Part shown: piece after piece, positions 1 to 53,674 of the stretch | How the letters are laid out: each line of letters starts with the position of its first letter | How positions within the stretch are numbered: position 1 is the first letter of the stretch | Virus record (IMG/VR): IMGVR_UViG_3300022723_000142 | Span: 1 to 53,674 of that record | DNA: 53,674 nucleotides | Reading direction: 5' to 3' (one strand) | Source: a virus | Program-made: the position numbers and the translations under genes | The notes under the pieces: generated by a model | Database searches by the model: none | What the model was told of the DNA's origin: nothing | Seen by the model: the letters and a program-made list of their open reading frames with translations, nothing else

Positions 1-127
1 GTATTATGCTACAATACATTTTAGTTACGAGAAACATTAGTGTAGGTAAACAACAATGGCTAAAGTCAATCTGACTAAGACATTGAGCGCTATCAAAGGA
101 CAGCTCTCAAACAGCGACAAAGACAAC
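1..127. repeat. Terminal direct repeat, left copy (identical to 53548..53674)
   Basis: Bases 1-127 recur exactly as the last 127 bases. The copy carries part of a promoter-like palindrome and the first 24 codons of ORF 56..1222. Confidence 0.95.
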
Positions 128-1222
128 GTTAAGCGCCTCATCCCGGATGTTGGTGCTGTCACTGACGCCACTTTCGCGGCGGTGCTAACTCCTGAAATTC
201 AGGGGCATCTTAAGACGCTGGCAAAAAAGATGGGCGTCAGGTACCAGGGGAAAACTCTGGACATATGGGAAGGAGAAACGTCTTTCGGTTGCCGATTGCC
301 TTCTATCTATAGCGACGGGAAGCGACCCGTCATTAACTGGGCTGGACAAGTAGTTGAGCTGACTGGGGACGTGCAAGGCACTTTTATCGGTAATGAGCTA
401 CGTATCGATAATGCGAAAGCTTCGCTACGTATCCCGGTAATTCTGGAATGGGAAAACGACGCCGAAAAAGACGAGGTAGAAAGCACGCTCCTCGACCTGG
501 AAACTTGGGAAGAGGTTGTATCTATCCTTCGTATCCGGGCTGAATGGCTCAAACGTGAGAAGCTGTTTGCGGGAGAGATTGAAACCATCACCGTCATTGA
601 TGCCAAGCTCACCGAAGGCCCAACCGGAGAATACTGGTCTATTACGGGAGATTCCGGCGATCGCGTGTTTAAGTTCTCCATGCCCGATAAGGCATCCCCT
701 AAAGTTGGGGACGTGGTGACGGTTGACGCCGAAGCTAAAACTCTAACCTTAAACGGTGAAGTGTTTGAGAGCATTCACTTCGTAAAACTCACCGAGCTAG
801 AGGTGGGAAAAACCTATCAGGCTGTACAACTCAAGGAAAAGACAGGCGACTATCCCGGCTGGACGTTGATGGTTCCCGGTGTGGGTTTGGTGGATGCCAA
901 TAGCCAGATCAAGCGCTGGATTGAGAACACAGGCATTCACCCCGACCAGGTTTCCAAAGAGCACCCCATTCAGATGAAGGTGGTAGATATAAAGAAGGGC
1001 GGCAACGGGAAAATGATGGCGAAATTGACCATTGATTTACTTAACGATTCTGTAGGGCTAGCCGCTTTGCTAGGCACGGCACCCGCTGCCAAGGGTAAGA
1101 TAGAGGAACCCGATTCTTCAGAAGATGAAGGTGAATACGAAGAAGAGGAAACCGCAACGCCTCCACTTTTCGAGGGTGCTAATACTGAGGACAGCGAAAG
1201 CAATGACGACGACTGGATTTAA
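56..1222 (+). CDS. Hypothetical early protein with acidic C-terminal tail; candidate ssDNA-binding/recombination protein
   Basis: 388-aa ORF and first gene of the replication block. The last ~45 aa are E/D-rich and end in DDDWI, resembling SSB-type acidic tails (e.g. T7 gp2.5). No catalytic motif seen. Confidence 0.35.
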   Translation: MAKVNLTKTLSAIKGQLSNSDKDNVKRLIPDVGAVTDATFAAVLTPEIQGHLKTLAKKMGVRYQGKTLDIWEGETSFGCRLPSIYSDGKRPVINWAGQVVELTGDVQGTFIGNELRIDNAKASLRIPVILEWENDAEKDEVESTLLDLETWEEVVSILRIRAEWLKREKLFAGEIETITVIDAKLTEGPTGEYWSITGDSGDRVFKFSMPDKASPKVGDVVTVDAEAKTLTLNGEVFESIHFVKLTELEVGKTYQAVQLKEKTGDYPGWTLMVPGVGLVDANSQIKRWIENTGIHPDQVSKEHPIQMKVVDIKKGGNGKMMAKLTIDLLNDSVGLAALLGTAPAAKGKIEEPDSSEDEGEYEEEETATPPLFEGANTEDSESNDDDWI

Positions 1223-1240
1223 GCCCACAGCATAGACAGA

Positions 1241-1278
1241 ACCCCGCAGTTAGTAGGAAATTAGCTGCGGGGTTTTTG
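1241..1278 (+). terminator. Rho-independent terminator
   Basis: Stem ACCCCGCAG (1241-1249) pairs with CTGCGGGGT (1265-1273), followed by a T run at 1273-1277, directly after the stop at 1222. Confidence 0.7.
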
Positions 1279-1301
1279 AATCATTAGGTAGGTGTAAATA
1301 A

Positions 1302-3998
1302 ATGGTAGCACATTTTAATTTTGATAACCTCAAATCATTTGTCGGCAGCGAGAGGTTTACCGAACAGGGCAGCATTGAAAATCAGAAAGTTTGGGCACGG
1401 GTGAGGGCGTCACTACTTAAACAATTTCCTAGGTTGAAACTCTCTCAAAACTGGGAAATCGATATAGAAACCTGGCAGAAATTCAGAAAGCTTGCGCCTG
1501 AAAATATAGACAACAATACGCTCAGGAATGTGCTGATTGTTCAGGGATACATTAGCCTGAAGCCTGCTCAAATTAAGAGCAATTGGAAAGATGACTTATA
1601 TGTTCCTGGCAATGGCCAGGGGTGGAGTCACATTCGAGTCATGTTTTACCGTGGCATTTTTGGCGATTGGCAAGAGTATGGTGACGGTCAGCCGTTCGCA
1701 CGGGTAAGAATACCAACCGCAGAAATAAAGGACGGTGGGCCTAAATATTTATCGCCTAAAAATAGCGGTGGGAACCAAATATTTTGGCCCTACAAACTGG
1801 GCCGATTTGCGGGTAAGTGTGAGCCCTGCAAAGTTTTTCAATCAAGCTCGGATGGTGATGATTTAGCCTATGCCTTCAAGGGATCATGGTTGCTTACTGA
1901 GGGTGAGGATAAAGCGGTCATCAGCAATCTTTGGGGATATCCCTGTATCGCCATTGGGGGCGTTGAGATGTGGAAGGCGAGTAAAAAAGGACCAATTAAC
2001 CCCTGGCTGATGTCCTTCGCCATGAATGCCGATAAGTTAACTGTCATCTATGATAGCGATGCCTTCCACAAGCCGGGCGTCGTGTCGGCGCAGTCGCGCC
2101 TCTGTCGAGAGATGTTCAACCATCTGGCCGAACTCGCCAAAATCTCAGACGGCAACGGCGACGCTGAGGGCTACTGTGAGGAGGTTTGGGGCCAGTGTAA
2201 AGTTGATGGCCTGGATAAATATGGAGCGGATATCGCTAGGGTCCACATCGCCTATGGGTACTTGCCGCCCAATCCTTACAGTAAAGGCTTAGACGATATT
2301 CTGGCGGTTCATCAGGGCGGCTGGCTTGCTACGATTTTGAGAGAGTCCCCACGGGCGTTTGAGATATCCGTGCAAGAACCGGACGACAGCAAGGATAAAG
2401 AGAACAAGATCAAAGCAAAATGGCTATTCACAGAACCTCGAAAGTTTGGGCTGACTAACTCAAAACTCAGCCCCGTGCAGAACAACTGTGTGAGCCTCAT
2501 TCGCGGGGCACTTTCGGCAGGCTGGCTCCAGCTCAACCACTGGCGGCCCGTGGGACAACGGCAGAGTGCCATGACCTATGCTTGGGAACGCACACAGCAA
2601 ATATGGCAGCTCTCCCCTTCTAAGAACGCCGCCAACTACGCGCTAAGGCAATGGTCTGAATTGTCCCCAGGGCGCAGCGCCATGGATGGGGTATCAGGTT
2701 TCGTCGATGCGGAAATGACCTGCTTTGAACACATCTCACCTAATGTTGGCAGCAATGGCCACCGGTTTATGGGGGTAGAGGGCGGCGACTTTGATGTCAA
2801 ATTGGGGCAATTGTTACCGATTCAGCCGAACCATCATTGCTTTAGCCGCATCGATATTAAGCCATTTGAGGGGCGACCTGATAAGTTTATGGACTTCTAC
2901 GCCCAACGGATGACAGGCGGCGAAGTTGACATGGAACGGTTTATGAGCTTTCTATCCATCTGCATTCGTGACCCTGGAAAAGTACATGTGTTGGGCTGGA
3001 TAACCGGGAAAGCGGGCACCGGCAAAAGTACGCTGATGAAGCTAGTCGCTAAAATTTTAGACGGCTGGGTGATGCCCGAAGATTTGAGAAACGTGTTTGA
3101 TTCCAACAACGCCAACAAAGGCTACTTGCCTTTGCACCTACTAGGAAAAATCCTTATATACGACGACGACTGGAAAGGGCTTCTCAGCACCAGCATGATT
3201 GGACACCTCAACAAAATTGCGACCAATACCGACATGCCCTTTCGCGGGATGAGCAAAGATCCCATCTTGACTAAACCAAACATGGGTGTACTCATGATCA
3301 CTAACGAAGACCTAATAATGAGCGCTGCTGACATTCAAGGGCTTCCCCGACGCATCCAGAAATGGGAATTCAAAGACGACAAATTCACCTCAGACGACTA
3401 CACCTTGGCCGAGTCACTACTCGAAGAAGAGAAAGGGAAAATTCTTTGGTACTTGCTCCACAAAGACCTTGAAGACTGCGCCCAAGAATTACAGGCATTC
3501 ACCGAAGCTGAAGAGGATTCGATAGAGCGTGGCTTTGCCGTTAATCACAGCGCTGAGTGGGTCGAGCGCCTGGAAGTCTGGGCACAGCAAAACCTATTCA
3601 GCCTGCAAGAGGGAAACCACAAAGGGCAAAGTACAGCCAATTATGCCAGCTTGAATGTTGATGGAGGCCCCCACGGACTAAGTCGGCTCAGCAAGGAATC
3701 AAACACCACGGAAGGCAGGCCAGCAGACTGGAACTATCTACCGGAAGTGTTTGGCGTGAAAGTGACCACTACAACGGTGGAAATCTACGCCAACTCCGCC
3801 AACTGGATTAGCGCAATCGCCAACTACGAGCGAGGCGAACACAATCCTAATGCCAGCCACCGTGGAGATAGAACCACCCTCAAGGCGCTTAAGAGCTTTA
3901 TCGACACCCAAAATCAAATCGGACTCAACCACCGCGCTAAGGCTCAATTCAACGGCGACAGAATAAGCGGCTGGAGCATTGAGTTTAGGAAAACCTAA
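1302..3998 (+). CDS. DNA primase/helicase (Toprim-like region plus P4/D5-type P-loop NTPase)
   Basis: 898 aa. Toprim-like 'LLTEGEDKAVISNLWGYPCIAIGGVEMW' and 'VIYDSDAF'. Walker A 'GKAGTGKST' and Walker B 'ILIYDDDW' in the C-terminal half. Confidence 0.6.
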   Translation: MVAHFNFDNLKSFVGSERFTEQGSIENQKVWARVRASLLKQFPRLKLSQNWEIDIETWQKFRKLAPENIDNNTLRNVLIVQGYISLKPAQIKSNWKDDLYVPGNGQGWSHIRVMFYRGIFGDWQEYGDGQPFARVRIPTAEIKDGGPKYLSPKNSGGNQIFWPYKLGRFAGKCEPCKVFQSSSDGDDLAYAFKGSWLLTEGEDKAVISNLWGYPCIAIGGVEMWKASKKGPINPWLMSFAMNADKLTVIYDSDAFHKPGVVSAQSRLCREMFNHLAELAKISDGNGDAEGYCEEVWGQCKVDGLDKYGADIARVHIAYGYLPPNPYSKGLDDILAVHQGGWLATILRESPRAFEISVQEPDDSKDKENKIKAKWLFTEPRKFGLTNSKLSPVQNNCVSLIRGALSAGWLQLNHWRPVGQRQSAMTYAWERTQQIWQLSPSKNAANYALRQWSELSPGRSAMDGVSGFVDAEMTCFEHISPNVGSNGHRFMGVEGGDFDVKLGQLLPIQPNHHCFSRIDIKPFEGRPDKFMDFYAQRMTGGEVDMERFMSFLSICIRDPGKVHVLGWITGKAGTGKSTLMKLVAKILDGWVMPEDLRNVFDSNNANKGYLPLHLLGKILIYDDDWKGLLSTSMIGHLNKIATNTDMPFRGMSKDPILTKPNMGVLMITNEDLIMSAADIQGLPRRIQKWEFKDDKFTSDDYTLAESLLEEEKGKILWYLLHKDLEDCAQELQAFTEAEEDSIERGFAVNHSAEWVERLEVWAQQNLFSLQEGNHKGQSTANYASLNVDGGPHGLSRLSKESNTTEGRPADWNYLPEVFGVKVTTTTVEIYANSANWISAIANYERGEHNPNASHRGDRTTLKALKSFIDTQNQIGLNHRAKAQFNGDRISGWSIEFRKT

Positions 3999-4024
3999 CC
4001 CCCACCCAAAACCAAATACCACAG

Positions 4025-4056
4025 AAAGCCCGCTTAGGTGAGCGGGCTTTTATTTT
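4025..4056 (+). terminator. Rho-independent terminator
   Basis: AAAGCCCGCT (4025-4034) pairs with AGCGGGCTTT (4041-4050), then TTTTATTTT; sits 27 nt after the primase-helicase stop. Confidence 0.8.
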
Positions 4057-4122
4057 AGGTATAAAAACATACATCGTAGCTAAACACCCGTTCACACTCA
4101 CTTACACTACAACTTACACTAC

Positions 4123-4570
4123 CTTCATCTTAGCTTCATATTAAAGCTTTTTCGCCATTTCTGAAAAACACCTAACTGTCACAAGGGGCTTTTATGAAGC
4201 TAAGATGAAGTAAGTATCAAAATATACAGTTTTAGGGGGAGGGTGGCACACTTCTGAGGGGGGGTGGCACACTTCGAAAATAGCAAGTGTGCCACCCCTA
4301 AAGCATTGCTGTGTAAGGATTTTGCTTAGGGTGTCACACATGGCACACTTCTTTCTGATTTAATTTACTAGACAAAATTCTCTATATTAGAGAAAAGGCA
4401 ACTGGCACAGTACTACACGCCATAGGAGATCTACTATGCACGCTCCGACTCAGATGAAGTGTGACACCTGTGCCACCCCTCTAAGAAATGCTTTAGTAGC
4501 AGTAGTTTGAGGGTGGCACACTTGCTATTTTCGAAGTGTGCCACCCCTAAAGTTTTGTGCCACCCGGTAT
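4123..4570. repeat. Non-coding structured module A: TGGCACA-box cluster, two 38-bp hairpin palindromes, AT-rich core; inverted homologue of 24612..25041
   Basis: Boxes GGGTGGCACACTTC at 4241, 4262 and 4511. Inverse boxes at 4285, 4534 and 4557. Composite box 4329-4351 with an imperfect inverse at 4456-4479. Hairpins at 4261-4298 and 4511-4547. 18-bp perfect inverted repeat 4123-4140/4193-4210. 65-bp run 4320-4384 identical to the reverse complement of module B. Confidence 0.9.
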
Positions 4571-4599
4571 TTACGTAGAAAACTCCAGGAGTGGTCAAC

Positions 4600-4630
4600 A
4601 AAAAAACCGCTGATGGGGGAGCATCAGCGG
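4600..4630 (-). terminator. Rho-independent terminator for the 4671..4862 gene
   Basis: CCGCTGATG (4607-4615) pairs with CATCAGCGG (4622-4630). The A run at 4600-4606 gives a U tract on the - strand. Confidence 0.7.
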
Positions 4631-4670
4631 CGCAGTGTGGCTAAGTTAGGCGGCTTGCGGCAAAGTCGAT

Positions 4671-4862
4671 CTATGCGGCGAAGTCGAACAGAGCATCAAG
4701 GTAGGTTCGACTCGCCCGGCGATCACCGCTGCCATTCTGCATTAAGAACAGCGACAATGCCGCTTGGAATGCGCGGTCTTGGCTCCACCCTGGATGTTTA
4801 TCTAGATATTGCTGCATCGATTCGTGGAGTTCGTTGGGAATTTGAACATGTAAACTGATCAT
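4671..4862 (-). CDS. DUF2811-like small protein (family otherwise typical of cyanobacterial genomes)
   Basis: 63 aa. 'IPNELHESMQQYLDKHPGWSQDRAFQAALSLFLMQNG' matches my recollection of the DUF2811 signature (..ELHESL..FL..HP.WDQDR...AALSLFLLQN). Confidence 0.5.
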   Translation of the reverse strand: MISLHVQIPNELHESMQQYLDKHPGWSQDRAFQAALSLFLMQNGSGDRRASRTYLDALFDFAA

Positions 4863-4914
4863 TTTGTTTTCCTGTAGTGAGGTGCTTTCAATCCCTAAGA
4901 GGTAGATGGGATTT

Positions 4915-5133
4915 TTATTGCTTGACTTCTAGCCGATTTGAGAATTGGGGGACTCTCTTGTTGACGGGGATTAACTGAAGCTCCCCTGAAGTGGAATCAA
5001 GGAAGGCTTTATCCCCTACATAGCGTGCCCTTATATGTTCTTTAGGCCTAGGTTTGACGTAATGGACAATCTTCTGAGATTGTCCCCTGATGTTGAACCG
5101 AGCGATCGCTCGGTATAGTTGCTCCGTCATCAC
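4915..5133 (-). CDS. Hypothetical protein
   Basis: 72-aa ORF in a co-oriented three-gene block; no recognisable motif. Confidence 0.5.
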   Translation of the reverse strand: MMTEQLYRAIARFNIRGQSQKIVHYVKPRPKEHIRARYVGDKAFLDSTSGELQLIPVNKRVPQFSNRLEVKQ

Positions 5134-5199
5134 TCAAAACCTCATAAACAACTCAAACAACCCAGGGCAGCGATCGCACTGCCCAGCATCATCGCCAAA

Positions 5200-5544
5200 T
5201 CAAAATAGATCATTGTCGGCAGCCTGAAACCGATCGCCCTGGAACTTCTCGTCCCAAGCGAAGTATCCTCCATCAAGAGGCAGAACACAGTGCGGATATT
5301 CTCCGTGTCGCTGCATCGTCGCTAACTGGGTTTTATAGCCTTTCATGTATCGCTTGCTGTATTGGTACATCGGCGTATCGCCATTGCGAGCATCAGATAC
5401 CCCCTTTCCTTGCAGTGCGTCCATGCGCCAGCCGATGAAATACAAGTCTTTATCGGTCAATTGACTAGAGTATAGTTCAACATCTTCTCCCGCAAAAAAG
5501 TAATCGGGCTGTTGAGCGGCGATTCCAAAAGCTTCGTGTGTCAT
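5200..5544 (-). CDS. Hypothetical protein
   Basis: 114-aa ORF, first gene of the leftward block, divergent from the XRE gene. Confidence 0.55.
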   Translation of the reverse strand: MTHEAFGIAAQQPDYFFAGEDVELYSSQLTDKDLYFIGWRMDALQGKGVSDARNGDTPMYQYSKRYMKGYKTQLATMQRHGEYPHCVLPLDGGYFAWDEKFQGDRFQAADNDLF

Positions 5545-5631
5545 TGGATTACATCCTTGCTGTGTACATCTCCCATTGTTGCCGATGCTGCGAGAGGTGT
5601 CAAGCGTGGCCTTACATTTATACGTCAGTGC

Positions 5632-5660
5632 TTGACATTTGTAATCTTGAGCTTTACAGT
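5632..5660 (+). promoter_or_regulatory. Sigma-70-type promoter for the XRE/pentapeptide operon
   Basis: TTGACA (5632-5637), 17-nt spacer, TACAGT (5655-5660). GAGG Shine-Dalgarno at 5675 and ATG at 5685. Confidence 0.55.
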
Positions 5661-5684
5661 GCAGATAGTTAATTGAGGCGGCAG

Positions 5685-5948
5685 ATGAAAGTCATCTACG
5701 AAGTTGAAGTATTAGGTTTGGGAAGCAAAATCCAACAGTGCCGTCGATTGAGCGGGAAGTCTGTAGAAGAACTGGCTGACGCTGTTGGGATTTCTCGGCA
5801 AACCTGGTATGCGATTGAGAATGAGCAGCATTCAGTCCATGTAGATGTTATTCGGCAGATTGAAGCTCAGTTAAGAGAATCGGCGATTGCCCTAAGCATT
5901 TTGCCGTTGTTTGGTGTTGACATTAAGGAGAGCAGTCGTGACGTTTAA
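5685..5948 (+). CDS. XRE-family helix-turn-helix transcriptional regulator
   Basis: 'RRLSGKSVEELADAVGISRQTWYAIENEQHSVHVDVIRQIEAQL' is a typical Cro/CI-type HTH. The ORF track begins at TTG 5673; the ATG at 5685 has the better SD. Confidence 0.7.
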   Translation: MKVIYEVEVLGLGSKIQQCRRLSGKSVEELADAVGISRQTWYAIENEQHSVHVDVIRQIEAQLRESAIALSILPLFGVDIKESSRDV

Positions 5949-5987
5949 ATCAATCCCGCCGCCAAAGTCTCAGGAGAGCGAGCGCTG

Positions 5988-6707
5988 ATGTCCTTATACA
6001 CCGAAACCGACGGGCGGCTCATCATCCCCCCGCCGTCGCACATCTCATACACAAGCTGGCCAAGACGGGAATTTGTTAGTCGAACTGGCCAGTCTTGCTG
6101 GGAGGGTTTAGCGGATTATGTCGACAGCCTCAAAGTCAAGCTGTCGGTCACTCAGCGGCGTTTTGAATACCTTCGTGACCATCCCAACCAAACGCAGGAG
6201 AACAAAAAGGCTCAGGCGCGTTTTCTAAAAGAGCGAACCCATCTAGCCATGTGCCTGGATCATTATGAGCTGGTGCTGAGTAAGCAGACTAAGCGGTCTA
6301 GCGACTTAGCGCTAAAACATGCAGCCACTGCCGCTACGATGGCCAGAGAGAACAGAGAGTACATCTCGGAGCATTATAAAGCGATAAAAAAGTTCGATAA
6401 ATGTCGGGGGCACATCAAGGCCAACCGCGAAGCAATCTCTCGCAATCAGTTGGCCATTCGAGGGTTCATAGACAACGCTCACCGGCAATCCGCGATCGCT
6501 CACCAGGTAGAACAGAATTCTGATGCGATTGTGAGCTACGCAAAAACTTTGCAGGGAGTTCAGCGCAATGTGGCTGAGTTAAAGCAGTTGCTCAACGCGC
6601 GACCAGTTCAAAAGGTGAAGCCGCCCCCGCCCCGTGAAGAACCGTGGAACGCATCAGGGTATCGACCGCCTGATTTGGCGGGAACGTACATATTAGATAG
6701 AGAGTGA
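5988..6707 (+). CDS. Hypothetical, predicted coiled-coil protein
   Basis: 239-aa ORF. Overlaps the next gene's start by 4 nt, suggesting translational coupling. Confidence 0.6.
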   Translation: MSLYTETDGRLIIPPPSHISYTSWPRREFVSRTGQSCWEGLADYVDSLKVKLSVTQRRFEYLRDHPNQTQENKKAQARFLKERTHLAMCLDHYELVLSKQTKRSSDLALKHAATAATMARENREYISEHYKAIKKFDKCRGHIKANREAISRNQLAIRGFIDNAHRQSAIAHQVEQNSDAIVSYAKTLQGVQRNVAELKQLLNARPVQKVKPPPPREEPWNASGYRPPDLAGTYILDRE

Positions 6708-7288
6708 TCATGGAAGTAAGTGAATTAATTGAAAAATATCAGGCTGGGGAACGTGACTTCAGCTGGGCAGACCTCTGCGGGGCAAACCTCAGCCGGGCAA
6801 GCCTCTGCGGGGCAAACCTCAGCTGGGCAAACCTCTGCAGCGCAAGACTCAGCCGGGCAAACCTCAGCCGGGCAAGACTCAGCCGGGCAAACTTCTGCGG
6901 GGCAGACCTCTGCGGGGCAAACCTCAACGGGACAGACCTCAGCGGGGCAGACCTCTGCGGGGCAGACCTCTGCGGGGCAAACCTCTGCCGGGCAAGCCTC
7001 AGCCGGGCAAACCTCTGCGGGGCAAACCTCTGCGGGGCGCGAGGCAACGGCAGAGAGATTTGCTCTGCACAAATAGGGAAATACGATCTAATTTGGACGG
7101 CTGAAAATCTATGGATCGGCTGTCAGTCTGCACCATTAAATGTTTGGTGGAATCGAACCCCGGAGGACATTGAGCAGATAGAACAAGGCGCAGGCGCGCT
7201 CTGGACAAAACACAGGGACTTTATTTGGCAAATGGTCGACCAATTTCCGGCTACACCCACCAATGGCAAAGCCCCTAAAAAAGCGTGA
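6704..7288 (+). CDS. Pentapeptide-repeat protein
   Basis: About 18 consecutive A(D/N)LXX units ('ADLCGANLSRASLCGANLSWANLCSARLSRANLSRARLSRANFCGADLCGANLNGTDLSGADL...') followed by a ~70-aa non-repeat C-terminus. Confidence 0.85.
   Translation: MIMEVSELIEKYQAGERDFSWADLCGANLSRASLCGANLSWANLCSARLSRANLSRARLSRANFCGADLCGANLNGTDLSGADLCGADLCGANLCRASLSRANLCGANLCGARGNGREICSAQIGKYDLIWTAENLWIGCQSAPLNVWWNRTPEDIEQIEQGAGALWTKHRDFIWQMVDQFPATPTNGKAPKKA
6761..7037 (+). repeat. 15-nt periodic tandem repeat encoding the pentapeptide units
   Basis: Reiterated gcaaacctc(a/t)gc(c/g)gg units. The repeat creates shadow ORFs in three other frames. Confidence 0.9.
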
Positions 7289-7330
7289 TCGTCACTCTGG
7301 TATCGAATTCGGGCACAACAAAAACCTCTT

Positions 7331-7369
7331 CTCATTACTGCAAAAGTGCAACACTTTTGCAGTAATGAG
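7331..7369. terminator. 18-bp perfect hairpin between convergent genes (possible bidirectional terminator)
   Basis: CTCATTACTGCAAAAGTG (7331-7348), loop CAA, CACTTTTGCAGTAATGAG (7352-7369). No U tract on either side. Confidence 0.5.
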
Positions 7370-7420
7370 GCTAGTAGCTAGTGACAAAAGATAGTGACAC
7401 GATTAGCAGCACCCAGAACT

Positions 7421-7468
7421 AAATTGCGGCTATCCCCGTCCTCTATAGGGCGGGGATAGCCGCGATTT
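7421..7468. terminator. Long hairpin immediately downstream of the - strand XRE gene
   Basis: AAATTGCGGCTATCCCCG pairs with CGGGGATAGCCGCGATTT (one mismatch). Ends 4 nt from the stop at 7472. Confidence 0.5.
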
Positions 7469-7471
7469 AGT

Positions 7472-7732
7472 TCATACTCTCCAATACTCCATATCAACAC
7501 CCAATGCTTCACACAATGGCGATAGCATCGTGGCCGGAATGCTGCCTGTAATTTCCCAATAGCTTATAGTTTGCTGCATCACTTTGACTTGCTTTCCAAG
7601 TTCAGACTGGGACAAGCCAGCAACCGCCCTAGCCCCCTTTAGTTTTTGTTTAAGCCGTGATTCTGGTGTGAAACCATTTGGGACGGGACACCATTCATCG
7701 ATATTGCCACTGGGGTTAATGTCTTTTACCAC
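7472..7732 (-). CDS. XRE-family helix-turn-helix transcriptional regulator
   Basis: 'LKGARAVAGLSQSELGKQVKVMQQTISYWEITGSIPATMLSPLCEALGV' is a typical HTH_3 pattern. Divergent from the head operon. Confidence 0.7.
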   Translation of the reverse strand: MVKDINPSGNIDEWCPVPNGFTPESRLKQKLKGARAVAGLSQSELGKQVKVMQQTISYWEITGSIPATMLSPLCEALGVDMEYWRV

Positions 7733-7803
7733 ATTGATATTACGTAATTCAATCCCATTCTAGTTTATTCCGTAGGGTTTGTTTTCATACTGCCTACTCT
7801 TGA

Positions 7804-8982
7804 GTGGTATGTGATTCGGCTTGCTGCATGGCCTTTCGTTGCGATCGCACCCCTATCGAAAATTATGAAGAACTGCCCGATGGCCGCTTGCGTGTTCGGG
7901 CAACATTTTCGCGTGTGGGCCCACTTGACTACATCCGCAGTGATGGCACGGTCCAGACTGAGTATTTAGATGCCGACGAACTATTCCGAGCTGATTCACT
8001 AAAGACCGCCGGACTAGCACCCGTCACTTTGGGGCATCCCGACGAAGGTTTTGTTACTCCAAAAAACTGGCGTAAATATGCGGTCGGAGCGTCCGGTTCT
8101 ACTATCACGGCTAACCGTCAAGATGGCTTGGTTGAAGTGGTGTTTCTCGTTGGCGATGAAGACGCGATCGCGGCTATCAAAGAAAAGAAGGCGACTCAAG
8201 TTAGCGCGGGCTATTCCACCACAGTTGAGCAGCGCAGCGATGGAAAGTTTTACCAAACCAATAGGCAATACAACCATTTGGCGCTAGTCGAGCGGGGTCG
8301 AGCAGGCCCTGACGTAAAAGTTCATTTTGATGGACTTGATGATTTTGCAGTGCAAACAGATGACTCTCAGGAGGTCAAAACCGACATGGCCAAATATAAG
8401 GGCATGGAAATGGATGAGAAGGCGGTGGATGCTTTTAAAGAAATGGAAGCTGACATGGCCAAGATGAAAGAAGACATGAAAGGCATGAAGTCGAAAAGCG
8501 ATGCTGCGGAAAGCTTCACCATTGACAAGCTCCAGGGCGAGATTGATGGTTACAAAACTCGCATTGATGCGCTTGAAAAGGAGCGTGATGGGCGTCTGGA
8601 TGCCGATGCAGTTGCCGCTCTGGCGACTCAGCGCTTGAATGCGTTTGAAGAGTGCAAGAGCTTCATAAAAGATGCCAAGTTTGACGCGGCTATTGAGCCG
8701 ATTGAGTGGCGTAAAGCGGCGATCGCTAGCGTCAATTCCAAGCTAAATCTAGATGGCAAGTCAGACGACTACGTGAACGGGATGTTCTCTATTCTGTCCA
8801 CGGCAACCGAAGCGGCAACTGTCAACGCTGAAAGCGAAGGCGCGAAGACATTTAAGGACGTTTTAGACGCGGCGGGTACGGCAGGCCATAGCGGTACCAG
8901 TGGTGAGCGTGCCGACGAAGATAAACAAGATGTTGACGATATTGCGGCGATCAATGGGCTCTTTTCTGGAGGTAACAAGTAA
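7804..8982 (+). CDS. Prohead protease/scaffold-like protein (DUF2213-like N-terminal domain, acidic coiled-coil C-terminus)
   Basis: 392 aa and first gene of the head block. 'VTLGHPDEGFV', 'VSAGYS' and 'YNHLALVERGRAG' resemble the DUF2213 family as I recall it. The C-terminal half is K/E/D/M-rich and scaffold-like. GTG start; the alternative is ATG 7828. Confidence 0.5.
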   Translation: MVCDSACCMAFRCDRTPIENYEELPDGRLRVRATFSRVGPLDYIRSDGTVQTEYLDADELFRADSLKTAGLAPVTLGHPDEGFVTPKNWRKYAVGASGSTITANRQDGLVEVVFLVGDEDAIAAIKEKKATQVSAGYSTTVEQRSDGKFYQTNRQYNHLALVERGRAGPDVKVHFDGLDDFAVQTDDSQEVKTDMAKYKGMEMDEKAVDAFKEMEADMAKMKEDMKGMKSKSDAAESFTIDKLQGEIDGYKTRIDALEKERDGRLDADAVAALATQRLNAFEECKSFIKDAKFDAAIEPIEWRKAAIASVNSKLNLDGKSDDYVNGMFSILSTATEAATVNAESEGAKTFKDVLDAAGTAGHSGTSGERADEDKQDVDDIAAINGLFSGGNK

Positions 8983-9488
8983 TGCCAATCACGACTTATA
9001 ACGACCTATCCGATGAGGGTCTGGTTGCGGGACAACTGCATACCAGCATCGTTAACGGTGCGAAACTGTCTGGCTATAACACGAGCGGCGGCGTTTTGGC
9101 GGCCGGTTTTGGCGCGGTCTGGACGGGCACCGGGAAGGAAGTTTCTTTGCCTTCTGGCGCTGGCAACTTTGCAGGTATCCTCACCCTGCCCTCTGTCGAG
9201 TATCGCGCTAGCTATTCCATTGATGCGGGTTCGCGCTTTGGCTGGCCAGATGATTACGAAGTGGCCTTGGCGGTTACTGATTCTTACGTAGTTTACGTAG
9301 ATGATACGGTGGCGGTTGGTGACCCGGTTTATTTCAATCACACTGCATCGTCTTCGGTGGTCGGCACATTCCGTAATGATGCCAATTCCTCAAATGCTCA
9401 GCTAATCAGCGGAGCTAAATTTATGTCAGCAGCGACGGGCACTGATTCCGCGCTAGCGCTGGCGATTGTAAATCTCAGTGCTAACTAA
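8982..9488 (+). CDS. Hypothetical head-module protein (possible decoration/cement protein)
   Basis: 168-aa ORF between the scaffold-like and capsid-like genes; its start overlaps the preceding stop. Confidence 0.4.
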   Translation: MPITTYNDLSDEGLVAGQLHTSIVNGAKLSGYNTSGGVLAAGFGAVWTGTGKEVSLPSGAGNFAGILTLPSVEYRASYSIDAGSRFGWPDDYEVALAVTDSYVVYVDDTVAVGDPVYFNHTASSSVVGTFRNDANSSNAQLISGAKFMSAATGTDSALALAIVNLSAN

Positions 9489-9502
9489 GGAGGTCTTTAA
9501 CC

Positions 9503-10483
9503 ATGCCTACTGGTGGAATTTTTCAGTCCCGGCATCTAGAGCGACGGGTGCGTCAGGTACTCCGGGCGCGGCGGCGAATGTTGCCGTTCTTCGGCGGCAA
9601 CCTGGTTCCAACTACTACTGATTTGCAACCGGGCACCCGCGAGCTAGTTCAAGACAAAGTGCTTGAATTTGGTGAGGCTCAGCTTATGGCGCAAGACGCT
9701 GATGATGTGCCCCTCGTTGAGATTAATGCCCGTGAAGACCGTTACCGGGTAGTGATGCCCGTTGCCGGTTATCCGGTCCGTTTTGGCGAAACGCTCGCGG
9801 AGAACGTCGCACGAGCCAACGGGATTCAGTACAACCCGACCGACATCCGCGCATCGGCTGTAATCCGAGCCATTGAAGAGCGGGCGAATAAGTTTACAGC
9901 GGTCGGCGATTCCACCATGAGCATCACTGGAATGCTCAACGATGCGAACGTTACGCCTGTTGATAGCAGCTTTGATCCGTTTGATGCGGGTTCCACTGCT
10001 GATGACATTGCTGATTGGTTTCTAACTTTGGTTGGGGATATCTTCAAGGATTCCAATAATGTCGAGTACCCCAACACGGCGTTAATCAGCACACCCTTAC
10101 ATGAGTTAATGACGCGGCGACGGATGCCGGATTCATCCGAAACCATCCTCAGCTATGTGGTCAAAACACAACAGGCGCGCTCCGCATTAATGCCGGGGCA
10201 ACGGTTGGAGAATATCGTTCCTTTGGTTGAAAGTGGGTCTGATTATCTCGAAGCTAACGGTGTAGAGACGGGCGGTACCAATAAAGATCGCATCGTGCTC
10301 TATCCGCTGGATGGCGAAGTGGTCGAGAGGCATATGATGTCGGGCGCGATCTCAGCGTTCCCTGATGACTGGACAGTGAACAAGGGAGCCCGGAAAATCT
10401 ACCCGATGTACTCCTTCCTGTCTCAGGTGATCATCAAGTTTCCCGGTGCATTCTCTTACATTAAGCACGCGAAGGAGGCGTAA
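9503..10483 (+). CDS. Major capsid protein candidate
   Basis: 326 aa, strong SD (AAGGAGG at 9487), position after protease/scaffold, size typical of HK97-fold capsid proteins. Confidence 0.55.
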   Translation: MPTGGIFQSRHLERRVRQVLRARRRMLPFFGGNLVPTTTDLQPGTRELVQDKVLEFGEAQLMAQDADDVPLVEINAREDRYRVVMPVAGYPVRFGETLAENVARANGIQYNPTDIRASAVIRAIEERANKFTAVGDSTMSITGMLNDANVTPVDSSFDPFDAGSTADDIADWFLTLVGDIFKDSNNVEYPNTALISTPLHELMTRRRMPDSSETILSYVVKTQQARSALMPGQRLENIVPLVESGSDYLEANGVETGGTNKDRIVLYPLDGEVVERHMMSGAISAFPDDWTVNKGARKIYPMYSFLSQVIIKFPGAFSYIKHAKEA

Positions 10484-10487
10484 TTGA

Positions 10488-10877
10488 ATGCCTCAAATCG
10501 TGATTTTCAAACCGGGAAATTGTTACCCGCCACTTAACCCGCAAGTTGGAATAGGCTTTGACCGACTACGGCTGAAGCCTGGGGCCAACCATATCAGCGA
10601 TGAACAATTCAATGTTTTGACGGCACATCCGAGCTATCAAAGCTACGTTGACCGCAAAGCGCTGATTGTCCATCACGCCGAAAAAGAGGTGCAGGCGGTC
10701 CCTCTTTCAGAAACACCGACCAACCTGGCAGGCTACAACGTGGATGACGCCGAAGACATCATCGACAACACTCATGATGTTGATGTACTGAAACGCTGGC
10801 TAGATAATGAACCCCGCAAAACGGCACGGACTGCCCTCAATCAACGAATCAAAGACCTACAAGGAGGTGATGCATAA
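10488..10877 (+). CDS. Hypothetical head-module protein
   Basis: 129-aa ORF, tightly packed with its neighbours. Confidence 0.55.
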   Translation: MPQIVIFKPGNCYPPLNPQVGIGFDRLRLKPGANHISDEQFNVLTAHPSYQSYVDRKALIVHHAEKEVQAVPLSETPTNLAGYNVDDAEDIIDNTHDVDVLKRWLDNEPRKTARTALNQRIKDLQGGDA

Positions 10878-11260
10878 TGGCTGTCGCTATGCAACGAATC
10901 GTAGAGGCTAATGCGCCTTTACTCATTAATCACTATCAGCCCAGTGGTGGTAATGAGGCATTTTTCATTGCGCCCTACGACCTAACTATAAAAGAGGTGC
11001 GCTATGCCCACGGCACCGCTGAAGGTGGCGCGTCAAATGTGCAGATTGAGCGACTCCAAGGCACCGAGGACGTGACGGCAGGTGACGACCTGCTGAGCAC
11101 AGCTCTTGATGGCAACGGGACCGCAAACACTGTGCAAACGGGCAACCTGGTTGGCAGCGCTGTTACCACTCTAAGTGCGGGCGATCGCTTAGCGGTTTAC
11201 TACTCAGCCAGTACAACTGTGGCCGAGGTTGCTATTTCAATTGTCGCCGAGAAAGCTTAA
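10877..11260 (+). CDS. Hypothetical head-module protein
   Basis: 127-aa ORF; ATG overlaps the previous stop (TAATG). Confidence 0.55.
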   Translation: MAVAMQRIVEANAPLLINHYQPSGGNEAFFIAPYDLTIKEVRYAHGTAEGGASNVQIERLQGTEDVTAGDDLLSTALDGNGTANTVQTGNLVGSAVTTLSAGDRLAVYYSASTTVAEVAISIVAEKA

Positions 11261-11622
11261 TGGCTATTACCACAGATTCTTTTCAGTCCGCGTTCCCTGA
11301 ATTTAGCGATACATCCATCGCGACCATTCAGGCACTTATTACGCGGGCTGAATTGCGGGTGGCGACGGCTGCGGCACTGGGAACAACTGAGGGGTTGCGA
11401 GATGAGTTGGTTGGGCTGTTTACGGCTCATTTGCTAACTATCAGCGATCGCTCATCCCAATCGGTAGGGGCGGGCGCAGTGGAAGAAATTGACATTGATG
11501 ATTTCTACCGTGTTCGATTTTCCCGTGATGGCAGCGGTGGCATGGGCATTGAATCAACGTCCTACGGCCAACAATATTCAGCACTGCTTAATCAAATTGT
11601 GATCCCTATTCGGATTTTGTGA
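11260..11622 (+). CDS. Head-tail connector candidate (DUF4054-like)
   Basis: 120 aa. The N-terminus 'FQSAFPEFSDTSIATIQALITRAELRV' resembles the DUF4054 opening motif as I recall it. Confidence 0.4.
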   Translation: MAITTDSFQSAFPEFSDTSIATIQALITRAELRVATAAALGTTEGLRDELVGLFTAHLLTISDRSSQSVGAGAVEEIDIDDFYRVRFSRDGSGGMGIESTSYGQQYSALLNQIVIPIRIL

Positions 11623-11623
11623 C

Positions 11624-11734
11624 ATGGCAACTACAACCGAAGTCGGCACATCCTTAACAACTATCCTCACGATTCCTGCAAAGTTTTCCAGTCGCATCGG
11701 CATCCAGATTGAAATTGACTACTCCCCGCTCTAA
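11624..11734 (+). pseudogene. 5' fragment of a small virion-module ORF interrupted by the TnpB element
   Basis: The ATG lies 1 nt after the previous stop and encodes MATTTEVGTSLTTILTIPAKFSSRIGIQIE. The frame then runs into the element's hairpin and stops at 11732-11734. Confidence 0.5.
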
Positions 11735-11880
11735 AGAGACGGGGATTCCCCGGTCACCCGGAGAGGTTTCTGCTTCGTAGCACCTGCCTTTCGAGATTTA
11801 CTCTCTTCGGGTCTTACGGTCGCTCCACAGACTGAAACCGCTTGCCCAGCGGCCAAGACATTTATCGCAGCGTTGACATC
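11699..11880 (-). ncRNA. Predicted omega (right-end) guide RNA of the TnpB element
   Basis: Inferred from known TnpB biology: the omega RNA spans the 3' end of tnpB and the right end, then reads ~16 nt into the flank. The right-end hairpin (11723-11745) overlaps the tnpB stop. No direct evidence of transcription. Confidence 0.3.
11722..11749. repeat. Right-end subterminal hairpin motif of the TnpB element
   Basis: CTCCCCGCTCTAAAGAGACGGGGATTCC; stem TCCCCG/CGGGGA. Confidence 0.8.
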
Positions 11881-12927
11881 CCGATCATGGTGAAATCCAC
11901 ATTCAGGACAATCCCACTCTCGAATATTGAGCGGCAATCGTTGAACGACATGCCCACAGTTCGAGCAGCGCTTGGAGGAGGGAAACCAACGGTCAATTTT
12001 GACCAGCTCCCGACCATACCATTCGCTCTTATATTCAAGCTGCCTAACCAATTCACCCCAGCTAGCATCCGATATGGATTGAGCCAGGGAGTGATTTTTC
12101 ACCATATTCTTCACAGCCAAGTCTTCAACGGCAATCACTTGGTTGTCGCGCACCAATTGAGTTGTCAGCTTGTGAAGGAAATCTTTGCGAGTATCCGCAA
12201 TTTCGGCCTGCAACTTGGCTACTTTAAGCCGTGCTTTATGCCGATTGCTGGAACCTTTCAATTTGCGAGACAAAGCTTTCTGCGCTCGACGCAGACGCTT
12301 GTACTTTGCCTTAAACGTTTTGGGATTAGCGATCTTCTCACCTGTACTCAGCGTGACCAGACTGCTAACACCCAAGTCAATCCCGACCTTATTGCTGGTG
12401 CCGGGAAGATGGTTGATTTCAACATCAACCAGCAAACTCACAAACCACCTGCCGGACGGATCAAGCTTGACCGTCACCGTAGATGGTTCAGCACCTTGAG
12501 GCAACTGCTGACTCCAACGAATCGGCAACGCTTCAGAGCATTTAGCAAGGAACAGTTCACCGTCTTTCCAGCGGAAGGCAGACTTAGTGAACTCGGCACT
12601 GCCACCATTTCGCTTCTTTTTGAAGTTCGGATATTTAGTCCGACCAGCCCAAAAATTAGCAAACGCCTTTTGGAGGTGCCTCAAACCTTGCTGCAAGGGG
12701 ACGCAGCTAACTTCATTCAGGAAGTTCAGCTCATCTTCCTTCTTCCACTCAGTCAGCAATGCCGACGTTTCTTTGTACCCAATTCGCTCTTGCCTTTCAT
12801 ACCAGCCTTCAGTCCTTGCGGCCAAAGCACGATTGTATACAAGACGGGTACAGCCCAACGTTCGCCGCAGCAGGTTTTCCTGCTCGGCAGTTGGGTAAAA
12901 ACGATAGCGATAAGCACGTTGAGTCAT
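11731..12927 (-). CDS. tnpB: TnpB (IS605 OrfB-type RNA-guided endonuclease)
   Basis: 398 aa. N-terminal 'YRYRFYPTAEQENLLRRTLGCTRLVYNRAL'. RuvC-I 'VGIDLGVSS'. RuvC-II 'VIAVEDLAVKNM'. Zn ribbon 'CSNCGH...CPECGFHHDRDVNAAINV' carrying the RuvC-III Asp. Confidence 0.9.
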   Translation of the reverse strand: MTQRAYRYRFYPTAEQENLLRRTLGCTRLVYNRALAARTEGWYERQERIGYKETSALLTEWKKEDELNFLNEVSCVPLQQGLRHLQKAFANFWAGRTKYPNFKKKRNGGSAEFTKSAFRWKDGELFLAKCSEALPIRWSQQLPQGAEPSTVTVKLDPSGRWFVSLLVDVEINHLPGTSNKVGIDLGVSSLVTLSTGEKIANPKTFKAKYKRLRRAQKALSRKLKGSSNRHKARLKVAKLQAEIADTRKDFLHKLTTQLVRDNQVIAVEDLAVKNMVKNHSLAQSISDASWGELVRQLEYKSEWYGRELVKIDRWFPSSKRCSNCGHVVQRLPLNIREWDCPECGFHHDRDVNAAINVLAAGQAVSVCGATVRPEESKSRKAGATKQKPLRVTGESPSL

Positions 12928-12985
12928 GTCTCACATTGTAGTAAATGCAATTTGAGAATGCGACTAAAGTCGCCGTTCGTTTTTC

Positions 12986-13013
12986 CTCCCCGGTCTAAAG
13001 ACGCGGGGTTTCC
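12986..13013. repeat. Left-end subterminal hairpin motif of the TnpB element
   Basis: CTCCCCGGTCTAAAGACGCGGGGTTTCC; stem CCCCG/CGGGG. Same orientation as the copy at 11722. Confidence 0.8.
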
Positions 13014-13034
13014 AAACGTTTTGAGGATCTTTCC

Positions 13035-13211
13035 ATGAATTTGCCGCGTATTATCAGAGCCGATTTGGGGGCTAATGTGATCCAATTTGGCGGCTTTACC
13101 TTGTATCGAGACAGGCTATGCACCTCTCAAGACGGGGTGCGGCTTTGCGGCCCTGACCACGGTTGGGTGTTAGCCTCGCCGTGGTGTGTATGTCGATGGG
13201 GTGGAGAGTAA
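13035..13211 (+). pseudogene. 3' fragment of the ORF interrupted by the TnpB element
   Basis: 58 codons (MNLPRIIRADLGANVIQFGGFTLYRDRL...CRWGGE) ending 4 nt before the next gene. Its frame is compatible with fusion to 11624.. after removal of the element. Confidence 0.45.
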
Positions 13212-13214
13212 TAG

Positions 13215-16208
13215 ATGGCAGCACCTAGCGTATCAGGCCTAACGTCGCTTCAAGAATTAGATTTCAGCGCCAACGGGACCGCAATGGTGGCGGCCTCTGG
13301 AGCGCTGACTTTTGATACAGATAGAAAAGATCGGATGCATTGTGATGTAACTCTAAACGATACAGAATGGTATGAGATATCCTTCACATCGTCTCAAGAT
13401 CTCACTGGGAAAAGTATTGTTTTCGCGTTTTATAACCGAATTCGGTATAAATCAGGAACATTTAGAGTTGGCCTGTTTTCAATCAGCAACACAGATTATC
13501 GACTTTGGCAATTTGAACCTGTGAGATTTCGGCAAATCGCTGTAATCCTGGATGCTGAGGATTTCGCATCTGAGGCAGCGGATACGGGCACATTCGATGT
13601 TACAAGTGTTGTTGGTATAAGGTTTCAATGGGTTTCCTTTAGAACAGACAATCACGTAAGTGCATCTGGAATTGAATGGGGGCAGGAAAATAACAACTCC
13701 CAAGATATCTTTAGTCTTCCTAATTCTGGCTTGACTTTATCCGAAGGTGAAAGTGGAAACCTATCAGAATTAAATGATATCGGAACGTATTTATCTGGCA
13801 ATGGTTTTTTAGAAGCCAACACAACAGGTTTTCACCAATTATTCGGGGAAAGCTTACTTGTTGGATTCCCGATCACGTTGGGTGGATCTGCGACACTAAA
13901 TCTAATCACTTCATTCAAAAATCTTGTTTTCCTAGAACGCTCAACAGCTAGTTCTAAACGGGCAATTTTCCCAAGTCCTTACAAATTGGATGTTGACACG
14001 ACCAACGCCACTACTATTGATAGAACGGTGTTATCGTCAGAAAGCAGTAATTTTTCATTTTTGTCAAATCGACAAACTAACAGTCTGTTTATTGATAGCC
14101 CAACGACAGTAGAATTAGCAGGCGGGACAACCATTGAAATTTCTAGCCCAACTGATACTGTGTCAGGCGGTGAAGCCTATTCTGGATTAAATATATTAGA
14201 CTCGACCGCTGGGATTGCTTTTGCTCCAAGCTCTACAGCTGCATTTGCTGGGGACAACAAAATTACCGGAACGCCTGATCATGCATTCAGTTTTGAATCT
14301 GGTAATGGTTGGACAGATGGCGATTCCGTCAATTTATCTTCTTTTGATCTATCCAGCGTTACGCCCGGAACTAATATGTTTCGGGTTGATATTGGGTCAT
14401 CGGCAGAATTTACTGTAACGGTTCCTATTGGGAGTGGATTAACAGCTAGTGATGTGACTGCTGTTAATGGTGAAACCGTGACAGTGCAAGAGCCGCAAGC
14501 CACAACAGCGATCAGTGGATTCCCCTCCGCAAACAACACTAATGGCGTTGCACCTAATCCCGTACTCGGTATTTATGATGCCTCTATCGGGGCAACGCCA
14601 GCGGGATATCTGGCGGGCCTTGAAACCAGTGACGCAGAGTACAGCAGGGGAACATACACAATTAATGCAGGCGATTATGCAGGTAGCTTAGCAAGTGGTA
14701 CTGAGATTCTAGTGGTGGGTGATGCAGTCGGTTGGCGACGAACGGCGGCGATCGCAATTGACACATCAGATCCTCCAGCAACGTTAGATTTATCGCCCGC
14801 ATTTGATGAGTTTTTAGACGAAGCTGGGGTTGCCTTTATTGGTGCATCGGCGGCATGTAGTGGCCTCAATTACAACCAATCTGATGCGCGGTTTGAACTG
14901 GATAGCGCTAGCGGTGGAGCATCTAGCCTTTATAATTTTGCAGGCGTCGCGACTCGTCAGGAAGAGTTGACTTCTAATCTGACAGGTTTGCAAAACTTTG
15001 AAACAAGCGTAATTCGGGCGATCCAGTACATCAGCAATGATTCGTATAGGCGAATCATCTTGCCCAATTCGCTATCAGTAGCAGCTGCGGAAGCGGCAGA
15101 AACAAGCCCGATCATCAGCGATTTTGCCTTGCTGCGAGACGACAACACAGACCCGTTTGATCATGGATTGAGCAGTACAGCATCAGGGTTGACGGATAGG
15201 CCGGAAGTGCTGATTAGATTTCAGGCACCAAACTCAAATGTGAATGTTGCCAGCATTGATACGGATGCGATAACCGCCGAAGCGATCGCCGCTGATGCGA
15301 TCGCAGAAATCAACGCCACAGTAGATGCAGCCCTGACAGACTACGGAGCTAACACGACCGCCCCCGACAACTCAACCATCGCGGCGATCGCCTCTAACGT
15401 GAGCGACATCATCGCTGACATTGCAGATATGCAAGGTACTGGCTTTGTCTCGGCTGACCATAGCCTAGAGGCTATTCGCGATCGCGGCGATGCAGCGTGG
15501 ATTACGGCAACCGGGTTCAACACGACAACACCCCCAACGGCAGCAGCGATCGCCTCCCAAGTCAGAACGGAACTCACCATTGAACTCGCCCGCATCGATG
15601 CCAACATTACAAGCCGTCAAGCAACTGTCACATTTCCCTCAAATTTTTCACTGTTGGCGATTGACGGCAGTGGACAAGTCACGGCGGAGAATATGCGCGG
15701 TACTGATGGAGCCAACACCATAGCCCCAGACAATGCCGCGATCTCTACTATCCTCATCGATACCGGAACCATGCTACCCGCTCAAATATCAGCACTAAAT
15801 AATCTGGCGATCGCTGATGTAGAAACGGCCCTCAGCAATTACGATGCTCCGGTCTATGCCACGCTGCAAACCTATGGCGATACAAATTGGGCGACGGCAA
15901 CCGGGTTCAGCACATTCGACGGAGACCTATCGGGCATCCCTGCTGCAGTGTGGGGATACAGCGGACGGGCTTTAGATGGTAGTCAGGCAACCGCGATCGC
16001 GCTCATTGACACCATCAATACCAACGTATCCAGTTGCCTCAGTGCTGCCGAAGCCGTGACAGATGGGAGGTTTGTGGAGAACTACACCGCGTCGACCGCG
16101 ATTCAGTATGACACCGATGGGACTGTGCGAACCGTGTTCGACTTGCTGGATGCTAACGGCGACCCGGCGATATCTGCACAAACCGCCGTTGAACGGAGGC
16201 CGCAATAA
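13215..16208 (+). CDS. Large fibre-like virion protein (putative tail fibre/host-recognition protein)
   Basis: 997 aa, S/T/A/N-rich. Internal duplicated segments '...GDAAWITATGFNTTTP...' and '...GDTNWATATGFSTFDG...'. SD GGAGAG. Confidence 0.45.
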   Translation: MAAPSVSGLTSLQELDFSANGTAMVAASGALTFDTDRKDRMHCDVTLNDTEWYEISFTSSQDLTGKSIVFAFYNRIRYKSGTFRVGLFSISNTDYRLWQFEPVRFRQIAVILDAEDFASEAADTGTFDVTSVVGIRFQWVSFRTDNHVSASGIEWGQENNNSQDIFSLPNSGLTLSEGESGNLSELNDIGTYLSGNGFLEANTTGFHQLFGESLLVGFPITLGGSATLNLITSFKNLVFLERSTASSKRAIFPSPYKLDVDTTNATTIDRTVLSSESSNFSFLSNRQTNSLFIDSPTTVELAGGTTIEISSPTDTVSGGEAYSGLNILDSTAGIAFAPSSTAAFAGDNKITGTPDHAFSFESGNGWTDGDSVNLSSFDLSSVTPGTNMFRVDIGSSAEFTVTVPIGSGLTASDVTAVNGETVTVQEPQATTAISGFPSANNTNGVAPNPVLGIYDASIGATPAGYLAGLETSDAEYSRGTYTINAGDYAGSLASGTEILVVGDAVGWRRTAAIAIDTSDPPATLDLSPAFDEFLDEAGVAFIGASAACSGLNYNQSDARFELDSASGGASSLYNFAGVATRQEELTSNLTGLQNFETSVIRAIQYISNDSYRRIILPNSLSVAAAEAAETSPIISDFALLRDDNTDPFDHGLSSTASGLTDRPEVLIRFQAPNSNVNVASIDTDAITAEAIAADAIAEINATVDAALTDYGANTTAPDNSTIAAIASNVSDIIADIADMQGTGFVSADHSLEAIRDRGDAAWITATGFNTTTPPTAAAIASQVRTELTIELARIDANITSRQATVTFPSNFSLLAIDGSGQVTAENMRGTDGANTIAPDNAAISTILIDTGTMLPAQISALNNLAIADVETALSNYDAPVYATLQTYGDTNWATATGFSTFDGDLSGIPAAVWGYSGRALDGSQATAIALIDTINTNVSSCLSAAEAVTDGRFVENYTASTAIQYDTDGTVRTVFDLLDANGDPAISAQTAVERRPQ

Positions 16209-16456
16209 TGCCCCTTTCTCCCCTCGGCATTGGTGGCAATTTATCTCCGCTAGGCCTGAATGCTGGACTCGTCCGGCTGTTGTTTTTTTGCCCTCCATTG
16301 TTTACCGCGATCTCTTATGAGCCAACGCTAACGACTGAGGCCTACGAGCCCGACCTATCCGCGATCGCCTATGAGATAGCATTAGTGGCGACTGAATACG
16401 ATATCGACCTGGCCAGCATTGCCTATGAACCGCTGTTAACGGAGGACAATTGCTGA
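16208..16456 (+). CDS. Hypothetical protein with short (A/S)I(A/S)YEP repeats
   Basis: 82 aa. 'ISYEPTLTTEAYEPDLSAIAYEIALVATEYDIDLASIAYEPLL'. The start overlaps the previous stop. Confidence 0.45.
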   Translation: MPLSPLGIGGNLSPLGLNAGLVRLLFFCPPLFTAISYEPTLTTEAYEPDLSAIAYEIALVATEYDIDLASIAYEPLLTEDNC

Positions 16457-16839
16457 TGAGTGGACTAAATGGAAGGACATTTAACGCAGGGGCCGCGATT
16501 CAGGCTAAGTTTCGATTTGAGCGCCAGGATGACAACGACGACCTGACCGGTGCCGCGATCGCGTTGCGCTTGTTCACCTCGTCGAGTGCAGCGTCTCCAG
16601 CGCTCACCCTATCGGTTGGCAGTGGCATTGAAGTTGAGACGGATTCCGCATCGGAGCAACTTTTCAAGGTAACTCTCACCTCAACTCAGGCAACCACGCT
16701 ATTAGATGGCGCAACCCGGCAGCTCATCAGCTATGTTTTTGCCATCACTCCCAGCGGCGGCAATCCTACCCGGTCCGACGATGCCAGCACATACAGCGGG
16801 GCGTTTACGATTCAGGCTGAGGCGTTGGGTGGTAGGTAG
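16450..16839 (+). CDS. Hypothetical virion-module protein
   Basis: 129-aa ORF overlapping the preceding gene's end. Confidence 0.5.
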   Translation: MLMSGLNGRTFNAGAAIQAKFRFERQDDNDDLTGAAIALRLFTSSSAASPALTLSVGSGIEVETDSASEQLFKVTLTSTQATTLLDGATRQLISYVFAITPSGGNPTRSDDASTYSGAFTIQAEALGGR

Positions 16840-16949
16840 TCGTGCAAAAAAACGCTGTCTATTTTGTGGTAAAAACTCACAATTTTGTTCCTTGATTTGC
16901 CCAAAAGTTTTGTTGAGCGGAAACCCCATACCGCGCATGAATAGCCGGG

Positions 16950-17195
16950 CTAAAGGATGGCTATGCTGATATCAATTGCCGAGATAGCGCCGCTCAACTT
17001 CTCAGCAAACCAGAACATCGCGTAATACCAATTTGAATCAAGGACGGCTAACACGTGTGAGTGAGCATCCCCCTTCTCTGCCATGTCGGGCACGTGGAAA
17101 TGATCTATCACCTTGTCCATCTCTCGCCAAACGGGTTCAACGACTAACCGCCTTATCTCTACCTGCAAACTCGGGTCTGCTTTCCGTCTGCCCAT
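16950..17195 (-). CDS. Hypothetical protein, second gene of an RHH-led bicistron
   Basis: 81 aa. The ATG lies 10 nt after the RHH stop, with a GAGG SD in between. Confidence 0.5.
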   Translation of the reverse strand: MGRRKADPSLQVEIRRLVVEPVWREMDKVIDHFHVPDMAEKGDAHSHVLAVLDSNWYYAMFWFAEKLSGAISAIDISIAIL

Positions 17196-17205
17196 AGTGA
17201 TCGCC

Positions 17206-17367
17206 TCACTTGCTCTCAGCTTTTTTGAGATATGCCTCTAAAGCTTCCTCGCACAGTTCAGACATAGTGCGATCAGCCCTGACAGCAGCGATTTTCAGCC
17301 GTTGTTTTAGTTCGTCGCTGATTTCTACTTGTAGTCGTGCCACTGGCTCTTCTGGTACTGAACGCAT
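17206..17367 (-). CDS. Ribbon-helix-helix (CopG/Arc-like) DNA-binding protein
   Basis: A 53-aa ORF below the track's size cutoff: MRSVPEEPVARLQVEISDELKQRLKIAAVRADRTMSELCEEALEAYLKKAESK. It shows a beta-strand/helix/helix pattern typical of RHH antitoxins and repressors. Confidence 0.55.
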   Translation of the reverse strand: MRSVPEEPVARLQVEISDELKQRLKIAAVRADRTMSELCEEALEAYLKKAESK

Positions 17368-17554
17368 AAATAGTAGTCCTACTTCACGGTTTTGTGATCC
17401 TTTCAGCCTTATGTTAGCACTACTTCTAAAAATGTGTTACTACTAGCAGTAGTTAAGAACGGCATAGGCACTCGCTTGGTACCGATTGGAACGAATAAAG
17501 CTGTACCAAACCCGTGCCGCCCTAGTACCCACAACGTTTAGAGGCGTTTCAACC

Positions 17555-18061
17555 ATGCAAAGTCTGCACTCATTTTGTAAGCAACACGATCTACCGAAAA
17601 CCAGCGTTAAGCGGTTTCTGAATGATGAGGGATTCGATACCAGCAGCGGGTTAGGCCGTGACGCGATCGCCGCTGCCCTGGTGGAATTTAAGCCTGCTGG
17701 TAGTGCATCAAAGCCTGATGTGTTGCCGCCCCCTGGCTATGCTGATCCTTTCGCTGGTATTGGTGCCGGGGGTGCGATGGTGCCGACTGGCTACGCAGCA
17801 ACCGATCGGAGTTTAGCCGTGGCGATGTCAGAGCAACGGGTAAAGCAAATCTGCCAAAGTTCATCAATTAACCAACAGCAGACCGTGCAAGCCGCTATCG
17901 AGAGCGGTAATCAGTTGGGTACGCAGTTGGGTGCATTCCTGGGAGAGCGCACCATACAGGCTGCTGAAATGCAGCGCCAACAGATGATTGAGGAGTATTT
18001 GCAGGCGCAAGGGGTGAATGTTGCCCCAAAGCCCGCTGCCGACGATGGCAGCGCCGCCTGA
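17555..18061 (+). CDS. Hypothetical protein
   Basis: The ORF track starts at TTG 17486. ATG 17555 (MQSLHSFCKQHDLPKTSVKRFLND...) is the first ATG. Possible N-terminal HTH. Confidence 0.45.
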   Translation: MQSLHSFCKQHDLPKTSVKRFLNDEGFDTSSGLGRDAIAAALVEFKPAGSASKPDVLPPPGYADPFAGIGAGGAMVPTGYAATDRSLAVAMSEQRVKQICQSSSINQQQTVQAAIESGNQLGTQLGAFLGERTIQAAEMQRQQMIEEYLQAQGVNVAPKPAADDGSAA

Positions 18062-18132
18062 TGTTGGCGATCTCTGTTGCCCTGCTGATCATTTTGATTT
18101 GAACGAATGAAAACCTTTCCGGAGAACGACCG

Positions 18133-18393
18133 GTGACTATTGAACGCGAAAAGCAACTGCTTGAAGAAATTCTCGACTCTTACGGCCTTGAGCCAATCGT
18201 AAACGGCTTGATGGTGCGCTATTCCCTTGATGAGGTTCAGACTGCTTTATCAGGTACGCCGTGTCCCTGGGAAGTCGAAAGCGATCGCGACCTGTGCGAT
18301 TCAATTATCTCCGCCTGCCAGCAGCCAAATACGCCCGATACAGGATACATGCACCCAACGGAGGGTTGGGTATCAAGCAACTGGCCTAGCTAA
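18133..18393 (+). CDS. Hypothetical protein
   Basis: 86-aa ORF with a GTG start. Confidence 0.4.
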   Translation: MTIEREKQLLEEILDSYGLEPIVNGLMVRYSLDEVQTALSGTPCPWEVESDRDLCDSIISACQQPNTPDTGYMHPTEGWVSSNWPS

Positions 18394-18445
18394 TCCCCCT
18401 CAATCAGTTTCCACGCCTCTTGAGGGGGGCATCCACCGTTACCCA

Positions 18446-19165
18446 ATGGACACAGCCATTATGAACCGACTACACCTGTTACTTACTGCCGGGGCCGCGA
18501 TCTCCCTGGCCAGCTCATCCGCGATCGCCAATGAACCTCCCGTCATTGATGACCGCATTCAAATGATTTACGACAATATCGAAGCATACCAACAGCTTGC
18601 CCTCGATGAATATGGCGTACCTGCATGGCAAGCCTTACCGCCTGCCAGCCGCCCTGATCTGGCTTTCCGCCCTGCCTGCCGCCAGCTCACCTATGGACAG
18701 ATTGAGGGTGAGCACGTTTGGCACTGGGATGGTGAACTGATCTACCGCTCGCCTAAAATATTGGACGCTGCCGACGCGGGCCTTTGTAAACGGGGGGCAA
18801 CTCACGCCGTCGAAGTACCCAAAGTATTGACCGCCGATGTGTGGTCACAATTCGAGAGCGCGATCGCGGATACGGGGCGGGCCGTTGCCGTCATCCCTGA
18901 GAGGGAAGTGGTGGAAGTGGTGGACGAAACCCCAAAGCCACCACAAGAACCCGTCGCCACCACTGCCCAGCCATCGACAGAAAGCCGTCAATTATTTCCT
19001 TTTATTTGGGTTGGGTTGGGCGCTGTTGCCTTTGCTGTTTTTGGCTGTTCACTGCGCAAAGGCGATAACCGGAAACGCATTTCTAAGCCGGCAACAGCCA
19101 CCACAAAAACGCCACAAGATCCGCCGCAAGAACACACCGAAATTACATACGACTTCGAGTTATAG
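18446..19165 (+). CDS. Secreted/membrane-anchored protein (signal peptide plus C-terminal TM helix)
   Basis: MDTAIMNRLHLLLTAGAAISLASSSAIA|NEPP has an AXA-type signal peptide. C-terminal hydrophobic 'LFPFIWVGLGAVAFAVFGCSL'. The track ORF from 18227 overlaps the previous gene and is probably over-extended. Confidence 0.5.
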   Translation: MDTAIMNRLHLLLTAGAAISLASSSAIANEPPVIDDRIQMIYDNIEAYQQLALDEYGVPAWQALPPASRPDLAFRPACRQLTYGQIEGEHVWHWDGELIYRSPKILDAADAGLCKRGATHAVEVPKVLTADVWSQFESAIADTGRAVAVIPEREVVEVVDETPKPPQEPVATTAQPSTESRQLFPFIWVGLGAVAFAVFGCSLRKGDNRKRISKPATATTKTPQDPPQEHTEITYDFEL

Positions 19166-19268
19166 CGCTGTGAGTGAGTGTGAGCACTCACAGTGAGTGC
19201 TCACAGATGCGCTGTGAGTGCCTTGTGAGTCGGCAGTTATCGCCCTGTAACCCCTATTTGGTGAACCC

Positions 19269-19781
19269 ATGAGATTAGACTTTGACGACTTAACCAACAC
19301 GCAACAAACCGCCCCTAAAGAACTGCTTTCTGAAAAAATTATGGGGCAAGTAAAAATTGCTTTTTTCGGAGTAGTGACGCTGACCTGTTTTGGGCTGGGA
19401 TTGAGCCAAGCTTTCAGCCCAGCCGCTCGACAAATCCGCTCCGAGATTCAGCAGCAGGAACAGCAACAAACTCGAGAATTAACGCTGCAGCAGCAACAGC
19501 AGCGCCATGGCCAGCAAGCCCGGCAGATTGCCGAAGAGCGCTATCGCGAGGGGTGCTTACTGGTTTACACCCTCGATGCCGATGGGAATGTGATTTCCCT
19601 GTACGAAGGCATGGCGGTAGTGGACTCGACGACGAATCAGCCCTTAGCCGATGGCACTACGGTTTGTGACCCCAACGGTGCAACCGCAGTCCTTGAGAAC
19701 GGGGGCAAGGTTGGCGTGATTGCCGTGACGCCTGAAAGCGCCATGGTTCAGCAGTTAATTGCAGAGGGTAAACTCCGATGA
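19269..19781 (+). CDS. Single-pass membrane protein with Q-rich coiled coil
   Basis: TM 'VKIAFFGVVTLTCFGLGLSQAF' followed by 'QQQEQQQTRELTLQQQQQRHGQQ'. Confidence 0.55.
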   Translation: MRLDFDDLTNTQQTAPKELLSEKIMGQVKIAFFGVVTLTCFGLGLSQAFSPAARQIRSEIQQQEQQQTRELTLQQQQQRHGQQARQIAEERYREGCLLVYTLDADGNVISLYEGMAVVDSTTNQPLADGTTVCDPNGATAVLENGGKVGVIAVTPESAMVQQLIAEGKLR

Positions 19782-20470
19782 CGAAAGCTAAGTATGGCGA
19801 CGAGCAAACCTTGTATAACCCTGGCAACGGGGGCAAGTATCAAGCTCTATTCTGGTTTTTGCGGTTGGCGCTGCTGTTGGTTTTGTGTGGGGTAATTATC
19901 CGAAATATCGAACCCTATGCCCAATGGTCGCAGGCGTGGCTTGGTTCCAATATGACGGGCTGGTGGACGCTGATACCCGGTGCCACTTGGGTAGTGGACA
20001 AGGTTTATCGGTTCTTTGGTATCGTGCTTTGGGCATTATTTCAAACCTTGGAAACGATCCCGCTGTTCCTGCTGGGCACTCGTTTCGGGTTGGGGGTGCT
20101 GATTGCCAGCTATGAGCAGCAGGATCAGCAGCAACGCAAGATTGACACCTATCCCACCGATGACGCGGTGTTGACGTTCCTTAAAAAGAAATACAACGCG
20201 ATGGGCTTACGGGCTCTCGATTTCTTCCGCATGGCAGCGCCGTTTGCCTATGCAGTGGACCTAATTGTGTGTTGGCAAATCTTTCCGCCGCTAAAAGACG
20301 GATACACCTGGTCTCAAGTCGTCATGGGTTGGAATTGGGGCGGTATCGCGTGGAGCAACGTGGTGAGCCTGGTCGTTACCCTGCTCGCCTTTGAGATGGT
20401 CGTCCTGTGTTGGATGCGTACCTCTGAAATGATTTTCACGATTCGCCGGGGGATTAAATCAAATGCGTAG
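19778..20470 (+). CDS. Polytopic membrane protein
   Basis: 230 aa with several hydrophobic segments (e.g. 'ALFWFLRLALLLVLCGVII', 'FFGIVLWALFQTLETIPLFLLG', 'VVSLVVTLLAFEMVVLCW'). ATGA overlap with the upstream gene. Confidence 0.6.
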   Translation: MTKAKYGDEQTLYNPGNGGKYQALFWFLRLALLLVLCGVIIRNIEPYAQWSQAWLGSNMTGWWTLIPGATWVVDKVYRFFGIVLWALFQTLETIPLFLLGTRFGLGVLIASYEQQDQQQRKIDTYPTDDAVLTFLKKKYNAMGLRALDFFRMAAPFAYAVDLIVCWQIFPPLKDGYTWSQVVMGWNWGGIAWSNVVSLVVTLLAFEMVVLCWMRTSEMIFTIRRGIKSNA

Positions 20471-21953
20471 AGAAACTAAGCCAGAACTAAAGAAAGCCGC
20501 TATCGAAGCGGTACGGACGCAATCACACCTTGCCCTATCGGATCAGTACCTTGATACCTCTAAAACCTTGCCCCTATGGTTGGGAGCCGGGTTGGGGTCG
20601 CTGGTATTCATCGGGAATTTGGGCGCGATCGGGGTGGGTTTGTTGTTTGTGGGGGAGCGCTTATTCTCCTATCGTACCTACAGCCGCAAACGTGCCCAGC
20701 TCGCCACCACGCGCAGTGCTAGCGCCATTATTGAGCCGCTAAGGCGCAATCCCGTGGAGTACTCCTATGCGAAAGCCATCATGCAAGCCCGTGGGGATTT
20801 GGCGCTGCTGATACCGGATGACGATGAAGATGACGAAACTGATTCCCCTACGGTGGACGTGGCCAGCTCCACTGTTAGCGAGTCGGGCCTCTTGCGTGAC
20901 GTGCCGATGACGTGGGTACCTAAAGCGCGGGGGCAAGGTGAACACCTGGCAGTCATCGGCCTGTCGGGAGCATCTAAAACCACCACGCTGCTAAAGGCTT
21001 GTGAGGGCATCAATACGCCGATCATCTACGTCACCATTAAGGATGCAGACACCTCGCCGCCTAACTGGGAAGCTTACAAACTGAGCAAAACAGCCGGGGC
21101 ATACTACCTTGCCCAGCTATGCCACATCTGCGATCGCCTCGAGGATATGCTCACGGGGGGCATAGAGCATCACTTGATTGTGGATGAGGCATTGCAGCAG
21201 ATTGATCAAGCCAAGGACTCCGAGAAACTAGCAGAGGGCAAGCCTTACAAGGGCACTGCCAGCCGGTTTGAATCGCTCATAAAGTGCTATATCCGCTCGG
21301 GGCGGAGTGATGGGCAGCTTATTGGTTTGGTGAGTCAATCTCCCAATGGGACGGATTTGTTTGGCAGCGCTAAGACCATGCAAGGGTTAAAGCTCATTCT
21401 GTGCGCTGGTGAATATAGCTCAAATAAATTCCAATTCTTTACCGCATGGGCTAAGCAATTATTTGGCGGTCTGGTGAATGCCGATATTGAATCAGAGCTT
21501 AGCCAGGTTAAGGCTGGTTTCTGGCATCTGACAAATACGGGTGATGGGTTGGCATTGAACGAAACCATTCAATCCGACGTGGTGATGGTGGCTTGTGCTG
21601 AATGCCCAGCCGCGCATATAGGGGACGAGGTACCCGATAAACCTGTCGGGCCTTCCCCCATGAGGCAGAAAGCCCAGCGCTTTATCAATGAGAATGAGCA
21701 ACCCAGCAAAGCCGCTTGGGAGCAGGGGCAAGAACGGGGCGCGATCGCCTATGCCTACTGCGCAGTGCTGCAAGATGCCCTTGCGGAAGACGTGCCCTTA
21801 GCCGGGTTTGGCGGCAACTCTAAATTTGCGTGGCGGTTGCATAAGGCTGGGGTGATTGAGAACCGTAGCCGTGAGCAGTGGTGGCCACACCTCGAAGCGC
21901 TAATCGATAAAGGCTATCTCAATGCCGACTCAGATAAATTGTGGATTGATTAG
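20463..21953 (+). CDS. Membrane-anchored P-loop NTPase (FtsK/HerA/T4CP-like architecture)
   Basis: N-terminal hydrophobic 'LPLWLGAGLGSLVFIGNLGAIGVGLLFVG', Walker A-like 'VIGLSGASKTTT' and Walker B 'HHLIVDEA'. Overlaps the upstream gene by 8 nt. Confidence 0.55.
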   Translation: MRRETKPELKKAAIEAVRTQSHLALSDQYLDTSKTLPLWLGAGLGSLVFIGNLGAIGVGLLFVGERLFSYRTYSRKRAQLATTRSASAIIEPLRRNPVEYSYAKAIMQARGDLALLIPDDDEDDETDSPTVDVASSTVSESGLLRDVPMTWVPKARGQGEHLAVIGLSGASKTTTLLKACEGINTPIIYVTIKDADTSPPNWEAYKLSKTAGAYYLAQLCHICDRLEDMLTGGIEHHLIVDEALQQIDQAKDSEKLAEGKPYKGTASRFESLIKCYIRSGRSDGQLIGLVSQSPNGTDLFGSAKTMQGLKLILCAGEYSSNKFQFFTAWAKQLFGGLVNADIESELSQVKAGFWHLTNTGDGLALNETIQSDVVMVACAECPAAHIGDEVPDKPVGPSPMRQKAQRFINENEQPSKAAWEQGQERGAIAYAYCAVLQDALAEDVPLAGFGGNSKFAWRLHKAGVIENRSREQWWPHLEALIDKGYLNADSDKLWID

Positions 21954-21988
21954 CCGATACAATCGTGGCTGATCTGGATTGCTATGAG

Positions 21989-22017
21989 CTACCCCGCCTT
22001 TTGAGAAGGCGGGGTAG
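21989..22017. terminator. Bidirectional hairpin terminator between convergent genes
   Basis: CTACCCCGCCTT (21989-22000), loop TTGAGA, AAGGCGGGGTAG, located between the stops at 21953 (+) and 22023 (-). Confidence 0.65.
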
Positions 22018-22022
22018 TTCAT

Positions 22023-24524
22023 CTAAACCCAGCCATGACGACGATTAAGTAAGTCAGCATCATTTCGAGTGCGATGGTATTCGAGGCTGCACTTGCAATT
22101 CACAAAACATATCCGAGTTCCCGGCATTGACATTTGCCCCCTCAGTACAATCCCCTTGCCAGTTTCAGCGACACATTCTGAGCAGTGTTCGGCAACGCCC
22201 AACCTATTGCTGACATAGGGAAACTCAGCCACGGGATGGGCGGCATCCTGCGCCTGGTTATATAGCAGCTCGGCATCATGCACATAGAGTTTAGCCCGCG
22301 CCGAGATCGCCCCGACCGACATCACACCGCTCAATACTTCGGCACTGAACCGCCGCAGGTAGTCGTACTGCCTTAATAGTTCATCCTTTACGGTTTCTCG
22401 ATAGCGCGGCTCAATATTGCGTCGGTTGCCAAATCCGAACACGAAGAACAATGCTGCTGCCCCTGCAATGATTTCGGCTAGCCGTTCTTCCCATTGCGCC
22501 GCATCGATATCGCCCGACTCTAGCAGGGATGTTAGAGCGTCAATCTGCCCCTCATAACTATCGAGTTCAGCGGTGAGCAGTTCTAGAATCTCATCAGGCG
22601 TCACCCGGTCATCGCCATCGCGGTATTGGCCTGCATCTTCATCCCATTGCCACCCTTGTTCATCGGCCAGCGATCGCACCTCAGCCCAATCAATATCGCT
22701 CAACTCTTGAAAGTAGGCAACGCTGGGCAATCGAACGAAGTCCGGCTGAAAAAGGTCAGTATCAAACTTTTTTGCATGTTCCTCTCCCCCGTCCGCTCTT
22801 GTTGATTCAGCAGTTTTGTAATTCGCAAGCTCTTTTAATGTTAGCTCTCGCACTTCGCCCATAAACTCTTTGGGCATAGCTGAAAGATAAATGGCCTTAG
22901 CTTCATCAATTGATGAAGCACCAATAACCATCTTTTCTTCGTCGAATTTACCATTGATAACTTGGTCAATAGCAAATACTTTTTTGCTGGCCAGGTCAGT
23001 GCCCACATAAACATCAACAGCCATCCCGTCAGAGCCTTTTGTCTTTTGGAAATGCCCATAGCCAGCTTGCAAAACCTTGCCATGCCGCTTATCAAACGGA
23101 AAATACTGAAGTCCAACCCTAAAACCGTTCCAGTCAATGACCCTTTTTGTTGGGGTTGCTTCATCATTCCTATCGTTAGGCGCTGCTGTAGCCACTTCGA
23201 TTACATTCTCAATGTCTTGGCCAGTCGAGATCGCCATGCGCACCTCATCAGCGCTCACGGCCCCCGACTCAATCAGCAACTTAAATGTCTCGGCTTGCCC
23301 CTTCTTGTTTTCCTGCTTCTCCTGTGGCGTTTCGGTGTAGATACTGGGATATTCAATTTCCCAGTTACTGGGCACTGTGCCCAACGCCTCAAAGATGGCG
23401 TGGAATACGATGCGGTGGTTGCTCATAAAATCCTGAGCTTGCCAAGCCTGCACTTGTTCGGCATATGCCCGCGTTTCAGCGCCGCCGCTATCCGCCAACG
23501 CCGATTTACCCACAGTCCCCCAAATCTTATAGAAAGGTAACCCGGTGGCCGCCGTCAGCTCATCTACAATCGACTGAAAGTTCTCCTTGACGCCAGTGAA
23601 GGAGCGCTCTTGAAAGTCGCTGTTGCTGGTCTGGGCATCTTGCACCAACACCTTATGCAGACTCATCATCTGGGCGATCGAGTTCATCATATTGGTGAGT
23701 GCCGTTTCACCGCCTGGGCCAGCCAGAACATCTACCAGACCATCGATAGAAACCTTAATCAGCGAATAGGTTTGTAGCCCTTTTGAGATAGCATCCTTGG
23801 CCATATAGTGTCTATTGAAAATCTCAAATATTCCCTGAATGACGGAGTCGTGGCCTGCATCGCCTTCTAACTGTTGATCATAGGGGTGAATCTCAGCACC
23901 ATCAAACACCAGCACTCGGCTATGGTGGATGCGCTGGTTAAACCTGAAATCCTGGTTAGCATTGTCTCTGCCCTCCGTGCGGGCGATGCGGTAAAACTCC
24001 GGGTCGCTAGGATTGATAGTTGTGAAATCTGGTCGCAGCTGGTAACGATCCAGCACTGAAAAACCCTCAAAACTTCGCACCTTTCGCAGCGGCTTTTCTG
24101 GATTCTCAGAACCATTCACCCTCAGCACAATATATGCGCGTCCAAACAGGTCGGCATATTGCTTCGCCTTACGGAATGCGTCATGGCCTGACATTTGCCG
24201 ACTATAAGGGGATGCATTCTGAGAGCCCTGGTTATAGATGGCGATCGCTGCTGCTGCGTCCTGTTCGTCTCCCCCCTCATGGATGACCAACTCAACCCCT
24301 TTACGTGTCATGTCGTTAGCGGGGGCATCGATGATGCGGCGAATTAGCCACGAGCCACGGTATAGCGATCGCAACTCCACTTCAGACAGCAGCCGCACCT
24401 GCCCAACCTGAGTTGAGGTGAACGGGTCTCGGCCATGAACCCCCATACCCGTTGCCGTATTTCCTAGCAGCGAGTTACTGAGGGCGTTGGCTAGATTATC
24501 AAACCGCAGGTCAGTGTCAATCAT
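22023..24524 (-). CDS. Portal protein candidate with long C-terminal extension (possible head-morphogenesis fusion)
   Basis: First large gene downstream of terL on the same strand. The track ORF reaches 24623, but the first 33 codons run into the repeat module, so ATG 24524 (MIDTDLRFDNLANAL...) is the more plausible start. The C-terminus ends in a Cys cluster 'CSECVAETGKG...CFVNCKCSLEYH'. Confidence 0.55.
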   Translation of the reverse strand: MIDTDLRFDNLANALSNSLLGNTATGMGVHGRDPFTSTQVGQVRLLSEVELRSLYRGSWLIRRIIDAPANDMTRKGVELVIHEGGDEQDAAAAIAIYNQGSQNASPYSRQMSGHDAFRKAKQYADLFGRAYIVLRVNGSENPEKPLRKVRSFEGFSVLDRYQLRPDFTTINPSDPEFYRIARTEGRDNANQDFRFNQRIHHSRVLVFDGAEIHPYDQQLEGDAGHDSVIQGIFEIFNRHYMAKDAISKGLQTYSLIKVSIDGLVDVLAGPGGETALTNMMNSIAQMMSLHKVLVQDAQTSNSDFQERSFTGVKENFQSIVDELTAATGLPFYKIWGTVGKSALADSGGAETRAYAEQVQAWQAQDFMSNHRIVFHAIFEALGTVPSNWEIEYPSIYTETPQEKQENKKGQAETFKLLIESGAVSADEVRMAISTGQDIENVIEVATAAPNDRNDEATPTKRVIDWNGFRVGLQYFPFDKRHGKVLQAGYGHFQKTKGSDGMAVDVYVGTDLASKKVFAIDQVINGKFDEEKMVIGASSIDEAKAIYLSAMPKEFMGEVRELTLKELANYKTAESTRADGGEEHAKKFDTDLFQPDFVRLPSVAYFQELSDIDWAEVRSLADEQGWQWDEDAGQYRDGDDRVTPDEILELLTAELDSYEGQIDALTSLLESGDIDAAQWEERLAEIIAGAAALFFVFGFGNRRNIEPRYRETVKDELLRQYDYLRRFSAEVLSGVMSVGAISARAKLYVHDAELLYNQAQDAAHPVAEFPYVSNRLGVAEHCSECVAETGKGIVLRGQMSMPGTRICFVNCKCSLEYHRTRNDADLLNRRHGWV

Positions 24525-24611
24525 GGAAAGTAACAGGAAGGTTCCCTCTAGTTTACTAAATACAGAAACACTACCTATACAACAGGCAAACTTGATTAGA
24601 GACCCTGTTTT

Positions 24612-25041
24612 ATACGGTGGCACAAAACTTTAGGGGTGGCACACTTCAAAAATGGCAAGTGTGCCACCCCTAAGCCCTTGATATACAAGGATTCTTTAGG
24701 GGGGTGTCACACATGGCACACTTCATCTGGGTCGGAGCGTGCAGAGTAAATTTTCTATGACGTGTAATGCTGTGCCAGTTGCCATTCTCTCTTTTAGAGA
24801 ATTTTGTCTAGTAAATTAAATCAGAAAGAAGTGTGCCATGTGTGACACCCTAAGCAAAACTCTTGATATGTATAGCTTTGAGGGTGGCACACTTCGAAAA
24901 TAGCAAGTGTGCCACCCCCCTGAAGTGTGACACTAAAATGGTATATTTAGATACTTTTCTCAGCTTAGCTTCATAAAAGGGCGTTGTGACAATTTGGAGC
25001 TTAGGAGAAATGTATTATGGCACAATACATGTGCCAGTTGC
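24612..25041. repeat. Non-coding structured module B: inverted homologue of module A, located between terL and the portal gene
   Basis: Hairpins at 24633-24670 and 24882-24918. Perfect 23-bp inverted repeat 24702-24724/24828-24850 around a 103-bp AT-rich core. About 10 TGGCACA/TGTGCCA boxes. The reverse complement aligns with 4150-4565 at roughly 80-90% identity by eye. Confidence 0.9.
25009..25030 (+). promoter_or_regulatory. TGTATTATG..ATACA palindromic motif (copy 2)
   Basis: AATGTATT-ATGGCAC-AATACAT. Related to the copies at 53543 and 51683 and contains a TGnCACAAT extended -10-like string. Confidence 0.35.
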
Positions 25042-25053
25042 GTATGGCAGTAA

Positions 25054-25086
25054 CAAAAAGCACTTAGACATTTTCGGCTAAGTGCT
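25054..25086 (-). terminator. Rho-independent terminator downstream of terL
   Basis: AGCACTTAG (25059-25067) pairs with CTAAGTGCT (25078-25086). The A run at 25055-25059 gives a U tract on the - strand. Sits 44 nt after the terL stop. Confidence 0.7.
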
Positions 25087-25129
25087 TGGCTCTCATTTAG
25101 TTTGTTTGTTTGGTTTGTTCGGGCGATGT

Positions 25130-27775
25130 TTAACTGTACAGGGCATTTAGAGTGTCGACGGCTGTCCCTTCAATTAGGTCATTGATCGCAAATACCAGTG
25201 CATCAAGGCGGTTTGGGCTAGGCATTCCCGGCTGCCATGTACACATCTCACGCTCCAAATCTACAAACGTCCCAACGTGATGAACTTTCCCCGCCTCATA
25301 TTGTTGGTGCGCTGGTTCGGCCCGAATAAGTTTGCCGCGACTGGATGTAGATTCTTTCACTGCAACAGTAGGGTCAATCAGCAGGACAGTCGCTTTCACC
25401 ATGTCGCCGCCAAAGTTGCGTTCAGCTACCAGATAATTAGCTTTCAAATCATGGTATCGGTCGATCACTGCCTGGAATCTTTCATTTGGGGTTCCCTTCA
25501 AACTGTCATCGTTGAGCACATACAGATGGCCGCTCGCTGCCTTACCCACCGCAACGTTACCGGCCTCTGTCGTAGAACTGCCCGAAGGATCAACGCCGAT
25601 CACAATCCTGATCAGCTCAGGGGTGCTGGTGACACGATACGGAGTGATGTCTCTGTCTTTGTCCCATAGCCCTCCGTCCGGTTCGTCTTCATGCTGTGAT
25701 TCGGTAAGGAATGTCCTCAGCCCCCACTTATTAATCTGTCGTTCAATGACTTCGAGGTTTTGTCCTTCTGGCCATGTGGGTTTGCCGCCACTGACGCGGT
25801 AAAGGTTTTGTTTTTTCTGATCGCTCCAATACTGCTCATATTCCAGGTCTATAGCAGCGGGCTCTTCAGTAACGGTTGCCCCTAGCAATATTTCCGCCCG
25901 ACCATCAGCAACTTGAGCGATCGCGCTGTCTTTGTGAATTTTGTTTTGCACAAAAAGCACGGTGGCATCGGTGGACTCAGCAGCGAGGATGTCACGGGAT
26001 ATTGTCTTGAGCTTCTTGGCAGTGGCTTCTGGCGTGTCGTGGGTGCCGTCGATATCATCCAATATTATGAGGTCGGGACGCTGTTCCTGAATACGAGCTC
26101 CACGAATCCGGCTATTCAGTCCCACACCAACGACGCCGAACCCATTCACCGTTTGCAACCGTTGGGCTGTCCAGTTGAGGGAAGCTGAGTATTTGTTGAG
26201 GGCACGGGGGACACCCATCTGTTCCAGCAATGCCGCGATCGCCTGCACATGCAAGTCGGCTTGATCTTGAGTGCCACAGACATACAGCGCCAATCGACGT
26301 TTCAACGAGCAAGCAAAGTACGCACAGAGCTGTTCTGCGATGGTGCTGTTGTGAGTTACCAAAAGATTTGTAATTAAGTTTTGATTACGCTCAACTTGAA
26401 CATCATAAGTTTCTCTGTCTCCCACGTCCTCAATTTTGACAACTTTGTCCCAAAAAACATCGGCTTTTTCTAGCCAAACCCATTGCGGCAAAGGCTCGTA
26501 AGTGATTGCTTTTTGAAGCTTTCCCCTGGTAATGTCGTAATCCTTCCCCAGTCGAGGCCCACCAGCGTTCCGGATTTTTCGATTAGTTCCTTTTGGCAGA
26601 CCTAACCCCACTTGACGCGGATAAGTGTCAAAAAGACTGTATCTGTGCTTTTCGCAAACCTTTTGCAGTTTTTCTTTTTTTAGAATTAGCGGCATCATAT
26701 CTCTGCATCGACTTAAGCAGTTCTGATCGATCATTAGTCTCCAAGCGCCTGCATAGTCATTAGGAGCTTCGATTGTTGAACTAATGACGCCAACTTGAGC
26801 CAGCAAAATTTCAAGGTCTTTCACTAACGCCTGATTAGCTAGAGCAATCCCCATCTTGCGCTCTTCTACCCAGCCATCGGTATCAAACATAGCTGCTAAA
26901 AAAATCCACTTTTGACGCTCTGGCAACTGAAAGACAAACTTAGGCACTCTCTTTTGAGTAGCTAATTTGTCTTTAATCCCTACGTTTTTAATCCACTGAC
27001 GCCCAAAACCTTTTAAGTTGTAGCCATATATCCCACAACGCTTAACTTCCATGCCCATTGCGTTAGCACAATAAATAAAATCCCTGACTATACACTCATC
27101 TGCATTTGTAAAACTACAATTATTAGACGTTGTAGAACCCTCGGCAATCATATAAGCCAGTAACTTAACCTCTTCATCTGGCCTGTCGATTACAGCAGAA
27201 ACGCTTTTTAAGTGGCGAGGTGAGGCGATCCTATCTTGCAGCGTCAATTCCCCTGCCAGCTTCCATCCGTCAAAAGTCCGCACTTTGTGGTCAGAAGTTA
27301 AGACAACTGATTTCCCTGTTGCCGTAGTCACCTGAATGCATGGCTTGATGCCGCTAAAAACTTTAGCGATGATGGAGTCGCCTTCGATCTGCCCAGACGC
27401 CTCATTCCAAGAAAGTATTTTTTCCCCTGGCTTGATTTCAGAAATAGGAGCTAACGACCCATCGAGTAAAGACAACATGGTATTTGCATCCAAGCATTTT
27501 GCACCGCCCCTACCCCATATCTCAACACGTGGCGTTGCGGGCTGTCCTGATTCGATAGCCTGGCCCCATTCCCAAACAGCCCTATGGCGATCTCCGTTAG
27601 GGATGAGGGTACCAGGTAGAGTGCGGGATAGGAATGCTTGTGGGGTTTCGGTGGGAGATGGGATGAGGTGAGGTGGGAGTGTGGGTCTTTCGTTTGTCGG
27701 CTTTACCCCTAACTCCTCAGCTAAACCATCCCACCAACTGTCTAAGCGCTCTGTTGTTGCTCTTTTTCTTGCCAC
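25130..27775 (-). CDS. terL: Terminase large subunit interrupted by an intein
   Basis: 881 aa. P-loop-like 'WGRGGAK|C...HN|ST' is split by the intein. After removing 383 aa, the 498-aa extein is typical in size. Downstream 'LIILDDIDG' resembles Walker B. Located after terS and before the portal gene. Confidence 0.75.
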   Translation of the reverse strand: MARKRATTERLDSWWDGLAEELGVKPTNERPTLPPHLIPSPTETPQAFLSRTLPGTLIPNGDRHRAVWEWGQAIESGQPATPRVEIWGRGGAKCLDANTMLSLLDGSLAPISEIKPGEKILSWNEASGQIEGDSIIAKVFSGIKPCIQVTTATGKSVVLTSDHKVRTFDGWKLAGELTLQDRIASPRHLKSVSAVIDRPDEEVKLLAYMIAEGSTTSNNCSFTNADECIVRDFIYCANAMGMEVKRCGIYGYNLKGFGRQWIKNVGIKDKLATQKRVPKFVFQLPERQKWIFLAAMFDTDGWVEERKMGIALANQALVKDLEILLAQVGVISSTIEAPNDYAGAWRLMIDQNCLSRCRDMMPLILKKEKLQKVCEKHRYSLFDTYPRQVGLGLPKGTNRKIRNAGGPRLGKDYDITRGKLQKAITYEPLPQWVWLEKADVFWDKVVKIEDVGDRETYDVQVERNQNLITNLLVTHNSTIAEQLCAYFACSLKRRLALYVCGTQDQADLHVQAIAALLEQMGVPRALNKYSASLNWTAQRLQTVNGFGVVGVGLNSRIRGARIQEQRPDLIILDDIDGTHDTPEATAKKLKTISRDILAAESTDATVLFVQNKIHKDSAIAQVADGRAEILLGATVTEEPAAIDLEYEQYWSDQKKQNLYRVSGGKPTWPEGQNLEVIERQINKWGLRTFLTESQHEDEPDGGLWDKDRDITPYRVTSTPELIRIVIGVDPSGSSTTEAGNVAVGKAASGHLYVLNDDSLKGTPNERFQAVIDRYHDLKANYLVAERNFGGDMVKATVLLIDPTVAVKESTSSRGKLIRAEPAHQQYEAGKVHHVGTFVDLEREMCTWQPGMPSPNRLDALVFAINDLIEGTAVDTLNALYS
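26348..27496 (-). mobile_element. Intein (383 aa) with LAGLIDADG homing-endonuclease domain
   Basis: Starts at Cys94 'CLDANTMLSL' and has block B 'VLTSDHKV'. LAGLIDADG motifs 'LLAYMIAEGS' and 'FLAAMFDTDGWV'. Ends 'LLVTHN', followed by the +1 Ser. Confidence 0.85.
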
Positions 27776-28206
27776 TTCAGTTTCATAGCCCGGATAAAGT
27801 CAGCGGGAGTTATGTCAAGCTTGACGGCCATCTCTGCCAATTCTTCAGCGGTTGGCGGGAATAGTTCGCGCTCCGCCTTCAGCAACGATACAAGCGCACT
27901 GGCGCACCCTTCTTTTGATTTCGCATCGACAGTAGAAACCTCTGCACTGATATCAGCGATCGCATCTTTGATCGCTTGGTAGCCATCAATCCCGCGCCGA
28001 CGATTGACATCCTTCCCGCCTTCAACTTTTCCTTGCTCTTTTTGCTCTCGCTGGGCGGTCCAATTGCGATCAGACGATAGCGCTTTCACGGTAGAAAGAC
28101 CAATGCCAAATTCGGTGGCCAATGCTCTTAAGCTGGGCTTTGGGCTGCGGTCTAAATAAGCCCGCTCTATTGCTCCGATCAATTTACTATCAATAGCTTT
28201 AGGCAT
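27742..28206 (-). CDS. terS: Terminase small subunit candidate
   Basis: 154 aa. N-terminal HTH-like 'SLRALATEFGIGLSTVKALSS'. Lies immediately upstream of terL and overlaps it. Confidence 0.5.
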   Translation of the reverse strand: MPKAIDSKLIGAIERAYLDRSPKPSLRALATEFGIGLSTVKALSSDRNWTAQREQKEQGKVEGGKDVNRRRGIDGYQAIKDAIADISAEVSTVDAKSKEGCASALVSLLKAERELFPPTAEELAEMAVKLDITPADFIRAMKLKWQEKEQQQSA

Positions 28207-28363
28207 TTGGACTGTGGTCTCAATGTCTCAATCCTAGCTTATCCCCTCTCCTCCGTCACCATCTCCACATCGCCAATTTCCGCCGACCTCTTGACCTGCC
28301 ACACCGGATAAGGCAAGCCACCCATCTCGGCGACACCCAACAATCGGCGATCGGGTACCGCAA

Positions 28364-28394
28364 CAAAAAGCCGCCCGGATGCATGGGCGGCTTT
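28364..28394 (-). terminator. Rho-independent terminator
   Basis: The - strand reads AAGCCGCCC-ATGCATCC-GGGCGGCTTTTTG, downstream of the 28485..28682 gene. Confidence 0.7.
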
Positions 28395-28484
28395 GAGCTG
28401 TGAGCGTATCTTGAGGTGCCTAGATTCTACTCTGTGTAGAGATCTTCGGTCAAAGTCAGAACCTCCCAGAGTGAACCAACCAAG

Positions 28485-28682
28485 CTATCGTATTGGTGAC
28501 GCTCGTTGCCGTCGCTTGCGTTCGGCAGGCGTCATGGGGCGATCGCCGATGCACTGCCCACCACGAGGGCGATCGCTAGGCTCTATACTGGTCCGCCCGC
28601 AGTTTTTGCACTTCCACCGCTGGCGACCTCGATAGGTGCCGTTTTTGTGGGTGTTGGGACTGTTGCAGTAGGGGCAGATCAT
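28485..28682 (-). CDS. Small zinc-ribbon protein (InsA/transposase-like Zn ribbon)
   Basis: 'CPYCNSPNTHKNGTYRGRQRWKCKNCGRT' is a CxxC...CxxC pattern, followed by a basic tail. Confidence 0.5.
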   Translation of the reverse strand: MICPYCNSPNTHKNGTYRGRQRWKCKNCGRTSIEPSDRPRGGQCIGDRPMTPAERKRRQRASPIR

Positions 28683-28781
28683 AGTTTGATTTCACCTCGC
28701 GCTGAAGCGACGGGGCTGCCAAGCTATCGGACAGTTGTCGTGCAAAGCACCTCAATGGAGGGGCGGTGGTTTGAGTTTTAT

Positions 28782-29069
28782 TTAAGCGACTTGGCAGTCT
28801 TCAAAGAACTCGCCAAACTCTTCAGCGAAAGCCTTAGCTTCAGCCAAGGTGCGAAACCCCTCTTCAGGGTTGCCGTCGATGTCCTCTGCATTGTGGTCTT
28901 CAGCGGACACAAACCAGCGACCGTCTTCTTTAGTGATGATAATTTGATAGTTACCCTCTAGAGCATAAAAGGCGTTGGTGATGTAGTCACCCATGAACCG
29001 AACCCACTGACCTCGATAAGCGTTATCAAGAGCTTTGATTTGCTTTTGGATGGTCGCTTGAGTAGTCAT
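28782..29069 (-). CDS. Hypothetical acidic protein
   Basis: 95-aa ORF. Confidence 0.5.
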   Translation of the reverse strand: MTTQATIQKQIKALDNAYRGQWVRFMGDYITNAFYALEGNYQIIITKEDGRWFVSAEDHNAEDIDGNPEEGFRTLAEAKAFAEEFGEFFEDCQVA

Positions 29070-29471
29070 TTTGCCTGTGCTCCTTTGCTTGGTATGTACC
29101 CACTATAGCAACACATTCACGTGACTGTCAACACATTTGCGCGACGATTATGAAGCTCTCCCCACCTGGCAGAGCCGAGGCGGGGGTGTCCTATGCTAAT
29201 CTCAGACTATCCTGAGTCCAGAGATCACACAGACAAGCCCAGCTTCTAGGCGACCGTCCAGAACGTTTGCTGGTTCGAAATGAAGCAGGCATGGAATCGC
29301 GATCTGCAGTTGTGTCACTGCTCATCAAAGAAGGACTGCCGCAGCTGTGGTGAAATTTTGAGCAGTATGGAGAATTAGGTGATGACGATGCTTTCCCCGA
29401 CACCCTGACCTCCCGCACCTGATGGCCCAGATTGCGACGACGGCACGCGATCGCGGGACGGAGCAGCGGGG

Positions 29472-30140
29472 TTAGAGTGGACTGTTAAACGTTCTTGCTG
29501 TTTTTACGGGGTGAGTGACTGCATATTTGTAAGGCTTGCGAATTTGCTTACAAATGTTGGTTTGCCTATCTTCGTAAACTTCCGCCCATGTAGATGGGGT
29601 GAATCCTAAGCTGGTAAGCATGTACCCAATAGCTACATCTTCAGAAGGTGTATAGTTCTTTGAAAATAGCGGCTTATATATTCTTTTCCCTTCTACAAAA
29701 GAATCGTTAATAATATTGCTGCTTAATAGTTCAACCATTAAATGGCGGGAAAAACCCACACAGTAACCCATTACCACATTAAAGTTATTTCCTAATCCTG
29801 GCTCAGATTGTACTTGATAGGTTGTATCCCCAAACCAATGAGCAGAGGGGATAGCGTGAAAATGTCGCCAGATATACGTATCAGGATCAACCTGTATAAA
29901 AATGGCTGCTTGGCTATTCTGGATGCATTTTTGAAAGTTACGCCTAATAAACAGCCTTATCTTCCCTCTTTTCTTTAGATGGTTTCCGCAAATTGTTTTA
30001 ACCCCTGTCCATGAAGGGTTGGACTCATCATCAGTTATGCACAATATATCTGAGTCTGGATAGAAAAACTGTATTTGTTTGACGAGCCGATCTGCCAATC
30101 TTTTTTCTTCTTGATGAAAATTGAAATAGAAACAAATCAT
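29472..30140 (-). CDS. Glycosyltransferase-like protein (GT-A-like DxD), in the AT-rich island
   Basis: 222 aa. 'IFIQVDPDTYIW' (DxD) and 'GYCVGFSRHLMVELL' resemble Fringe-type/GT-A transferases. The assignment is weak. Confidence 0.3.
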   Translation of the reverse strand: MICFYFNFHQEEKRLADRLVKQIQFFYPDSDILCITDDESNPSWTGVKTICGNHLKKRGKIRLFIRRNFQKCIQNSQAAIFIQVDPDTYIWRHFHAIPSAHWFGDTTYQVQSEPGLGNNFNVVMGYCVGFSRHLMVELLSSNIINDSFVEGKRIYKPLFSKNYTPSEDVAIGYMLTSLGFTPSTWAEVYEDRQTNICKQIRKPYKYAVTHPVKTARTFNSPL

Positions 30141-31090
30141 CTTAGTGTCAATAAATCAAAGTTTCTTTGCCCTAAGTATATGTTTATGTATTCAGCCATT
30201 TTATTGTATACATATTCTTCGCTAAAACTAGCAGAGTTTCTATCCTCTAAAAATTCATAGTCAAGAGTTGATAGTGTCGCTGATTCCGTTGTTGAAGTAG
30301 AAAAATTGACTGCAATCCCTGATCTTGTGTCGCTTATTTGAATTCGTGTTCCATTTGCAGCAACAATGAAATAGGGCGTTTTTTCTGTTAAATCAACAGA
30401 GACAGCAGTGTCGAACCAAATTACTTGGCCAACAATAAACGATTGATTAATCGTTGTTAGGCATTCAAGTTCGTTCAGTGTTTCATCTATTTCAAACGAC
30501 AGCGAGCTGCCAAAGCTATAAAGAGCCGGGCTTGGATAGCCTTCTGATGAAGGTGTATTAAATACTGATTCTAAATGAATATCAAAACCATCTGGTACTC
30601 CTATCACAGGGGTACTAGGTCCACTGTTATTACCCCCTCCGAGACTTATTTTATCTTGGGGGACGAATATTTTTGCCCCAATCAGAACAGGGGTGTTTGA
30701 AGAGATGAAAGATGAAAATGCAATTAGGTCGTCAGAATAATTGGCTTCGCTGTTAAAACCATTTTTATCGTGATAACTAACATTTGCTTCATCTTGAAAT
30801 GTAATTATAAGAAACTCCCTTGAGGAAGGAAAGGAATACTCTGTTGCTTTGGTGCTCCACCAATCTAGATATCGTTCATTTTCTTCGGATTCGTCAACGA
30901 CGATAAAAACATCTGATTGCGATGGCGTAAGATTTCCCAAAGAAACGAGTTCAGCCTTTATTGCATCTAGCGCGGTGAAGACGTTTGGCACCTTTTCGGA
31001 CGTAAGAGAACCGGAATTATCAACAATCAAAAGAATATAAAAGGGCAAGCTCCCACCGCCTATATGCTGGCACCGAATAATCCTGGCCAT
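30137..31090 (-). CDS. von Willebrand factor A (vWA)-domain protein, in the AT-rich island
   Basis: 317 aa. 'FYILLIVDNSGSLTS' matches the MIDAS DxSxS motif after a beta strand. Coupled to both neighbours (TAATG and ATGA overlaps). Confidence 0.5.
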   Translation of the reverse strand: MARIIRCQHIGGGSLPFYILLIVDNSGSLTSEKVPNVFTALDAIKAELVSLGNLTPSQSDVFIVVDESEENERYLDWWSTKATEYSFPSSREFLIITFQDEANVSYHDKNGFNSEANYSDDLIAFSSFISSNTPVLIGAKIFVPQDKISLGGGNNSGPSTPVIGVPDGFDIHLESVFNTPSSEGYPSPALYSFGSSLSFEIDETLNELECLTTINQSFIVGQVIWFDTAVSVDLTEKTPYFIVAANGTRIQISDTRSGIAVNFSTSTTESATLSTLDYEFLEDRNSASFSEEYVYNKMAEYINIYLGQRNFDLLTLR

Positions 31091-31722
31091 TAAAAAACCA
31101 CCATTCGAAATTCAGCCTGAATCCGCAGCCGCTCGCCACTGGTGCCGGTCAGCGTAACGATGAAGTTAGTTTCGATAGGTAGCTTCTCCCCCACGGCATA
31201 GTTGGGGGTGGCGTCGGCGTAGGTGCCGCTTACAGTGCCATCATCGTTCAGGGTTTCAACTCTTACATCAATCACGCGGTAGGGGATCTCACTACGAAAC
31301 AGGATGTAGCCTTTATCTTCCGCGCTCTCGATTGTGATGTGGGCGATCGCGCACAGCAAGGCGCGAATCGCTTTTTGGAATCGTTGGATAGCCTGCCAAT
31401 GTGCCGCGACTTGTCCGACCAGGTTCGTGGTTTCACCCTGTATGGCCTGCTGCCGTTCTTTCAGCGCCAAGTATTCCTCAGTCTGGGGGGCGGTGGCGGG
31501 GGTATAGGACTCACCGCCAAGCTCTCGAATTTCGCCGCCCGGAGCCGTGACAGTGGGGGCAGGTCGCTGCGATTCCTCAATTTCTCGTTTGAGGCGTGCT
31601 TCCCGTGCCTTCTTCAAGCGATCGCCGCCGCGAGCTGAGCGGGTGCCGCCCCTCAATCGTTCACGACTGCGGGCGTTGGTTCGTTGTAGGCGGCTGGGGT
31701 CGGGGGAAGGTAGGTTGGTCAT
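31090..31722 (-). CDS. Hypothetical tail-module protein with basic N-terminus
   Basis: 210-aa ORF. The N-terminal 60 aa are R/K-rich. Confidence 0.5.
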   Translation of the reverse strand: MTNLPSPDPSRLQRTNARSRERLRGGTRSARGGDRLKKAREARLKREIEESQRPAPTVTAPGGEIRELGGESYTPATAPQTEEYLALKERQQAIQGETTNLVGQVAAHWQAIQRFQKAIRALLCAIAHITIESAEDKGYILFRSEIPYRVIDVRVETLNDDGTVSGTYADATPNYAVGEKLPIETNFIVTLTGTSGERLRIQAEFRMVVF

Positions 31723-32525
31723 TACGCAACAACTCCAGCACCGAAGGCATCAAGTAGGTTTTCTGCATGGTTGCTAAAGTTTGCCGCTTGAGCCGTGTCC
31801 CACCCACTTGCAATAACATCTAAAGCGTACTCATCTGAACTACTATTATTTAGTGAATAATTATTATGTCCCCCCCCTAAATAAGTACGCACGGTGGGTA
31901 GTCCGGTGCTTGCTATAGATGTGGTGCCTTGCGATACACCTCTTGAATACAAGGTTGTTAAATTAGAAGCAGTACGAGAATACAGTTGCATCCCTGTCGG
32001 GTTGGTCGTCTGAATGCCAACAGGAATAGAATCGCTATTTATCGTACTAAGGGCGACGGCCGTCCCTCCATCACTGGTGCGTAGAGATATCGCAGCAGCA
32101 CCAGATCCTACGCGTCCTGCCATATCGGTGCCACCCGTGTCACCAAAATCTCGTTTGTAAAATCCGTAAGTGGCGCTATTTTGGGTCAGCCCAGACGTGG
32201 AAGGGGTCACATTAGTATCAATAAAACTTGTGCTACCGTTACCGGCAAAACCTTGCCTTGCGGTAAATGTCATATTTGTTTGAGTTGCTGTGTGGCTAGT
32301 TCCTTTGATATTTAACAGGGCATCGGAAGCATTATCCAGGGCGTAGATCCGGCAGGCAACAATGTCTGAATACAAAGAATCATCCTTTAGGCTAACAAAG
32401 AAATCATTAATTGCATCCAACTCCGCCGTTGAGTAGGTGCCTGTAAGTCGGTCAATGTAAGCCTGGGCATCGGCATCATAGTCCTCCGTCGCACCCATCA
32501 TCATCGTCATCGGAAACGTAAACAT
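31722..32525 (-). CDS. Hypothetical tail-module protein (fibre-like composition)
   Basis: 267 aa, G/S/T/A-rich. Confidence 0.45.
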   Translation of the reverse strand: MFTFPMTMMMGATEDYDADAQAYIDRLTGTYSTAELDAINDFFVSLKDDSLYSDIVACRIYALDNASDALLNIKGTSHTATQTNMTFTARQGFAGNGSTSFIDTNVTPSTSGLTQNSATYGFYKRDFGDTGGTDMAGRVGSGAAAISLRTSDGGTAVALSTINSDSIPVGIQTTNPTGMQLYSRTASNLTTLYSRGVSQGTTSIASTGLPTVRTYLGGGHNNYSLNNSSSDEYALDVIASGWDTAQAANFSNHAENLLDAFGAGVVA

Positions 32526-32992
32526 TATGCAAATGCTCCCGAAAACACTAGGTCAACATTTGTTCCGTCGCTTACTCCGGTCAAGTAGTCCACGGCATTG
32601 GCATCAGTAGATAGTGTCGGCTCCGTGCCACCAGGGAAGCGATAGGCAGTCCCATAGCTCAGTGTCCGGCTTCCAGTGCCATCCTGAATCACTCGGAATA
32701 TAAATGTCTGTCCATCTACTAGATTTGTAGGATTGTCTAGAGTTCGGTTGCCGCCCAACGTAACCTCAAACACGTTGCCCAAGCTGGCATCTACGGAGAT
32801 GTTGGCTCCATCTGTTAGTGTCACCGTGCCCACTTGTTGAGCGGCGGTGTAAGTGTTTTCCGACGAGGTTATGTAAGTCTTTATTTGTGCCCCTGTAACT
32901 TTTTCCGCAGTCGTCCCTCCAGTGTCGGTTTCAAGCTGCATTGATTCAGTAACAGCGGAAGCAGCGCTTAAGTCGTTGATTTTTGTTCCCAT
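32525..32992 (-). CDS. Hypothetical tail fibre/receptor-binding-like protein
   Basis: 155 aa. The N-terminus 'MGTKINDLSAASAVTESMQLETD' resembles fibre/spike N-termini. Confidence 0.35.
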   Translation of the reverse strand: MGTKINDLSAASAVTESMQLETDTGGTTAEKVTGAQIKTYITSSENTYTAAQQVGTVTLTDGANISVDASLGNVFEVTLGGNRTLDNPTNLVDGQTFIFRVIQDGTGSRTLSYGTAYRFPGGTEPTLSTDANAVDYLTGVSDGTNVDLVFSGAFA

Positions 32993-33000
32993 TTTCTCTC

Positions 33001-33384
33001 CTAGCTAGCGGGCATAGTTCCAGTACAAGCGGTCAGGTCAATTGATTGACCTGAGCTGATAGAAGTGGTAGAAAGCACTACATCATTCTCGAATGTACCG
33101 ACATCAGTGCCGCTCCATACAACCGTATCGTCCGCATCTCTGACCCGATACTCTGCCGCTGTGCCTGTGGCCACAGCAGTAGCGCTGATGGGTAAGCTCG
33201 CAGCAGTAGCGACGCCAGTAGCCGCATCCCCGAACGCAGTAGCGTCCAAATCAAACGTAACTAGCACGGAGGCAAATCCGGTTGTCCCAATTTGCAATGT
33301 GCCGTTGGAACCTGCACCAACATCCACTAAGTCAACGATTGCATCGCAAGCGGCGTTACGGGCAGCAGTTGTTAATGTAGCCAT
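33001..33384 (-). CDS. Hypothetical tail-module protein
   Basis: 127-aa ORF. Confidence 0.45.
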   Translation of the reverse strand: MATLTTAARNAACDAIVDLVDVGAGSNGTLQIGTTGFASVLVTFDLDATAFGDAATGVATAASLPISATAVATGTAAEYRVRDADDTVVWSGTDVGTFENDVVLSTTSISSGQSIDLTACTGTMPAS

Positions 33385-33392
33385 AAATCCTC

Positions 33393-35630
33393 CTATGGAA
33401 TTACTCGGACTTGATCATCAGCGGTGACACGGGTGTTGTCATCTGCTGTTATTCGGGGTTCTCCTTGAATTGCAGAGAATCCGAAGCTTGGGAATGTGGC
33501 TGCTATCTCTGCCGTGGCTGCTGCTGGAGCAGTCGCATCAAAGCTGAATGACGGGAAAACTGTAGCTAATTCTGCATCGCTACTAACGATTGCATTTGCA
33601 GTAAAACTGAATGCGCCAAATGTTGTGGACAGTTGAGCGGTGTCCTTAATGACAGATTCAGCTTCAAACGTAAACGTGCCAAATGTTGTTGACAACTGAA
33701 CTGATACAGGAACTTGTGTCTCCGCACTAAATCCGAACGATGAAAACGTTGCTTCGACAAACGCAAATAACGACTGTATTGAGGTAGAACTAAATCCGAA
33801 TGATGGAAACTCAACTTCAGCACGCGCAAGCGTAAATGTGCTGTCAAAAACCTGAATCCCCAGACATTCCGCATAACTCTGCTCGGCTTCAAAAACATAA
33901 TTCAACGCATCGGCCAAAAACTGACGAGTGCGCCCCGGCTGCACATAGTCAATCCTTGGGAACGGCTCATCAATGGCCAGCAGTTCGTCACTAATCGGGA
34001 ACCTGATAAAGTGCTGTCGGTCACGCCCTACCAACAAATCACGATGCTTGGCGGCCAGGTCATTGCACTGGCCCACATCAAACGCCAATCCATCAGGCAG
34101 TTGATAGGGAGGACGTTTGCGATCGCGCCCCGTTGCTTTGCCCCGATGCACCCATGATGCCGATCCTTCATAGGGCGTCGTATCGTTAATGTATTGCGTC
34201 CAGTATTCGGTGCGTTGTGGGCTGTTTTTGCCCTGCTCGGTTGCCGCCTGCACGATCGCGGGTTTGGAGTTCACCAACCGCCATTGATTCGACTCGCTGC
34301 TAAATTCCTTGTCAGGATAGATTAACACCGCCGACTGTTTTTCAGTTTCCTCGTAGTCGTACAGATCTTCGCCCTGCTTCACCCATTCGCGGATTACCTT
34401 ACCCACCTTCCGGCGGCTGATAGTGCCTGCCGGGTCCAAGGCATCTTCACGACTCCAGCGATCAACAACGATGCGGATACATTCGTCTTCGGTGCTGTAC
34501 GTGTAGTTTTCGGTTTCTTCCTCTTTCCTTACTGCTAAGTCGCTGCCGTCTTCGAGAAACGTCACCTCAGCCGCATCGTTATAGCGGAACACATAATACA
34601 GCCGATATTGGCAGTCTCCCTGCAACTTGTAATAACGGATTTCGGTTTTATCGTACTCCACAATTTTGGTAGATTCAGCGCTGCCATCAATAATGAGGGA
34701 TTTCCGAGTACGTAGTCGCTCACGTTTCAGGAGTTTGATGTAATCGCCACCGTCAACCGTTACGGTGGTGCCGTTTGGCCCCAACAGTTGAGTGATGGTT
34801 AGGTCAAACTCCTGAAACTTATAGAGTTCTGTGTCAGCATCGCCGGTCAGTTTGATTATGGGATTCGTTTGGGCGGAGGATGATTTACCCAGCCCCACCA
34901 CTTGCACTGTCTCAAATGGCTGGAGCGGGTCGGGGTCGGGCGTGAACTCAATATCATTGGTCCCCTCTGTGATTGCAATATCAGCGGTGTCCGGTGCCGT
35001 ATCGAGTTGCTTGGCTCGCACGATGCCGGATGAATCCACATACAACTGTCGGAAATCGGCTGCATATGCAATCTCGCCTGCCCTGCCGACATAGCTACCG
35101 CGTGGCTTAGGGACAGGAAAGTTGACGACACGGCCCCATGTGCCTAGATTGATGTTGCCTGATGGAATGCCCGCTGCCTCAAGATACCGAGTAGCGACCG
35201 TAGCCAAATCTGTATCGGCTCCATCGCATACGGTGATCGCGCTCGCATCGTCTGAGGGCTCCTGGGAGTTGTACCAGGCCAGTGCATCGCCAACATCAAT
35301 GCTCAAAATGCGACTGGCATAGTCGAATGTGGGTTCCTGAAGGATGAACAGGTTAGACGCGGCGAAATCAATCAGCGTACCGGAGTCGTCAGCAACTTGC
35401 ACCGCGATCTCTTGCCCTGGGAACCAGCGTGAAGGGTTATCAAGGGGCTGAATGCTCTCAGGGTTGGTCGTGTCTTCTTGAAGCAGTAACGTGCCCCGAA
35501 ATGAAATGATGCCCGCTTGCCCGATACTATCCCGCCCTATCTCCAGCCGCAGGGCACTAGCGCTCCAGTCTTGCGAGTCGGAACCGATGAGGGTTGAGAG
35601 TAGGCGGGCGGTGGTATTGGCGGCCATCAA
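33393..35630 (-). CDS. Large distal-tail/baseplate protein (Tal/gpJ-position) with C-terminal repeat array
   Basis: 745 aa, second gene after the tape measure. The C-terminus carries six ~20-aa units. Confidence 0.45.
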   Translation of the reverse strand: MMAANTTARLLSTLIGSDSQDWSASALRLEIGRDSIGQAGIISFRGTLLLQEDTTNPESIQPLDNPSRWFPGQEIAVQVADDSGTLIDFAASNLFILQEPTFDYASRILSIDVGDALAWYNSQEPSDDASAITVCDGADTDLATVATRYLEAAGIPSGNINLGTWGRVVNFPVPKPRGSYVGRAGEIAYAADFRQLYVDSSGIVRAKQLDTAPDTADIAITEGTNDIEFTPDPDPLQPFETVQVVGLGKSSSAQTNPIIKLTGDADTELYKFQEFDLTITQLLGPNGTTVTVDGGDYIKLLKRERLRTRKSLIIDGSAESTKIVEYDKTEIRYYKLQGDCQYRLYYVFRYNDAAEVTFLEDGSDLAVRKEEETENYTYSTEDECIRIVVDRWSREDALDPAGTISRRKVGKVIREWVKQGEDLYDYEETEKQSAVLIYPDKEFSSESNQWRLVNSKPAIVQAATEQGKNSPQRTEYWTQYINDTTPYEGSASWVHRGKATGRDRKRPPYQLPDGLAFDVGQCNDLAAKHRDLLVGRDRQHFIRFPISDELLAIDEPFPRIDYVQPGRTRQFLADALNYVFEAEQSYAECLGIQVFDSTFTLARAEVEFPSFGFSSTSIQSLFAFVEATFSSFGFSAETQVPVSVQLSTTFGTFTFEAESVIKDTAQLSTTFGAFSFTANAIVSSDAELATVFPSFSFDATAPAAATAEIAATFPSFGFSAIQGEPRITADDNTRVTADDQVRVIP
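33459..33821 (-). repeat. Six tandem ~20-aa units with core TF(P/G/S)xF(G/S/T)F
   Basis: AEVEFPSFGFSS.. / VEATFSSFGFSA.. / QLSTTFGTFTFE.. / QLSTTFGAFSFT.. / ELATVFPSFSFD.. / EIAATFPSFGFSA. Confidence 0.8.
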
Positions 35631-36157
35631 ACCTCGATAATCTGAAATGTGCAGACATGGGCCACGTCATCACCCAACAGCCCTAACTCGGCGTTGAAAT
35701 CTTCGGACAATTGCAGTTTGACGTTAAACACCCCAAAACCATACTTGACGGATGAATCATAGGTTTCGTCTAGTTCGGCTAACAAAGTACGCCCATTCTG
35801 CGATCGCTCAATGTTGCTCAGATATTGAATCTCATCAATCAATCGAAGCTTGCCATCATTCTGGTCTTTGTATTGGTCATCTTGCCAGTCGGCCAGGTTT
35901 ACTAGCAGCCGCATTTCGGCCAGTGTCAGCACTGTGAAGACTGACCACTGAAACCGGGTCAGGTGGATGGGGCCGACAATCTGAGAAGTGCCTGCAATTG
36001 ACCGGCCAGCTAACGCCGCATAGTTAAGCCGTTGGCGAGAAGGGGCGCGGCCATCAGATGTCCATCGGTTGATTGTGATTGATGGGTAGGGGGTGGTTGC
36101 GAAATTGGAAGCGCTGCCGCCCGGAATGCCTAGATTGAGTTCACCGATCGACATCAC
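35627..36157 (-). CDS. Distal tail protein candidate (by position)
   Basis: 176-aa ORF immediately after the tape measure gene, with overlapping stop/start. Confidence 0.35.
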   Translation of the reverse strand: MMSIGELNLGIPGGSASNFATTPYPSITINRWTSDGRAPSRQRLNYAALAGRSIAGTSQIVGPIHLTRFQWSVFTVLTLAEMRLLVNLADWQDDQYKDQNDGKLRLIDEIQYLSNIERSQNGRTLLAELDETYDSSVKYGFGVFNVKLQLSEDFNAELGLLGDDVAHVCTFQIIEV

Positions 36158-39100
36158 CAGCCCCCGTACGCTGCAATAGTTTTCAGCCGCCCAAACTCTA
36201 GATCCACAGCATCTTGCAATGGGCGATCGCTGAAAACAGTATAGTTCGCAGGGGCTTGCACTTTTGGCTTAGCGACCTGCTGCCTCAGTTGCACCAGCTC
36301 ACGGTTCATCCGCTCCATGAGTGCCGTCTGCCGCCCTACTTCACGGTTGGCCGCATTGGTGATGGCGCGTGACCTTGCCTGAGAGATAACCGATTCACCG
36401 CCGCCGGGGGAAACGATATACTCATCTCTGTGAACCTGGTTAACGCCCGGCTGCAACGTGCCGCCGCTCCGAAATGAGGGGAGCGATGATGGTGTAGATA
36501 TAGGAATCGCACCCCCACCGACTGGAGCATTAGCAATTGCGCCTTCCAGGATGCCCGCCGCCCGCTCAGCCCCGCTAACAATTCCACCTTCTAAGCTTTG
36601 AGCCGCTGTGTCCCCACCTTCTTCAAATGCCTGATCTGCTTCTATCAGGTCAATTACGTCACCCCGCCCTACCCCTTCGAGTAGTTGTTGAGCGATGGCG
36701 CTGTCATTGTTCTGGGCGAAGTCGATTAGGTCGCCAGTATCGCCGCCTCTTTCTAGGATACGTTCCAGTTGCTTGGCAGCTTGTTCTAATTCGCCGCCAA
36801 CCTCAGAAAATAAGCCAGCCCTTCGAGCTTCCTTAAAGTTTTCTCGAATCGCATTAAGTTGTTTAAGGCTTTCTTCTGTAGATTTCTCCTGAGTTGAAAG
36901 CGCTCGTATTAGCTGAGATGTCCGCTTTTCTTCCGCGTCGGCAATCTCCTGAGCTAATCGAGATTGCTCCTCCATTAGATCAACTGCATCTTTTTGCGAC
37001 CCAGCGTTACTTTTTGCGGCGTCGGCTTTCCGTTCTTCAGTGTCTGCGGTTTCATCAGAAAACTCAGATTGCTTTTGATTTTCGTTAGCAATCTGCTCTT
37101 GCGCGTCCAACTCTTGAGATTTGAGCTCGCCAATTTCAGCAATGGTATATTGGACATCCTTAGCTGCCTGTAGATTTTGCTGTTGCAATCCCTCAATCTG
37201 CTGTAAGTTGCTGATTTCTTCAGAGCTAGCCCCTTGTGCCTGAGCTTTTTGAGTAGCAATGCGAGCCTCAGTTACCGCCACTTCTGCCAAAACTACCGCC
37301 CGTTGTGCTTCTGCCTCAGATTGAGCCTGAGCCAGCTCTAGAGACAGTCGCTTCGATTCAAACTCTTGAGCAATAGCATCGCGATTTACAGCAGCAATCT
37401 CGCCCTTGATGCGTTCAACTTCTGTTTCATTCTCAGTCGCTTCAGCCCTAGCCAAAGCTGTCTCTAGTCGCTCGCGATCGAGCTCAATCAAAGTACTGTC
37501 TAAGCTGGCTTGCTGGCTAAGTAGATCTTGTTGTCGCTGATTGGCTTCTATTTGCTGGTCAATCAGCTCGATTCGGATGCTCGCTACTTCTTGCGCCCGT
37601 GCTAGCTCCTTGTCAAACGTTTCGAGAGTAGCAGCGAGCCTGTCCTTTTCTGCCTGCTCGGCTTCTTTAGCCGCCTCTTCCCTAGCCTTAGCCGCTTCTT
37701 TGGCGCTATTCTCAGCCTCACGATCAGCCTCTTTTTGTGCTTGGATGCGCTGGTCAGCGATCGCGATACGGTCGTTATTAATTTGGGTTTCGAGTGCCAA
37801 AATTTCGGCATTCACTTCGGCCAATGCATCTGGGTCTTCCGTTTGTGCTTTGGCCGCCTGTAGTTCTGCAATTTGGTCTCGGGCGCTGGCAATGCGTTCG
37901 TTCAGCAGCCGCTCTTCAGATGCAGCGATTCGCGCCTCACCCTCTTCTAGTGACTTAATACCATTGGCGATGTCTTCTTTGATGGCCGCTTCCCTGGCTG
38001 AGGCGGCATTGGCTAGCTCGTCCTGAGTGCGTTGCAAAGCATCGTTTAAATCATTAACCCGTTCGGTTAATTGCTCAGTGGTGGATTCAACATTTTCGTT
38101 TTCATCTGCCGCGCCATTAAGTTGATTTTTGTAATCTTCAAGCCGTTCGATTTGTTTGTCACGAATAGCAATATCAGACTCAAGAACGGGTTCCTGTGCT
38201 TCTAGTGCAGCGATCCCATTATCAATAGCGGCGATAGTGGCATCAATTTCTTCGGCAGGAATGCTTGCCCCCTGCGCGATGCCTCGTAGCGTATTGATGG
38301 CGGCACCCTCAACTTCGCCGACCGCTAGACTGACTTCACCAAAAGCAATCGTCGTACCTCTAGCTGCGGATTCTGCTGCTGTAGACAAGCCGGGTATTAC
38401 GCCTCGAACTATGTCTAAATTGCGCTGTACCGCATTAAGCTCATTCTGAGCGGCTTGCAGGTTTTGAGTCGCCTCATCCCCCAGCAAGTTGTCAGGCAAA
38501 TTCCCAGCCGCCTCTCTGACTGCATTGAGGGAATCTTGGATGCCTTTAACCGCTTCATCAGCTTCACGGGTGGATGCGGTAATTGTGCGGAATGTATCAA
38601 CCGCAATTGCCACGCTAGCCAATGCCCCCGCCACCAATCCGAGCGCGGTTGCTGACTTAATTGTTGCTGCCGTTTGCGCAGATTGTGCAGCGGTGGCGGT
38701 GCCCGTTGCGGTGGCGTATGCCGCTGTCAATGTCGTAGCGATCGATGTCGTTGCATTTTTGGCGGCTAATGCAGCGTTCCCACGAACCGTTGCTGTTGCT
38801 GCCAGTAGCTCCTGTTTGATTCTTTTTCCGTTGGCCAGGTTGTAAGCGGCTATCGTTGCGACGGCTGCCGCCAACACTCCCGTAAATCCAGTTGTAGCAA
38901 TAAGAGTAGATTGAATTGGTCCCGGAAGATTGTTAAACGTTTGCAGTAATCCGATAGCAGCCTCAACAACGGGCCTTGCACCAACCGCAGCAAATTCCCC
39001 AAAAGCCCTGGTTGCTTTGCCCGTTTCATCTTGGAGGTTAGAAAATCGCCCTACTAAAATCTCTGATTGCGTCGCCATTTGGCCCGCAACGCCTTCCAAA

Positions 39101-39828
39101 GCACCCAAACTGATGACCGCAGCGGCTAACGCTTCAGGTGTCTTTTCCACCTCTTGAGTTACGCCCTTAAATGCAAGCGTGACCTGATTCCCTGCTGTTT
39201 CAGCCGTGATGCCAAATTCTTTTAATCGTTCAAATTCTCCAGTCTGGGCATCCAACACAGCCTCAACAATCTGGTCTAGCTGCTTGCCCTGACTGCTGGC
39301 AATGTCCCCTAACTGAGTTAAGACTTCATTGGTCGGCTCAATACCTCGGTTCTGCAACTTAATGAAGCCCTCGACCACTTCATCAAGCTGAAAGGGGGTA
39401 GTTGCTGCAAACTTTTCAATTCTGGATAGCGCTTGATCAGCAGCTTCAGCACTGCCTAGTGTGTTCTCAAGAACGGCTTGATATTGCTCAAACTGTGCAA
39501 AACCTTGCAAGCCGTTTGCGAAAACAGCACCAACACCAGCGGCAACGCCACCGGATACAGCAGCGCCGAATGCAAGTGTTTCGGTGGATAATCGCTCAGT
39601 ATCTTGAGCTGCTTTGTTTATGCTGCTAGAAACCTCATCAAAGCTATTGGCAAGCTTATTCGCCTCCTGAGTGGCTTCCTTGGTTTCTGTCGATAAATTT
39701 TTTAGTGACGACTGACCAGATTGATTGATTAAAGAGTTGACCCGCTCTAATTCGCGTGAAAAATTTTGCAGGTTCTTGATTGCCCGCTTACCGCCCCTAC
39801 TGCCAAAATCAATCCGTATCGTGCCCAA
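36154..39828 (-). CDS. Tail tape measure protein
   Basis: 1224 aa. Hydrophobic A/G-rich segments, very long E/A/Q/R coiled coils, and the conserved-looking core 'FQLDEVVEGFIKLQNRGIEPTNEVLTQLGDIASSQGKQLDQIVEAVLDAQTGEFERLKEFGI'. Confidence 0.85.
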   Translation of the reverse strand: MGTIRIDFGSRGGKRAIKNLQNFSRELERVNSLINQSGQSSLKNLSTETKEATQEANKLANSFDEVSSSINKAAQDTERLSTETLAFGAAVSGGVAAGVGAVFANGLQGFAQFEQYQAVLENTLGSAEAADQALSRIEKFAATTPFQLDEVVEGFIKLQNRGIEPTNEVLTQLGDIASSQGKQLDQIVEAVLDAQTGEFERLKEFGITAETAGNQVTLAFKGVTQEVEKTPEALAAAVISLGALEGVAGQMATQSEILVGRFSNLQDETGKATRAFGEFAAVGARPVVEAAIGLLQTFNNLPGPIQSTLIATTGFTGVLAAAVATIAAYNLANGKRIKQELLAATATVRGNAALAAKNATTSIATTLTAAYATATGTATAAQSAQTAATIKSATALGLVAGALASVAIAVDTFRTITASTREADEAVKGIQDSLNAVREAAGNLPDNLLGDEATQNLQAAQNELNAVQRNLDIVRGVIPGLSTAAESAARGTTIAFGEVSLAVGEVEGAAINTLRGIAQGASIPAEEIDATIAAIDNGIAALEAQEPVLESDIAIRDKQIERLEDYKNQLNGAADENENVESTTEQLTERVNDLNDALQRTQDELANAASAREAAIKEDIANGIKSLEEGEARIAASEERLLNERIASARDQIAELQAAKAQTEDPDALAEVNAEILALETQINNDRIAIADQRIQAQKEADREAENSAKEAAKAREEAAKEAEQAEKDRLAATLETFDKELARAQEVASIRIELIDQQIEANQRQQDLLSQQASLDSTLIELDRERLETALARAEATENETEVERIKGEIAAVNRDAIAQEFESKRLSLELAQAQSEAEAQRAVVLAEVAVTEARIATQKAQAQGASSEEISNLQQIEGLQQQNLQAAKDVQYTIAEIGELKSQELDAQEQIANENQKQSEFSDETADTEERKADAAKSNAGSQKDAVDLMEEQSRLAQEIADAEEKRTSQLIRALSTQEKSTEESLKQLNAIRENFKEARRAGLFSEVGGELEQAAKQLERILERGGDTGDLIDFAQNNDSAIAQQLLEGVGRGDVIDLIEADQAFEEGGDTAAQSLEGGIVSGAERAAGILEGAIANAPVGGGAIPISTPSSLPSFRSGGTLQPGVNQVHRDEYIVSPGGGESVISQARSRAITNAANREVGRQTALMERMNRELVQLRQQVAKPKVQAPANYTVFSDRPLQDAVDLEFGRLKTIAAYGGW

Positions 39829-39918
39829 TTTTCTAAGGTGCCGTTACAACAACAATCATGAACACAAAAAAGGCAGCTATCGCCACAATGCCCCATTTTT
39901 CAAATGCATTCAATCCGT

Positions 39919-40692
39919 TCATGGTTTATCCTTGCCCCGTTTAATATTAGCCTCAACGCCAGCAGAATTTTGCACATCCGTACCAAAATCACGCGCAAAA
40001 GCCTGAGCACAGTTAGTTAGCCGTGAATCCCGTTGTTGTTTTGATTCTTCCTTAGACTCACCAAACGGGTTAAGCGGTGATTGCTTGCCGCGCGGCTGTG
40101 GCTTGTTTTTGGGCGTGGGCGATGGGCGATCGCTATCCTCACTCAGCACATCCTGAGCCATCATCAAAGCTTGCTGCAACTCTCGGTAAGGGAGATGGTT
40201 TTTGCACCATTCAATATCGGCACTGCTGGCCCCCGTTGAAAGCATTTGCCCGATGAACTGCAATTCTGCATCCTGGTTTCTTGGCAACGGTTTTCCGTTT
40301 GGGTCGCGTGGATAATTCACCAGTAGTTGATCGAATACGGACGGCTCCCCGCGATAGCTCACCAGCAAAGCATAGGCAGTATCAGCGTCAATTCTATCAA
40401 CGGGAATATTGCGACTCTTCAATAAATGATCGACTATCCAAGCTAATCCCGAATTGTGTAGGGGGTTGGAAATAACCTTATTTTCTTCATCAATGCACTC
40501 AGCATCGTAAAACGCCTGGAACGTGCCACCCGGATACAGCGATTTCATTGCTGACCACAAAAACTTAAACCGCGCAAACCACATCAAGAACCGCGAGCGC
40601 TCCGATAATGGCAGTCCACATAAAAGCGTGGTGCCACCGTCGGTTAACCCGATTTCGTAGCGATCTTGATCAAGAGTACCGATGGTGGACAT
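39919..40692 (-). CDS. Tail assembly chaperone candidate (by position)
   Basis: 257-aa ORF between the major-tail candidate and the tape measure gene. Confidence 0.3.
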   Translation of the reverse strand: MSTIGTLDQDRYEIGLTDGGTTLLCGLPLSERSRFLMWFARFKFLWSAMKSLYPGGTFQAFYDAECIDEENKVISNPLHNSGLAWIVDHLLKSRNIPVDRIDADTAYALLVSYRGEPSVFDQLLVNYPRDPNGKPLPRNQDAELQFIGQMLSTGASSADIEWCKNHLPYRELQQALMMAQDVLSEDSDRPSPTPKNKPQPRGKQSPLNPFGESKEESKQQRDSRLTNCAQAFARDFGTDVQNSAGVEANIKRGKDKP

Positions 40693-40730
40693 GATAAAAT
40701 TACTTTAAGTTTTATGAGATTCTGTAAGAC

Positions 40731-40943
40731 ATGAATTTTACTATAAGCGATCGGACGGCTCAGACTGGCCATCCAATTACAGTCCGTCAGTTGCGAAAGA
40801 TTCTTGAAATTTTAGACAAATCTGGCATTGAAGGCATTGAAACGCTAAGCCTTGACACAAGTATAAGGTTTTCACAGCAAGACAAGGAAATGCTAAACAA
40901 TATGACTAAAGCTTCCTTTGATATCCATTTTCAAGCAAAATAA
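40731..40943 (+). CDS. Hypothetical small protein encoded antisense to the tail operon
   Basis: 70-aa AT-rich ORF followed by a hairpin. Confidence 0.4.
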   Translation: MNFTISDRTAQTGHPITVRQLRKILEILDKSGIEGIETLSLDTSIRFSQQDKEMLNNMTKASFDIHFQAK

Positions 40944-40970
40944 GCTAGAGAGGTAATCCCCCCTAGCTTA
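40941..40970. terminator. Hairpin between convergent genes
   Basis: TAAGCTAG (40941-40948) pairs with CTAGCTTA (40963-40970). Confidence 0.45.
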
Positions 40971-40989
40971 AAGCGTCAAGCAAAACAGG

Positions 40990-41781
40990 TTAGTTCTTGT
41001 ATAAAAGGAAAGGCAAATTCCAGTCGGCAGGCGTATTCAGACTATATGCAAAGGTGCTGTTATCGGTATCGCTGCCGAATTCAAATCCATCATTTTTGAC
41101 CACTTCTTTACACCACAGAGACCAAATATCAGAGGGCGCATCGCTAAAGGCAACCTTACCGAAGAACTCGATGGTTCCCTGAGTCGCGATCGTGGCAGGA
41201 CCGCCGATGTAAGTCAGCCCAGTTTCGGCTGCGGTATAGGTCAGCAAGATAGATTTCTCTGCATCCGACTCATCAGAAGCGAAATTCACGGTATCAGCAG
41301 CAACGTCAAACTCACCTGTAGTTGCCGCCCCGGTTGCAGTGGGAACCTGCGTCATGTAAGTATCACCGCCGCTGTTGCTAATGATTGTTGCCTGGATATC
41401 TTGATCTGCTGTCAGCCCGGTAATCGTCACCTCCTGGGCTGCGCCAGCAACGGGCAATGTGACAACCTGTTGCCGCAGAACGGTGATATCTCCACTGCTA
41501 GGGCGCTGGTTAAACAGGAACGGCAACGACTCTTCAGCCAGCCAACCGCTATCAATACTGAGTGTATAGGTCGTCTCGGTTGTCACATTGGTAAGAATTT
41601 GCAATGGCCCTACGCCTGCCGTCGGGTATGCCAAAATGTCTTCGCTGGTGATTTCCTGAGTGATTGTGAATGCGTTGGGGCGAATCGCGTACGCTTCATC
41701 ATTGGTTGGGTCACGCAATACGAAGCCGCCGAATCCTTCTAACGTTCTGGCCATGTTGTCACCGAAACTACAACGGCTCAA
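40990..41781 (-). CDS. Major tail protein candidate (by position)
   Basis: 263-aa ORF upstream of the chaperone candidate and the tape measure gene. Confidence 0.4.
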   Translation of the reverse strand: MSRCSFGDNMARTLEGFGGFVLRDPTNDEAYAIRPNAFTITQEITSEDILAYPTAGVGPLQILTNVTTETTYTLSIDSGWLAEESLPFLFNQRPSSGDITVLRQQVVTLPVAGAAQEVTITGLTADQDIQATIISNSGGDTYMTQVPTATGAATTGEFDVAADTVNFASDESDAEKSILLTYTAAETGLTYIGGPATIATQGTIEFFGKVAFSDAPSDIWSLWCKEVVKNDGFEFGSDTDNSTFAYSLNTPADWNLPFLLYKN

Positions 41782-41838
41782 TAATGACGGGCAAAGCTAG
41801 ACTAAGGGCAGATTGCTAGCACTATTTACTCTGAATGA

Positions 41839-42102
41839 ATGCAGGATGATATCACTCAGTTAATTGTCAGGCTTCCTAGCGGATTGAAAGACCGCTTTGA
41901 ACGTCAATGTGATGGCAGCATGTCAGGCCAGGTTGTTGCGTTGATTCGTGAATGGACAGAAAGCCGCGAGCAGACAATTAAGCTGATGCTGAAACCGGAT
42001 GTCAGATCGGCGATCGCACTCAAGGCGGCTGAGTCGGGAATTACGCCGGAGTTATGGGTGGCATTGCAAATTCAGCGATCGCTTAGAGGGAGGATAAATT
42101 GA
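41839..42102 (+). CDS. Tandem ribbon-helix-helix (Arc/CopG-like) protein, antisense to the tail operon
   Basis: 'LIVRLPSGLKDRFERQCDGSMSGQVVALIREW' and a second unit 'LMLKPDVRSAIALKAAESGITPELWVALQIQRSL'. Confidence 0.5.
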   Translation: MQDDITQLIVRLPSGLKDRFERQCDGSMSGQVVALIREWTESREQTIKLMLKPDVRSAIALKAAESGITPELWVALQIQRSLRGRIN

Positions 42103-42212
42103 TACAACGGCGATTATTTATGGGGATGGGGTTAGTTGTGATTTACTTCTTGGCGCGTTACCTAAAGAATCTATAAACGATTTTGGCGCGATACTGAAAA
42201 GATCAGGCGGCC

Positions 42213-42653
42213 CTACAGGCTGACGAATCCCGTCTTAGCCTGAGCCGTGTAAAGATGCGTAGTCGTTATTAGCACCACGTCGGCGGGCAAGCGCTCATTC
42301 TCTTGACGATTAGTAACGTTCACGGCCAGATGGCGATCTCCGCCGCGAGCTTGAACTGCAACCCCAGTAAATGAGCTTTTTACGTGCGAATGAAGCGCGA
42401 TCGCATAGTCGTAGGCCAGCTCCGGGATATTGCTGTCGGTGCTCAACACCATTAACTGGGTTTGCAATATTAGGTCGGTTTCGCGTTGCCAATGCTCCAA
42501 GCCTTTCGGCTCAGCCAGGAATGGGACGAATAGACGCCCCTGACGAGTACCCCGCACAGGTACATCAAAGGGAATCGCTGCCGCCCATGCGTGACCAGTG
42601 GCAGTGGTGAGGGTACCCGCGCCAGTTGACAGGATGCTAGAAAGTGAAGTCAT
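42213..42653 (-). CDS. Hypothetical virion protein (tail completion/terminator position)
   Basis: 146-aa ORF. Confidence 0.35.
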   Translation of the reverse strand: MTSLSSILSTGAGTLTTATGHAWAAAIPFDVPVRGTRQGRLFVPFLAEPKGLEHWQRETDLILQTQLMVLSTDSNIPELAYDYAIALHSHVKSSFTGVAVQARGGDRHLAVNVTNRQENERLPADVVLITTTHLYTAQAKTGFVSL

Positions 42654-43140
42654 TAGCTGCCGTTATCCCCTCGTTGAGCTTTTCTATGACAATACTATCG
42701 GGATTCACAATAATGTTTCCCGGTTGCGAGGCGCGATCGATGCCTAGCGGATTCTCATTGGCAATCCATCGCTCTGTACCTTCCAGGCCAATTTTGCGAG
42801 CCACGAGGTAAGCAGGTATGCCTCGACGATTAGCCCAACCTTCGAGCGCTTTCACAGGGGGCATCCTTCCCGGTGGTCGGCCTCGTTCCCGATAAAGGCT
42901 GTTTGCCACATCGTTGGCAAGTGCCCCCGTCAATTCATCGCCACGAAACTGAAACGGCTCAACCCGGTAGACACGACTATGATCACCCAAATCTTGAGGG
43001 GCATTTGAGCGGAGATAGTTTTCCAGACTACGTCCGGAGTCGTCCATCGCTTCTGTGATGTGGCCCTTCACGATAAATTCAATGTCGCCGTCTGGGAATT
43101 CAATTTCAATGGAGATCATAGTTTGAGGACGAATTGCCAA
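42637..43140 (-). CDS. Hypothetical virion protein (head-tail joining position)
   Basis: 167-aa ORF overlapping its neighbours. Confidence 0.35.
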   Translation of the reverse strand: MAIRPQTMISIEIEFPDGDIEFIVKGHITEAMDDSGRSLENYLRSNAPQDLGDHSRVYRVEPFQFRGDELTGALANDVANSLYRERGRPPGRMPPVKALEGWANRRGIPAYLVARKIGLEGTERWIANENPLGIDRASQPGNIIVNPDSIVIEKLNEGITAANDFTF

Positions 43141-43463
43141 TACATACCGTTATTCGTGATCGTGTCAGCCACCTGCGCCGATTGGTAGGTTTCCCCCGCG
43201 TCGAAGCTAACCTCCATCAACGGAGAACCTGTTAGGCTATCGCTCAATATTTTATCAGTATTGACATCGCCCGGAATCGTGACGCGATATTGCGGCACCT
43301 CTTCAGTCATCCCCATGGCGATTTGTTCGCTAGACAATCCGATTTTTCGAGGGATGGCCGTCTCTACAACCTTGCCTGCTACTTTTAGCCGAAATGCTAC
43401 AACGCTAGGGTCATGCCTTGCAGCAATGCGTTTCATAAATCGCTGTAACTGTTTGGAGTTCAC
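43116..43463 (-). CDS. Hypothetical virion protein (head-tail joining position)
   Basis: 115-aa ORF. Confidence 0.35.
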   Translation of the reverse strand: MNSKQLQRFMKRIAARHDPSVVAFRLKVAGKVVETAIPRKIGLSSEQIAMGMTEEVPQYRVTIPGDVNTDKILSDSLTGSPLMEVSFDAGETYQSAQVADTITNNGMYWQFVLKL

Positions 43464-43774
43464 GGCGCTTCTGCTCCAAACTCTTTTGGATGATTGGCAA
43501 CAAACTTGCCCAGGTCTAACAGATCGCCATAGTCACCACTTGGATCATACTTGACATTGACCGCCAGATTTAGGCCCAACGCCAAGCCGCCGCCATCAAT
43601 AATGTATCGAGCGTTAAGCCAGTATCCTTTTTCGTCGTTATCAAGCTGCGATAAAGAAGGGATGCCGTGATGTGCAGCATGGACGTCAATTTGCTGCCGG
43701 ATGTCAGCTTTCTGCGCGTCGACCTTGCGGCGTAGAAAAGTGCGAGCCAGCCAACTAACAGGAATTTCAATCAT
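43460..43774 (-). CDS. Hypothetical protein, first gene of the leftward tail operon
   Basis: 104-aa ORF with ATGA-type overlap with the next gene. Confidence 0.4.
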   Translation of the reverse strand: MIEIPVSWLARTFLRRKVDAQKADIRQQIDVHAAHHGIPSLSQLDNDEKGYWLNARYIIDGGGLALGLNLAVNVKYDPSGDYGDLLDLGKFVANHPKEFGAEAP

Positions 43775-43785
43775 GGGGAGAACTG

Positions 43786-44166
43786 TTGGGTTTTCTCTAT
43801 TCTACTCAACGAGTGTGGGATAGAATGAGGGAGATCGCCATTGTGAGGTTCTCCATGCCAACAGACATGCTTGTTCAGTTTGCGATCGACAAAGCCAGTA
43901 GCGCAGGGATTGAAGTGATCATTGCAGCGGTGTTGCTGTATTTAGTGAATCGCCGCATCGATACATTTGTAGGCCTATATGCTGATATCAAAACCAAAAT
44001 TGAGGCGGTTTTGGCAATGGTTGCCAATGCTCAGGGCTATGTTGATGATATTACGACCAGGGTAGAGACGTTCGCTATCGACATTGAGAAAGCGTTGGAT
44101 GATGGTAGGATTGACCAAGAGGAAGCCAGTGTGGTTCTGGATATCCTTGGCAAGCTTAAGAAATAG
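43786..44166 (+). CDS. Hypothetical protein with one hydrophobic helix
   Basis: The track start is TTG; the first ATG is at 43825. 'GIEVIIAAVLLYLVNRRI'. Confidence 0.4.
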   Translation: MGFLYSTQRVWDRMREIAIVRFSMPTDMLVQFAIDKASSAGIEVIIAAVLLYLVNRRIDTFVGLYADIKTKIEAVLAMVANAQGYVDDITTRVETFAIDIEKALDDGRIDQEEASVVLDILGKLKK

Positions 44167-44458
44167 CTTTCGTTGCGTCTCCAGCAACGAATCTCCTTAC
44201 CTCTTAGGAATTGAAAGTTACTGTGTGTACAGCAACCGTCCCAAGGGGCGGTTTTTTGTTGTCCGCGTAAAATGGAAGTATGGAAACTGACGACCATTCA
44301 CAGCGCCAAATCGACGCACTGAAAAAAGAGTTGGATCGAGTGCAAGCAAAGTGCGCTGCCGAGCAATAAGAATTGATGCTGGCATGGTATTTGGCAGGCA
44401 TTCATGTGGGCTACCGCAGGGCTTCTATCGCTAGCAGAATTCGCAGAGGTGGCGAGCA

Positions 44459-45208
44459 GTGAAATTAATCAGCAGCATCGTGCTCCGGTTCGGCCCCAAC
44501 ACGCCAACAATCGGCGGTGAATCGATCGAGTTTCGTGTATTCGAGGGTGACCCATTAGAAGCTCCTACTAATGCCAAAGTGTTAGGAGGTGCCCCCGCTG
44601 TTGCCTGGAAGCTTGGCCGCATCCGTACGCTTTGCGATGTGGCGATCGCGGACCCGATGATCTCCGGCATCCACCTATCTCTGATTTTTGACCCAGCATA
44701 TGGGGAGCGCGGTGAACCCGCTTGGTTGATTAGCGACGGGGGCTATTATCCCTGCGACCTGAAACGAAAGGGCGGCGATTTGGTCACGGCTGGATACCGG
44801 CAAAGCAGCGGGGGAACCTGGCTCAATGGCGAACAGCTAGGGGCGGAAACTCAGCACGGGCAACTGCGGCCGACGCTAAAACGTATCTATCCTCAAGACA
44901 GAATCCTGTTGTTCCCATCTGTAAAAATATTGGTTTTTGAGGGATTGCACGAAACAGAATTGCCTTGCGATGTATGGGAGGGAGATTGGCGAGATCATCC
45001 GGTAGGAGAACTCATATCTAGCCGAGTGGCAAACGCGATCGCCGACACCCCTCAGAGAAGCGAGCCCTGGTTTGTTCCCCTCCTTCGAGCGGTGTGGGAC
45101 GGGCCCTATGATGGCGCTCCAAAGTGGGTGCGCGGGCTATGGCGGGTTGGGTTGATTGCGTCTGGAGTGTATCTGGCCCCGTTGATTATTGAATGGTTGG
45201 TGAAATGA
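44459..45208 (+). CDS. FHA-domain protein with C-terminal membrane anchor
   Basis: GTG start 7 nt after GAGGTG. FHA signatures: 'LGR' (GR), 'ISGIHLSL' (SxxH) and 'SSGGTWLNGEQL' (NG). C-terminal 'LWRVGLIASGVYLAPLIIEWLV'. Confidence 0.65.
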   Translation: MKLISSIVLRFGPNTPTIGGESIEFRVFEGDPLEAPTNAKVLGGAPAVAWKLGRIRTLCDVAIADPMISGIHLSLIFDPAYGERGEPAWLISDGGYYPCDLKRKGGDLVTAGYRQSSGGTWLNGEQLGAETQHGQLRPTLKRIYPQDRILLFPSVKILVFEGLHETELPCDVWEGDWRDHPVGELISSRVANAIADTPQRSEPWFVPLLRAVWDGPYDGAPKWVRGLWRVGLIASGVYLAPLIIEWLVK

Positions 45209-45672
45209 TTAAGCCCCAATGGATGAGCTTGCCAGAATGTAACCTTACCGTTGGCAGCGATCGCCCCCTCATCAGCCATCGGCCCTACTTGATTTGCCGG
45301 TTCAAGGATAATTCAGAACAACGGGCTCAGTTTGATGTTGACTACTGGGGCGTCTCCGGCTGGATTCATCGCGGGCAGGGAAAATATATCTGGCATTGTG
45401 GACTGCCCAACAATGACCGCATTTGGATACATGGCGACAATGCCCCCGCCACCGAATCTAAGGTGCTGGTATCGCTGGAGTGCGATCGCTTGTTGACTTA
45501 CGACAATCAAGAGGTCAGGGCCGGGATTTACTTTGGTCGCTGCAAGCCTGTCGTGGGTGGCTACGAATGGCGGTTAAAGGTTTCGCGGGTCAGCCATTCT
45601 TCAGGAAACCCTAGCGAGTACCATCGGGTGTTGTCTCGGTTTGTTCGGTGGTTGCCATTGCCAGGGATTTGA
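45205..45672 (+). CDS. Hypothetical protein, middle gene of the FHA-EAL operon
   Basis: ATGA overlap with the FHA gene stop and TGATG overlap with the EAL gene start. The track lists 45193 as the start. Confidence 0.5.
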   Translation: MIKPQWMSLPECNLTVGSDRPLISHRPYLICRFKDNSEQRAQFDVDYWGVSGWIHRGQGKYIWHCGLPNNDRIWIHGDNAPATESKVLVSLECDRLLTYDNQEVRAGIYFGRCKPVVGGYEWRLKVSRVSHSSGNPSEYHRVLSRFVRWLPLPGI

Positions 45673-46853
45673 TGCTTTCGAAATTGCTAAAAAATACAGC
45701 CTTCGACCAGTGGCAGCATTTGCATGAGGTGCTGGCCAGGCGTGATTTCTACGGCGAGCTTAACGGGGGAAAACATGTTGTCACTTGGGAAGTTGCCTAC
45801 ATTAGAGGCGAGTGGCGGTTCATTTTGTTTGACGAAAACTACGATCTCCTTGTTGGAGAGGGCGTGCTGTTTCCACATCGTGACTGGACAGGAAAGACAC
45901 CATTTGAAATTGATGTTTGGTCCGTTGAGGATGCCATCAAAACCTCATCTCAGTATGTACTATGTCGGGAACAGGGCAGCGAAATTACTTATAGCGAACA
46001 TCTGCAGCTTGGTGGCGAATGGCGACACTGGAAGACGCGCCTAATGCCGGTCCCCAATGGACCTAAACAGGCGTGGAAGCTGATCGGCGTTTCAGAGCGT
46101 ATCGGGAAAATTGAGAGCAACACCCGAAAGGCGCTAGACAACAGCACATTTACGTTCCACTATCAGCCCATCATTAGAGTGTCGGGCAAGTGTAAGGACT
46201 GTCTGCTGTCGCCCGACTTAAATAGCTGCATGAATGACTGCGTTGCCGGGTATGAAGCATTAGCGCGATTCCCAGATGTAGACTATCCGCTGCATGTGGT
46301 GCTTCAGGTCGTTGCCGACATCGATCGCATGACGGAGATAACACGAAAGGCTGCAATGGATGCGGCTGAAAAGCTGGCAACACTGCCACAGTTAGAGGGC
46401 AAGTGGGTTTCCATCAATGTAGCAAGTTGCGATTTTATCCCCGAAATCGCTAGAGCAACCCATCAGTTCGCCATTGAGCCAATGAGACTGGCGATTGAGA
46501 TTACTGAAGACGCTGAAATTGATGACGAACTGATTGGGCGAATCAAAACCGCTCGACTGTTGGGGCACAACGTCGAAGTAGACGATTACGGCAAACCCCG
46601 GGCCAGCCTAGAGCGATTGCTTGGCGTTGGACTGTTCAGCATTATCAAAATTGATCGCGTGTTTATCCAGGGAATTGATGGAGATCACCGCAAACAATCC
46701 ATTGTTCGCAACACCGTCGACTTGTGCAGGGAGCTAAACATTGAGGTTGCTTGCGAGGGCGTCGAAACACGCGAAGAAATGGCAACCGTAATCGAACTGG
46801 GCATTCATTATGTTCAAGGCTATTACACGGGACGGCCCGCACCATTGCAATAA
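45672..46853 (+). CDS. EAL-domain protein (c-di-GMP phosphodiesterase) with unknown N-terminal sensor-like domain
   Basis: 'FHYQPII', 'GYEALARF', 'SINVAS', 'IEITED', 'VEVDDYGKP', 'IKIDRVF', 'ACEGVETREE' and 'VQGYYTGRP' cover the catalytic EAL signature set. The track start is GTG 45648. Confidence 0.8.
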   Translation: MLSKLLKNTAFDQWQHLHEVLARRDFYGELNGGKHVVTWEVAYIRGEWRFILFDENYDLLVGEGVLFPHRDWTGKTPFEIDVWSVEDAIKTSSQYVLCREQGSEITYSEHLQLGGEWRHWKTRLMPVPNGPKQAWKLIGVSERIGKIESNTRKALDNSTFTFHYQPIIRVSGKCKDCLLSPDLNSCMNDCVAGYEALARFPDVDYPLHVVLQVVADIDRMTEITRKAAMDAAEKLATLPQLEGKWVSINVASCDFIPEIARATHQFAIEPMRLAIEITEDAEIDDELIGRIKTARLLGHNVEVDDYGKPRASLERLLGVGLFSIIKIDRVFIQGIDGDHRKQSIVRNTVDLCRELNIEVACEGVETREEMATVIELGIHYVQGYYTGRPAPLQ

Positions 46854-46855
46854 AA

Positions 46856-46873
46856 AGCCCCTCGCGGGGGGCT
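46856..46873. terminator. GC hairpin after the EAL gene
   Basis: AGCCCC..GGGGCT with a preceding A run. Sits between convergent transcription units. Confidence 0.45.
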
Positions 46874-46991
46874 AACGGTTACAGCGCTATCAGGGCGGAG
46901 AAAAAGTCAAGCAACGACAAACCTACACCCAAACATCTCTAGGTCATGTCCTGCACCGACTAACAGCGCCCGTACAGCATCTGCCATGGCG

Positions 46992-47585
46992 CTAGGAACG
47001 TCGGCAGCGTAGAAGCCCGCGCTTGACGCGCTTTCCAGACGACTTCCATCCTTCGGGTTTTTCGCCGTAAACGGGGGTCTCATCCAGGTCTAGCGCCGAA
47101 GCCTTTGATGTATAGCTTTCCTCCTGTTCAATAAACTCAATCCCGCAAAGCTCGCAAAGATGTTGAATGCGTTTTTTGAGCCTGGCGGTCGGTACAGAAA
47201 CAAACTTTTGATTCGTCTTGCGCCCCATCTCAGCGCCCTGCTTTTGCCCCTTGTTCCAGCCAAAAACTAGAGTGCCAATGTGGTTTTCTAGGCAGTAATT
47301 GATGACCGTCCGAGCCGCTTTATTGACTGCATCTCGCATCTGGCGATTACGCTTGCCCGTAATGCGGTCTAGCAGGTTGCACCAAAACCCTTGAGGCTTG
47401 CCCTCTTTAATGTTGGCAACCCGTTTGTTGTACCACTGGTTCAGAGACTTGAGATGCTTGCCGTCAACAATGAATGCGTTTCCTAGACTGTCTGTGCAAG
47501 TCAGCCAGTTATCTAAGCCGGGGTCAATTGAGCAAAAAGATCGGACGGTTCCTTTTACGCTGGCGAATTTCACGACTAAGGACAT
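46992..47585 (-). pseudogene. Truncated, decayed TnpB (RuvC-I/II region only)
   Basis: 'CSIDPGLDNWLT' (RuvC-I) and 'EQEESYTSKAS' (RuvC-II). It lacks the N-terminal ~170 aa, the Zn ribbon and RuvC-III. A +1-frame continuation 'FYAADVPSAMADAV' looks like a degenerate NADVNGA motif. Confidence 0.6.
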
Positions 47586-47970
47586 TTGTTAAAACATCGC
47601 GTTTTAACAAATGGAACGCGATCGCGTGCGCCGCCTTGCCTTGCCCAATAAACCCGTGTTGCAAAACTCGTTTTTCAAACCTGCTACCGGCGCATCCTTC
47701 AAGATATGGCAGTTGGGCATATTCATTGGCAAACCAGCGAACCCACTCGGTTGTCTGCCGAATGCCAGTACCAGTGTCGATATGCAGAATATGAGTGATC
47801 GGGATGTTCAGCGCCTTGGCGGCGTAATATGTGGCGCGGCTGTCGTCTCCGCCACTCATGGCCAGCACCACTGCATAGGGCTGAGGATATTGGGCGATCG
47901 CCTGCTGCCATACTTGGCGACTTGATTCTAATGTCGTCGCTGCCCAGTCTTGATATTCGGATAAGTTCAT
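47524..47970 (-). pseudogene. PAPS-reductase/PP-loop family protein, C-terminally truncated
   Basis: PP-loop 'VVLAMSGGDDSRA'. The 148-aa ORF ends where the TnpB remnant begins (62-nt overlap), short of the usual family length. Confidence 0.5.
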
Positions 47971-48320
47971 GACACCAGCTCCTTCTCGTCGATAGGTAAA
48001 TACTGCATTAACTTAGGTCGCGCCAACCAGAAGGCAAACCGCCCATGTCGGGTGAGCTGCACAAGGTTGTCCTGAGACTCGAACCACTTCGCAGAAAAGC
48101 GATCGGTTGTGAATGGGGTGTTATATCTTTGCTGAGCGCGTATGGCTTCTGGTAGGGTGGCTCCTAAATGCCTGCGAAGGAACCCTAGTACCGCGCCTTT
48201 ATGCCCAACAATGGCGTTGTATCGGTTCGCTTGAAGAGCCGCCGCAGCTCGCCACCGCGCCTCAGTTCGGCTAGTTGGATTGTTCGGAAATCTGCTGTGA
48301 TCAATGAAACCAAGTCCTTT
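47967..48320 (-). other. 117-codon open frame with no canonical start codon (probable coding, frameshifted relative to 48301..48567)
   Basis: My translation runs KGLGFIDHSRFPNNPTSRTEARW...RYNAIVGHKGAVLGFLRRHL...LMQYLPIDEKELVS*. Its stop overlaps the next ATG (ATGA). There is no ATG/GTG/TTG in the first ~95 codons. Confidence 0.4.
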
Positions 48321-48567
48321 CTAATATTTTCGACTGAATAGTAGACTCAATCCCTAATGTTTCCGCCCGATCTCTTAGCGATTGCAAGACGGTTTCAGAA
48401 ATAGCCGATTTGCCATCAATAACGGGGTACAGATGACGGTATTCGATACCACAGTGAGAGCAAAATTCTCCCAATGTTTCTTTTCTCTCCCTTTTAGATA
48501 AAGCCATCAACGCAGATAGCCACGCATGTGCTTCTCCATCTAAGACAACTTTTGCGACCCTGACCAT
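48301..48567 (-). CDS. Hypothetical protein
   Basis: 88-aa ORF downstream of the exonuclease gene. Confidence 0.5.
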   Translation of the reverse strand: MVRVAKVVLDGEAHAWLSALMALSKRERKETLGEFCSHCGIEYRHLYPVIDGKSAISETVLQSLRDRAETLGIESTIQSKILERTWFH

Positions 48568-48569
48568 TT

Positions 48570-49358
48570 CTAAGAAACTCCTATACGAATGGGATTAAAC
48601 GGTAAGTCCGGCAGACTGCGTGCAAACTGTTGAGCCCGTCGCTCGTCAAAACTTTGGGCAGTCTCAATGACGAGCAGGTTTTCAGCAGAAAAGCCTTGCT
48701 CTATCGGGTCAACTATCGGTCTAAATAAATCGATCATTCCCGGATGGCAACCCGGCTGTAAGTTGTCGCCTGCGTCTCCAAAGATATGCTTAAAATGCCA
48801 CACTTCTTCTGGCTGGAACTCAACAACATTGGGCATTTGCCATTTAATCTGCTGGCATTTAGGCAGCTGGGCATATTTGCCCCGTAGCCAACCCCAAACA
48901 TGCACAGGCTCTCTTAACCTAGGTTCGTGCAATGGACTAATCATTGTCACGTTTGGTCCTACCATGCCGCTCCAATCACTATCGGTTGATAGCAAGTAAT
49001 GCTTGCTTCCCGGCAGCATCCGCACAATGGCGGCGGCGATGTCGTCTGCCTCAAATTCTGGGTAGCCTTCTGTCACACATCCTAAGTCTTCTAGTAAATC
49101 CAAAGTTGGGGAGATGTCTAATTTGTGGCTTGTGCGATTAGCCTTATACTCCGGCTCAAATCGCGATCTCCAATAAGGCTTGGAGTCCAGACACCAGATC
49201 GGGGCCAACGGAAAAGCGCTATTCAGGAACAGCCGCTCTTGAATATATAGAATGAGCGCTTTTCGAGCGTCTTGATTATCAAGCATATCGAATCGTTCAA
49301 GGCACCCTTCCAAGAAGTAGGCAATGCAAGAGGCATCGATAATGAGTGTGTTCATCAT
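48570..49358 (-). CDS. 5'-3' exonuclease / flap endonuclease (FEN, PIN-like)
   Basis: 'LIIDASCIAY', 'YKANR', 'PEFEADDIAAAI' and 'LLSTDSDW' match 53EXO/T5 D15-type motifs. Confidence 0.7.
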   Translation of the reverse strand: MMNTLIIDASCIAYFLEGCLERFDMLDNQDARKALILYIQERLFLNSAFPLAPIWCLDSKPYWRSRFEPEYKANRTSHKLDISPTLDLLEDLGCVTEGYPEFEADDIAAAIVRMLPGSKHYLLSTDSDWSGMVGPNVTMISPLHEPRLREPVHVWGWLRGKYAQLPKCQQIKWQMPNVVEFQPEEVWHFKHIFGDAGDNLQPGCHPGMIDLFRPIVDPIEQGFSAENLLVIETAQSFDERRAQQFARSLPDLPFNPIRIGVS

Positions 49359-51652
49359 GCCTCCACCAATGTCTCAGAGATATAAACCTTCTCAAACTTG
49401 CACCACTTCGGATCAGGTTCTAATATCGGGCGGGGTACGATTTGCCCCTTATCATTGCGAAGGGGGTCAATATCATCCCAGAACAGGGCCGCTTGCTCTA
49501 GCGACAATTCGAGCAGCTTGCCCATTGCCAGGTCGAACACTTCTGCTAGTGCATCGGCTTGATCTTCCGCACAAAAATAGGCGATTCTATCATGAATTTC
49601 ACAAGCAAAATGGCAGTCTATTGAACGCTTATCTGCAATGAAATCTATCAGCGCGATAAGTGCATGTTTTTCGTCCACGCCAGCCGATTGGATCGGCCAG
49701 TTGCCCCGTAATGTTACGAAGCTGCGGTCATCCGGTACAAGCCTATAGTTGATTGAGTTAGGGCACTTGACGCCTAACAAGTACGTCCGCAGGTCTGGAA
49801 CAAAGATTTGGTATTTAAGCGCTGCAAATGTGCTTTCCGCAATCCCACCAAAACCTTTAAGGTGATTCATAAAATCGGCAGCTTGCTGGTCAGCTTCGGG
49901 TTTAGTGCATCCTTTGATCAGGGCGATTTGGTTGCTCAAACCGGCCAGCCCGCCCATATATTGCACCATGAAGTTGATGCCTTTGGCGTCGCCCCGGCTA
50001 ATGTCTAATGCCCTAGCGGTCATGTTGTGAACATCAGTTTTATCGGCTTTGCTACCAGACAAAACCGCTTCAGACCATGGACTAGAGTTGTGTTTCCCCG
50101 CCCTGCAATCTGTTAGAGGTTGAACCGCTATCCGGCTTTCCTGGCTCACGAAATCCGCAGACACAATCACCTGTCCGCTCGGTGCCACGATTCGTGACAT
50201 TACTTGAGAGCCGATTTTGTTACCGTCTTTGGGTTTCGGCAGCACTACCCATAACGGGGATGTTGAGCGACGGCTGATTGTTCCACAGGTATTGATACCC
50301 GCCACCGATAACTCAACACCCGATTCAAATGGCTGACGATAGATCGTTTCGTAGCGGCTGCGATATGAAGACCACTGGGTAAGCTGGTCTTTCAGCTCAA
50401 ACAGTTTTAATAAAACATCCTGCGGCAAAATGTCGGAAGTCAATCTGCCAGCGGCCACCATGCCCTTATATTCCTTGCATAGTGGCGTTCCAAGGTTGCC
50501 TTCTCCTGATGGATGTGGCAAAGGCGTATCGCCAAACCACCATTTAGGCTGGCCTTGAGGCATCTTTCGCAAGCTCACGGGTACACCGTCAAATCGGAGT
50601 CGGCAAATATAAGCGGCAACGTTGCCACCCATCGGCCCGCCTTCGAGTTCTTTCACCCATTTAGGCCATCCTTTATTCTGGCCACGGCTATACAACGCCC
50701 AATCGATGTCGGGATAGTTCTGCTCACGTTGCGGGTCATCGAACGCCGTGCGTTTGAGCTTGCCTTGCAGCTTCTCCAGCCGCGCCATCACTGCGTCAAA
50801 TTGGTTTTCACATTCGCCGAGGAACTCTGACCAATCTTGCAAAAAGTACCGGGCTTGTGCAGACCGCAGCATCCCGTACCAGGAAATCGGACTCCTGATA
50901 AATTGGCCGTCAACTTTGGGAAATATCCGCTGGAAGATTAGTGCTGTGCGATAGACATCCTCGCAGCAATATTGATAAAGCGTCTCCGGCTGTACGGTGG
51001 TCGGGTCACTTGTCCAGTCGTCGCGCACCTGCTTCGACATGGCGATGCCGAGATACTTTTCGGATAGAGCTGCCAACCCGACCGGGCCGCAATGTTCATA
51101 CCATTGGGGAACGGGCTTTCCTTCCGATGCCTGCCGCTCAAATCGCTTCCATAGAGTTTGCAGTTCGGATGAGCGCTTGCCATCCTTATCCCCACCCAAG
51201 CCGCCAATGATCGTGGCGAGTTGCATCGTGTCGAAGTGGTATAAATTGGCGGCGTTTTTGCCGTATTCACAAGACAAGTAGCGACGATCATAGGATATGG
51301 AATTTTGGCCGATGACGATGCGGTTACGGGGAAACCGCATGACGCGATCCCCTTTCGCCGCCTGCCACCAAAACCATTTGCCCTCACAGTAAATAGCGCA
51401 GCAGTGCGGTTCCCAATGCCCAGGGGCAACCTCCTTAGCTTCAAAATCCAGCACCGCTAGCGGCCCAATGTCGTCGGCATCGGCTTCTGCCCACTTACCT
51501 CTCCTGCATTCGTAAAGCCCTGGCTCTCTAGGCGGTGGCGATTCTGGGTATTTCAGAACTGTGTGGTCTGTGCAAAACTTCTCTACCCTGCCTAAAACGT
51601 GCTGAATCTTGGGCAATATCGCCGCTTCAAATTTCTCTAGCTTGGTTTCCAT
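49355..51652 (-). CDS. Family A DNA polymerase with 3'-5' exonuclease domain
   Basis: Exo I 'VLDFEA', Exo II 'GQNSISYDRRYL', Exo III 'YCCEDVY'. Pol motif A 'VSADFVSQESRI', motif B 'RGDAKGINFMVQYMGG', motif C 'CEIHDRI'. Confidence 0.8.
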   Translation of the reverse strand: METKLEKFEAAILPKIQHVLGRVEKFCTDHTVLKYPESPPPREPGLYECRRGKWAEADADDIGPLAVLDFEAKEVAPGHWEPHCCAIYCEGKWFWWQAAKGDRVMRFPRNRIVIGQNSISYDRRYLSCEYGKNAANLYHFDTMQLATIIGGLGGDKDGKRSSELQTLWKRFERQASEGKPVPQWYEHCGPVGLAALSEKYLGIAMSKQVRDDWTSDPTTVQPETLYQYCCEDVYRTALIFQRIFPKVDGQFIRSPISWYGMLRSAQARYFLQDWSEFLGECENQFDAVMARLEKLQGKLKRTAFDDPQREQNYPDIDWALYSRGQNKGWPKWVKELEGGPMGGNVAAYICRLRFDGVPVSLRKMPQGQPKWWFGDTPLPHPSGEGNLGTPLCKEYKGMVAAGRLTSDILPQDVLLKLFELKDQLTQWSSYRSRYETIYRQPFESGVELSVAGINTCGTISRRSTSPLWVVLPKPKDGNKIGSQVMSRIVAPSGQVIVSADFVSQESRIAVQPLTDCRAGKHNSSPWSEAVLSGSKADKTDVHNMTARALDISRGDAKGINFMVQYMGGLAGLSNQIALIKGCTKPEADQQAADFMNHLKGFGGIAESTFAALKYQIFVPDLRTYLLGVKCPNSINYRLVPDDRSFVTLRGNWPIQSAGVDEKHALIALIDFIADKRSIDCHFACEIHDRIAYFCAEDQADALAEVFDLAMGKLLELSLEQAALFWDDIDPLRNDKGQIVPRPILEPDPKWCKFEKVYISETLVEA

Positions 51653-51682
51653 ACGCCAATTACTAACCTACCTATTCACTCG

Positions 51683-51707
51683 ATTTGTATTATGATATCA
51701 TACAAAT
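51683..51707 (+). promoter_or_regulatory. TGTATTATG..ATACA palindromic motif (copy 3) in the polymerase/helicase divergent region
   Basis: ATTTGTAT-TATGATATC-ATACAAAT, containing TGaTATCAT (extended -10-like) 29 nt upstream of the helicase ATG. Confidence 0.4.
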
Positions 51708-51729
51708 ATCATTAGATAGGGCAGTATGA

Positions 51730-53532
51730 ATGAAAAACACAGAGACAGCGCAACATCCTGCGCTAGATAGACTTCGAGAGGAGCAGTTAGCCGCATGGCC
51801 TAAGTTCGAGGCGTTCATGTGGGGGTCTGGAAGCATGGCAGTATTAAGCGGCGGAGGGGGCACGGGGAAGACATTTAGCATCGCAAGCTACTGTCAGGCA
51901 TACGGATTGATGCCCAATGAAGTGCTCGGCATTGCCCCCACCAACGTCGCGGCAAAAATCCTAGAGCAGTCTTTTGCTAACGCGGGCTTCCCTGCCAGTG
52001 CCACCACTGCCCATAAAGCGCTGCACATGGCTCCCAAACAAGTGAAGTGGGATGGCGCAAAAGACCAGGAAATGGCAAGCACCAAAGAAAAGTTAGACGC
52101 CTGGGATTTGTCTGAAGACTTTGACCCTTCAGAGTATGCTGAAACCCGGCTAATTCACGAGCGCTTAAAGCGAGAGCTTGACGCTTTCAAAAAGGAACAG
52201 CTTGTTTTTACGGCTGTGGACTTTGAGCCCGACCCCGACATTCAGCTATACATCGTGGATGAGTGCTCGATGTTGGGTGCTGAACTATATGAGGTGATTG
52301 CCCTGTCCCTGATCAAATACGGCAAAGTGCTATTTATGGGTGATCCTAACCAGCTATTCCCAGTGGGTGAGGGGCTATCGCCATCCTTTGACAACCACCA
52401 CATTGCCTCATTCCAGAATGTGCAGCGGGCAGCGGGCAACATTGCAGCGCTGGCTAAGGAAGTCGTTGCCGCTCAAAATTTGGAGACGGCAAAGCACATA
52501 CTCTACGATGTGGCACACTGGAAAGATTTTGATGTTGAGAACCCTTGGGATATACCAGAAGGTGAAGCGGCGATCATTAGCCGTGCCGACGCCAAAGCTA
52601 TGTTCCATCATTGGGGAAAGACGCTCTCACGTTCGGGTTACGCTTATCGGATGGTCAACTACAAAAATGAAAGCGTTGATCGCATTAACCACGCATCATT
52701 AAAGTTTGGCGGTCTGCAATGCCCGCCCGTTGGGTCAAACATAATCGCTAACAAACCTGTGAAACGCTGGTGTTTTAAATCGCCCGCCAAAGTAATCATG
52801 CTCAACTCAGAGGTTGCCGAGATTACCGACAACTTTCAACCATATGCGGCCAAGATACCGGGCTTTGGCGCTATCCCGATTCACGTATTAGAAGTAGCGC
52901 TAGAGTGCAAAATTGAACCCGACGAAGAAAACTATTACGAACGCCAAAACCACTTTTTAGGCCAGGGCTTCCGAGGGCAGCTTGGCAACACTGCCGAGAT
53001 TAAATGGACAGGCGACCCCAAATATGCCGAAGCTCTAGAGACCTGGACAGGGATTAAAAATGCACTCTACAGCCAGGGTAAGCCACCCGGCAAAGAAAAT
53101 CGCCATGTGTCTCAGTTATTTGAATGGCTAGGAATTGACAGTTGGACAAACATCAAAGGCACTAAGGGATTCAAGCAATACAAAAAAGTTGACGTGAATC
53201 TTGAACTGTTTACCGCTGGTGCATGTCGCAAAGAAAAAGAGAAGTTTCTTGATGCTGTTGTGGATGCCGACGGGGATGTCTGTTTTCAACCTTTGCGCTC
53301 TCAGATTTACAAGCTATATCGCTGGCTATCGGACACAGCAGTAGACCCGGTCCGACCGCTAGCATCCAGCACCGTGTACAAATGCCAAGGTGCGACGATT
53401 GAGCGGGTCGTCGTTAACCTGCCTGAGATTTTGGAGTCTCGGAAGTATGGCAAGGATGCCCATGAGAACTGCTATCGGGCAATCTATACGGCGGTAAGCC
53501 GTGCAAGCAAGCAACTTTTCATCATGATTTAG
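51730..53532 (+). CDS. SF1 RecD/Dda-like DNA helicase
   Basis: Walker A 'GGGGTGKT', Walker B 'YIVDECSM', 'MGDPNQLFPV', 'VYKCQGATIE' and 'YTAVSRASKQLFI'. Confidence 0.8.
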   Translation: MKNTETAQHPALDRLREEQLAAWPKFEAFMWGSGSMAVLSGGGGTGKTFSIASYCQAYGLMPNEVLGIAPTNVAAKILEQSFANAGFPASATTAHKALHMAPKQVKWDGAKDQEMASTKEKLDAWDLSEDFDPSEYAETRLIHERLKRELDAFKKEQLVFTAVDFEPDPDIQLYIVDECSMLGAELYEVIALSLIKYGKVLFMGDPNQLFPVGEGLSPSFDNHHIASFQNVQRAAGNIAALAKEVVAAQNLETAKHILYDVAHWKDFDVENPWDIPEGEAAIISRADAKAMFHHWGKTLSRSGYAYRMVNYKNESVDRINHASLKFGGLQCPPVGSNIIANKPVKRWCFKSPAKVIMLNSEVAEITDNFQPYAAKIPGFGAIPIHVLEVALECKIEPDEENYYERQNHFLGQGFRGQLGNTAEIKWTGDPKYAEALETWTGIKNALYSQGKPPGKENRHVSQLFEWLGIDSWTNIKGTKGFKQYKKVDVNLELFTAGACRKEKEKFLDAVVDADGDVCFQPLRSQIYKLYRWLSDTAVDPVRPLASSTVYKCQGATIERVVVNLPEILESRKYGKDAHENCYRAIYTAVSRASKQLFIMI

Positions 53533-53542
53533 AGGTGAAATT

Positions 53543-53569
53543 AAAATGTATTATGCTACAATACATTTT
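53543..53569 (+). promoter_or_regulatory. TGTATTATG..ATACA palindromic motif (copy 1) upstream of the first replication gene
   Basis: AAAATGTATT-ATGCTAC-AATACATTTT (10-bp arms) containing TGcTACAAT, an extended -10 match. Partly repeated at 1-22. Confidence 0.45.
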
Positions 53570-53674
53570 AGTTACGAGAAACATTAGTGTAGGTAAACAA
53601 CAATGGCTAAAGTCAATCTGACTAAGACATTGAGCGCTATCAAAGGACAGCTCTCAAACAGCGACAAAGACAAC
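53548..53674. repeat. Terminal direct repeat, right copy (identical to 1..127)
   Basis: Exact 127-bp match to the window start. Indicates a circular-contig overlap or a short terminal redundancy. Confidence 0.95.

Follow-up and report, generated by a model that had tools for sequence, protein, structure and literature searches.

P4 alpha unites a primase and an SF3 helicase in one protein and binds the origin through its C-terminal domain, and the two separated clusters of the same iteron in P4, ori and crr, are both used in cis; these iterons are 8 bp in length (TGTTCACC), and crr consists of direct 120-bp repeats. In SaPIs, the origin is found immediately 3' of rep and possesses 6-12 iterons, divided into two oppositely directed groups by an AT-rich stretch in the center; the iterons are bound by the C-terminal winged helix of Rep, and in PriRep5 primase and helicase are fused (PMC9371898). 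PICI origins follow the same plan as those of SaPIs (PMC6092414). Classical plasmid origins (pPS10, RK2, R6K, F) contain tandem direct iterons of 17-22 bp at a regular spacing together with DnaA boxes; DnaA/DnaC load the DnaB helicase of the host there (PMC4980987). In phage SPP1, a second origin interrupts the late structural genes (PMC6316719), and it has been proposed that forks stall at this second site and that replication thereby switches from the theta to the concatemeric mode (PMC6316719, PMC3485210).

The window that we analyzed is a stretch of 53,674 nucleotides (IMG/VR record IMGVR_UViG_3300022723_000142). It is a circular contig, since bases 1-127 are the same as 53548-53674, and it represents the genome (about 53.5 kb) of an uncultured cyanophage. 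A gap of 672 bp (3998-4671) follows its primase-helicase gene (1302..3998, + strand; 898 aa; Pfam and PHROG matches), and convergent - strand genes (4671-5544) lie on the other side. The first-pass annotation had placed a terminator on each side of this gap and no plausible open reading frame within it. Both statements agree with our data: the terminator scan returned an intrinsic terminator of the primase-helicase gene at 4024-4051 (+ strand; annotated as 4024..4056) and one for the convergent genes at 4606..4631 (- strand), at the right edge of the non-coding gap, and no open reading frame is conserved across the modules described below. Immediately 3' of the first terminator begins module A (4156-4567, + strand), a non-coding segment of about 410 bp with approximately 11 copies of a 12-14-bp lineage-specific box. 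The boxes are arranged in mirror symmetry in the order single box, palindromic pair, double box, AT-rich core, double box, palindromic pair, single box, with five to six boxes per side of the core; most boxes to its left read on the + strand and most of those to its right on the - strand. The pattern is not one of tandem direct iterons at a regular spacing of about 22 bp but one of inverted pairs, double boxes 10 bp apart and singles.

To the left of the module, direct reading revealed two direct copies of CTTACACTAC (4101-4110 and 4113-4122, + strand), which are probably degenerate ACTNNCAC versions of a conserved motif, AAYTGKCACA. The first copy of this lineage-invariant site in the module, AACTGTCACA, was located by motif scan at 4174..4183 (+ strand). 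It is enclosed by a perfect 18-bp inverted repeat (4123-4140/4193-4210; repeat search) that is present only in this copy of the module and is not conserved in the second one, module B. A single lineage-specific box, GGGTGGCACACTTC (4241..4254, + strand; motif counts and reading), is followed by palindromic box pair 1 (4261..4298; 38 bp with 14-bp arms and a 10-bp A/T-rich spacer; repeat search) and by the double box GGGTGTCACAC-ATGGCACACTTC (= GGGTGTCACACATGGCACACTTC; 4329..4351, + strand), whose boxes start 10 bp apart and which is identical in module B. The AT-rich core (4352..4398; 47 bp, 23.4% GC), a candidate DNA-unwinding element, contains a conserved ACAAAATTCTCTA stretch. Directly 3' of it lies the second motif copy, AACTGGCACA (4400..4409, + strand), the columns of which are among the few fully invariant ones in the module alignment. 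The inverse double box GAAGTGTGACAC-CTGTGCCACCC (4456..4478, - strand) is imperfect: compared with a perfect mirror, the G/T variant position is swapped between the half-boxes, which keeps box identity but breaks four base pairs. Palindromic box pair 2 (4510..4548; 14-bp arms, 10-nt spacer) is the reverse complement of pair 1, and the terminal inverse box TTTTGTGCCACCC (4553..4566, - strand) marks the point at which the homology between modules A and B stops. Copies of GGGTGGCACACTTC are located at 4241, 4262, and 4511, with inverse copies at 4285, 4533, and 4553. Every sequence feature that the first-pass annotation had listed here was found again, displaced by no more than 1-2 bases; its TGGCACA boxes, palindromes, 18-bp inverted repeat, 10-bp direct repeat and core of about 23% GC were each recovered by reading or repeat search.

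The enrichment of TGGCACA in two modules, which had been claimed at the outset, was borne out by a genome-wide count. The window contains 20 copies versus 9.9 +/- 3.3 expected (0 of 100 shuffles reached 20), nine of them at 4244-4562 and ten at 24618-25036; a single stray copy is located at 52511. GTGKCACA is a sharper description of the box, with 18 copies in the genome versus 3.2 +/- 1.5 expected, 17 of which are inside modules A and B. The box is absent from all other intergenic regions, including the genome's own divergent-promoter switch at 5575-5660. The conserved motif AAYTGKCACA behaves in a similar manner, with five of the six window copies in or beside the modules (0.49 expected). 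DnaA boxes are absent from both modules; the five TTWTNCACA matches in the window all lie outside of them, a total at chance level. An inflection of the GC skew had been named as a possible sign of an origin, but the skew tracks gene orientation and gives no origin signal.

Module B (24616-25012, - strand) is situated between the terminase (terL) and portal genes. It is the reverse complement of module A and about 80% identical to it over 409 bp, and the two inverted copies have perfectly matching segments of 56 bp and 37 bp in common. It comprises a box (24616-24628), a palindrome (24633-24670), a double box (24700-24724), a motif copy (24771-24780), the core (24781-24827), a double box (24828-24850), a palindrome (24882-24918), a box (24922-24934) and a further motif copy (24985-24994). 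Just beyond the region homologous to module A, an extra AACTGGCACA motif (25030-25039) is embedded in a TGGCACA-N5-TGTGCCA palindrome (25018..25039, - strand). A terminator-like hairpin with a T-run (25055..25092, - strand; direct reading) marks the end of the terminase large-subunit gene (25130-27775, - strand) and, when module B is read along its own strand, precedes it; with a loop of more than 8 nt, this hairpin is missing from the output of the terminator scan. Identity between modules A and B amounts to 92% in box columns and 73% elsewhere (Fisher p = 2.7e-6), and both modules appear from these sequences to be under constraint. The orientation of the palindrome spacer is flipped between the two modules, as it is between lineages.

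BLASTN of 4060-4640 and tBLASTN of the primase-helicase against GenBank phages (50,697 in the BLASTN search) produced no match, and tBLASTN of the portal protein against GenBank phages gave only hits of at most 25% identity. Protein searches of IMG/VR with portal and primase revealed no relatives, and the core pattern AAAATTCTCTA...AACTGKCACA was not matched in IMG/VR. Among the relatives available to us, in which the primase is 56-83% identical overall, a homologous module follows the primase-helicase gene in every one that is readable in full downstream. It starts about 100-300 bp past the stop codon (the window, L016, L018-L022, L024-L026, L028), and its orientation is always that of the primase gene. 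Wherever a contig reaches far enough (L016, L018, L020, L022, L024-L026, L028), the SF1 helicase gene is followed by the genes for the 38x-aa protein and the primase-helicase, then by the terminator and the module; one inserted gene separates primase and module in L017, and contigs L019 and L021 end within the left part of the module. Reading of the relatives' sequences showed that a T-run and a terminator-like hairpin are present 3' of their primase genes as well. The layout is fixed: single boxes, a palindromic pair, a double box, the AT-rich core, and the mirror image of these elements. The core sequence is conserved across relatives, and the core is the lowest-GC 40-mer in six of nine modules. 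The module diverges in step with the primase, and the position of module A is inherited vertically with the replication genes.

Within this fixed layout, the approximately 8-13 boxes per module switch together by lineage (GGCACAC, GGCCCAC, GGCCCTAA, CCCCCAC). The window has the box type GTGGCACACTTC, L016 has GTGGCCCACTTC, L018 and L028 have TGGCCCTAA, L022 and L026 have TGGCCCTA / GGCCCAC, and L020 has CCCCCACTTC. Counted lineage by lineage, the most frequent 7-mer is found 5-13 times within the module versus 0-8 times in the remainder of the locus. Two direct copies of AAYTGKCACA, 204-296 bp apart, are present in 10 of the 12 complete modules read; the exceptions are L017 with one exact copy and module B with its third. 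Since the boxes switch jointly while AAYTGKCACA stays constant, the modules bear the signature of sites that co-evolve with a trans-acting protein.

Our best reading of these data, which we hold to be probable, is that of an iteron-type origin accompanied by a second origin-like copy. Module A is most likely the replication origin, because its layout of boxes and core is conserved 3' of the primase-helicase gene in the relatives. The iteron origin suggested by the first-pass annotation is thus supported by synteny, by the concerted boxes and by the AT-rich core, but the layout is not that of the classical plasmid type, given that the modules are mirror-symmetric and lack DnaA boxes. The two alternatives raised there, a structured RNA and a dense operator array, are weakened by the comparative evidence.

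A structured RNA or a fold in single-stranded DNA, acting in cis or in trans, for instance as a primer or a regulatory RNA, would form a four-way junction of the outer boxes, two hairpins and a long double-box stem closing the conserved core. Folding prediction gives it a very high stability (-166 kcal/mol, z = -12), and RNAalifold reported compensatory changes in 25 of 40 pairs; neither score discriminates, however, because inverted binding sites give the same signal. That the orientation of the module follows the upstream gene in all copies also fits an RNA, but the terminator directly upstream of the module does not. Moreover, one sequence recurs in all helices and changes in all of them together, which is unexpected for independent helices and invites mispairing, while the best-conserved parts, the core and AAYTGKCACA, are unpaired. 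The right-hand double box of module A, as noted above, keeps its boxes at the expense of four pairs, and the hairpin loops flip strand between copies and lineages. Rfam 15 gave no match to any RNA family at the gathering score for the whole window, and only chance-level hits to miRNA and leader models were obtained at E <= 1 for 4000-4680 (E >= 0.19). We consider the RNA reading highly improbable. The single sequence in all helices, the G/T swap that breaks pairs and the flipped spacers speak for sites in double-stranded DNA and against pairing in an RNA.

DNA sites of this kind might instead be operator or enhancer arrays, at which a phage transcription factor controls promoters within the module or next to it, while replication starts elsewhere; the arrays could, for example, set the timing of the portal gene after module B or of the genes 3' of the module in L018, L022, and L028. 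Co-oriented genes are indeed found 3' of the module in L018, L022, L025, and L028 and 3' of module B. Only a convergent gene, however, follows the module in the window (module A), L016, and L024, so that there is no consistent target gene, and in the window and L016 a terminator-like hairpin precedes that gene. In modules A and B, the outer boxes coincide in part with weak sigma-70-like hexamers, which occupy homologous positions, and a spacer motif rich in TATAT recurs in the same direction before the box groups, but the spacer motifs lack a canonical -10 (TAnnnT). XRE-type regulators are encoded in the genome; nevertheless, the boxes are absent from the divergent-promoter switch and every other intergenic region, and the strict linkage of the module to the primase-helicase gene is unexpected for a general regulator. 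The motif AAYTGKCACA itself could be regulatory, since palindromic pairs of it are scattered in an operator-like pattern over many non-coding gaps of other IMG/VR phages, such as those of the L145 family. A motif-pair pattern of AAYTGKCACA gave at least 120 hits in IMG/VR; among the matches listed, none lay near a primase relative, most were chance or coding repeats, and the L100-type and L145-type families have other motif arrays. A literature search for the motif strings returned only primer sequences. Taken as an account of the modules, operator or enhancer arrays seem unlikely to us. Among known regulatory sites, CRP, LacI, and IHF sites were considered by eye and showed no convincing fit. 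A sigma-54 promoter (TGGCAC) was likewise dismissed, as reading found no TTGC at the right spacing; to our knowledge, cyanobacteria lack sigma-54.

Module B retains all boxes and motifs, and the same factor should therefore bind to it. In portal relatives the terL-portal junction measures only 27-35 bp, which identifies module B as a lineage-specific duplication; the module is absent from this junction in all four portal-relative phages recovered, and a second module is thus not a general requirement. Most likely, judging by analogy, module B is a second origin or a replication element that acts in cis in the way of SPP1 oriR or P4 crr. Two other explanations were considered. The modules could serve different DNA transactions, either as partition centromeres of a plasmid-prophage or as an inverted pair of recombination sites by which the intervening 20.4-kb segment would be flipped. 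Their inverted orientation and the exact shared stretches of 56 bp and 37 bp would suit such roles, and the combination of an XRE switch with no integrase found is compatible with an episomal lifestyle. Some centromeres also have repeat arrays that flank a core; parC of plasmid R1, parS of phage P1 and the dispersed sites of phage N15 are centromere repeat arrays. However, neither ParA/ParB/ParM nor serine or tyrosine recombinases were detected in the approximately 50 open reading frames scanned, the conserved neighbor is a primase-helicase gene rather than a partition or recombinase gene, and the divergence of about 20% between modules A and B argues against frequent exchange. Inversion requires a pair of sites, and the terL-portal junctions examined in relatives have no module. 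We hold partition or recombination sites to be a highly improbable explanation. A phage attP site was rejected on related grounds, as no integrase or recombinase domain was found in the approximately 50 window ORFs scanned or among the gene calls for the contigs of the relatives.

According to the second of these explanations, the modules are copies of a MITE- or PATE-like mobile element that is not autonomous and has inserted into intergenic DNA. Such an element would be at home in a genome that already possesses a TnpB gene (11731-12927), a TnpB fragment (46992-47585) and an intein, and it would account for the way in which module B fills a junction of 27-35 bp in relatives, as well as for the nested inverted repeats and box-like termini. 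The hairpin pattern was nevertheless found only once, as a chance hit in an unrelated Coriobacteriaceae MAG, in 185,579 GTDB representative genomes, and the exact pattern had no match in IMG/VR. Of its eight hits in metagenomes, those on L003, L007, and L008 are short, unrelated terminator-like hairpins of a rumen-type repeat, and the others are singletons and L006, the only true cluster of the same boxes among the metagenome hits. This last contig, whose context is unrelated, would be in keeping with mobility. No target-site duplication is visible at the borders of the A/B homology, and the flanks of the TnpB gene carry no such boxes. Vertical inheritance of module A with the replication genes, in step with the divergence of the primase, likewise speaks against this reading, and the concerted switching of the boxes is not expected of a passive element. 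We regard a mobile element as extremely improbable.

If module A is an origin, the most likely candidate for its initiator is the primase-helicase, which putatively binds the boxes through its variable C-terminal domain. In this protein, a Toprim-like domain (DUF3854) and a D5/SF3-like P-loop domain (DUF5906) are accompanied by a C-terminal domain (residues ~745-898) that differs between lineages and varies more than any other part of the sequence. An AlphaFold model of the C-terminal domain (pLDDT 88, pTM 0.84) has an alpha/beta fold that ends in a helix-helix-beta-hairpin. Foldseek gave no significant PDB match to this domain (best E 0.27) and weak hits to IRF, ORC and the pCW3 winged helix; an HMMER search of 1.84 billion representatives with the domain recovered nothing beyond members of the family and a small number of repetitive proteins. 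The primase-helicase profile had no match among PDB sequences, and the model of the full-length protein is poor (pLDDT 51), so that its fold search was uninformative and yielded only weak D5/E5 hits. The likeliest recognition helix of the C-terminal domain, RGDRTTLKTL, is invariant though the boxes vary. The boxes, uniform within a lineage and different between lineages, come in only about five types, a small number for detecting co-variation with a particular segment of the protein. The 388-aa conserved protein was deprioritized as an origin binder, because its acidic DDDDWL tail makes it resemble an SSB.

In the replication scheme that we propose, the phage initiator would bind to boxes on both sides of the core, giving two oppositely oriented assemblies that would open the AT-rich core and place the helicase on it. 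Priming by the fused primase would follow, and the phage family-A DNA polymerase would extend bidirectionally. By analogy, module A would represent the type of origin used by self-loading primase-helicases. Private boxes would confer replicon specificity, and the invariant AAYTGKCACA would be a cue shared by all lineages, perhaps the place where loading or priming occurs or where a conserved factor binds. Module B would have arisen later by duplication and been inserted between the terminase and portal genes. A bolder version, which we think doubtful, is a two-tier origin code of this cyanophage family in which the universal AAYTGKCACA is combined with approximately 8-13 repeatedly switched private boxes and in which module B is no simple spare origin. 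If true, co-infecting relatives would fall into mutually exclusive replicon types, and module B might be a programmed fork barrier or cis element for the switch from theta to concatemeric replication, as has been proposed for SPP1 oriR. In another conceivable role for module B, recombination between the two modules would flip the 20-kb head-gene segment or one replication fork; a fork flip of this type would lead to amplification like that of the 2-micron plasmid.

To the best of our knowledge, hardly any uncultured phage has a known replication origin, and few cyanophage origins have been mapped. The module provides, from sequence alone, a candidate origin for a freshwater/soil-type cyanophage lineage with a D5-like primase-helicase. 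One architecture with four or five box sequences constitutes a natural series for studying how initiators read DNA, and offers material on the evolution of replicon specificity or incompatibility. The inverted second copy between terminase and portal genes is a rare arrangement that could reveal a coupling of replication mode and packaging. Together, module and primase-helicase form a candidate minimal replicon for cyanobacterial vectors.

SaPI and PICI origins, as far as we know, are devoid of DnaA boxes, and so are the modules described here. The resemblance to these elements includes the position of the module, 3' of the ORF for the initiator-helicase, a candidate initiator in our phage (PMC9371898, PMC6092414), the presence of at least six repeats in two opposed sets that flank an AT-rich center, and repeat sequences that differ between lineages here as they do between elements there. 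It also extends to a proven or, here, candidate initiator that combines a primase and an SF3-like helicase with a variable C-terminal domain, for which a DNA-binding role is putative in our phage. There are differences as well: the boxes measure 12-14 bp rather than 5-6 bp and are partly organized as 38-bp palindromes and 10-bp-phased double boxes; AAYTGKCACA is a second, lineage-invariant motif; the module spans about 410 bp, with a terminator between gene and module; the primase-helicase has no detectable sequence similarity to any solved structure; and the carrier is a 53.5-kb phage, not a satellite, with two copies in its genome. With SPP1 oriL/oriR, the modules share the occurrence of two similar clusters of repeats and AT-rich DNA per phage genome (PMC6316719, PMC3485210), one of which accompanies the replication genes while the other breaks the late gene order and is bracketed by transcription signals. 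SPP1, in contrast, relies on direct repeats bound by a separate protein, gp38, and on a DnaB-type helicase with a loader, and its oriL is part of gene 38. The SPP1 origins are unrelated in sequence to the modules, whose copies are inverted and mirror-symmetric. P4 offers a fused primase/SF3-type helicase and two separated clusters of one repeat, but P4 ori and crr are not copies of each other, as modules A and B are. Classical plasmid origins likewise have multiple, replicon-specific repeats beside an AT-rich element, initiator-binding there and candidates for this function here; they differ from the modules, which have their boxes in mirror symmetry and lack DnaA boxes. By this comparison, the layout of the modules is closer to the SaPI/PICI and viral SF3-helicase type of origin than to the classical plasmid type (PMC9371898).

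All features of the iteron-like TGGCACA cluster that the first-pass annotation had placed at 4123-4570 are present, at the coordinates given there, in the 672-bp gap 3' of the primase-helicase gene (1302-3998). TGGCACA occurs 20 times in the window against an expectation of 9.9, and 19 of these copies fall in just two places; the form GTGKCACA is found 18 times (3.2 expected), with 17 copies inside modules A and B. Both box clusters are copies of a single module: A lies at 4156-4567 on the + strand and B at 24616-25012 on the - strand, and their inverted alignment spans 409 bp with about 80% identity. In the module's own reading direction, the motif AACTGTCACA comes first, then one single box (GGGTGGCACACTTC), then two boxes that form a 38-bp palindrome around an A/T-rich spacer of 10 bp. 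After a further spacer come a double box whose boxes start 10 bp apart, a 47-bp core with 23% GC, the motif AACTGGCACA and about 45 bp of further sequence. The inverse double box is next, separated by a spacer from a second palindrome, and an inverse single box is last. Each module is co-directed with the large gene upstream of it (primase-helicase for A, terminase large subunit for B), and a terminator hairpin precedes both. Since an end comparison revealed that bases 1-127 are identical to bases 53548-53674 (127 bp), the window, a contig from public run SRR23862443, represents a circular (or circularly permuted) genome of 53,547 bp, on which modules A and B are 20.4 kb apart in one direction and 33.1 kb in the other.

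The window belongs to a tailed phage, for which several lines of evidence indicate a cyanobacterial host. The octamer GCGATCGC, the cyanobacterial palindrome HIP1, is present in 50 copies versus 1.1 expected, none of them in modules A or B. We also counted toward this host the encoded DUF2811 and pentapeptide-repeat proteins, and the portal protein, which has relatives in cyanobacterial MAGs and in one Leptolyngbyaceae genome. Within the pentapeptide-repeat gene (6704-7288), the DNA at 6755-7038 is made up of near-tandem repeats; perfect or near-perfect long palindromes are seen at 7331-7369, at 7416-7473 and at the convergent gene junction 21984-22022, and probably represent terminators. An additional InPase domain (PF18823) is found in the portal protein (22023-24527, - strand), together with a C-terminal extension of about 200 amino acids that matches a PHROG without known function. 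An intein containing a LAGLIDADG homing-endonuclease domain (protein residues ~103-476) splits the terminase large subunit (25130-27775, - strand); the TerL proteins of relatives (417-495 aa) lack an intein. A full-length TnpB (11731-12927, - strand; HTH_OrfB_IS605, OrfB_IS605 and Cas12f-like TNB domains) lies amid + strand head and structural genes, and a truncated TnpB fragment (46992-47585, - strand) near the DNA polymerase genes; neither TnpB locus contains module boxes. Two genes that may be host-signalling auxiliary genes lie at 44459-46853; one product has an FHA domain, and the other is a PAS/EAL protein of the c-di-GMP phosphodiesterase type.

A BLASTN search, one of the checks suggested with the first-pass annotation, found no DNA-level similarity among GenBank phages; the hairpin and core patterns had no match in IMG/VR, and the hairpin pattern had only one, unrelated, match in 185,579 representative genomes. 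Protein searches returned ten relatives of the primase-helicase (46-83% identity) and fourteen of its 388-aa neighbour, and we read their metagenomic contigs. In those extending far enough (L016, L018, L020, L022, L024, L025, L026, L028), an SF1 helicase gene is followed by the gene for a 38x-aa protein, the primase-helicase gene, a terminator-like hairpin with a T-run, and a co-oriented homologous module; in L019 and L021 the contig ends within the module's left part. In the window, the SF1 helicase gene (51730-53532) is likewise directly upstream of the window-start genes across the circle join. In contig L017 an inserted 318-aa - strand gene (7026-7982) separates the module from the primase-helicase gene, and the SF1 helicase (36-2948, 970 aa) contains a LAGLIDADG insertion, which suggests that the replication block is often invaded by selfish elements.

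The architecture of the module can be aligned column by column among these relatives; the sequence of the box varies by lineage. It is GTGGCACACTTC in the window, GTGGCCCACTTC in L016, TGGCCCTAA(T)T in L018 and L028, TGGCCCTA and GGCCCAC in L022-L026, GTGGCCC(TAA/AC) in L017, and CCCCCACTTC in L020, and each module contains 5-13 copies of its box 7-mer versus 0-8 in the remainder of the same locus. Constant across lineages are the AT-rich core with a ACAAAAAATTCTCTAA-like sequence (the lowest-GC 40-mer in six of nine modules), a TATAT-rich spacer motif in direct orientation, and the motif AAYTGKCACA, of which two direct copies, 204-296 bp apart and found almost nowhere else, occur in all complete modules but that of L017, which has one exact copy. 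Because about ten sites of the same sequence per module all change together between lineages, the boxes appear to co-evolve with one trans-acting DNA-binding protein.

That the modules represent a structured RNA or a single-stranded DNA fold is highly improbable. Folding prediction assigns such a structure a very high stability (z = -12), with 25 of 40 pairs compensatory, but inverted binding sites yield the same signal, so that neither score discriminates. Several details speak for sites in double-stranded DNA. All "helices" within one module have one common sequence, and in the right-hand double box of module A the G/T variant position is swapped between the half-boxes, which keeps both boxes and breaks four pairs. 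Moreover, the strand of the palindrome spacers is reversed between A and B and among lineages, the predicted pairing leaves out the best-conserved portions of the module, and the suggested Rfam search gave no match. An operator or enhancer array, to which weak promoter-like hexamers at homologous positions and palindromic AAYTGKCACA pairs dispersed over many non-coding gaps of other IMG/VR phages could be ascribed, is unlikely. Downstream of the module lies a convergent gene in the window, L016 and L024, and co-oriented genes in L018, L022, L025 and L028, and hence there is no consistent regulatory target. A partition or inversion site is very unlikely, as no Par protein or recombinase was detected in a scan of about 50 ORFs.

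In four portal-relative phages (six contigs), terL and the portal gene are separated by 27-35 bp, versus 602 bp in the window, where the gap contains module B and its own terminator; module B is thus a duplication specific to the window lineage. Its boxes are of the window type, not of the L016 type. Box columns of A and B are 92% identical and other columns 73% (Fisher p = 2.7e-6), and since the box substitutions are mostly G/T swaps at the variable box position, the factor binding module A should still bind module B. The insertion of module B and the TnpB genes carried by the genome might suggest a mobile MITE-like element, a reading to which we assign only a minimal chance given the absence of dispersed copies, the lack of a visible target duplication and the vertical inheritance of module A.

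The primase-helicase contains DUF3854 (Toprim-like) and DUF5906 (D5-like P-loop) domains, and its C-terminal ~150 residues are its most variable part. The model of this C-terminal domain, a candidate for origin binding, is confident (pLDDT 88, pTM 0.84), is alpha/beta and ends in helix-helix-beta-hairpin; Foldseek found no significant neighbour in the PDB (best E 0.27, with weak IRF/ORC/relaxosome winged-helix matches), nor did profile searches of PDB sequences give a match. Its likeliest recognition helix, RGDRTTLKTL, is invariant, which would make it a better match to the invariant motif than to boxes that vary. The conserved 38x-aa protein (388 aa, window 56-1222; P0040-P0054 in relatives), whose gene separates those of the SF1 helicase and the primase-helicase, matches nothing in Pfam or PHROG. 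It ends in a variable linker and an acidic tail (...DDDDWL) that recalls SSB or gp2.5-type proteins, and its appearance is closer to the SSB type.

The unrelated 2-kb metagenome contig L006 (Ga0316619_10072377; 53% GC), which shares no proteins with the window, carries seven GTGKCACAC boxes clustered in non-coding DNA at 745-1080, with the same double box as the window (GAAGTGTGCCACCTGTGCCAC), a box palindrome adjoining AT-rich DNA, and three direct repeats of CAGTTAACTATATA upstream, so that this box specificity is also present in a second phage-like genome. In two families of other IMG/VR phages, the invariant motif itself serves as the repeat. L100 (family members L054, L063, L074, L110, L114, L143) has eight AACTGTCACA copies at 3950-4225 in mirror arrangement about an AT-rich stretch, between DEAD-helicase and DUF2800 nuclease genes, and L145 (family members L035, L038, L046, L055, L115) has dozens of TGTGCCAGTT-N4-AATTGGCACA palindromes at 4270-9850, mainly where long ORFs are absent. 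A repeated element from one bacterial assembly (sample OLNX01; L003 4216-4400, L007 992-1420, L008 7800-7990) is unrelated to the modules; at several intergenic sites it combines a hairpin, GTGGCACACTTCC...GAAGTGTGCCAC, and arrayed short hairpins that contain GTGATAT.

The comparative evidence from the modules of relatives, whose sole constant neighbour is the replication gene block, supports, as a probable reading, the iteron-type origin proposed in the first-pass annotation. Two element-specific repeat sets run in opposite directions with a central AT-rich stretch between them, directly 3' of the ORF for a primase fused to an SF3/D5-like helicase. SaPI origins have this plan, with opposed repeat sets and a central AT-rich stretch directly after the primase-helicase ORF (PMC9371898), and PICI origins possess two iteron sets on either side of an AT-rich region (PMC6092414). 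The module resembles the origin of a self-loading primase-helicase; since DnaA boxes are absent from it, it is not a classical plasmid-type iteron origin. It differs from origins of the self-loading type in its long boxes, its palindromic and double-box sub-structure and the added invariant motif, and the window differs in that a second, inverted copy lies next to its packaging genes. In P4, crr is a second iteron cluster that is required in cis. The oriR of SPP1 is a second origin-type cluster that interrupts late structural genes, and it has been proposed to stall forks and to bring about the changeover to replication in concatemeric form (PMC6316719, PMC3485210). As parallels to module B, these two clusters indicate roles that it might possibly play.

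Follow-up and report, generated by a model that had tools for sequence, protein, structure and literature searches.

P4 has two separated cis sites, ori and crr, that carry the same iterons; in crr these are direct repeats, and the site lies about 4.5 kb from ori. P4 alpha combines a primase, an SF3 helicase, and a C-terminal DNA-binding domain in one polypeptide (PMC2777425). In SaPI origins, 6 to 12 iterons are found immediately downstream of the rep ORF, arranged as opposed iterons on each side of an AT-rich center, and they are read by the C-terminal winged helix of Rep (PMC9371898). Phage SPP1 has two similarly organized initiator-bound sites. One of them, oriR, breaks the conserved late gene order, and it has been proposed to stall the replication fork and favor concatemer-forming replication (PMC6316719, PMC3485210, PMC5737612).

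The window, that is, the whole stretch of 53,674 nucleotides that was analyzed, holds the genome of a 53.5-kb cyanophage-like siphovirus with an A+T content of 50%. A repeat search of the whole window found a 127-nt terminal direct repeat, which marks the assembly as circular. Besides this terminal repeat, the only repeat pair of such size in the window is formed by modules A and B. The preliminary description had put the two at about 430 bp, 80 to 90% identical, inverted, and roughly 20 kb apart. Measurement bears this out: the modules are about 400 nt each, inverted, 79 to 83% identical, and both intergenic, with inner edges 20,051 nt apart. The search resolved the pair into three collinear inverted blocks (Table 1), and aligning A (4168-4568) with the reverse complement of B (24616-25020) in MAFFT gave 318 identical columns out of 401, or 79% with gaps included. 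We consider it reasonably probable that A and B represent a duplicated iteron-type binding array built like a replication origin, and we regard module A as a putative origin of replication.

The segment bracketed by the modules had been described as holding regulators, head genes, a fiber block, a membrane/ATPase operon, and the portal gene. Pfam and PHROG searches did find an HTH regulator, a head protease, a decoration/cement protein, the major capsid protein, and the portal there. However, the fiber block and the membrane/ATPase operon, placed at 13.2 to 22 kb, drew zero Pfam or PHROG matches. Selfish elements in the genome are a TnpB gene, a TnpB fragment, and an intein bearing a LAGLIDADG domain.

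Table 1. Positions of the modules, their elements, and neighboring genes in the window
Feature	Position	Strand	Remarks
Conserved 388-aa protein	56-1222	+	Between Dda-like helicase and primase; acidic C-terminal tip DDDDWL
Primase-helicase, 898 aa	1302-3998	+	DUF3854 Toprim-like, DUF5906 D5/P4-alpha-type SF3 helicase, C-terminal domain of about 150 aa
Terminator, left of module A	4024-4051	+	Convergent with the one on the right
Module A, non-coding iteron module	4168-4568	+	Directly downstream of primase-helicase gene
Second box ACTGTCACA, module A	4175-4183
A left iteron set	4242-4351	+	4242-4254 (+), 4263-4275 (+), 4284-4296 (-), 4330-4342 (+), 4339-4351 (+)
A palindrome 1	4261-4298
A center, candidate DNA-unwinding element	4345-4400	.	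73% A+T; richest 50-nt window at 99.96th percentile
Conserved box ACTGGCACA, module A	4401-4409		Just past A+T-rich center
A right iteron set	4456-4564	-	4456-4468 (-), 4465-4477 (-), 4512-4524 (+), 4533-4545 (-), 4552-4564 (-)
A palindrome 2	4511-4546
Terminator, right of module A	4606-4631	-	Convergent with the one on the left
Xre-type HTH gene	5673-5948		1.1 kb from module A
TnpB-type transposase gene	11731-12927		Inside bracket
Portal protein, InPase domain, 833 aa as called	22023-24524	-	Immediately downstream of module B
Module B, inverted second copy	24616-25020	-	Between terL and portal gene
B portal-side iteron set	24616-24724	+	24616-24628 (+), 24635-24647 (+), 24656-24668 (-), 24703-24715 (+), 24712-24724 (+)
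B portal-side palindrome	24633-24670
Conserved box in B, TGTGCCAGT on + strand	24771-24779 and 25030-25038
B center	24780-24835	.	70% A+T; 99.7th percentile
B terL-side iteron set	24828-24934	-	24828-24840 (-), 24837-24849 (-), 24883-24895 (+), 24904-24916 (-), 24922-24934 (-)
B terL-side palindrome	24882-24917
Terminator-like hairpin	about 25057-25087		Between terL and module B
Large terminase (terL)	25130-27775	-	Carries intein with LAGLIDADG domain
Inverted block 1	4394-4564/24616-24786		171 nt, 83%
Inverted block 2	4259-4394/24785-24920		136 nt, 83%
Inverted block 3	4156-4235/24933-25012		80 nt, 79%

The iteron is the 13-bp sequence GGTGGCACACTTC. Called at up to 3 mismatches, it occurs ten times per module in the order ++-++ | --+--, with opposed sets of five surrounding the A+T-rich center. 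Four of the ten copies build two perfect palindromes, one on each side of the module, each consisting of two inverted iterons with a 13- to 14-bp stem. These elements are strongly concentrated in the modules. The other 52.5 kb contains only 1 site with 2 or fewer mismatches to GGTGGCACACTTC, and 14 of the 15 genome sites of the motif GTGKCACAC lie inside the modules, where 0.8 are expected. A separate conserved box is present five times in the genome, four of them in the modules, and it is kept in relatives whose iterons differ. No DnaA boxes were found.

This arrangement is close to that of the SaPI/PICI origins. The array directly follows a primase/helicase ORF, with the first iteron of A 244 nt past the stop codon, and the ten iterons of module A fall within the range of 6 to 12. 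Half of them lie on each side of the AT-rich center in opposite directions, their sequence is element specific, and the adjoining protein joins primase and SF3-type helicase modules. Unlike SaPI iterons, which are 5 to 6 bp long, those described here measure 13 bp, and the use of four of the ten in perfect palindromes is a further difference. In addition, the carrier is a 53.5-kb siphovirus rather than a satellite, with two module copies per genome.

The modules might instead represent a duplicated gene for a structured non-coding RNA. Terminators do bound module A, and its predicted single-strand self-structure is strong (z = -14). However, inverted iterons yield such a predicted structure trivially, and Rfam gave no match at the gathering score, with only chance-level ones at E<1. 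One palindrome has its loop in opposite orientations in the two modules, the trace of a past small-scale inversion, and in B this abolishes a long-range pairing that is possible in A. Across lineages, single iterons without a pairing partner also change together with the paired ones, a pattern for which base-pairing does not account. We therefore find an RNA gene very improbable.

The binding array reading requires a protein to recognize the iterons, and the primase-helicase is our candidate initiator. Its DUF3854 and DUF5906 domains score above the Pfam cut-offs, and PHROG DNA-primase families match it. As in P4, a single polypeptide combines a primase, an SF3 helicase, and a C-terminal domain, and the genome has two separated iteron sites. 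P4 crr differs from module B in its direct repeats and in its distance of about 4.5 kb from ori. The structure of the P4 C-terminal domain has been solved as a winged helix (1KA8), to which the domain here has no significant Foldseek match in the PDB; a winged helix like that of SaPI Rep is a candidate fold for it. The model of this 154-aa domain (pLDDT 87) ends in a helix-helix-beta-hairpin; its best Foldseek hit had an E value of 0.08, and IRF/ORC-type winged-helix-like matches appeared only at E values of 0.4 to 1.1. A sequence search of the PDB, SaPI Rep included, returned no match to the primase-helicase. Homologs of the protein are 45 to 83% identical; the copy in locus L086 is at 56% and that in L087 at 22%. 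Against the L083 protein, the C-terminal domain is 71% identical and the whole primase-helicase 83%, the domain being the faster to diverge; no residue-to-base correspondence with the iterons emerged. The gene is part of a replication block with a Dda-like helicase, the 388-aa protein, and PolA. The 388-aa protein has no family match in Pfam or PHROG, belongs to a gene block conserved in relatives, and is possibly an SSB-like replisome protein.

We then considered the module in related phages. All five primase-helicase homologs for which flanking sequence was fetched (L083, L084, L085, L086, and L087) have a homologous module at the position of A. These relatives are partial loci of 8 to 22 kb, and the count of one module per genome rests on them. 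The iteron differs in each lineage, with all copies altered together: it is GGTGGCCCACTTC in L083, GTGGCCC-type in L084, GGCCCTAAT-type in L085, GTCCTACCACGGAAG in L086, and TTTCGGTAT in L087. Each of these sequences clusters only in the module of its own locus. Such concerted, lineage-specific change suggests protein-binding sites that co-evolve with their protein. Module A is probably the ancestral copy.

Alternatively, the modules might be transcriptional hubs whose iterons serve a phage-encoded repressor or activator, such as the Xre-type HTH protein, as its operators. The lineage-specific repeat would then reflect immunity specificity, and module B would place the portal under the same regulator. 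Palindromes of two inverted half-sites typify operators, and HTH genes neighbor both module A and the module in L086. At homologous positions in A and B, the first iteron is overlain by a weak promoter-like site that points leftward. Since terL is followed by a terminator-like hairpin, B may have to supply the portal gene with a promoter of its own. However, the promoter-like matches score no higher than expected from shuffled sequence, and module A is enclosed by convergent terminators with no gene downstream to drive in either direction. Across the six lineages, the module keeps to the primase-helicase although its neighbors on the other side change, being small reverse-strand genes, methyltransferases, or a T5orf172 gene. 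Finally, ten sites placed symmetrically about a strongly A+T-rich center form an origin layout, not that of a promoter-operator (cf. PMC9371898). Regulatory hubs thus seem to us an unlikely account, although the most serious competitor to a duplicated origin.

Module B has a different history. In four relatives, the terL-portal junction has no module, only a gap of about 25 to 35 nt, and by this comparison B is a lineage-specific, later inverted duplicate. Weak similarity to the left flank of the L083 module suggests that B may reach about 25062; the difference is small, with 43 of 101 columns matching in B and 34 in A. The second copy is not decaying, since iteron columns are 93% identical between A and B compared to 73% elsewhere (Fisher p=1e-6), and unique changes since the duplication have accrued at similar rates, 24 in A and 31 in B. 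The iterons of B thus appear to be kept under selection, and the same protein most likely binds B as its second site. An earlier suggestion, that the keeping of two diverged modules points to selection on each of them, perhaps as a pair of origins or of regulatory hubs, is supported by this conservation of iterons over spacers and by the conserved position of the module.

An insertion of this kind could also be selfish DNA, a MITE-like or IS-derived element copied into the terL-portal gap and functionless for the phage. B is indeed an insertion relative to four relatives, in a genome that carries TnpB sequences and a LAGLIDADG intein, and module A has long internal inverted repeats (family I4). 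Unlike MITEs and IS elements, A and B have neither terminal inverted repeats nor a target-site duplication at their homology boundaries, and no dispersed copies: searches of IMG/VR, of JGI metagenomes, and of 185,579 species genomes turned up the palindrome and core as a module nowhere else. The flanks of the TnpB element lack the motif. An orthologous module fixed beside the primase-helicase in six lineages, and iterons of B that are conserved over its spacers, also speak against a functionless element, and we give this explanation a very slim chance.

As a likely second site for the same protein, B invites comparison with SPP1 oriL and oriR. Both phages are siphoviruses with two sites of the same organization, each with repeats and an AT-rich DUE; one site is at the initiator gene, and more than 10 kb separate it from the other. 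The second site breaks into a conserved order of structural genes and has transcription signals beside it, which for B means the terL/portal junction and the hairpin, and both sites are thought to bind the same initiator. The initiator of SPP1, gp38, belongs to another family and works with a DnaB-type helicase and a loader. None of these three was detected among the ORFs scanned, and the resemblance to SPP1 is therefore one of function, not homology. Furthermore, oriL lies inside gene 38 whereas module A follows its gene, and descriptions of SPP1 give its repeats as direct ones. In SPP1, experiments have established binding and function; for A and B, both are predictions from sequence.

The preliminary description had proposed the modules as a substrate for flip-flop inversion. 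On this reading, homologous or site-specific exchange between the modules would regularly flip the 20-kb segment, and the phage population would contain two isomers with different arrangements of transcription units. We found no positive evidence for this and see only a small chance of it; the observations below count against frequent inversion, although inversion may occur rarely. Like the repeats of plastids, the 2-micron plasmid, and herpesviruses, A and B form an inverted pair, here with copies of about 400 nt, on either side of a long stretch of a genome that is circular or concatemeric. Repeats that recombine frequently, such as the plastid and 2-micron inverted repeats, stay near-identical and homogenized. 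In contrast, A and B have diverged by 17 to 21%, and by 27% in the spacers, with 24 to 31 private substitutions gathered in each arm. Their longest perfectly identical run is 65 nt, which was reached in 0 of 200,000 shuffles and exceeds the expectation from average identity. This core could reflect gene conversion between copies that sometimes recombine, and it suffices for some homologous exchange; the flipped palindrome loop likewise records inversion on a small scale. However, the palindromes of A and B also match each other as direct repeats (family D2), and exchange there could delete the segment rather than invert it. The 2-micron plasmid has a dedicated recombinase of the Flp type, whereas a scan of about 50 ORFs with Pfam and PHROGs, in which small ORFs were incompletely covered, turned up neither an invertase nor a tyrosine or serine recombinase. 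The orientation of gene blocks does vary within this phage group, but the one departure from relatives, which concerns the head block versus the portal, falls within the bracket and not at the modules, so exchange between A and B cannot produce it. Inversion would also part the portal from terS-terL, its neighbors in the same orientation both in the window and in 4/4 relatives. The assembly shows a single orientation and is unlikely to have been confused by the repeat, given its 127-nt end overlap and the lack of any identical run longer than 65 nt. This phage has just one further assembly (Logan SRR23862443), in which the contigs end within the palindromes of the modules.

From the repeat architecture and its enrichment, the position beside the primase-helicase, the concerted iteron change, and a lineage-specific B with conserved iterons, we infer replication initiation as the function, along with the identity of the binding protein and the role of B. 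The primase-helicase, or another phage-encoded specificity factor, would bind the iterons, melt the A+T-rich center, load itself, and start replication, like SaPI Rep/PriRep and P4 alpha. Module B may act as a second origin. Other possibilities are a helper site resembling P4 crr, or a site bound so tightly that the fork stalls there and replication is prompted to switch to the concatemer-forming mode, the role proposed for SPP1 oriR.

The large inverted pair noted in the preliminary description is real: a repeat search returned three collinear inverted blocks, listed in the table, which form the sole large repeat pair inside the window. In a gapped alignment, module A (4168-4568) and the reverse complement of module B (24616-25020) have 318 of 401 columns (79%) in common. 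The best explanation of the feature is that an iteron-type origin module has been duplicated in an uncharacterised cyanophage lineage, which supports the two origins that the same description had offered as a fallback. Both modules are intergenic. Module A is flanked by the primase-helicase gene, with a terminator at 4024-4051, and by convergent small genes, with a terminator at 4606-4631. Enclosed by these convergent terminators, module A has no gene on either side that it could drive. Module B lies between the intein-bearing large terminase gene (terL) and the portal gene, 3′ of a terminator-like hairpin.

The modules are built from a 13-bp iteron. Of the 15 copies of the motif GTGKCACAC in the genome, 14 are in modules A and B (0.8 expected). 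Each module holds ten sites with up to 3 mismatches to GGTGGCACACTTC, in the order ++-++ followed by --+--, and the other 52.5 kb contain a single site with up to 2 mismatches. On each side of a module, two inverted iterons form a perfect palindrome with a 13- to 14-bp stem and a 10-nt loop. At the centre, A+T content reaches 73% in module A and 70% in module B, vs 50% for the genome, placing the centre in the top 0.04% and top 0.3% of 50-nt windows, respectively. A second box, ACTG[GT]CACA, occurs five times in the genome, four of them within the modules. No DnaA boxes were found. We also considered a small ORF in module A (ATG at 4436, AGGAG upstream) and rejected it because both its start codon and its ribosome-binding site are absent from B. 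Reading TGGCAC as a sigma-54 promoter failed on the missing -12 element; cyanobacteria are not known to have sigma-54.

We then located primase-helicase homologs, 83% to 22% identical, on five contigs of relatives (L083 to L087). A noncoding module of like architecture lies 3′ of the primase-helicase gene on all five. The A+T-rich centre (ACAAAAAATTCTCTAA) and the ACTG[GT]CACA boxes are retained in the four closer lineages (L083 to L086). Each lineage has its own version of the iteron in every copy, clustered only in that lineage's module. Some ten dispersed sites, unpaired ones included, have thus been replaced in concert. Binding sites co-evolving with a sequence-specific protein are expected to behave in this way, and neither RNA pairing nor chance would yield it. 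A noncoding RNA gene accordingly fits poorly, since pairing does not explain the concerted change of unpaired sites and no family matched: Rfam returned nothing meaningful in the modules, either at gathering score or at E<1. Beyond the module, the neighbouring gene is not the same in every lineage (small reverse-strand genes or methyltransferases), so the module is tied to the primase-helicase gene. In L084, the two are separated by a 318-aa gene, probably a homing-endonuclease-like insertion, that matches T5orf172 weakly. The main alternative is that the modules are an operator hub for a nearby HTH protein encoded at 5673-5948. We consider this unlikely, given that terminators enclose A and that linkage to the primase-helicase gene is fixed. 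A MITE-like element also fits poorly, as TIRs, a target-site duplication, and dispersed copies are all absent.

Similar arrangements are known. In SaPI origins, 6 to 12 iterons lie directly 3′ of the (pri-)rep ORF around an AT-rich centre, with the iterons of the two sides opposed, and a self-loading helicase reads them through its C-terminal winged helix (PMC9371898). The layout of our modules, as putative origins, matches this point for point. The P4 alpha protein has the order primase, SF3 helicase, and winged helix (PMC2777425), which we liken to that of SaPI-type initiators. Phage SPP1 provides a precedent for two copies: oriL lies at the initiator gene, and a similarly organised oriR lies about 12 to 13 kb off, where it breaks up the conserved order of late genes and has transcription signals on both sides; gp38 binds both, and oriR has been proposed to stall the fork and so bring about the theta-to-sigma switch (PMC6316719, PMC3485210, PMC5737612). 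Module B, at terL and portal, parallels oriR. Given the SaPI layout and the SPP1 precedent, module A would be the replication origin of the phage and module B a second initiator-binding site, serving as another origin, as a fork barrier, or as a helper site.

We infer that the 898-aa primase-helicase may be the protein that binds the iterons. It has a DUF3854 (Toprim-like) domain and a DUF5906 (D5/P4-alpha-type SF3) domain. Its C-terminal 154 aa have a confident predicted fold (pLDDT 87) and have diverged more rapidly than the remainder of the protein; the model of this domain had no significant match in a fold search. The full-length model was poor (pLDDT 51), likewise with no significant fold match, and searching the PDB with a primase-helicase profile gave no match. 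A conserved 388-aa neighbour protein has an acidic tip, DDDDWL, and is possibly SSB-like.

Module B appears to be a later addition. Portal homologs, 52 to 72% identical, were found on four contigs, and on all four the terL-portal gap is only about 25 to 35 nt with no module in it. This tight junction in the relatives indicates that B is a lineage-specific insertion. A 950-nt gap in the portal-bearing relative L003 was also searched and has no iteron module. Identity between A and B is 93% at iteron columns and 73% at other columns (Fisher p=1e-6). With L083 as the outgroup, A has 24 private changes and B has 31, with 86 shared. By this iteron conservation and these counts, module B is not decaying. 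Identity is a mosaic. Over a 65-nt core (4320-4384) the copies do not differ at all, a run that none of 200,000 shuffles reached, and the spacers beside the palindromes are at 57 to 70%. Either lineage-specific constraint or a gene-conversion tract could account for this. In the left flank, B matches L083 at 43 of 101 columns and A at 34 of 101, a weak hint that the flank of A was remodelled after duplication. This flank of A also carries an 18-nt inverted duplicate (CTTCATCTTAGCTTCATA) at 4125-4142 vs 4193-4210, the second site being within the module.

The proposal that the segment between the modules flips back and forth found no support. Both arms carry private substitutions, and this divergence counts against frequent inversion; a scan of about 50 ORFs turned up no recombinase; and the terL-to-portal arrangement is the canonical one, common to all relatives examined. 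Head genes converge on the portal gene in the window; in relatives L003 and L005 they are on the same strand, after portal. Because the junction 21953/22023 lies inside the bracket, exchange between A and B is not the source of this difference. The tail block is also opposite in orientation relative to terS-terL. Gene order thus shows that block inversions have taken place in this phage group, with end-points away from the modules. The 10-nt loop of one palindrome (4261-4298 vs 24882-24917; also 4511-4546 vs 24633-24670) reads in the same absolute direction in both modules. As the modules are inverted, the loop is flipped relative to its own module, a small hairpin-loop inversion, which makes the palindrome also a direct repeat of about 38 nt between A and B. 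Exchange there could delete the segment rather than invert it. Rare inversion is possible, the 65-nt identical core being long enough for some exchange. In the sole other assembly of the phage (Logan SRR23862443), contigs end inside the module palindromes. We give very little credence to a further idea, that A and B synapse as an initiator-bound pair and occasionally exchange, or that B is a programmed fork barrier. If they synapse and exchange, the 65-nt core would be a gene-conversion tract, and in a minority isomer the portal gene and head block would be turned round with respect to the replication and packaging genes. A barrier at B, right at the packaging genes, would time the switch to concatemer synthesis. 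Either synapsis or a barrier would amount to a replication-coupled switch of genome architecture in a cyanophage.

Bases 1-127 recur perfectly at 53548-53674. This direct repeat is most likely the overlap of an assembler-closed circular contig (k=127) rather than a biological terminal repeat, which puts the true length of the genome at 53,547 bp. The genome is of siphovirus type, encoding a tape-measure protein, major capsid protein, head protease, portal, and large terminase. PolA, a 5′-3′ exonuclease, a Dda-like helicase, the 388-aa protein, and the primase-helicase make up its replication block. HIP1, a cyanobacterial signature, occurs 50 times vs 0.8 expected. Together with a gene of the otherwise cyanobacterial DUF2811 family and homologs found in cyanobacterial MAGs, this indicates a cyanobacterial host. 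Cumulative GC skew tracks gene strand and carries no independent origin signal, and a search of the genome found no tRNAs.

BLAST of module A against 50,697 GenBank phage records gave no match. In IMG/VR, exact searches with the palindrome and conserved core, and searches with the lineage-invariant central pattern and a primase profile, returned nothing, and portal and primase protein scans found no relatives; by these searches, the cyanophage lineage is absent from IMG/VR. The 73 loci from a palindrome search of GTDB genomes and JGI metagenomes were all rejected as lone chance palindromes that do not resemble the module. Two unrelated loci from this search, L012 (6700-6860, a Nostoc MAG) and L078 (840-1020), have local clusters of GTGGCAC/GTGCCAC-type repeats, in L012 next to repeated TGTAGAC motifs. 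These may be binding arrays of other elements, with no homology to the module.

Several other genes deserve mention. The terL intein has a LAGLIDADG homing-endonuclease domain, and the protein is 881 aa long vs 417 to 495 aa in relatives; the L084 Dda-like helicase (970 aa) also has a LAGLIDADG domain. The complete TnpB gene sits inside the structural-gene block, between a DUF4054 gene and a 997-aa gene. The PAPS-reductase-like gene, shortened beside the second TnpB copy, is intact (392 aa) in L086. An InPase domain (polymorphic-toxin-type inorganic pyrophosphatase) is fused to the portal protein, which also has a further C-terminal domain, phrog_24776; relatives have other C-terminal add-ons, among them kinase, ADP-ribosyltransferase-like, and Hva1_TUDOR domains. 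A tandem repeat with a 15-nt period (6726-7100) encodes the pentapeptide repeats. The EAL and FHA genes are possible host-signalling takeover genes.

Coordinates of the inverted blocks, modules, iterons, and genes in the window and in contigs of relatives
Feature	Position	Strand	Remarks
Inverted block	4394-4564/24616-24786	inverted	171 nt, 83%
Inverted block	4259-4394/24785-24920	inverted	136 nt, 83%
Inverted block	4156-4235/24933-25012	inverted	80 nt, 79%
Iteron, window			GGTGGCACACTTC
Module, L083	9616-10020		iteron GGTGGCCCACTTC; ~71% alignment with A and B
Module, L085	about 4770-5180		iteron GGCCCTAAT-type
Module, L084	about 8190-8610		iteron GTGGCCC-type
Module, L086	within 3037-4090		iteron GTCCTACCACGGAAG
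Module, L087	within 2805-3837		iteron TTTCGGTAT
T5orf172-like gene, L084	7026-7982	-	between primase-helicase gene and module
DUF2811 gene	4671-4862	-	E=4.6e-25; adjoins module A
Head block	5673-21953	+	HTH, protease, cement, major capsid protein, following genes
Pentapeptide-repeat protein	6704-7288	+	PF00805, E=1.6e-28; just 5′ of head protease gene
Complete TnpB-type gene	11731-12927	-	HTH_OrfB_IS605, OrfB_IS605, Cas12f1-like TNB domains
Portal	22023-24524	-	
terL	25130-27775	-	
FHA-domain protein	44459-45208	+	
EAL-domain protein	45648-46853	+	c-di-GMP phosphodiesterase type; weak PAS match
Truncated second TnpB copy	46992-47585	-	adjoins shortened PAPS-reductase-like gene

These data offer a lesson for annotation: a large inverted repeat pair in a phage genome need not mean an invertible segment. 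Replication origins of uncultured phages are hardly ever mapped, and here an origin-type architecture is legible from sequence. The finding is of interest mainly for the co-evolving iteron series and the parallel to SPP1 oriR. A natural series of six lineages in which all iterons changed together gives a handle on origin recognition by the SF3 primase-helicase or a partner, and on how that specificity evolves. The second copy, at terL and portal, is a cyanophage parallel to oriR that could serve as a test case for the fork-stalling model of the theta-to-sigma switch.

Follow-up and report, generated by a model that had tools for sequence, protein, structure and literature searches.

A neutral pentapeptide-repeat protein with a conserved, largely viral C-terminal domain, encoded in an XRE-led accessory unit of a cyanophage

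In the topoisomerase-protecting pentapeptide-repeat proteins (PRPs) MfpA, Qnr, AlbG, and McbG, the helix is followed by a C-terminal element, and in Qnr the helix is interrupted by loops, as seen in the structures of QnrB1 and AhQnr. T7 Ocr and ArdA, whose fold is unrelated to that of PRPs, are small, early, non-enzymatic proteins of phages or plasmids, very acidic and with a rod-like shape proposed to fill DNA-binding sites. The rod of MfpA presents an electronegative, B-DNA-like surface, and the protein forms a tail-to-tail dimer via short C-terminal helices (PMC2964730). PRP genes also recur in the early and replication modules of phages, where their annotations usually borrow the terms "gyrase inhibitor" or "quinolone resistance" from Qnr/MfpA; searches of the literature turned up no work in which the function of a phage PRP had been put to the test. 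Here, we analysed a phage PRP gene whose product a first-pass annotation had proposed as a possible DNA mimic of the Qnr/MfpA type.

The window analysed is the whole of virus record IMGVR_UViG_3300022723_000142 (53,674 nucleotides), a complete 53.7-kb genome with direct terminal repeats. It contains 50 HIP1 sites where 1.1 would be expected, a sign of a cyanobacterial host, and this excess, together with the completeness and terminal repeats of the virus record, confirms that the PRP gene belongs to a phage. Neither a tyrosine or serine recombinase nor an integrase or resolvase was found in the complete genome, and the cyanophage is probably virulent. Searches for phage relatives with the primase-helicase and the major capsid protein returned none; the sole real relative, L008, was obtained through a search with the head protease, and the three-gene unit described below is absent at the syntenic spot of this record, itself a 48%-complete fragment.

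The unit lies on the + strand and comprises an XRE-family helix-turn-helix regulator of 87 aa (5685-5948), a basic orphan protein of 239 aa (5988-6707; pI 9.7) whose stop overlaps the PRP start region, and the PRP (6710-7288) as its final gene. The first-pass annotation had described this XRE-led arrangement, a plausible operon, and all of its features were found where it had placed them. The reading frame of the XRE regulator spans 5673-5948, with a likely ATG at 5685 preceded by a GAGG ribosome-binding site (5676-5679) and, 25 nt 5' of the ATG, by a sigma-70-like promoter, TTGACA-17-TACAGT, with 10/12 matches (5632-5660, + strand), as had also been claimed. A divergent sigma-70-like promoter, TTGACA-17-AACAAT (5575-5603, - strand), faces a 114-aa gene at 5200-5544, and the -35 boxes of the two promoters form an 8-nt inverted repeat. 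Across the genome, promoter-like sites with at least 10/12 matches are no more frequent than in shuffled sequence (7, against 8.05 +/- 3.05); two of the seven lie back to back in a single 140-bp intergenic gap, each facing a gene start, and for this reason a chance origin is unlikely. At the other end, a perfect 18-bp stem-loop (7331-7369), 43 nt past the PRP stop, is a probable terminator, and a 27-bp stem-loop (7416-7473) is a probable bidirectional terminator or insulator; the 195-nt stretch containing both hairpins folds at -92 kcal/mol (z-score -11.2). The latter hairpin abuts the stop of a second XRE-type regulator, XRE2 (86 aa; 7472-7732, - strand; PF01381, 27.7 bits), which is convergent with the three-gene unit, divergent from the head-protease gene, and outside the operon, and which has a 43%-identical homologue at the same place in L008. 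The unit borders the replication module and precedes the head genes, with the primase-helicase gene some 1.7 kb upstream of it. This location, and that of the relatives in early or DNA-metabolism modules, bears out an early or accessory type of gene position. For this cyanophage, the PRP gene is an ordinary accessory gene in an unusual, self-contained regulatory setting.

The XRE regulator matches HTH_31 (PF13560; 34.5 bits against a cut-off of 27) and HTH_3 (PF01381; 30.4 against 23), as well as PHROG families of transcriptional repressors and regulators. The orphan protein matched no Pfam, PHROG, NCBIfam, or PADLOC family, retrieved only itself among 5.8 billion proteins, and had no match in phage records (tblastn) or in IMG/VR. 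Its structural matches in the ESM Atlas were all weak (TM by query of at most 0.40) and included some coiled-coil proteins; the protein is probably helical. The combination of an XRE leader and an orphan partner beside the PRP was found in this phage only, and HTH_3 occurs in 1 of 123 neighbours of PRP family loci. Because these partners are not conserved with the PRP family, the operon setting is a poor guide to function.

The PRP reading frame extends over 6704-7288, and the database gene call from the ATG at 6710 gives a protein of 192 aa, organised as an N-terminal cap helix, a quadrilateral beta-helix of about 4.5 coils, and a C-terminal alpha/beta domain. A tandem 15-nt repeat tract (6765-7038; 18.3 copies with 83% matches by TRF) encodes 18 A(D/N)LXX pentads in a single register, in line with the roughly 18 uninterrupted repeats first counted, and the pentapeptide-repeat model PF00805 scores 98.3 bits against a cut-off of 20.2 (E 1.6e-28). 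The predicted structure (mean pLDDT 95.7) is a regular right-handed quadrilateral beta-helix followed by the C-terminal domain, in agreement with the fold initially proposed. Three other open reading frames of at least 100 aa overlap the PRP gene, two on the - strand and one on the + strand, and are restricted to 6725-7076, approximately the span of the repeats. The genuine frame is that of the PRP, since it extends through a non-repeat C-terminal domain that has homologues and its protein folds confidently. The protein is neutral overall (D+E = K+R = 19; pI 6.56), and mapping of the sequence onto the faces of the solenoid gives a net charge of about +3 for the exposed residues (i-1, i+1, and i+2).

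The C-terminal domain (aa 110-192; 7037-7288, + strand) consists of four strands and three helices and is defined by the motif GN..EI.S...YT...(L)(Q)IGC....W, which continues as ...W...PA. The near-invariant residues are G112, N113, T130, I136, G137, C138, W146, W165, P180, and A181, and all near-invariant family residues are present in the PRP studied here. No Pfam entry matches the domain and a PDB profile search gave only noise (best E 1.1); fold searches with the whole model were dominated by PRP solenoids, and both a word-based search with the domain, which returned the PRP itself alone, and a single-domain pattern search of IMG/VR were without relatives. By exhaustive HMMER search, on the other hand, the domain alone matches 240 clusters at E <= 1e-3, and the PRP matches phrog_7713 (E 1.3e-32) and, over residues 83-181, phrog_31567 (E 6.2e-12). 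At least five pentads are present in 142 of the 150 best-ranked family clusters, and the N-terminal part of the members ranges from 20 to 209 aa, i.e. rod length varies about ten-fold, with a median charge of -2 and 30% of the members at or above 0. ESM Atlas clusters hold this C-terminal fold fused to PF00805, YdcK-type, or hexapeptide solenoids and also alone (66-89 aa); half or more, and mostly two thirds or more, of their members are viral, a share that counts just those few for which a taxon record exists. Family patterns, for which the wide alignment (A1) was too diverse and the narrower one (A2) was successful, retrieved 44 loci in IMG/VR, against 5 retrieved by similar patterns in a prokaryote sample of one genome per species (185,579 species). 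The PRP is a member of a common, largely viral, uncharacterised family defined by its C-terminal domain. Apart from one Cys, the domain contains no conserved polar set suggestive of catalysis, although the near-invariant Cys could, from its conservation, take part in some chemistry. A large subset of phage PRPs is thus defined by a conserved, largely viral C-terminal domain, with rod length free and charge non-acidic, so that specificity is better sought in this domain than in a DNA-mimicking solenoid.

PRPs had been regarded as unusual phage cargo, a view contradicted by PRP matches in 380 of 50,697 phage records, in 37 BFVD models, and in at least 8 PHROG families, and by the roughly 240 clusters of the C-terminal domain. 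The same architecture, a rod followed by a GN...YT...IGC...W C-terminal domain, encoded in early or DNA-metabolism regions, is found in the phrog_31567/phrog_7713 proteins of cultured phages, including Caulobacter phage Jess A gp021, Ralstonia phage DU_RP_II p036, the "pentapeptide" protein of Rheinheimera Barba phages, and the PRP of Campylobacter phage vB_CJ12660_3PH123; identity in the C-terminal domain is about 27-33% to these cultured phages and mostly 30-45% to the metagenomic family. For example, gp021 directly follows DNA polymerase I in Jess A, p036 precedes an RNaseH-like gene and a helicase in DU_RP_II, and the Campylobacter phage gene follows an antirepressor. Yersinia phage fEV-1 "g01" was considered as a leftmost early gene and discarded as uninformative, the PRP gene there being cut by the record start and lying beside terminase genes. 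For the metagenomic members, genomic context was read from the IMG/VR loci. Family neighbours are small open reading frames (median 106 aa), and those recurring within flanks of about 5 kb include DEAD/ResIII helicase (8 loci), YqaJ (5), Toprim-DnaB (4), SSB (4), AAA_24 (4), ThyX (3), and SNF2 (3), with RNase H, dUTPase, dCTP deaminase, nucleases, and a methylase among the immediate neighbours. By contrast, the stand-alone cyanobacterial PRPs (Np275/Np276, HetL/All3740, Alr5209, and Rfr23) lack the viral C-terminal domain, and the NCBIfam models for Alr5209 (102.7 bits against a cut-off of 125) and HetL (95.8 against 260) both score under their thresholds, which argues that the PRP gene is not a recent capture from the host.

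The reading in which the beta-helix imitates B-DNA, as in MfpA/Qnr or Ocr, and inhibits gyrase, restriction enzymes, or DNA-binding defence proteins draws on the placement of family genes in DNA-metabolism modules and on the C-terminal element that follows the helix here as it does in dimeric MfpA (PMC2964730). Several details nevertheless diverge: the Qnr and MfpA models score far under their cut-offs (NF033086, 35.3 bits against 240; NF000349, 21.5 against 360), no Qnr annotation was seen among 60 listed matches taken from top to bottom of a ranked set of 307 plasmid records with a match, the 18 pentads run without the loops of Qnr in a helix predicted to be regular, and an 80-aa alpha/beta domain stands in place of the short dimerising helix of MfpA. 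The MfpA dimer is electronegative (PMC2964730), as the surface mapped for the PRP is not, and the acidic helical stripe on which the first-pass annotation had made mimicry depend is absent from the sequence-to-face mapping, where coil 2 is basic (+5) and coil 3 weakly acidic (-2). The near-neutral family median adds to this, and the variation in rod length and the exchange of one solenoid type for another fit poorly with a protein that imitates a stretch of DNA of one set length; even in McbG and QnrB, DNA mimicry alone does not achieve a block of BREX (PMC7261183). The comparison with T7 Ocr and ArdA similarly holds for general logic only, given their strong acidity against the neutrality of the PRP. 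Mimicry of the Qnr/MfpA type is thus not supported, and we consider DNA mimicry in general unlikely. A second reading makes the PRP a structural accessory of phage replication or recombination, a rod adaptor attached through its C-terminal domain to a helicase, SSB, or recombinase and not an inhibitor of the host. The repeated linkage to helicases, primase-helicase, SSB, YqaJ, and AAA_24 recombination genes, the DNA polymerase I gene adjoining the Jess A member, and the proximity of the unit to the primase-helicase gene speak for it, but replication partners are not constant, the commonest neighbour occurring in 8 of 44 loci, and frequent tandem duplication, a variable rod, and a scattered distribution suit an accessory gene of an arms race better than a core replisome part, so that we doubt this role.

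The presence of a regulator in the unit also evokes a phage-carried module for defence, superinfection exclusion, or toxin-antitoxin-like control, with the XRE protein repressing an effector pair, the orphan and the PRP, directed against competing phages. The XRE protein shows sub-threshold similarity to antitoxin or repressor families (HipB-like, spr1629, PezA, and RstR) and to the PADLOC HTH, CapH, and control-protein models, the unit stands by itself between a promoter and terminators of its own, and it was not found in the fragmentary L008 record. Against this, PADLOC-DB holds no match to the PRP and only noise for the orphan (JetC coiled coil, E 0.009), the PRP family occurs in lytic-type replication modules without an XRE gene, and the failure to find an integrase or resolvase in the genome leaves no evidence of the lysogenic state in which such modules usually act; a defence role appears quite improbable. 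The repeat tract might also conceal a RiPP precursor of the CefA kind with Cys at every fifth residue, since NF038108 scores 34.9 bits against a cut-off of 30 over residues 60-95 and 10 Cys occupy repeat position i+1. The PRP is, however, three times the length of that model, folds with a conserved C-terminal domain, and is encoded in a complete genome without a radical-SAM gene, and chance alone would produce a full ladder of Cys on a single face roughly once in five cases (hypergeometric estimate); a folded protein of 192 aa in such a genome effectively rules this reading out.

The explanation that we favour, at a probability of roughly 0.45, is that the unit is an accessory operon of a cyanophage in which the PRP acts as an early stoichiometric binding protein of the largely viral family. 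The unit would be driven by host RNA polymerase, presumably early in infection, and autoregulated by the XRE protein, and the PRP would act stoichiometrically, by binding and not by catalysis. The conserved C-terminal domain may serve as a docking or self-association module, and the solenoid as a rigid rod whose bulk occupies or obstructs a partner. From the location of the family genes, this partner would most likely be a protein of DNA replication or recombination, or else a host protein that senses DNA. A bolder extension, which we hold to be speculative and unlikely, is that proteins combining a rod and this C-terminal domain form a phage-wide class of unrecognised inhibitors, docking through the C-terminal domain on a universally conserved DNA-handling protein (candidates being a topoisomerase, a helicase, or a DNA-sensing defence factor) while a solenoid of adjustable length blocks the nucleic-acid path by shape and not by charge, placed in this phage under an XRE switch with a lineage-specific partner. 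The Caulobacter Jess A, Ralstonia DU_RP_II, and Rheinheimera Barba phages offer tractable cultured carriers of the family.

It is of note that the PRP studied here departs from related phage PRPs in the high regularity of its repeats at the DNA level. A five-rung Cys ladder on face 1 was considered as a signal and set aside as non-significant, the probability of such a ladder on some face being about 0.2 (hypergeometric estimate); duplication of 60-nt coils does not explain the ladder either, because repeat identity at lag 4 (0.824) is close to that at lag 1 (0.831). Within the family, the rod of this protein stands out by its 10 surface Cys, against a median of 1 in the N-terminal part of the other members.

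The C-terminal 80 residues of the phage pentapeptide-repeat protein (PRP), used alone as a query against 1.84 billion representative proteins, matched 240 clusters (E <= 1e-3). The match almost always sits at the C-terminal end of proteins of 100-250 aa, and in 142 of the best 150 it is preceded by at least five pentads. Family members have between 20 and 209 residues in their N-terminal part, and their C-terminal domain carries the motif GN..EI.S...Y.I.YT...LQIGC....W...W...PA, with one Cys, two Trp, a Thr, and two Gly nearly invariant. No Pfam match to the domain was found in any of 76 members and no sequence relative among solved structures (PDB). AlphaFold2, run with the family alignment, predicted that the domain packs against the end of the solenoid and is built of four short strands plus three helices. 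The fold recurs in the ESM Atlas, where it is joined to pentapeptide repeats or to YdcK-type or hexapeptide solenoids and also stands alone; viruses account for at least half, and mostly at least two thirds, of the few members per cluster with a recorded taxon. Motif patterns recovered 44 IMG/VR loci, compared with 5 loci obtained with similar patterns in 185,579 prokaryote species (one genome each), four of the five being metagenome-assembled contigs. The number of clusters, the viral share, and the excess of viral loci together indicate that PRP is a member of a pan-phage family and not a recently captured host PRP. The first-pass annotation had considered such a protein unusual as phage cargo, which the breadth of this family shows to be wrong: PRP belongs to an already known, uncharacterised kind of phage gene, and what this analysis usefully adds is its conserved viral C-terminal domain. 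No study on the function of a phage PRP came up in the literature searched, and the papers examined closely either carry over a gyrase-inhibitor label or have host PRPs (McbG, QnrB) as their controls. Near-full-length matches including the C-terminal domain (up to residue 189) also occur in small Salmonella plasmids (NZ_CP148831.1 and similar, 4.9 kb) and in NZ_CP148877.1 (41.5 kb), recorded as a Salmonella "plasmid" but possibly a phage-plasmid.

The elements listed by the first-pass annotation, namely the three genes, the XRE regulator, the pentapeptide repeats, and the promoter, were all recovered in the window. The promoter (TTGACA-17-TACAGT, 5632-5660 (+)) precedes an XRE gene (5673/5685-5948 (+)) whose helix-turn-helix scores above Pfam cut-offs, followed by a gene for a 239-aa protein (5988-6707 (+)) with an AGGAG-type ribosome-binding site and by the PRP gene (6704/6710-7288 (+); PF00805, E 1.6e-28), the start of which overlaps the stop of the middle gene. 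Promoter sites of this quality are not enriched genome-wide (7 observed, 8.05 +/- 3.05 in shuffles), yet a single 140-bp gap holds two of these seven, placed back to back and each pointing at a start codon, with their -35 boxes forming a mirror repeat. Downstream, two exceptionally stable hairpins (7331-7369 and 7416-7473; fold z -11.2) lie between the unit and a second, convergent XRE gene; their stems (within 7286-7480) are perfect, unusually long (18 and 27 bp), and devoid of T-tracts, and the pair could serve as a bidirectional terminator or insulator. The ORFs, promoter, ribosome-binding site, overlap, and hairpins thus make a three-gene operon well supported at the sequence level. The 239-aa protein has no relative in phage records, IMG/VR, 5.8 billion proteins, or the ESM Atlas. 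The second XRE-type gene (7472-7732 (-)) is divergent from the adjoining head-protease gene, and a homologue with 43% identity occupies the equivalent site by the head protease in the nearest related phage record, L008 (7612-7812 (-)); it may regulate the late or head operon. L008, the only real relative fetched and a 48%-complete fragment, carries different genes at the expected place of the unit.

The repeat tract itself (6765-7038) consists of 18.3 copies of a 15-nt unit according to Tandem Repeats Finder, encoding 18 pentads in a single register. Three further ORFs, each 100 aa or longer, cross this tract; because these are confined to 6725-7076, whereas the PRP frame runs past the repeats into a non-repeat tail with homologues and the whole protein folds with a pLDDT of 95.7, the PRP gene is real. 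It is also clearly delimited. The nearest resemblance of its solenoid is to generic cyanobacterial PRPs. Ten surface Cys occupy repeat position i+1, compared with a family median of one for the N-terminal part, and form a five-rung ladder on one face; residues 60-95 also give an above-cut-off match to the CefA "Cys-every-fifth" RiPP model. Both features are probably coincidental, and a reading of PRP as a RiPP precursor was rejected, the complete genome containing no radical-SAM gene.

A mimic of B-DNA in the manner of Qnr or MfpA, as proposed initially, would be expected to present an acidic helical stripe. MfpA and Qnr are defined by a rod dimer joined tail to tail through short C-terminal helices and by a B-DNA-like electronegative surface (PMC2964730). 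In contrast, the PRP helix is without loops and its C terminus is a different domain, and PRP scores 35.3 bits against the Qnr family model (cut-off 240) and 21.5 bits against that of MfpA (cut-off 360); no Qnr annotation appears in the 60 rows listed of 307 matching plasmid records. Mapping of sequence to faces gives a net charge of about +3 for the exposed residues in the 18 pentads, with coil 2 basic (+5) and coil 3 mildly acidic (-2), and the whole protein is neutral (pI 6.56), so that, as far as the sequence allows, the stripe appears to be absent. Family-wide, the rod has almost no net charge (median -2), and its length differs about ten-fold between members. The DNA-mimic reading is thereby weakened, and classical mimicry by PRP appears unlikely; the more general idea, that PRP is made early and acts without catalysis on the machinery that handles DNA, is compatible with the genomic context.

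That context was surveyed at 41 of the 44 fetched IMG/VR loci, those in which the family gene was identifiable. Neighbouring products are short, at a median of 106 aa, and most are unique. DEAD/ResIII helicases, YqaJ exonuclease, Toprim-DnaB primase-helicase, SSB, AAA_24, ThyX, and SNF2 helicases recur within flanks of about 5 kb, and RNase H, dUTPase, dCTP deaminase, nucleases, and cytosine methylase are among the immediate neighbours. In cultured phages, the family gene comes after DNA polymerase I in Caulobacter phage Jess A, ahead of an RNaseH-like gene and a helicase in Ralstonia phage DU_RP_II, amid small early genes in Rheinheimera phage Barba5S, and after an antirepressor in a Campylobacter phage. 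Such surroundings could suit an accessory of the phage replisome, an improbable role for PRP in our estimation. About eight loci hold a second family gene adjoining or near the first, and an XRE-type helix-turn-helix occurs in only 1 of 123 immediate neighbours; that the unit is a phage-borne exclusion or toxin-antitoxin-like module seems quite remote. We tentatively favor the following general reading, with a probability of roughly 0.45: the host polymerase would read the operon under control of the XRE protein, and the operon would yield a rod-shaped protein that works by binding. In PRP, the solenoid would serve as a rigid body of adjustable length, with the conserved C-terminal domain conferring specificity via docking or self-association; the target would probably be a protein of replication or recombination, or a host protein that senses DNA.

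The window, a whole virus record in IMG/VR (53,674 bp), carries direct terminal repeats, and its completeness is rated at 100%. The octamer GCGATCGC (HIP1) occurs 50 times, compared with 1.1 expected, a strong signature that points to a cyanobacterial host. Neither a tyrosine integrase nor a serine recombinase was found in the complete genome, and the phage is therefore probably virulent. Replication genes (family-A DNA polymerase, 5'-3' exonuclease, SF1 helicase, and a primase-helicase at 1302-3998) lie across the record ends; the head module (protease, cement protein, and major capsid protein) begins at 7804, and a tape-measure gene is also encoded. The large terminase (25130-27775 (-)) is split by an intein with a LAGLIDADG domain, and the portal protein (22023-24623 (-)) carries an inorganic-pyrophosphatase-like domain (PF18823, E 3.8e-20) added after the portal domain. 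A full-length IS605/TnpB-type transposase gene (11731-12927 (-)) lies inside the structural module, with a second, shorter OrfB_IS605 fragment at 46992-47585 (-), and genes for FHA-domain and EAL-domain (c-di-GMP phosphodiesterase) proteins share one cassette (44459-46853 (+)). The small-gene cluster upstream of the unit includes a DUF2811 gene (4671-4862 (-); E 4.6e-25), a family known mainly from cyanobacteria.

Follow-up and report, generated by a model that had tools for sequence, protein, structure and literature searches.

The window examined here is a stretch of 53,674 nucleotides (IMG/VR record IMGVR_UViG_3300022723_000142), and it represents a complete phage genome of about 53.5 kb (circular assembly, 127-nt terminal overlap). 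Positions 11715-13034 on the minus strand are occupied by a TnpB-only, non-autonomous insertion sequence (IS) of the IS200/IS605 family (IS1341-type), which is 1,320 nt long and is arranged in the order left end (LE), tnpB, omega RNA/right end (RE). Terminal inverted repeats and a target-site duplication are both absent, the element being preceded by TCAT at the LE and closed by TCAA at the RE. According to the ORF and Pfam annotation of the window, tnpB lies antisense within a plus-strand head-module array, just as the initial annotation had described. Beside the RE lies the remnant of an interrupted gene (11624..11714, plus strand; codons 1-30 plus 1 nt), recognised through protein P0002 of the 1,330-nt contig L081 and directly following a DUF4054 head gene, and the LE is flanked by a 58-aa ORF of doubtful reality (13035..13211, plus strand).

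The tnpB coding sequence (11731..12927, minus strand; 398 aa) was assigned through three Pfam domains and an alignment with TnpB of ISDra2 from Deinococcus radiodurans. The domains HTH_OrfB_IS605 (PF12323), OrfB_IS605 (PF01385) and Cas12f1-like_TNB (PF07282) all exceeded the Pfam gathering cut-offs, and the alignment (8exa/8bf8/8h1j; E=6e-79, residues 3-361) placed D184, E268 and D350 on the catalytic D191, E278 and D361 of ISDra2. The zinc ribbon keeps both CxxC pairs, CSNC(321) and CPEC(340), the D-E-D triad and the ribbon being common to both proteins. Judged by these residues TnpB is apparently catalytically intact, and the earlier statement that all RuvC and Zn-ribbon motifs are present holds. 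An antisense 398-aa ORF also runs through the element (11842-13038); as a conserved gene it was set aside, its frame surviving at full length in just some 10 of the 72 copies of the family.

With 529 cyanobacterial relatives of this TnpB, the element lineage is abundant in filamentous cyanobacteria, and the best relative comes from Oscillatoria sp. HE10JO (93% aa and 87% nt identity). The exact protein was found only on contigs of the IMGVR phage, and identical host copies were not found. No Y1 transposase (Y1_Tnp domain) was detected among the 40 larger ORFs of the window scanned with Pfam, a scan that covered ORFs of 100 aa and above; to this extent the reported absence of tnpA was reproduced, and with no tnpA found, the element would have to rely on a transposase supplied by the host. 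It is by lacking tnpA in cis that non-autonomous, tnpB-only elements are set apart as a subgroup.

Both ends carry a 28-nt direct repeat in the same orientation (11722-11749 and 12986-13013; 24 of 28 positions identical). Both copies fold into hairpins, and one base pair differs between them in a compensatory manner (G-C to C-G). Together with the Pfam domains and catalytic residues, the repeat bears out the proposal that the IS200/IS605-type element is intact, TnpB-only and furnished with hairpins near its ends. On the minus strand the RE comprises G_R GAAT (11748-11745), the subterminal hairpin CCCCG(U)CUC-UUUA-GAG-CGGGG (11724..11744), defined from 36 family REs, and the terminal cleavage tetranucleotide TCAA (11718-11715). 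The succession of GGAAT, hairpin and ...GTCAA is present in 36/36 family REs, stem changes often being compensatory, and similarity among the 36 independent cyanobacterial copies stops exactly at ...GTCAA (11715), beyond which the flanks are unrelated. The LE (12928..13034, minus strand) contains G_L GAAA (13012-13009), a hairpin (13008-12988), a second hairpin GGCGACUUUAGUCGC (12974-12960) and a conserved -10-like TACAAT (12939-12934) located 7 nt upstream of the tnpB ATG; a sigma-70 promoter scan of 11550-13300 returned no full consensus site. This architecture ('class A' LE) is shared with the cyanobacterial loci L003, L011 and L053, whereas the Oscillatoria copy (L001), closest in TnpB, has a short LE.

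The exact position of the LE follows from an IS608-type guide/cleavage code. Among the family loci, G_L GAAA or GAGA is accompanied by TCAT in 16 and AAAA by TTAT in 13, with two exceptions (29/31 fit), while at the RE GAAT is paired with TCAA in every family copy. Since G_L in the window is GAAA, TCAT at 13038-13035 is the predicted LE cleavage site, and the code, together with the empty site in L081, predicts the LE end at 13034. The same TCAT (13035..13038, minus strand) is the predicted transposon-adjacent motif (TAM), which is derived here from the DNA-level TnpA code plus one empty site; on the plus strand it reads ATGA and coincides with the ATG of the 58-aa ORF. Each of the two boundary pairs proposed at the outset was therefore half right: 11715/13020 had the correct RE (36 copies) and an LE that the code moves to 13034, and 11714/13034 had the correct LE and an RE off by one (11715 in the 36 copies).

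The resemblance to IS608 of Helicobacter pylori extends to the recognition sequences, G_R GAAT and C_R TCAA being identical to the RE pair of the window, and the IS608 LE pairing rule (G1-C2, G2-C1, G4-C4) applies to the LE of the window family. The IS608 recognition values reportedly go back to Barabas et al. in 2008. Different are the LE motif (TTAC in IS608, TCAT/TTAT in the window family), the lack of tnpA and the hairpin sequences, which are unrelated. The element has the subterminal imperfect palindromes of IS200/IS605 at both ends in the same orientation and an insertion 3' of a specific tetranucleotide, with cleavage sites that pair with a tetranucleotide 5' of each hairpin foot, and the mobility of the family is seen in multiple copies with unrelated flanks that diverge exactly at the ends, several genomes holding more than one copy. 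Taken from the element ends, the RE-LE junction of an excised circle would read, on the element strand, GTCAA followed by GGAAAGATCC. Within the window there is no second LE/RE copy or solo end.

A predicted omega-RNA scaffold of about 145 nt overlaps the 3' end of tnpB (11715..11859, minus strand) and was delineated by covariation in 34 copies; its 5' limit is approximate, the 5' end and the guide length having been set by analogy with ISDra2. In an alignment of 34 cyanobacterial copies (A3), nucleotide conservation in this region is higher than in the upstream coding sequence. RNAalifold produced 25 pairs, 16 of them compensatory, and with one hairpin added by eye the 29 pairs are 90.4% paired, compared with 35-47% for slid partners; changes on both sides of a pair occur in 117 cells versus 36 in shuffles, and 0/500 shuffles reach the observed score. 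The helices (11853-11837; 11831-11827 with 11773-11769; 11805-11793; 11766-11748; 11744-11724; minus strand) are all present in the window sequence, which fits the family consensus. Because the fold of the single sequence is no more stable than those of shuffles (z = -0.44), the support for the structure is that of covariation only. RAGATH-18 of Rfam is the guide RNA of IS607 TnpB. The Rfam search gave nothing at gathering thresholds and the IS605-orfB motifs had no match; RAGATH-18, a TnpB guide-RNA family (PMC11061315), matched 11767-11831 (minus strand) below threshold (24.1 bits against a gathering threshold of 44.9 bits, E=0.12), a resemblance only. The covariance-model search suggested by the initial annotation thus fell short at Rfam thresholds, and the structure itself emerged from covariation among the 34 copies.

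In the ISDra2-type omega-RNA architecture the guide is read from the flank past the RE. By analogy, the guide would be a segment of about 16-20 nt (UUUCAAUCUGGAUGCC...) placed at 11695..11714 (minus strand), directly 3' of the RE, where the flank reads 5'-UUUCAAUCUGGAUGCCGAUG and, within the interrupted gene, lies antisense to codons 24-31; this flank, from 11714 downwards, is phage sequence, as had been supposed. The predicted cleavage target consists of the TCAT TAM plus the guide-matching sequence TTTCAATCTGGATGCC. TCAT followed by the guide has no match in the window, and at up to 3 mismatches only the RE junction is recovered, which reads TCAA; the filled site thus lacks the TCAT TAM, as one would expect if a homing nuclease is to leave the copy encoding it uncut. 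L081, the one close relative whose site is empty, departs from the guide at 5/20 positions (2, 7, 8, 11, 17), so that no natural target for the guide was observed, and searches of viral_contigs and metagenome_contigs turned up no empty-site allele that the guide would match. In ISDra2, as is predicted here, the scaffold runs across both the RE and the 3' end of tnpB, the guide comes out of the flank and the TAM equals the LE cleavage motif; nevertheless, ISDra2 has a tnpA, which the window element lacks, and its scaffold has no recognisable sequence similarity to that of the window, which is without an Rfam match above threshold. The corresponding motif of ISDra2 is, as we take it from the literature, TTGAT, and that of the window element would be TCAT.

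The 36-aa ORF called at 11624-11734 stops inside the IS and represents about the first 31 codons of a conserved beta-sandwich gene of about 115 aa; it is 91% identical to residues 1-32 of P0002 (117 aa). In the family of 28 representatives N31 is invariant and the length is 112-134 aa, the exceptions being the 36-aa fragment of the window, one 82-aa partial and five longer proteins. The confident beta-sandwich model (AF2 pLDDT 95.3) resembles nothing beyond phage proteins that are themselves uncharacterised and folds of a generic GOLD/PirA/CBM-like kind, and searches for a function gave no Pfam or PHROG match. L081 shares 84% nt identity with window 10671-11715, carries the intact 117-aa gene and, read on the element strand, shows TCAT directly before the junction; the recommended alignment to a related phage therefore did yield an empty site. 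The remaining 85 or so codons of the gene are nowhere in the window. Neither a Pfam nor a PHROG match was obtained for the 58-aa ORF, for which a sequence search gave only its identical copy, and local alignment of 13035-13230 with the rest of the L081 gene was no better than shuffles. Around the insertion, no residual homology to the flanks of any of 80 host loci was detected. Removal of 11715-13034 leaves the two small ORFs out of frame, the join reading ...IQIENEFAAYYQSRFGG and then a stop (44 aa), and the reconstructed empty-site junction on the plus strand is ...CAGATTGAAA joined to ATGAATTTGCC. The slot that was interrupted varies, an unrelated 36-aa ORF occupying it in a distant relative, so loss of the gene is probably tolerated. 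For the missing 3' part, a later IS-associated deletion, e.g. by recombination with a second copy, is the likeliest explanation, and a pre-existing mosaic junction is the alternative. A second IS copy would have lent support to an IS-IS deletion, but the window contains none.

Relatives of the phage itself are few. Megablast of 8000-20000 against GenBank phages returned nothing. Neither the 997-aa protein nor the major capsid protein had a match in viral_contigs, and the latter had none in metagenome_contigs either; the conserved 23-mer of the left flank gave no hit in viral_contigs and metagenome_contigs, and the DUF4054 protein search retrieved its own cluster only. Identity of the major capsid protein to its counterparts in GenBank phages is no higher than 24-26%, and the informative relatives are confined to L081 and the distant L084/L085.

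Cyanobacterial IS1341-type copies, such as those of Oscillatoria sp. HE10JO and Pseudanabaena biceps PCC 7429 (L007), show 72-93% aa identity and have the same RE, omega-RNA helices and terminal GTCAA, whereas the window copy resides in a phage genome. TnpB elements as such are already well known in phages, being present in 422 GenBank phage records, and there is no new kind of system here. A copy from this IS family (68% aa) is present in Microcystis phage MaMV-DL02, where it reads TCAT|CGAAAAT...GAAACCCCG, with TCAT before an LE that has GAAA and with the RE terminus GGATGTCAA, which amounts to the same end code; tnpB also occurs in Microcystis phages MaMV-DL01/DL02/DH01 (Fukuivirus) and in Anabaena phage A-1(L), phage lineages different from that of the window. 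In cyanophage A-1(L), tnpB is strongly transcribed and induced in infection and is identical to host copies (bioRxiv 10.64898/2026.02.14.705889); for the window element, by contrast, identical host copies were not found and the target gene is defined by an empty-site relative.

Taking together the directly observed identity, ends, target gene, conservation of the RNA structure and absence of tnpA among the scanned ORFs, we consider it probable that a TnpB-only IS1341-type element of cyanobacterial lineage was inserted in trans into a phage accessory gene and that its TnpB would be RNA-guided. The course proposed, from transposition in trans through RNA expression and cleavage to homing, would begin with a host-encoded Y1 transposase (TnpA), which in trans would have placed the element, in single-stranded form, directly 3' of a minus-strand TCAT in the accessory gene for the beta-sandwich protein of about 115 aa. 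A transcript reading through into the flank would supply a guide of about 16-20 nt. Upon this, the TnpB ribonucleoprotein would cut phage copies with TCAT plus UUUCAAUCUGGAUGCC, that is, uninterrupted or freshly excised alleles, and would spare its own locus, since TCAA stands there; with a genome carrying the IS as template, repair would keep the element in place or propagate it. Homing of this RNA-guided kind, directed at alleles without the interruption, may plausibly occur, and a drive advantage in co-infection, as first suggested, would follow from published TnpB biology.

Several other explanations have to be weighed against this account. It is somewhat unlikely, albeit deserving attention, that the element is an inert passenger, brought in by TnpA in trans at the cost of a dispensable gene, with TnpB and omega RNA idle, no homing and no benefit. 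The variable slot with its unrelated 36-aa ORF in the distant relative, the confinement of the exact TnpB to IMGVR phage contigs and the lack of an empty-site allele matching the guide all agree with such idleness. However, a fully intact TnpB and a scaffold with all helices fitting the family consensus speak against it, as do the strong transcription of tnpB in A-1(L) and the published finding that TnpB of the IS605 family cleaves vacant sites and thereby helps transposons to be retained (PMC10055086, PMC8612924). A domesticated TnpB, no longer mobile and acting as a TldR-like repressor or as a weapon against hosts or rival phages, is very improbable; some TnpB derivatives do have roles outside transposons, and tnpB is common in phages, but the RuvC triad is intact, unlike that of nuclease-dead TldR, so the element is not a TldR, and both ends, the TnpA recognition code and the terminal TCAA are preserved, the guide being the adjacent flank with no other target in the window.

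Scarcely any credit can be given to the original reading of the locus, in which an element measuring either 1,306 nt (11715-13020, with a TCAA at each end) or 1,321 nt (11714-13034) cleanly splits an 88-93-codon ORF into 11624-11734 and 13035-13211. It is true that 11714 joined to 13021 gives an open 93-codon frame and that TCAA stands at 13024-13021 on the element strand. Yet a TCAA at the LE would require G_L to be GAAT and the window has GAAA, the RE terminates at 11715 and not 11714, and the left ORF is the N-terminus of a gene of about 115 aa, of which the C-terminal 85 residues are missing, with an unrelated right flank; excision at the true ends, instead of restoring an 88-93-codon frame, gives the 44-aa product. 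Used as a query, the fused 93-aa sequence matched only its own 58-aa half and the first 32 residues of P0002. As a real protein the fused ORF was discarded, no homologue spanning the 11714/13021 junction having been found. Lastly, IS repeats often break or mis-join metagenome assemblies, and a host IS mis-joined to phage reads could in principle produce a similar picture; such a chimera is scarcely credible, however, given that an independent Logan assembly has the same arrangement at 100% identity over 16,256 nt (16.3 kb), that the junctions are exact biological ends (TCAT before the LE, TCAA closing the RE) with the TAM-bearing site in L081, and that the exact TnpB is on phage contigs only.

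The element also bears a likeness to free-standing phage homing endonucleases. For these, intronless homing and the location of nuclease genes at genetic-exchange boundaries have been described (Barth et al. 2023, as cited in PMC13565253); likewise, the nuclease gene of the window sits exactly where the homology of two related phages stops, and, just as those enzymes cut alleles without them, the window TnpB would do so too. Unlike them, it would be steered by an RNA whose target is fixed by the insertion site, and for its mobility it would also need a transposase. We offer only as a tentative and rather unlikely idea that phage TnpB with its omega RNA acts as an RNA-guided intronless homing element in mixed infection, of which the homology break and the missing 3' part would be the footprint. 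If so, IS-free relatives would be cut at TCAT plus guide, repair would copy the IS together with neighbouring DNA, and the footprint would stem from module exchange driven by the nuclease, or from a deletion mediated by the IS, within an array of virion genes.

What the present case provides is a well-resolved tnpB-only IS in a complete, otherwise uncharacterised cyanophage, with its ends, predicted TAM, scaffold and target gene identified. The IS608 end-recognition code proves valid across a large cyanobacterial family. Moreover, the TAM and the 16-20-nt target together make up a concrete system for asking if phage TnpB homes in co-infection.

With regard to the coding part of the element, the minus-strand ORF at 11731-12927 is the single exception to the + strand orientation of all genes in 7804-21953, and it encodes a 398-aa TnpB whose HTH_OrfB_IS605, OrfB_IS605, and Cas12f1-like_TNB domains all scored above the Pfam cut-offs. 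Alignment with ISDra2 TnpB structures (E=6e-79) equates its RuvC triad D184/E268/D350 with D191/E278/D361 of ISDra2, and the two CxxC pairs are kept. The initial annotation of a TnpB with catalytic motifs, lying antisense in a + strand array, is thereby borne out, as is the 28-nt repeat described at both ends (11722-11749 and 12986-13013, 24/28 identical), both copies of which fold on the element strand into CCCCG(N)NNN-UUUA-NNN-CGGGG hairpins, with one compensatory G-C to C-G difference. In agreement with the same annotation, no tnpA was present among the 40 window ORFs scanned. The element also occurs in an independent Logan assembly, at 100% identity across 16.3 kb; it is therefore real rather than an assembly artefact. 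Through scanning 185,579 species genomes, we found 529 TnpB relatives, in cyanobacteria only, the best being that of Oscillatoria sp. HE10JO (93% aa and 87% nt identity). Additionally, the strand opposite tnpB carries a second 398-aa ORF (11842-13038, +; start codon TTG), exactly antisense and in codon register with tnpB, which itself contains one TTA/CTA/TCA codon only. A similar antisense ORF has been reported for the A-1(L)/Anabaena tnpB (bioRxiv 10.64898/2026.02.14.705889). Since only about 10 of 72 family copies keep the full-length frame, it is probably a by-product of codon usage.

The right-end motif ...GGAAUC-hairpin-AGGAUGUCAA is conserved in 36 family copies, and the flanks are unrelated directly past GTCAA; because similarity stops right there, we place the right end at 11715, one base from the 11714 proposed initially as an alternative. 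The left ends across the family start with a conserved TYAT, preceded by unrelated DNA, and the tetranucleotide 5' of the left-end hairpin foot co-varies with this motif: GAAA or GAGA occurs with TCAT (16 loci) and AAAA with TTAT (13 loci), with 2 exceptions, while GAAT accompanies TCAA at every family right end. In IS608, a guide/cleavage pairing rule connects the hairpin-foot tetranucleotide and the cleavage motif; this rule, known from the literature, was tested on the family ends, and apart from the 2 exceptions the tetranucleotide/motif pairs of both left and right ends obey it. The window left end carries GAAA (13012-13009) and is therefore predicted to use TCAT, which stands at 13038-13035 on the element strand, at a spacing similar to that in the homologous 'class A' left end of the host locus L003. 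As the right end stops at GTCAA and the left-end GAAA/TCAT fits the code, the element is assigned to 11715-13034 (1,320 nt), and the earlier left boundary, TCAA/13020, is at odds with that code.

Two left-end architectures occur among the cyanobacterial host loci (L001-L080), a short one whose CCGTCC...GGACGG hairpin stands about 50-75 nt from the tnpB ATG, and a longer one that combines a right-end-like CCCCG...CGGGG hairpin with another hairpin. The window left end is long but that of L001, its closest TnpB relative, is short, which suggests that ends have been exchanged between family copies. A -10-like box (12934-12939, -) reads TACAAT in the window and TAGAAT or TATAAT in relatives (alignment A1); across the family the gap between this box and the ATG of tnpB is only 7 nt, suggesting a leaderless or near-leaderless transcript, and no -35 consensus was found.

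At the right end, ~145 nt (about 11859-11715) that comprise five helices and overlap the tnpB stop codon (11731-11733) show higher nucleotide conservation than the upstream coding sequence. RNAalifold on 34 copies gave 25 pairs, compensatory changes being present in 16, and one hairpin added by eye brought the model for the pairing test to 29 pairs. These were 90.4% paired, against 35-47% with partners slid by 1-3 columns; double-change cells numbered 117, against 36 after shuffling, and none of 500 shuffles attained the observed score. No Rfam family exceeded the threshold for this region, the only weak match being RAGATH-18 (24 bits, E=0.12), which provides guide RNAs of IS607 TnpBs (PMC11061315). 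Judged by position and conservation, this region is the predicted omega-RNA scaffold.

As for the target site, only two sequences matched the fused 93-aa ORF of the initial annotation: the 58-aa ORF itself and P0002, a 117-aa protein encoded on L081, a 1,330-nt Logan contig from a related phage. L081 shares 84% nt identity with window 10671-11715 and carries the DUF4054 gene followed by the intact 117-aa gene, the first 30 codons of which constitute window ORF 11624. The homology stops at the right-end junction, where L081 reads, on the element strand, ...CCATCATCAT and then, across the junction, TCTCAACTTGAATGC, with the predicted TAM TCAT exactly at the junction. L081 is an empty site, of the kind that the initial annotation had proposed to seek in related phages. 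The P0002 family (28 representatives, nearly all 112-134 aa) is matched over almost the full length, and for its confident AlphaFold model, a nine-strand beta sandwich (pLDDT 95.3), the only similar structures were phage proteins that are uncharacterised and generic folds of GOLD/PirA/CBM-like type. Residues 1-31 are all that is left of this gene in the window; the other ~85 codons were not found anywhere in it, and 13035-13230 was no more similar to the missing remainder than shuffled sequence was. With 11715-13034 removed, the frame reads ...IQIEN (L081: ...IQVEN) and runs into a stop 13 codons further on. The proposal that excision restores one ORF from two fragments is thus contradicted, as the 58-aa ORF (13035), which is without homologues, lies in a different frame and ~85 codons are missing.

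In L084/L085, a more distant phage relative, an unrelated 36-aa ORF occupies the slot between the DUF4054 gene and a large 997/1078-aa gene; the slot is therefore variable and the lost gene probably dispensable. The left end also supplies GAGGA (13023-13027), which resembles a Shine-Dalgarno sequence and precedes the ATG at 13035 by 7 nt. This ATG is the complement of the TAM, so the 58-aa ORF, with a Cys/Trp-rich product, could owe its translation entirely to the insertion.

Taken at the sequence level, these comparisons show a non-autonomous IS of cyanobacterial lineage, with intact ends and nuclease and a conserved guide-RNA scaffold, inserted 3' of TCAT within a small accessory gene. Following published TnpA/TnpB biology (PMC8612924, PMC10055086), a host TnpA acting in trans would have performed the insertion, the omega RNA guide would be the flank from 11714 downwards, and the RNP would target TCAT+UUUCAAUCUGGAUGCC, i.e., the uninterrupted or excised allele, sparing its own locus, which reads TCAA instead of TCAT. 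The sole near-match to TCAT plus guide in the window is the element's own right-end junction (TCAA). The L081 allele, mismatched at 5 of 20 guide positions (2, 7, 8, 11, 17), would probably escape cutting. The homology break at the element may reflect a deletion bounded by two earlier IS copies; no second end or second IS copy was found in the phage genome. It may also stem from nuclease-associated module exchange, by analogy with phage homing endonucleases, for which such exchange is described in work cited in PMC13565253. The initial annotation is upheld in part, both in what it observed and in how it was read. We hold the identity and anatomy of the element with high confidence, and the full explanation, including function and a homing step that we infer, with good though lesser confidence.

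The carrier itself is a circular assembly and a complete phage genome of ~53.5 kb unique sequence; its ends share a 127-nt exact direct repeat (1-127 and 53548-53674). It contains 50 sites of HIP1 (GCGATCGC), a signature typical of cyanobacteria and their phages. Its genes include those for a DUF5906 primase, DUF2213 protein, cement protein, major capsid protein, DUF4054 protein, portal-InPase fusion, intein-containing terminase, tape-measure protein, PolA, and helicase. An intein that includes a LAGLIDADG homing-endonuclease domain (Intein_splicing 8e-20, LAGLIDADG_3 6e-10) splits the large terminase gene (25130-27775, -) and is a second selfish element of the same phage; the unrelated, cyanophage-like L083 also encodes an intein-containing 653-aa protein. 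The fusion of portal protein to an inorganic-pyrophosphatase-like domain (22023-24623, -) is also found in L084/L085. EAL-domain, FHA-domain, and pentapeptide-repeat proteins are encoded at 45648-46853, 44459-45208, and 6704-7288 (all +); the first is of c-di-GMP phosphodiesterase type (1e-36), and in L083 an EAL gene adjoins the tail genes. The pentapeptide-repeat gene region has an internal repeat (6896-6978) offset by ~60 nt, and bases 1-83 of L082 match the window twice, at 6956-7038 (100%) and 6896-6978 (89%).

Beyond this phage, 422 GenBank phage records contain TnpB homologues according to tblastn. Matches at 68% identity occur in Microcystis phages MaMV-DL01, DL02, and DH01, in three places per genome, and the one MaMV-DL02 copy that was inspected shares the ends of the window element, with TCAT directly before a left end with GAAA, and GGATGTCAA closing the right end; other matches include Gifsy-1 GipA and many mycobacteriophages. 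Anabaena phage A-1(L) carries a tnpB identical to host copies, and infection induces this gene (bioRxiv 10.64898/2026.02.14.705889). As TnpB homologues already occur in many phages, tnpB elements in phages are a known kind, to which the window element adds a well-resolved case, and for this case an RNA-guided 'drive' would be a reasonable hypothesis.
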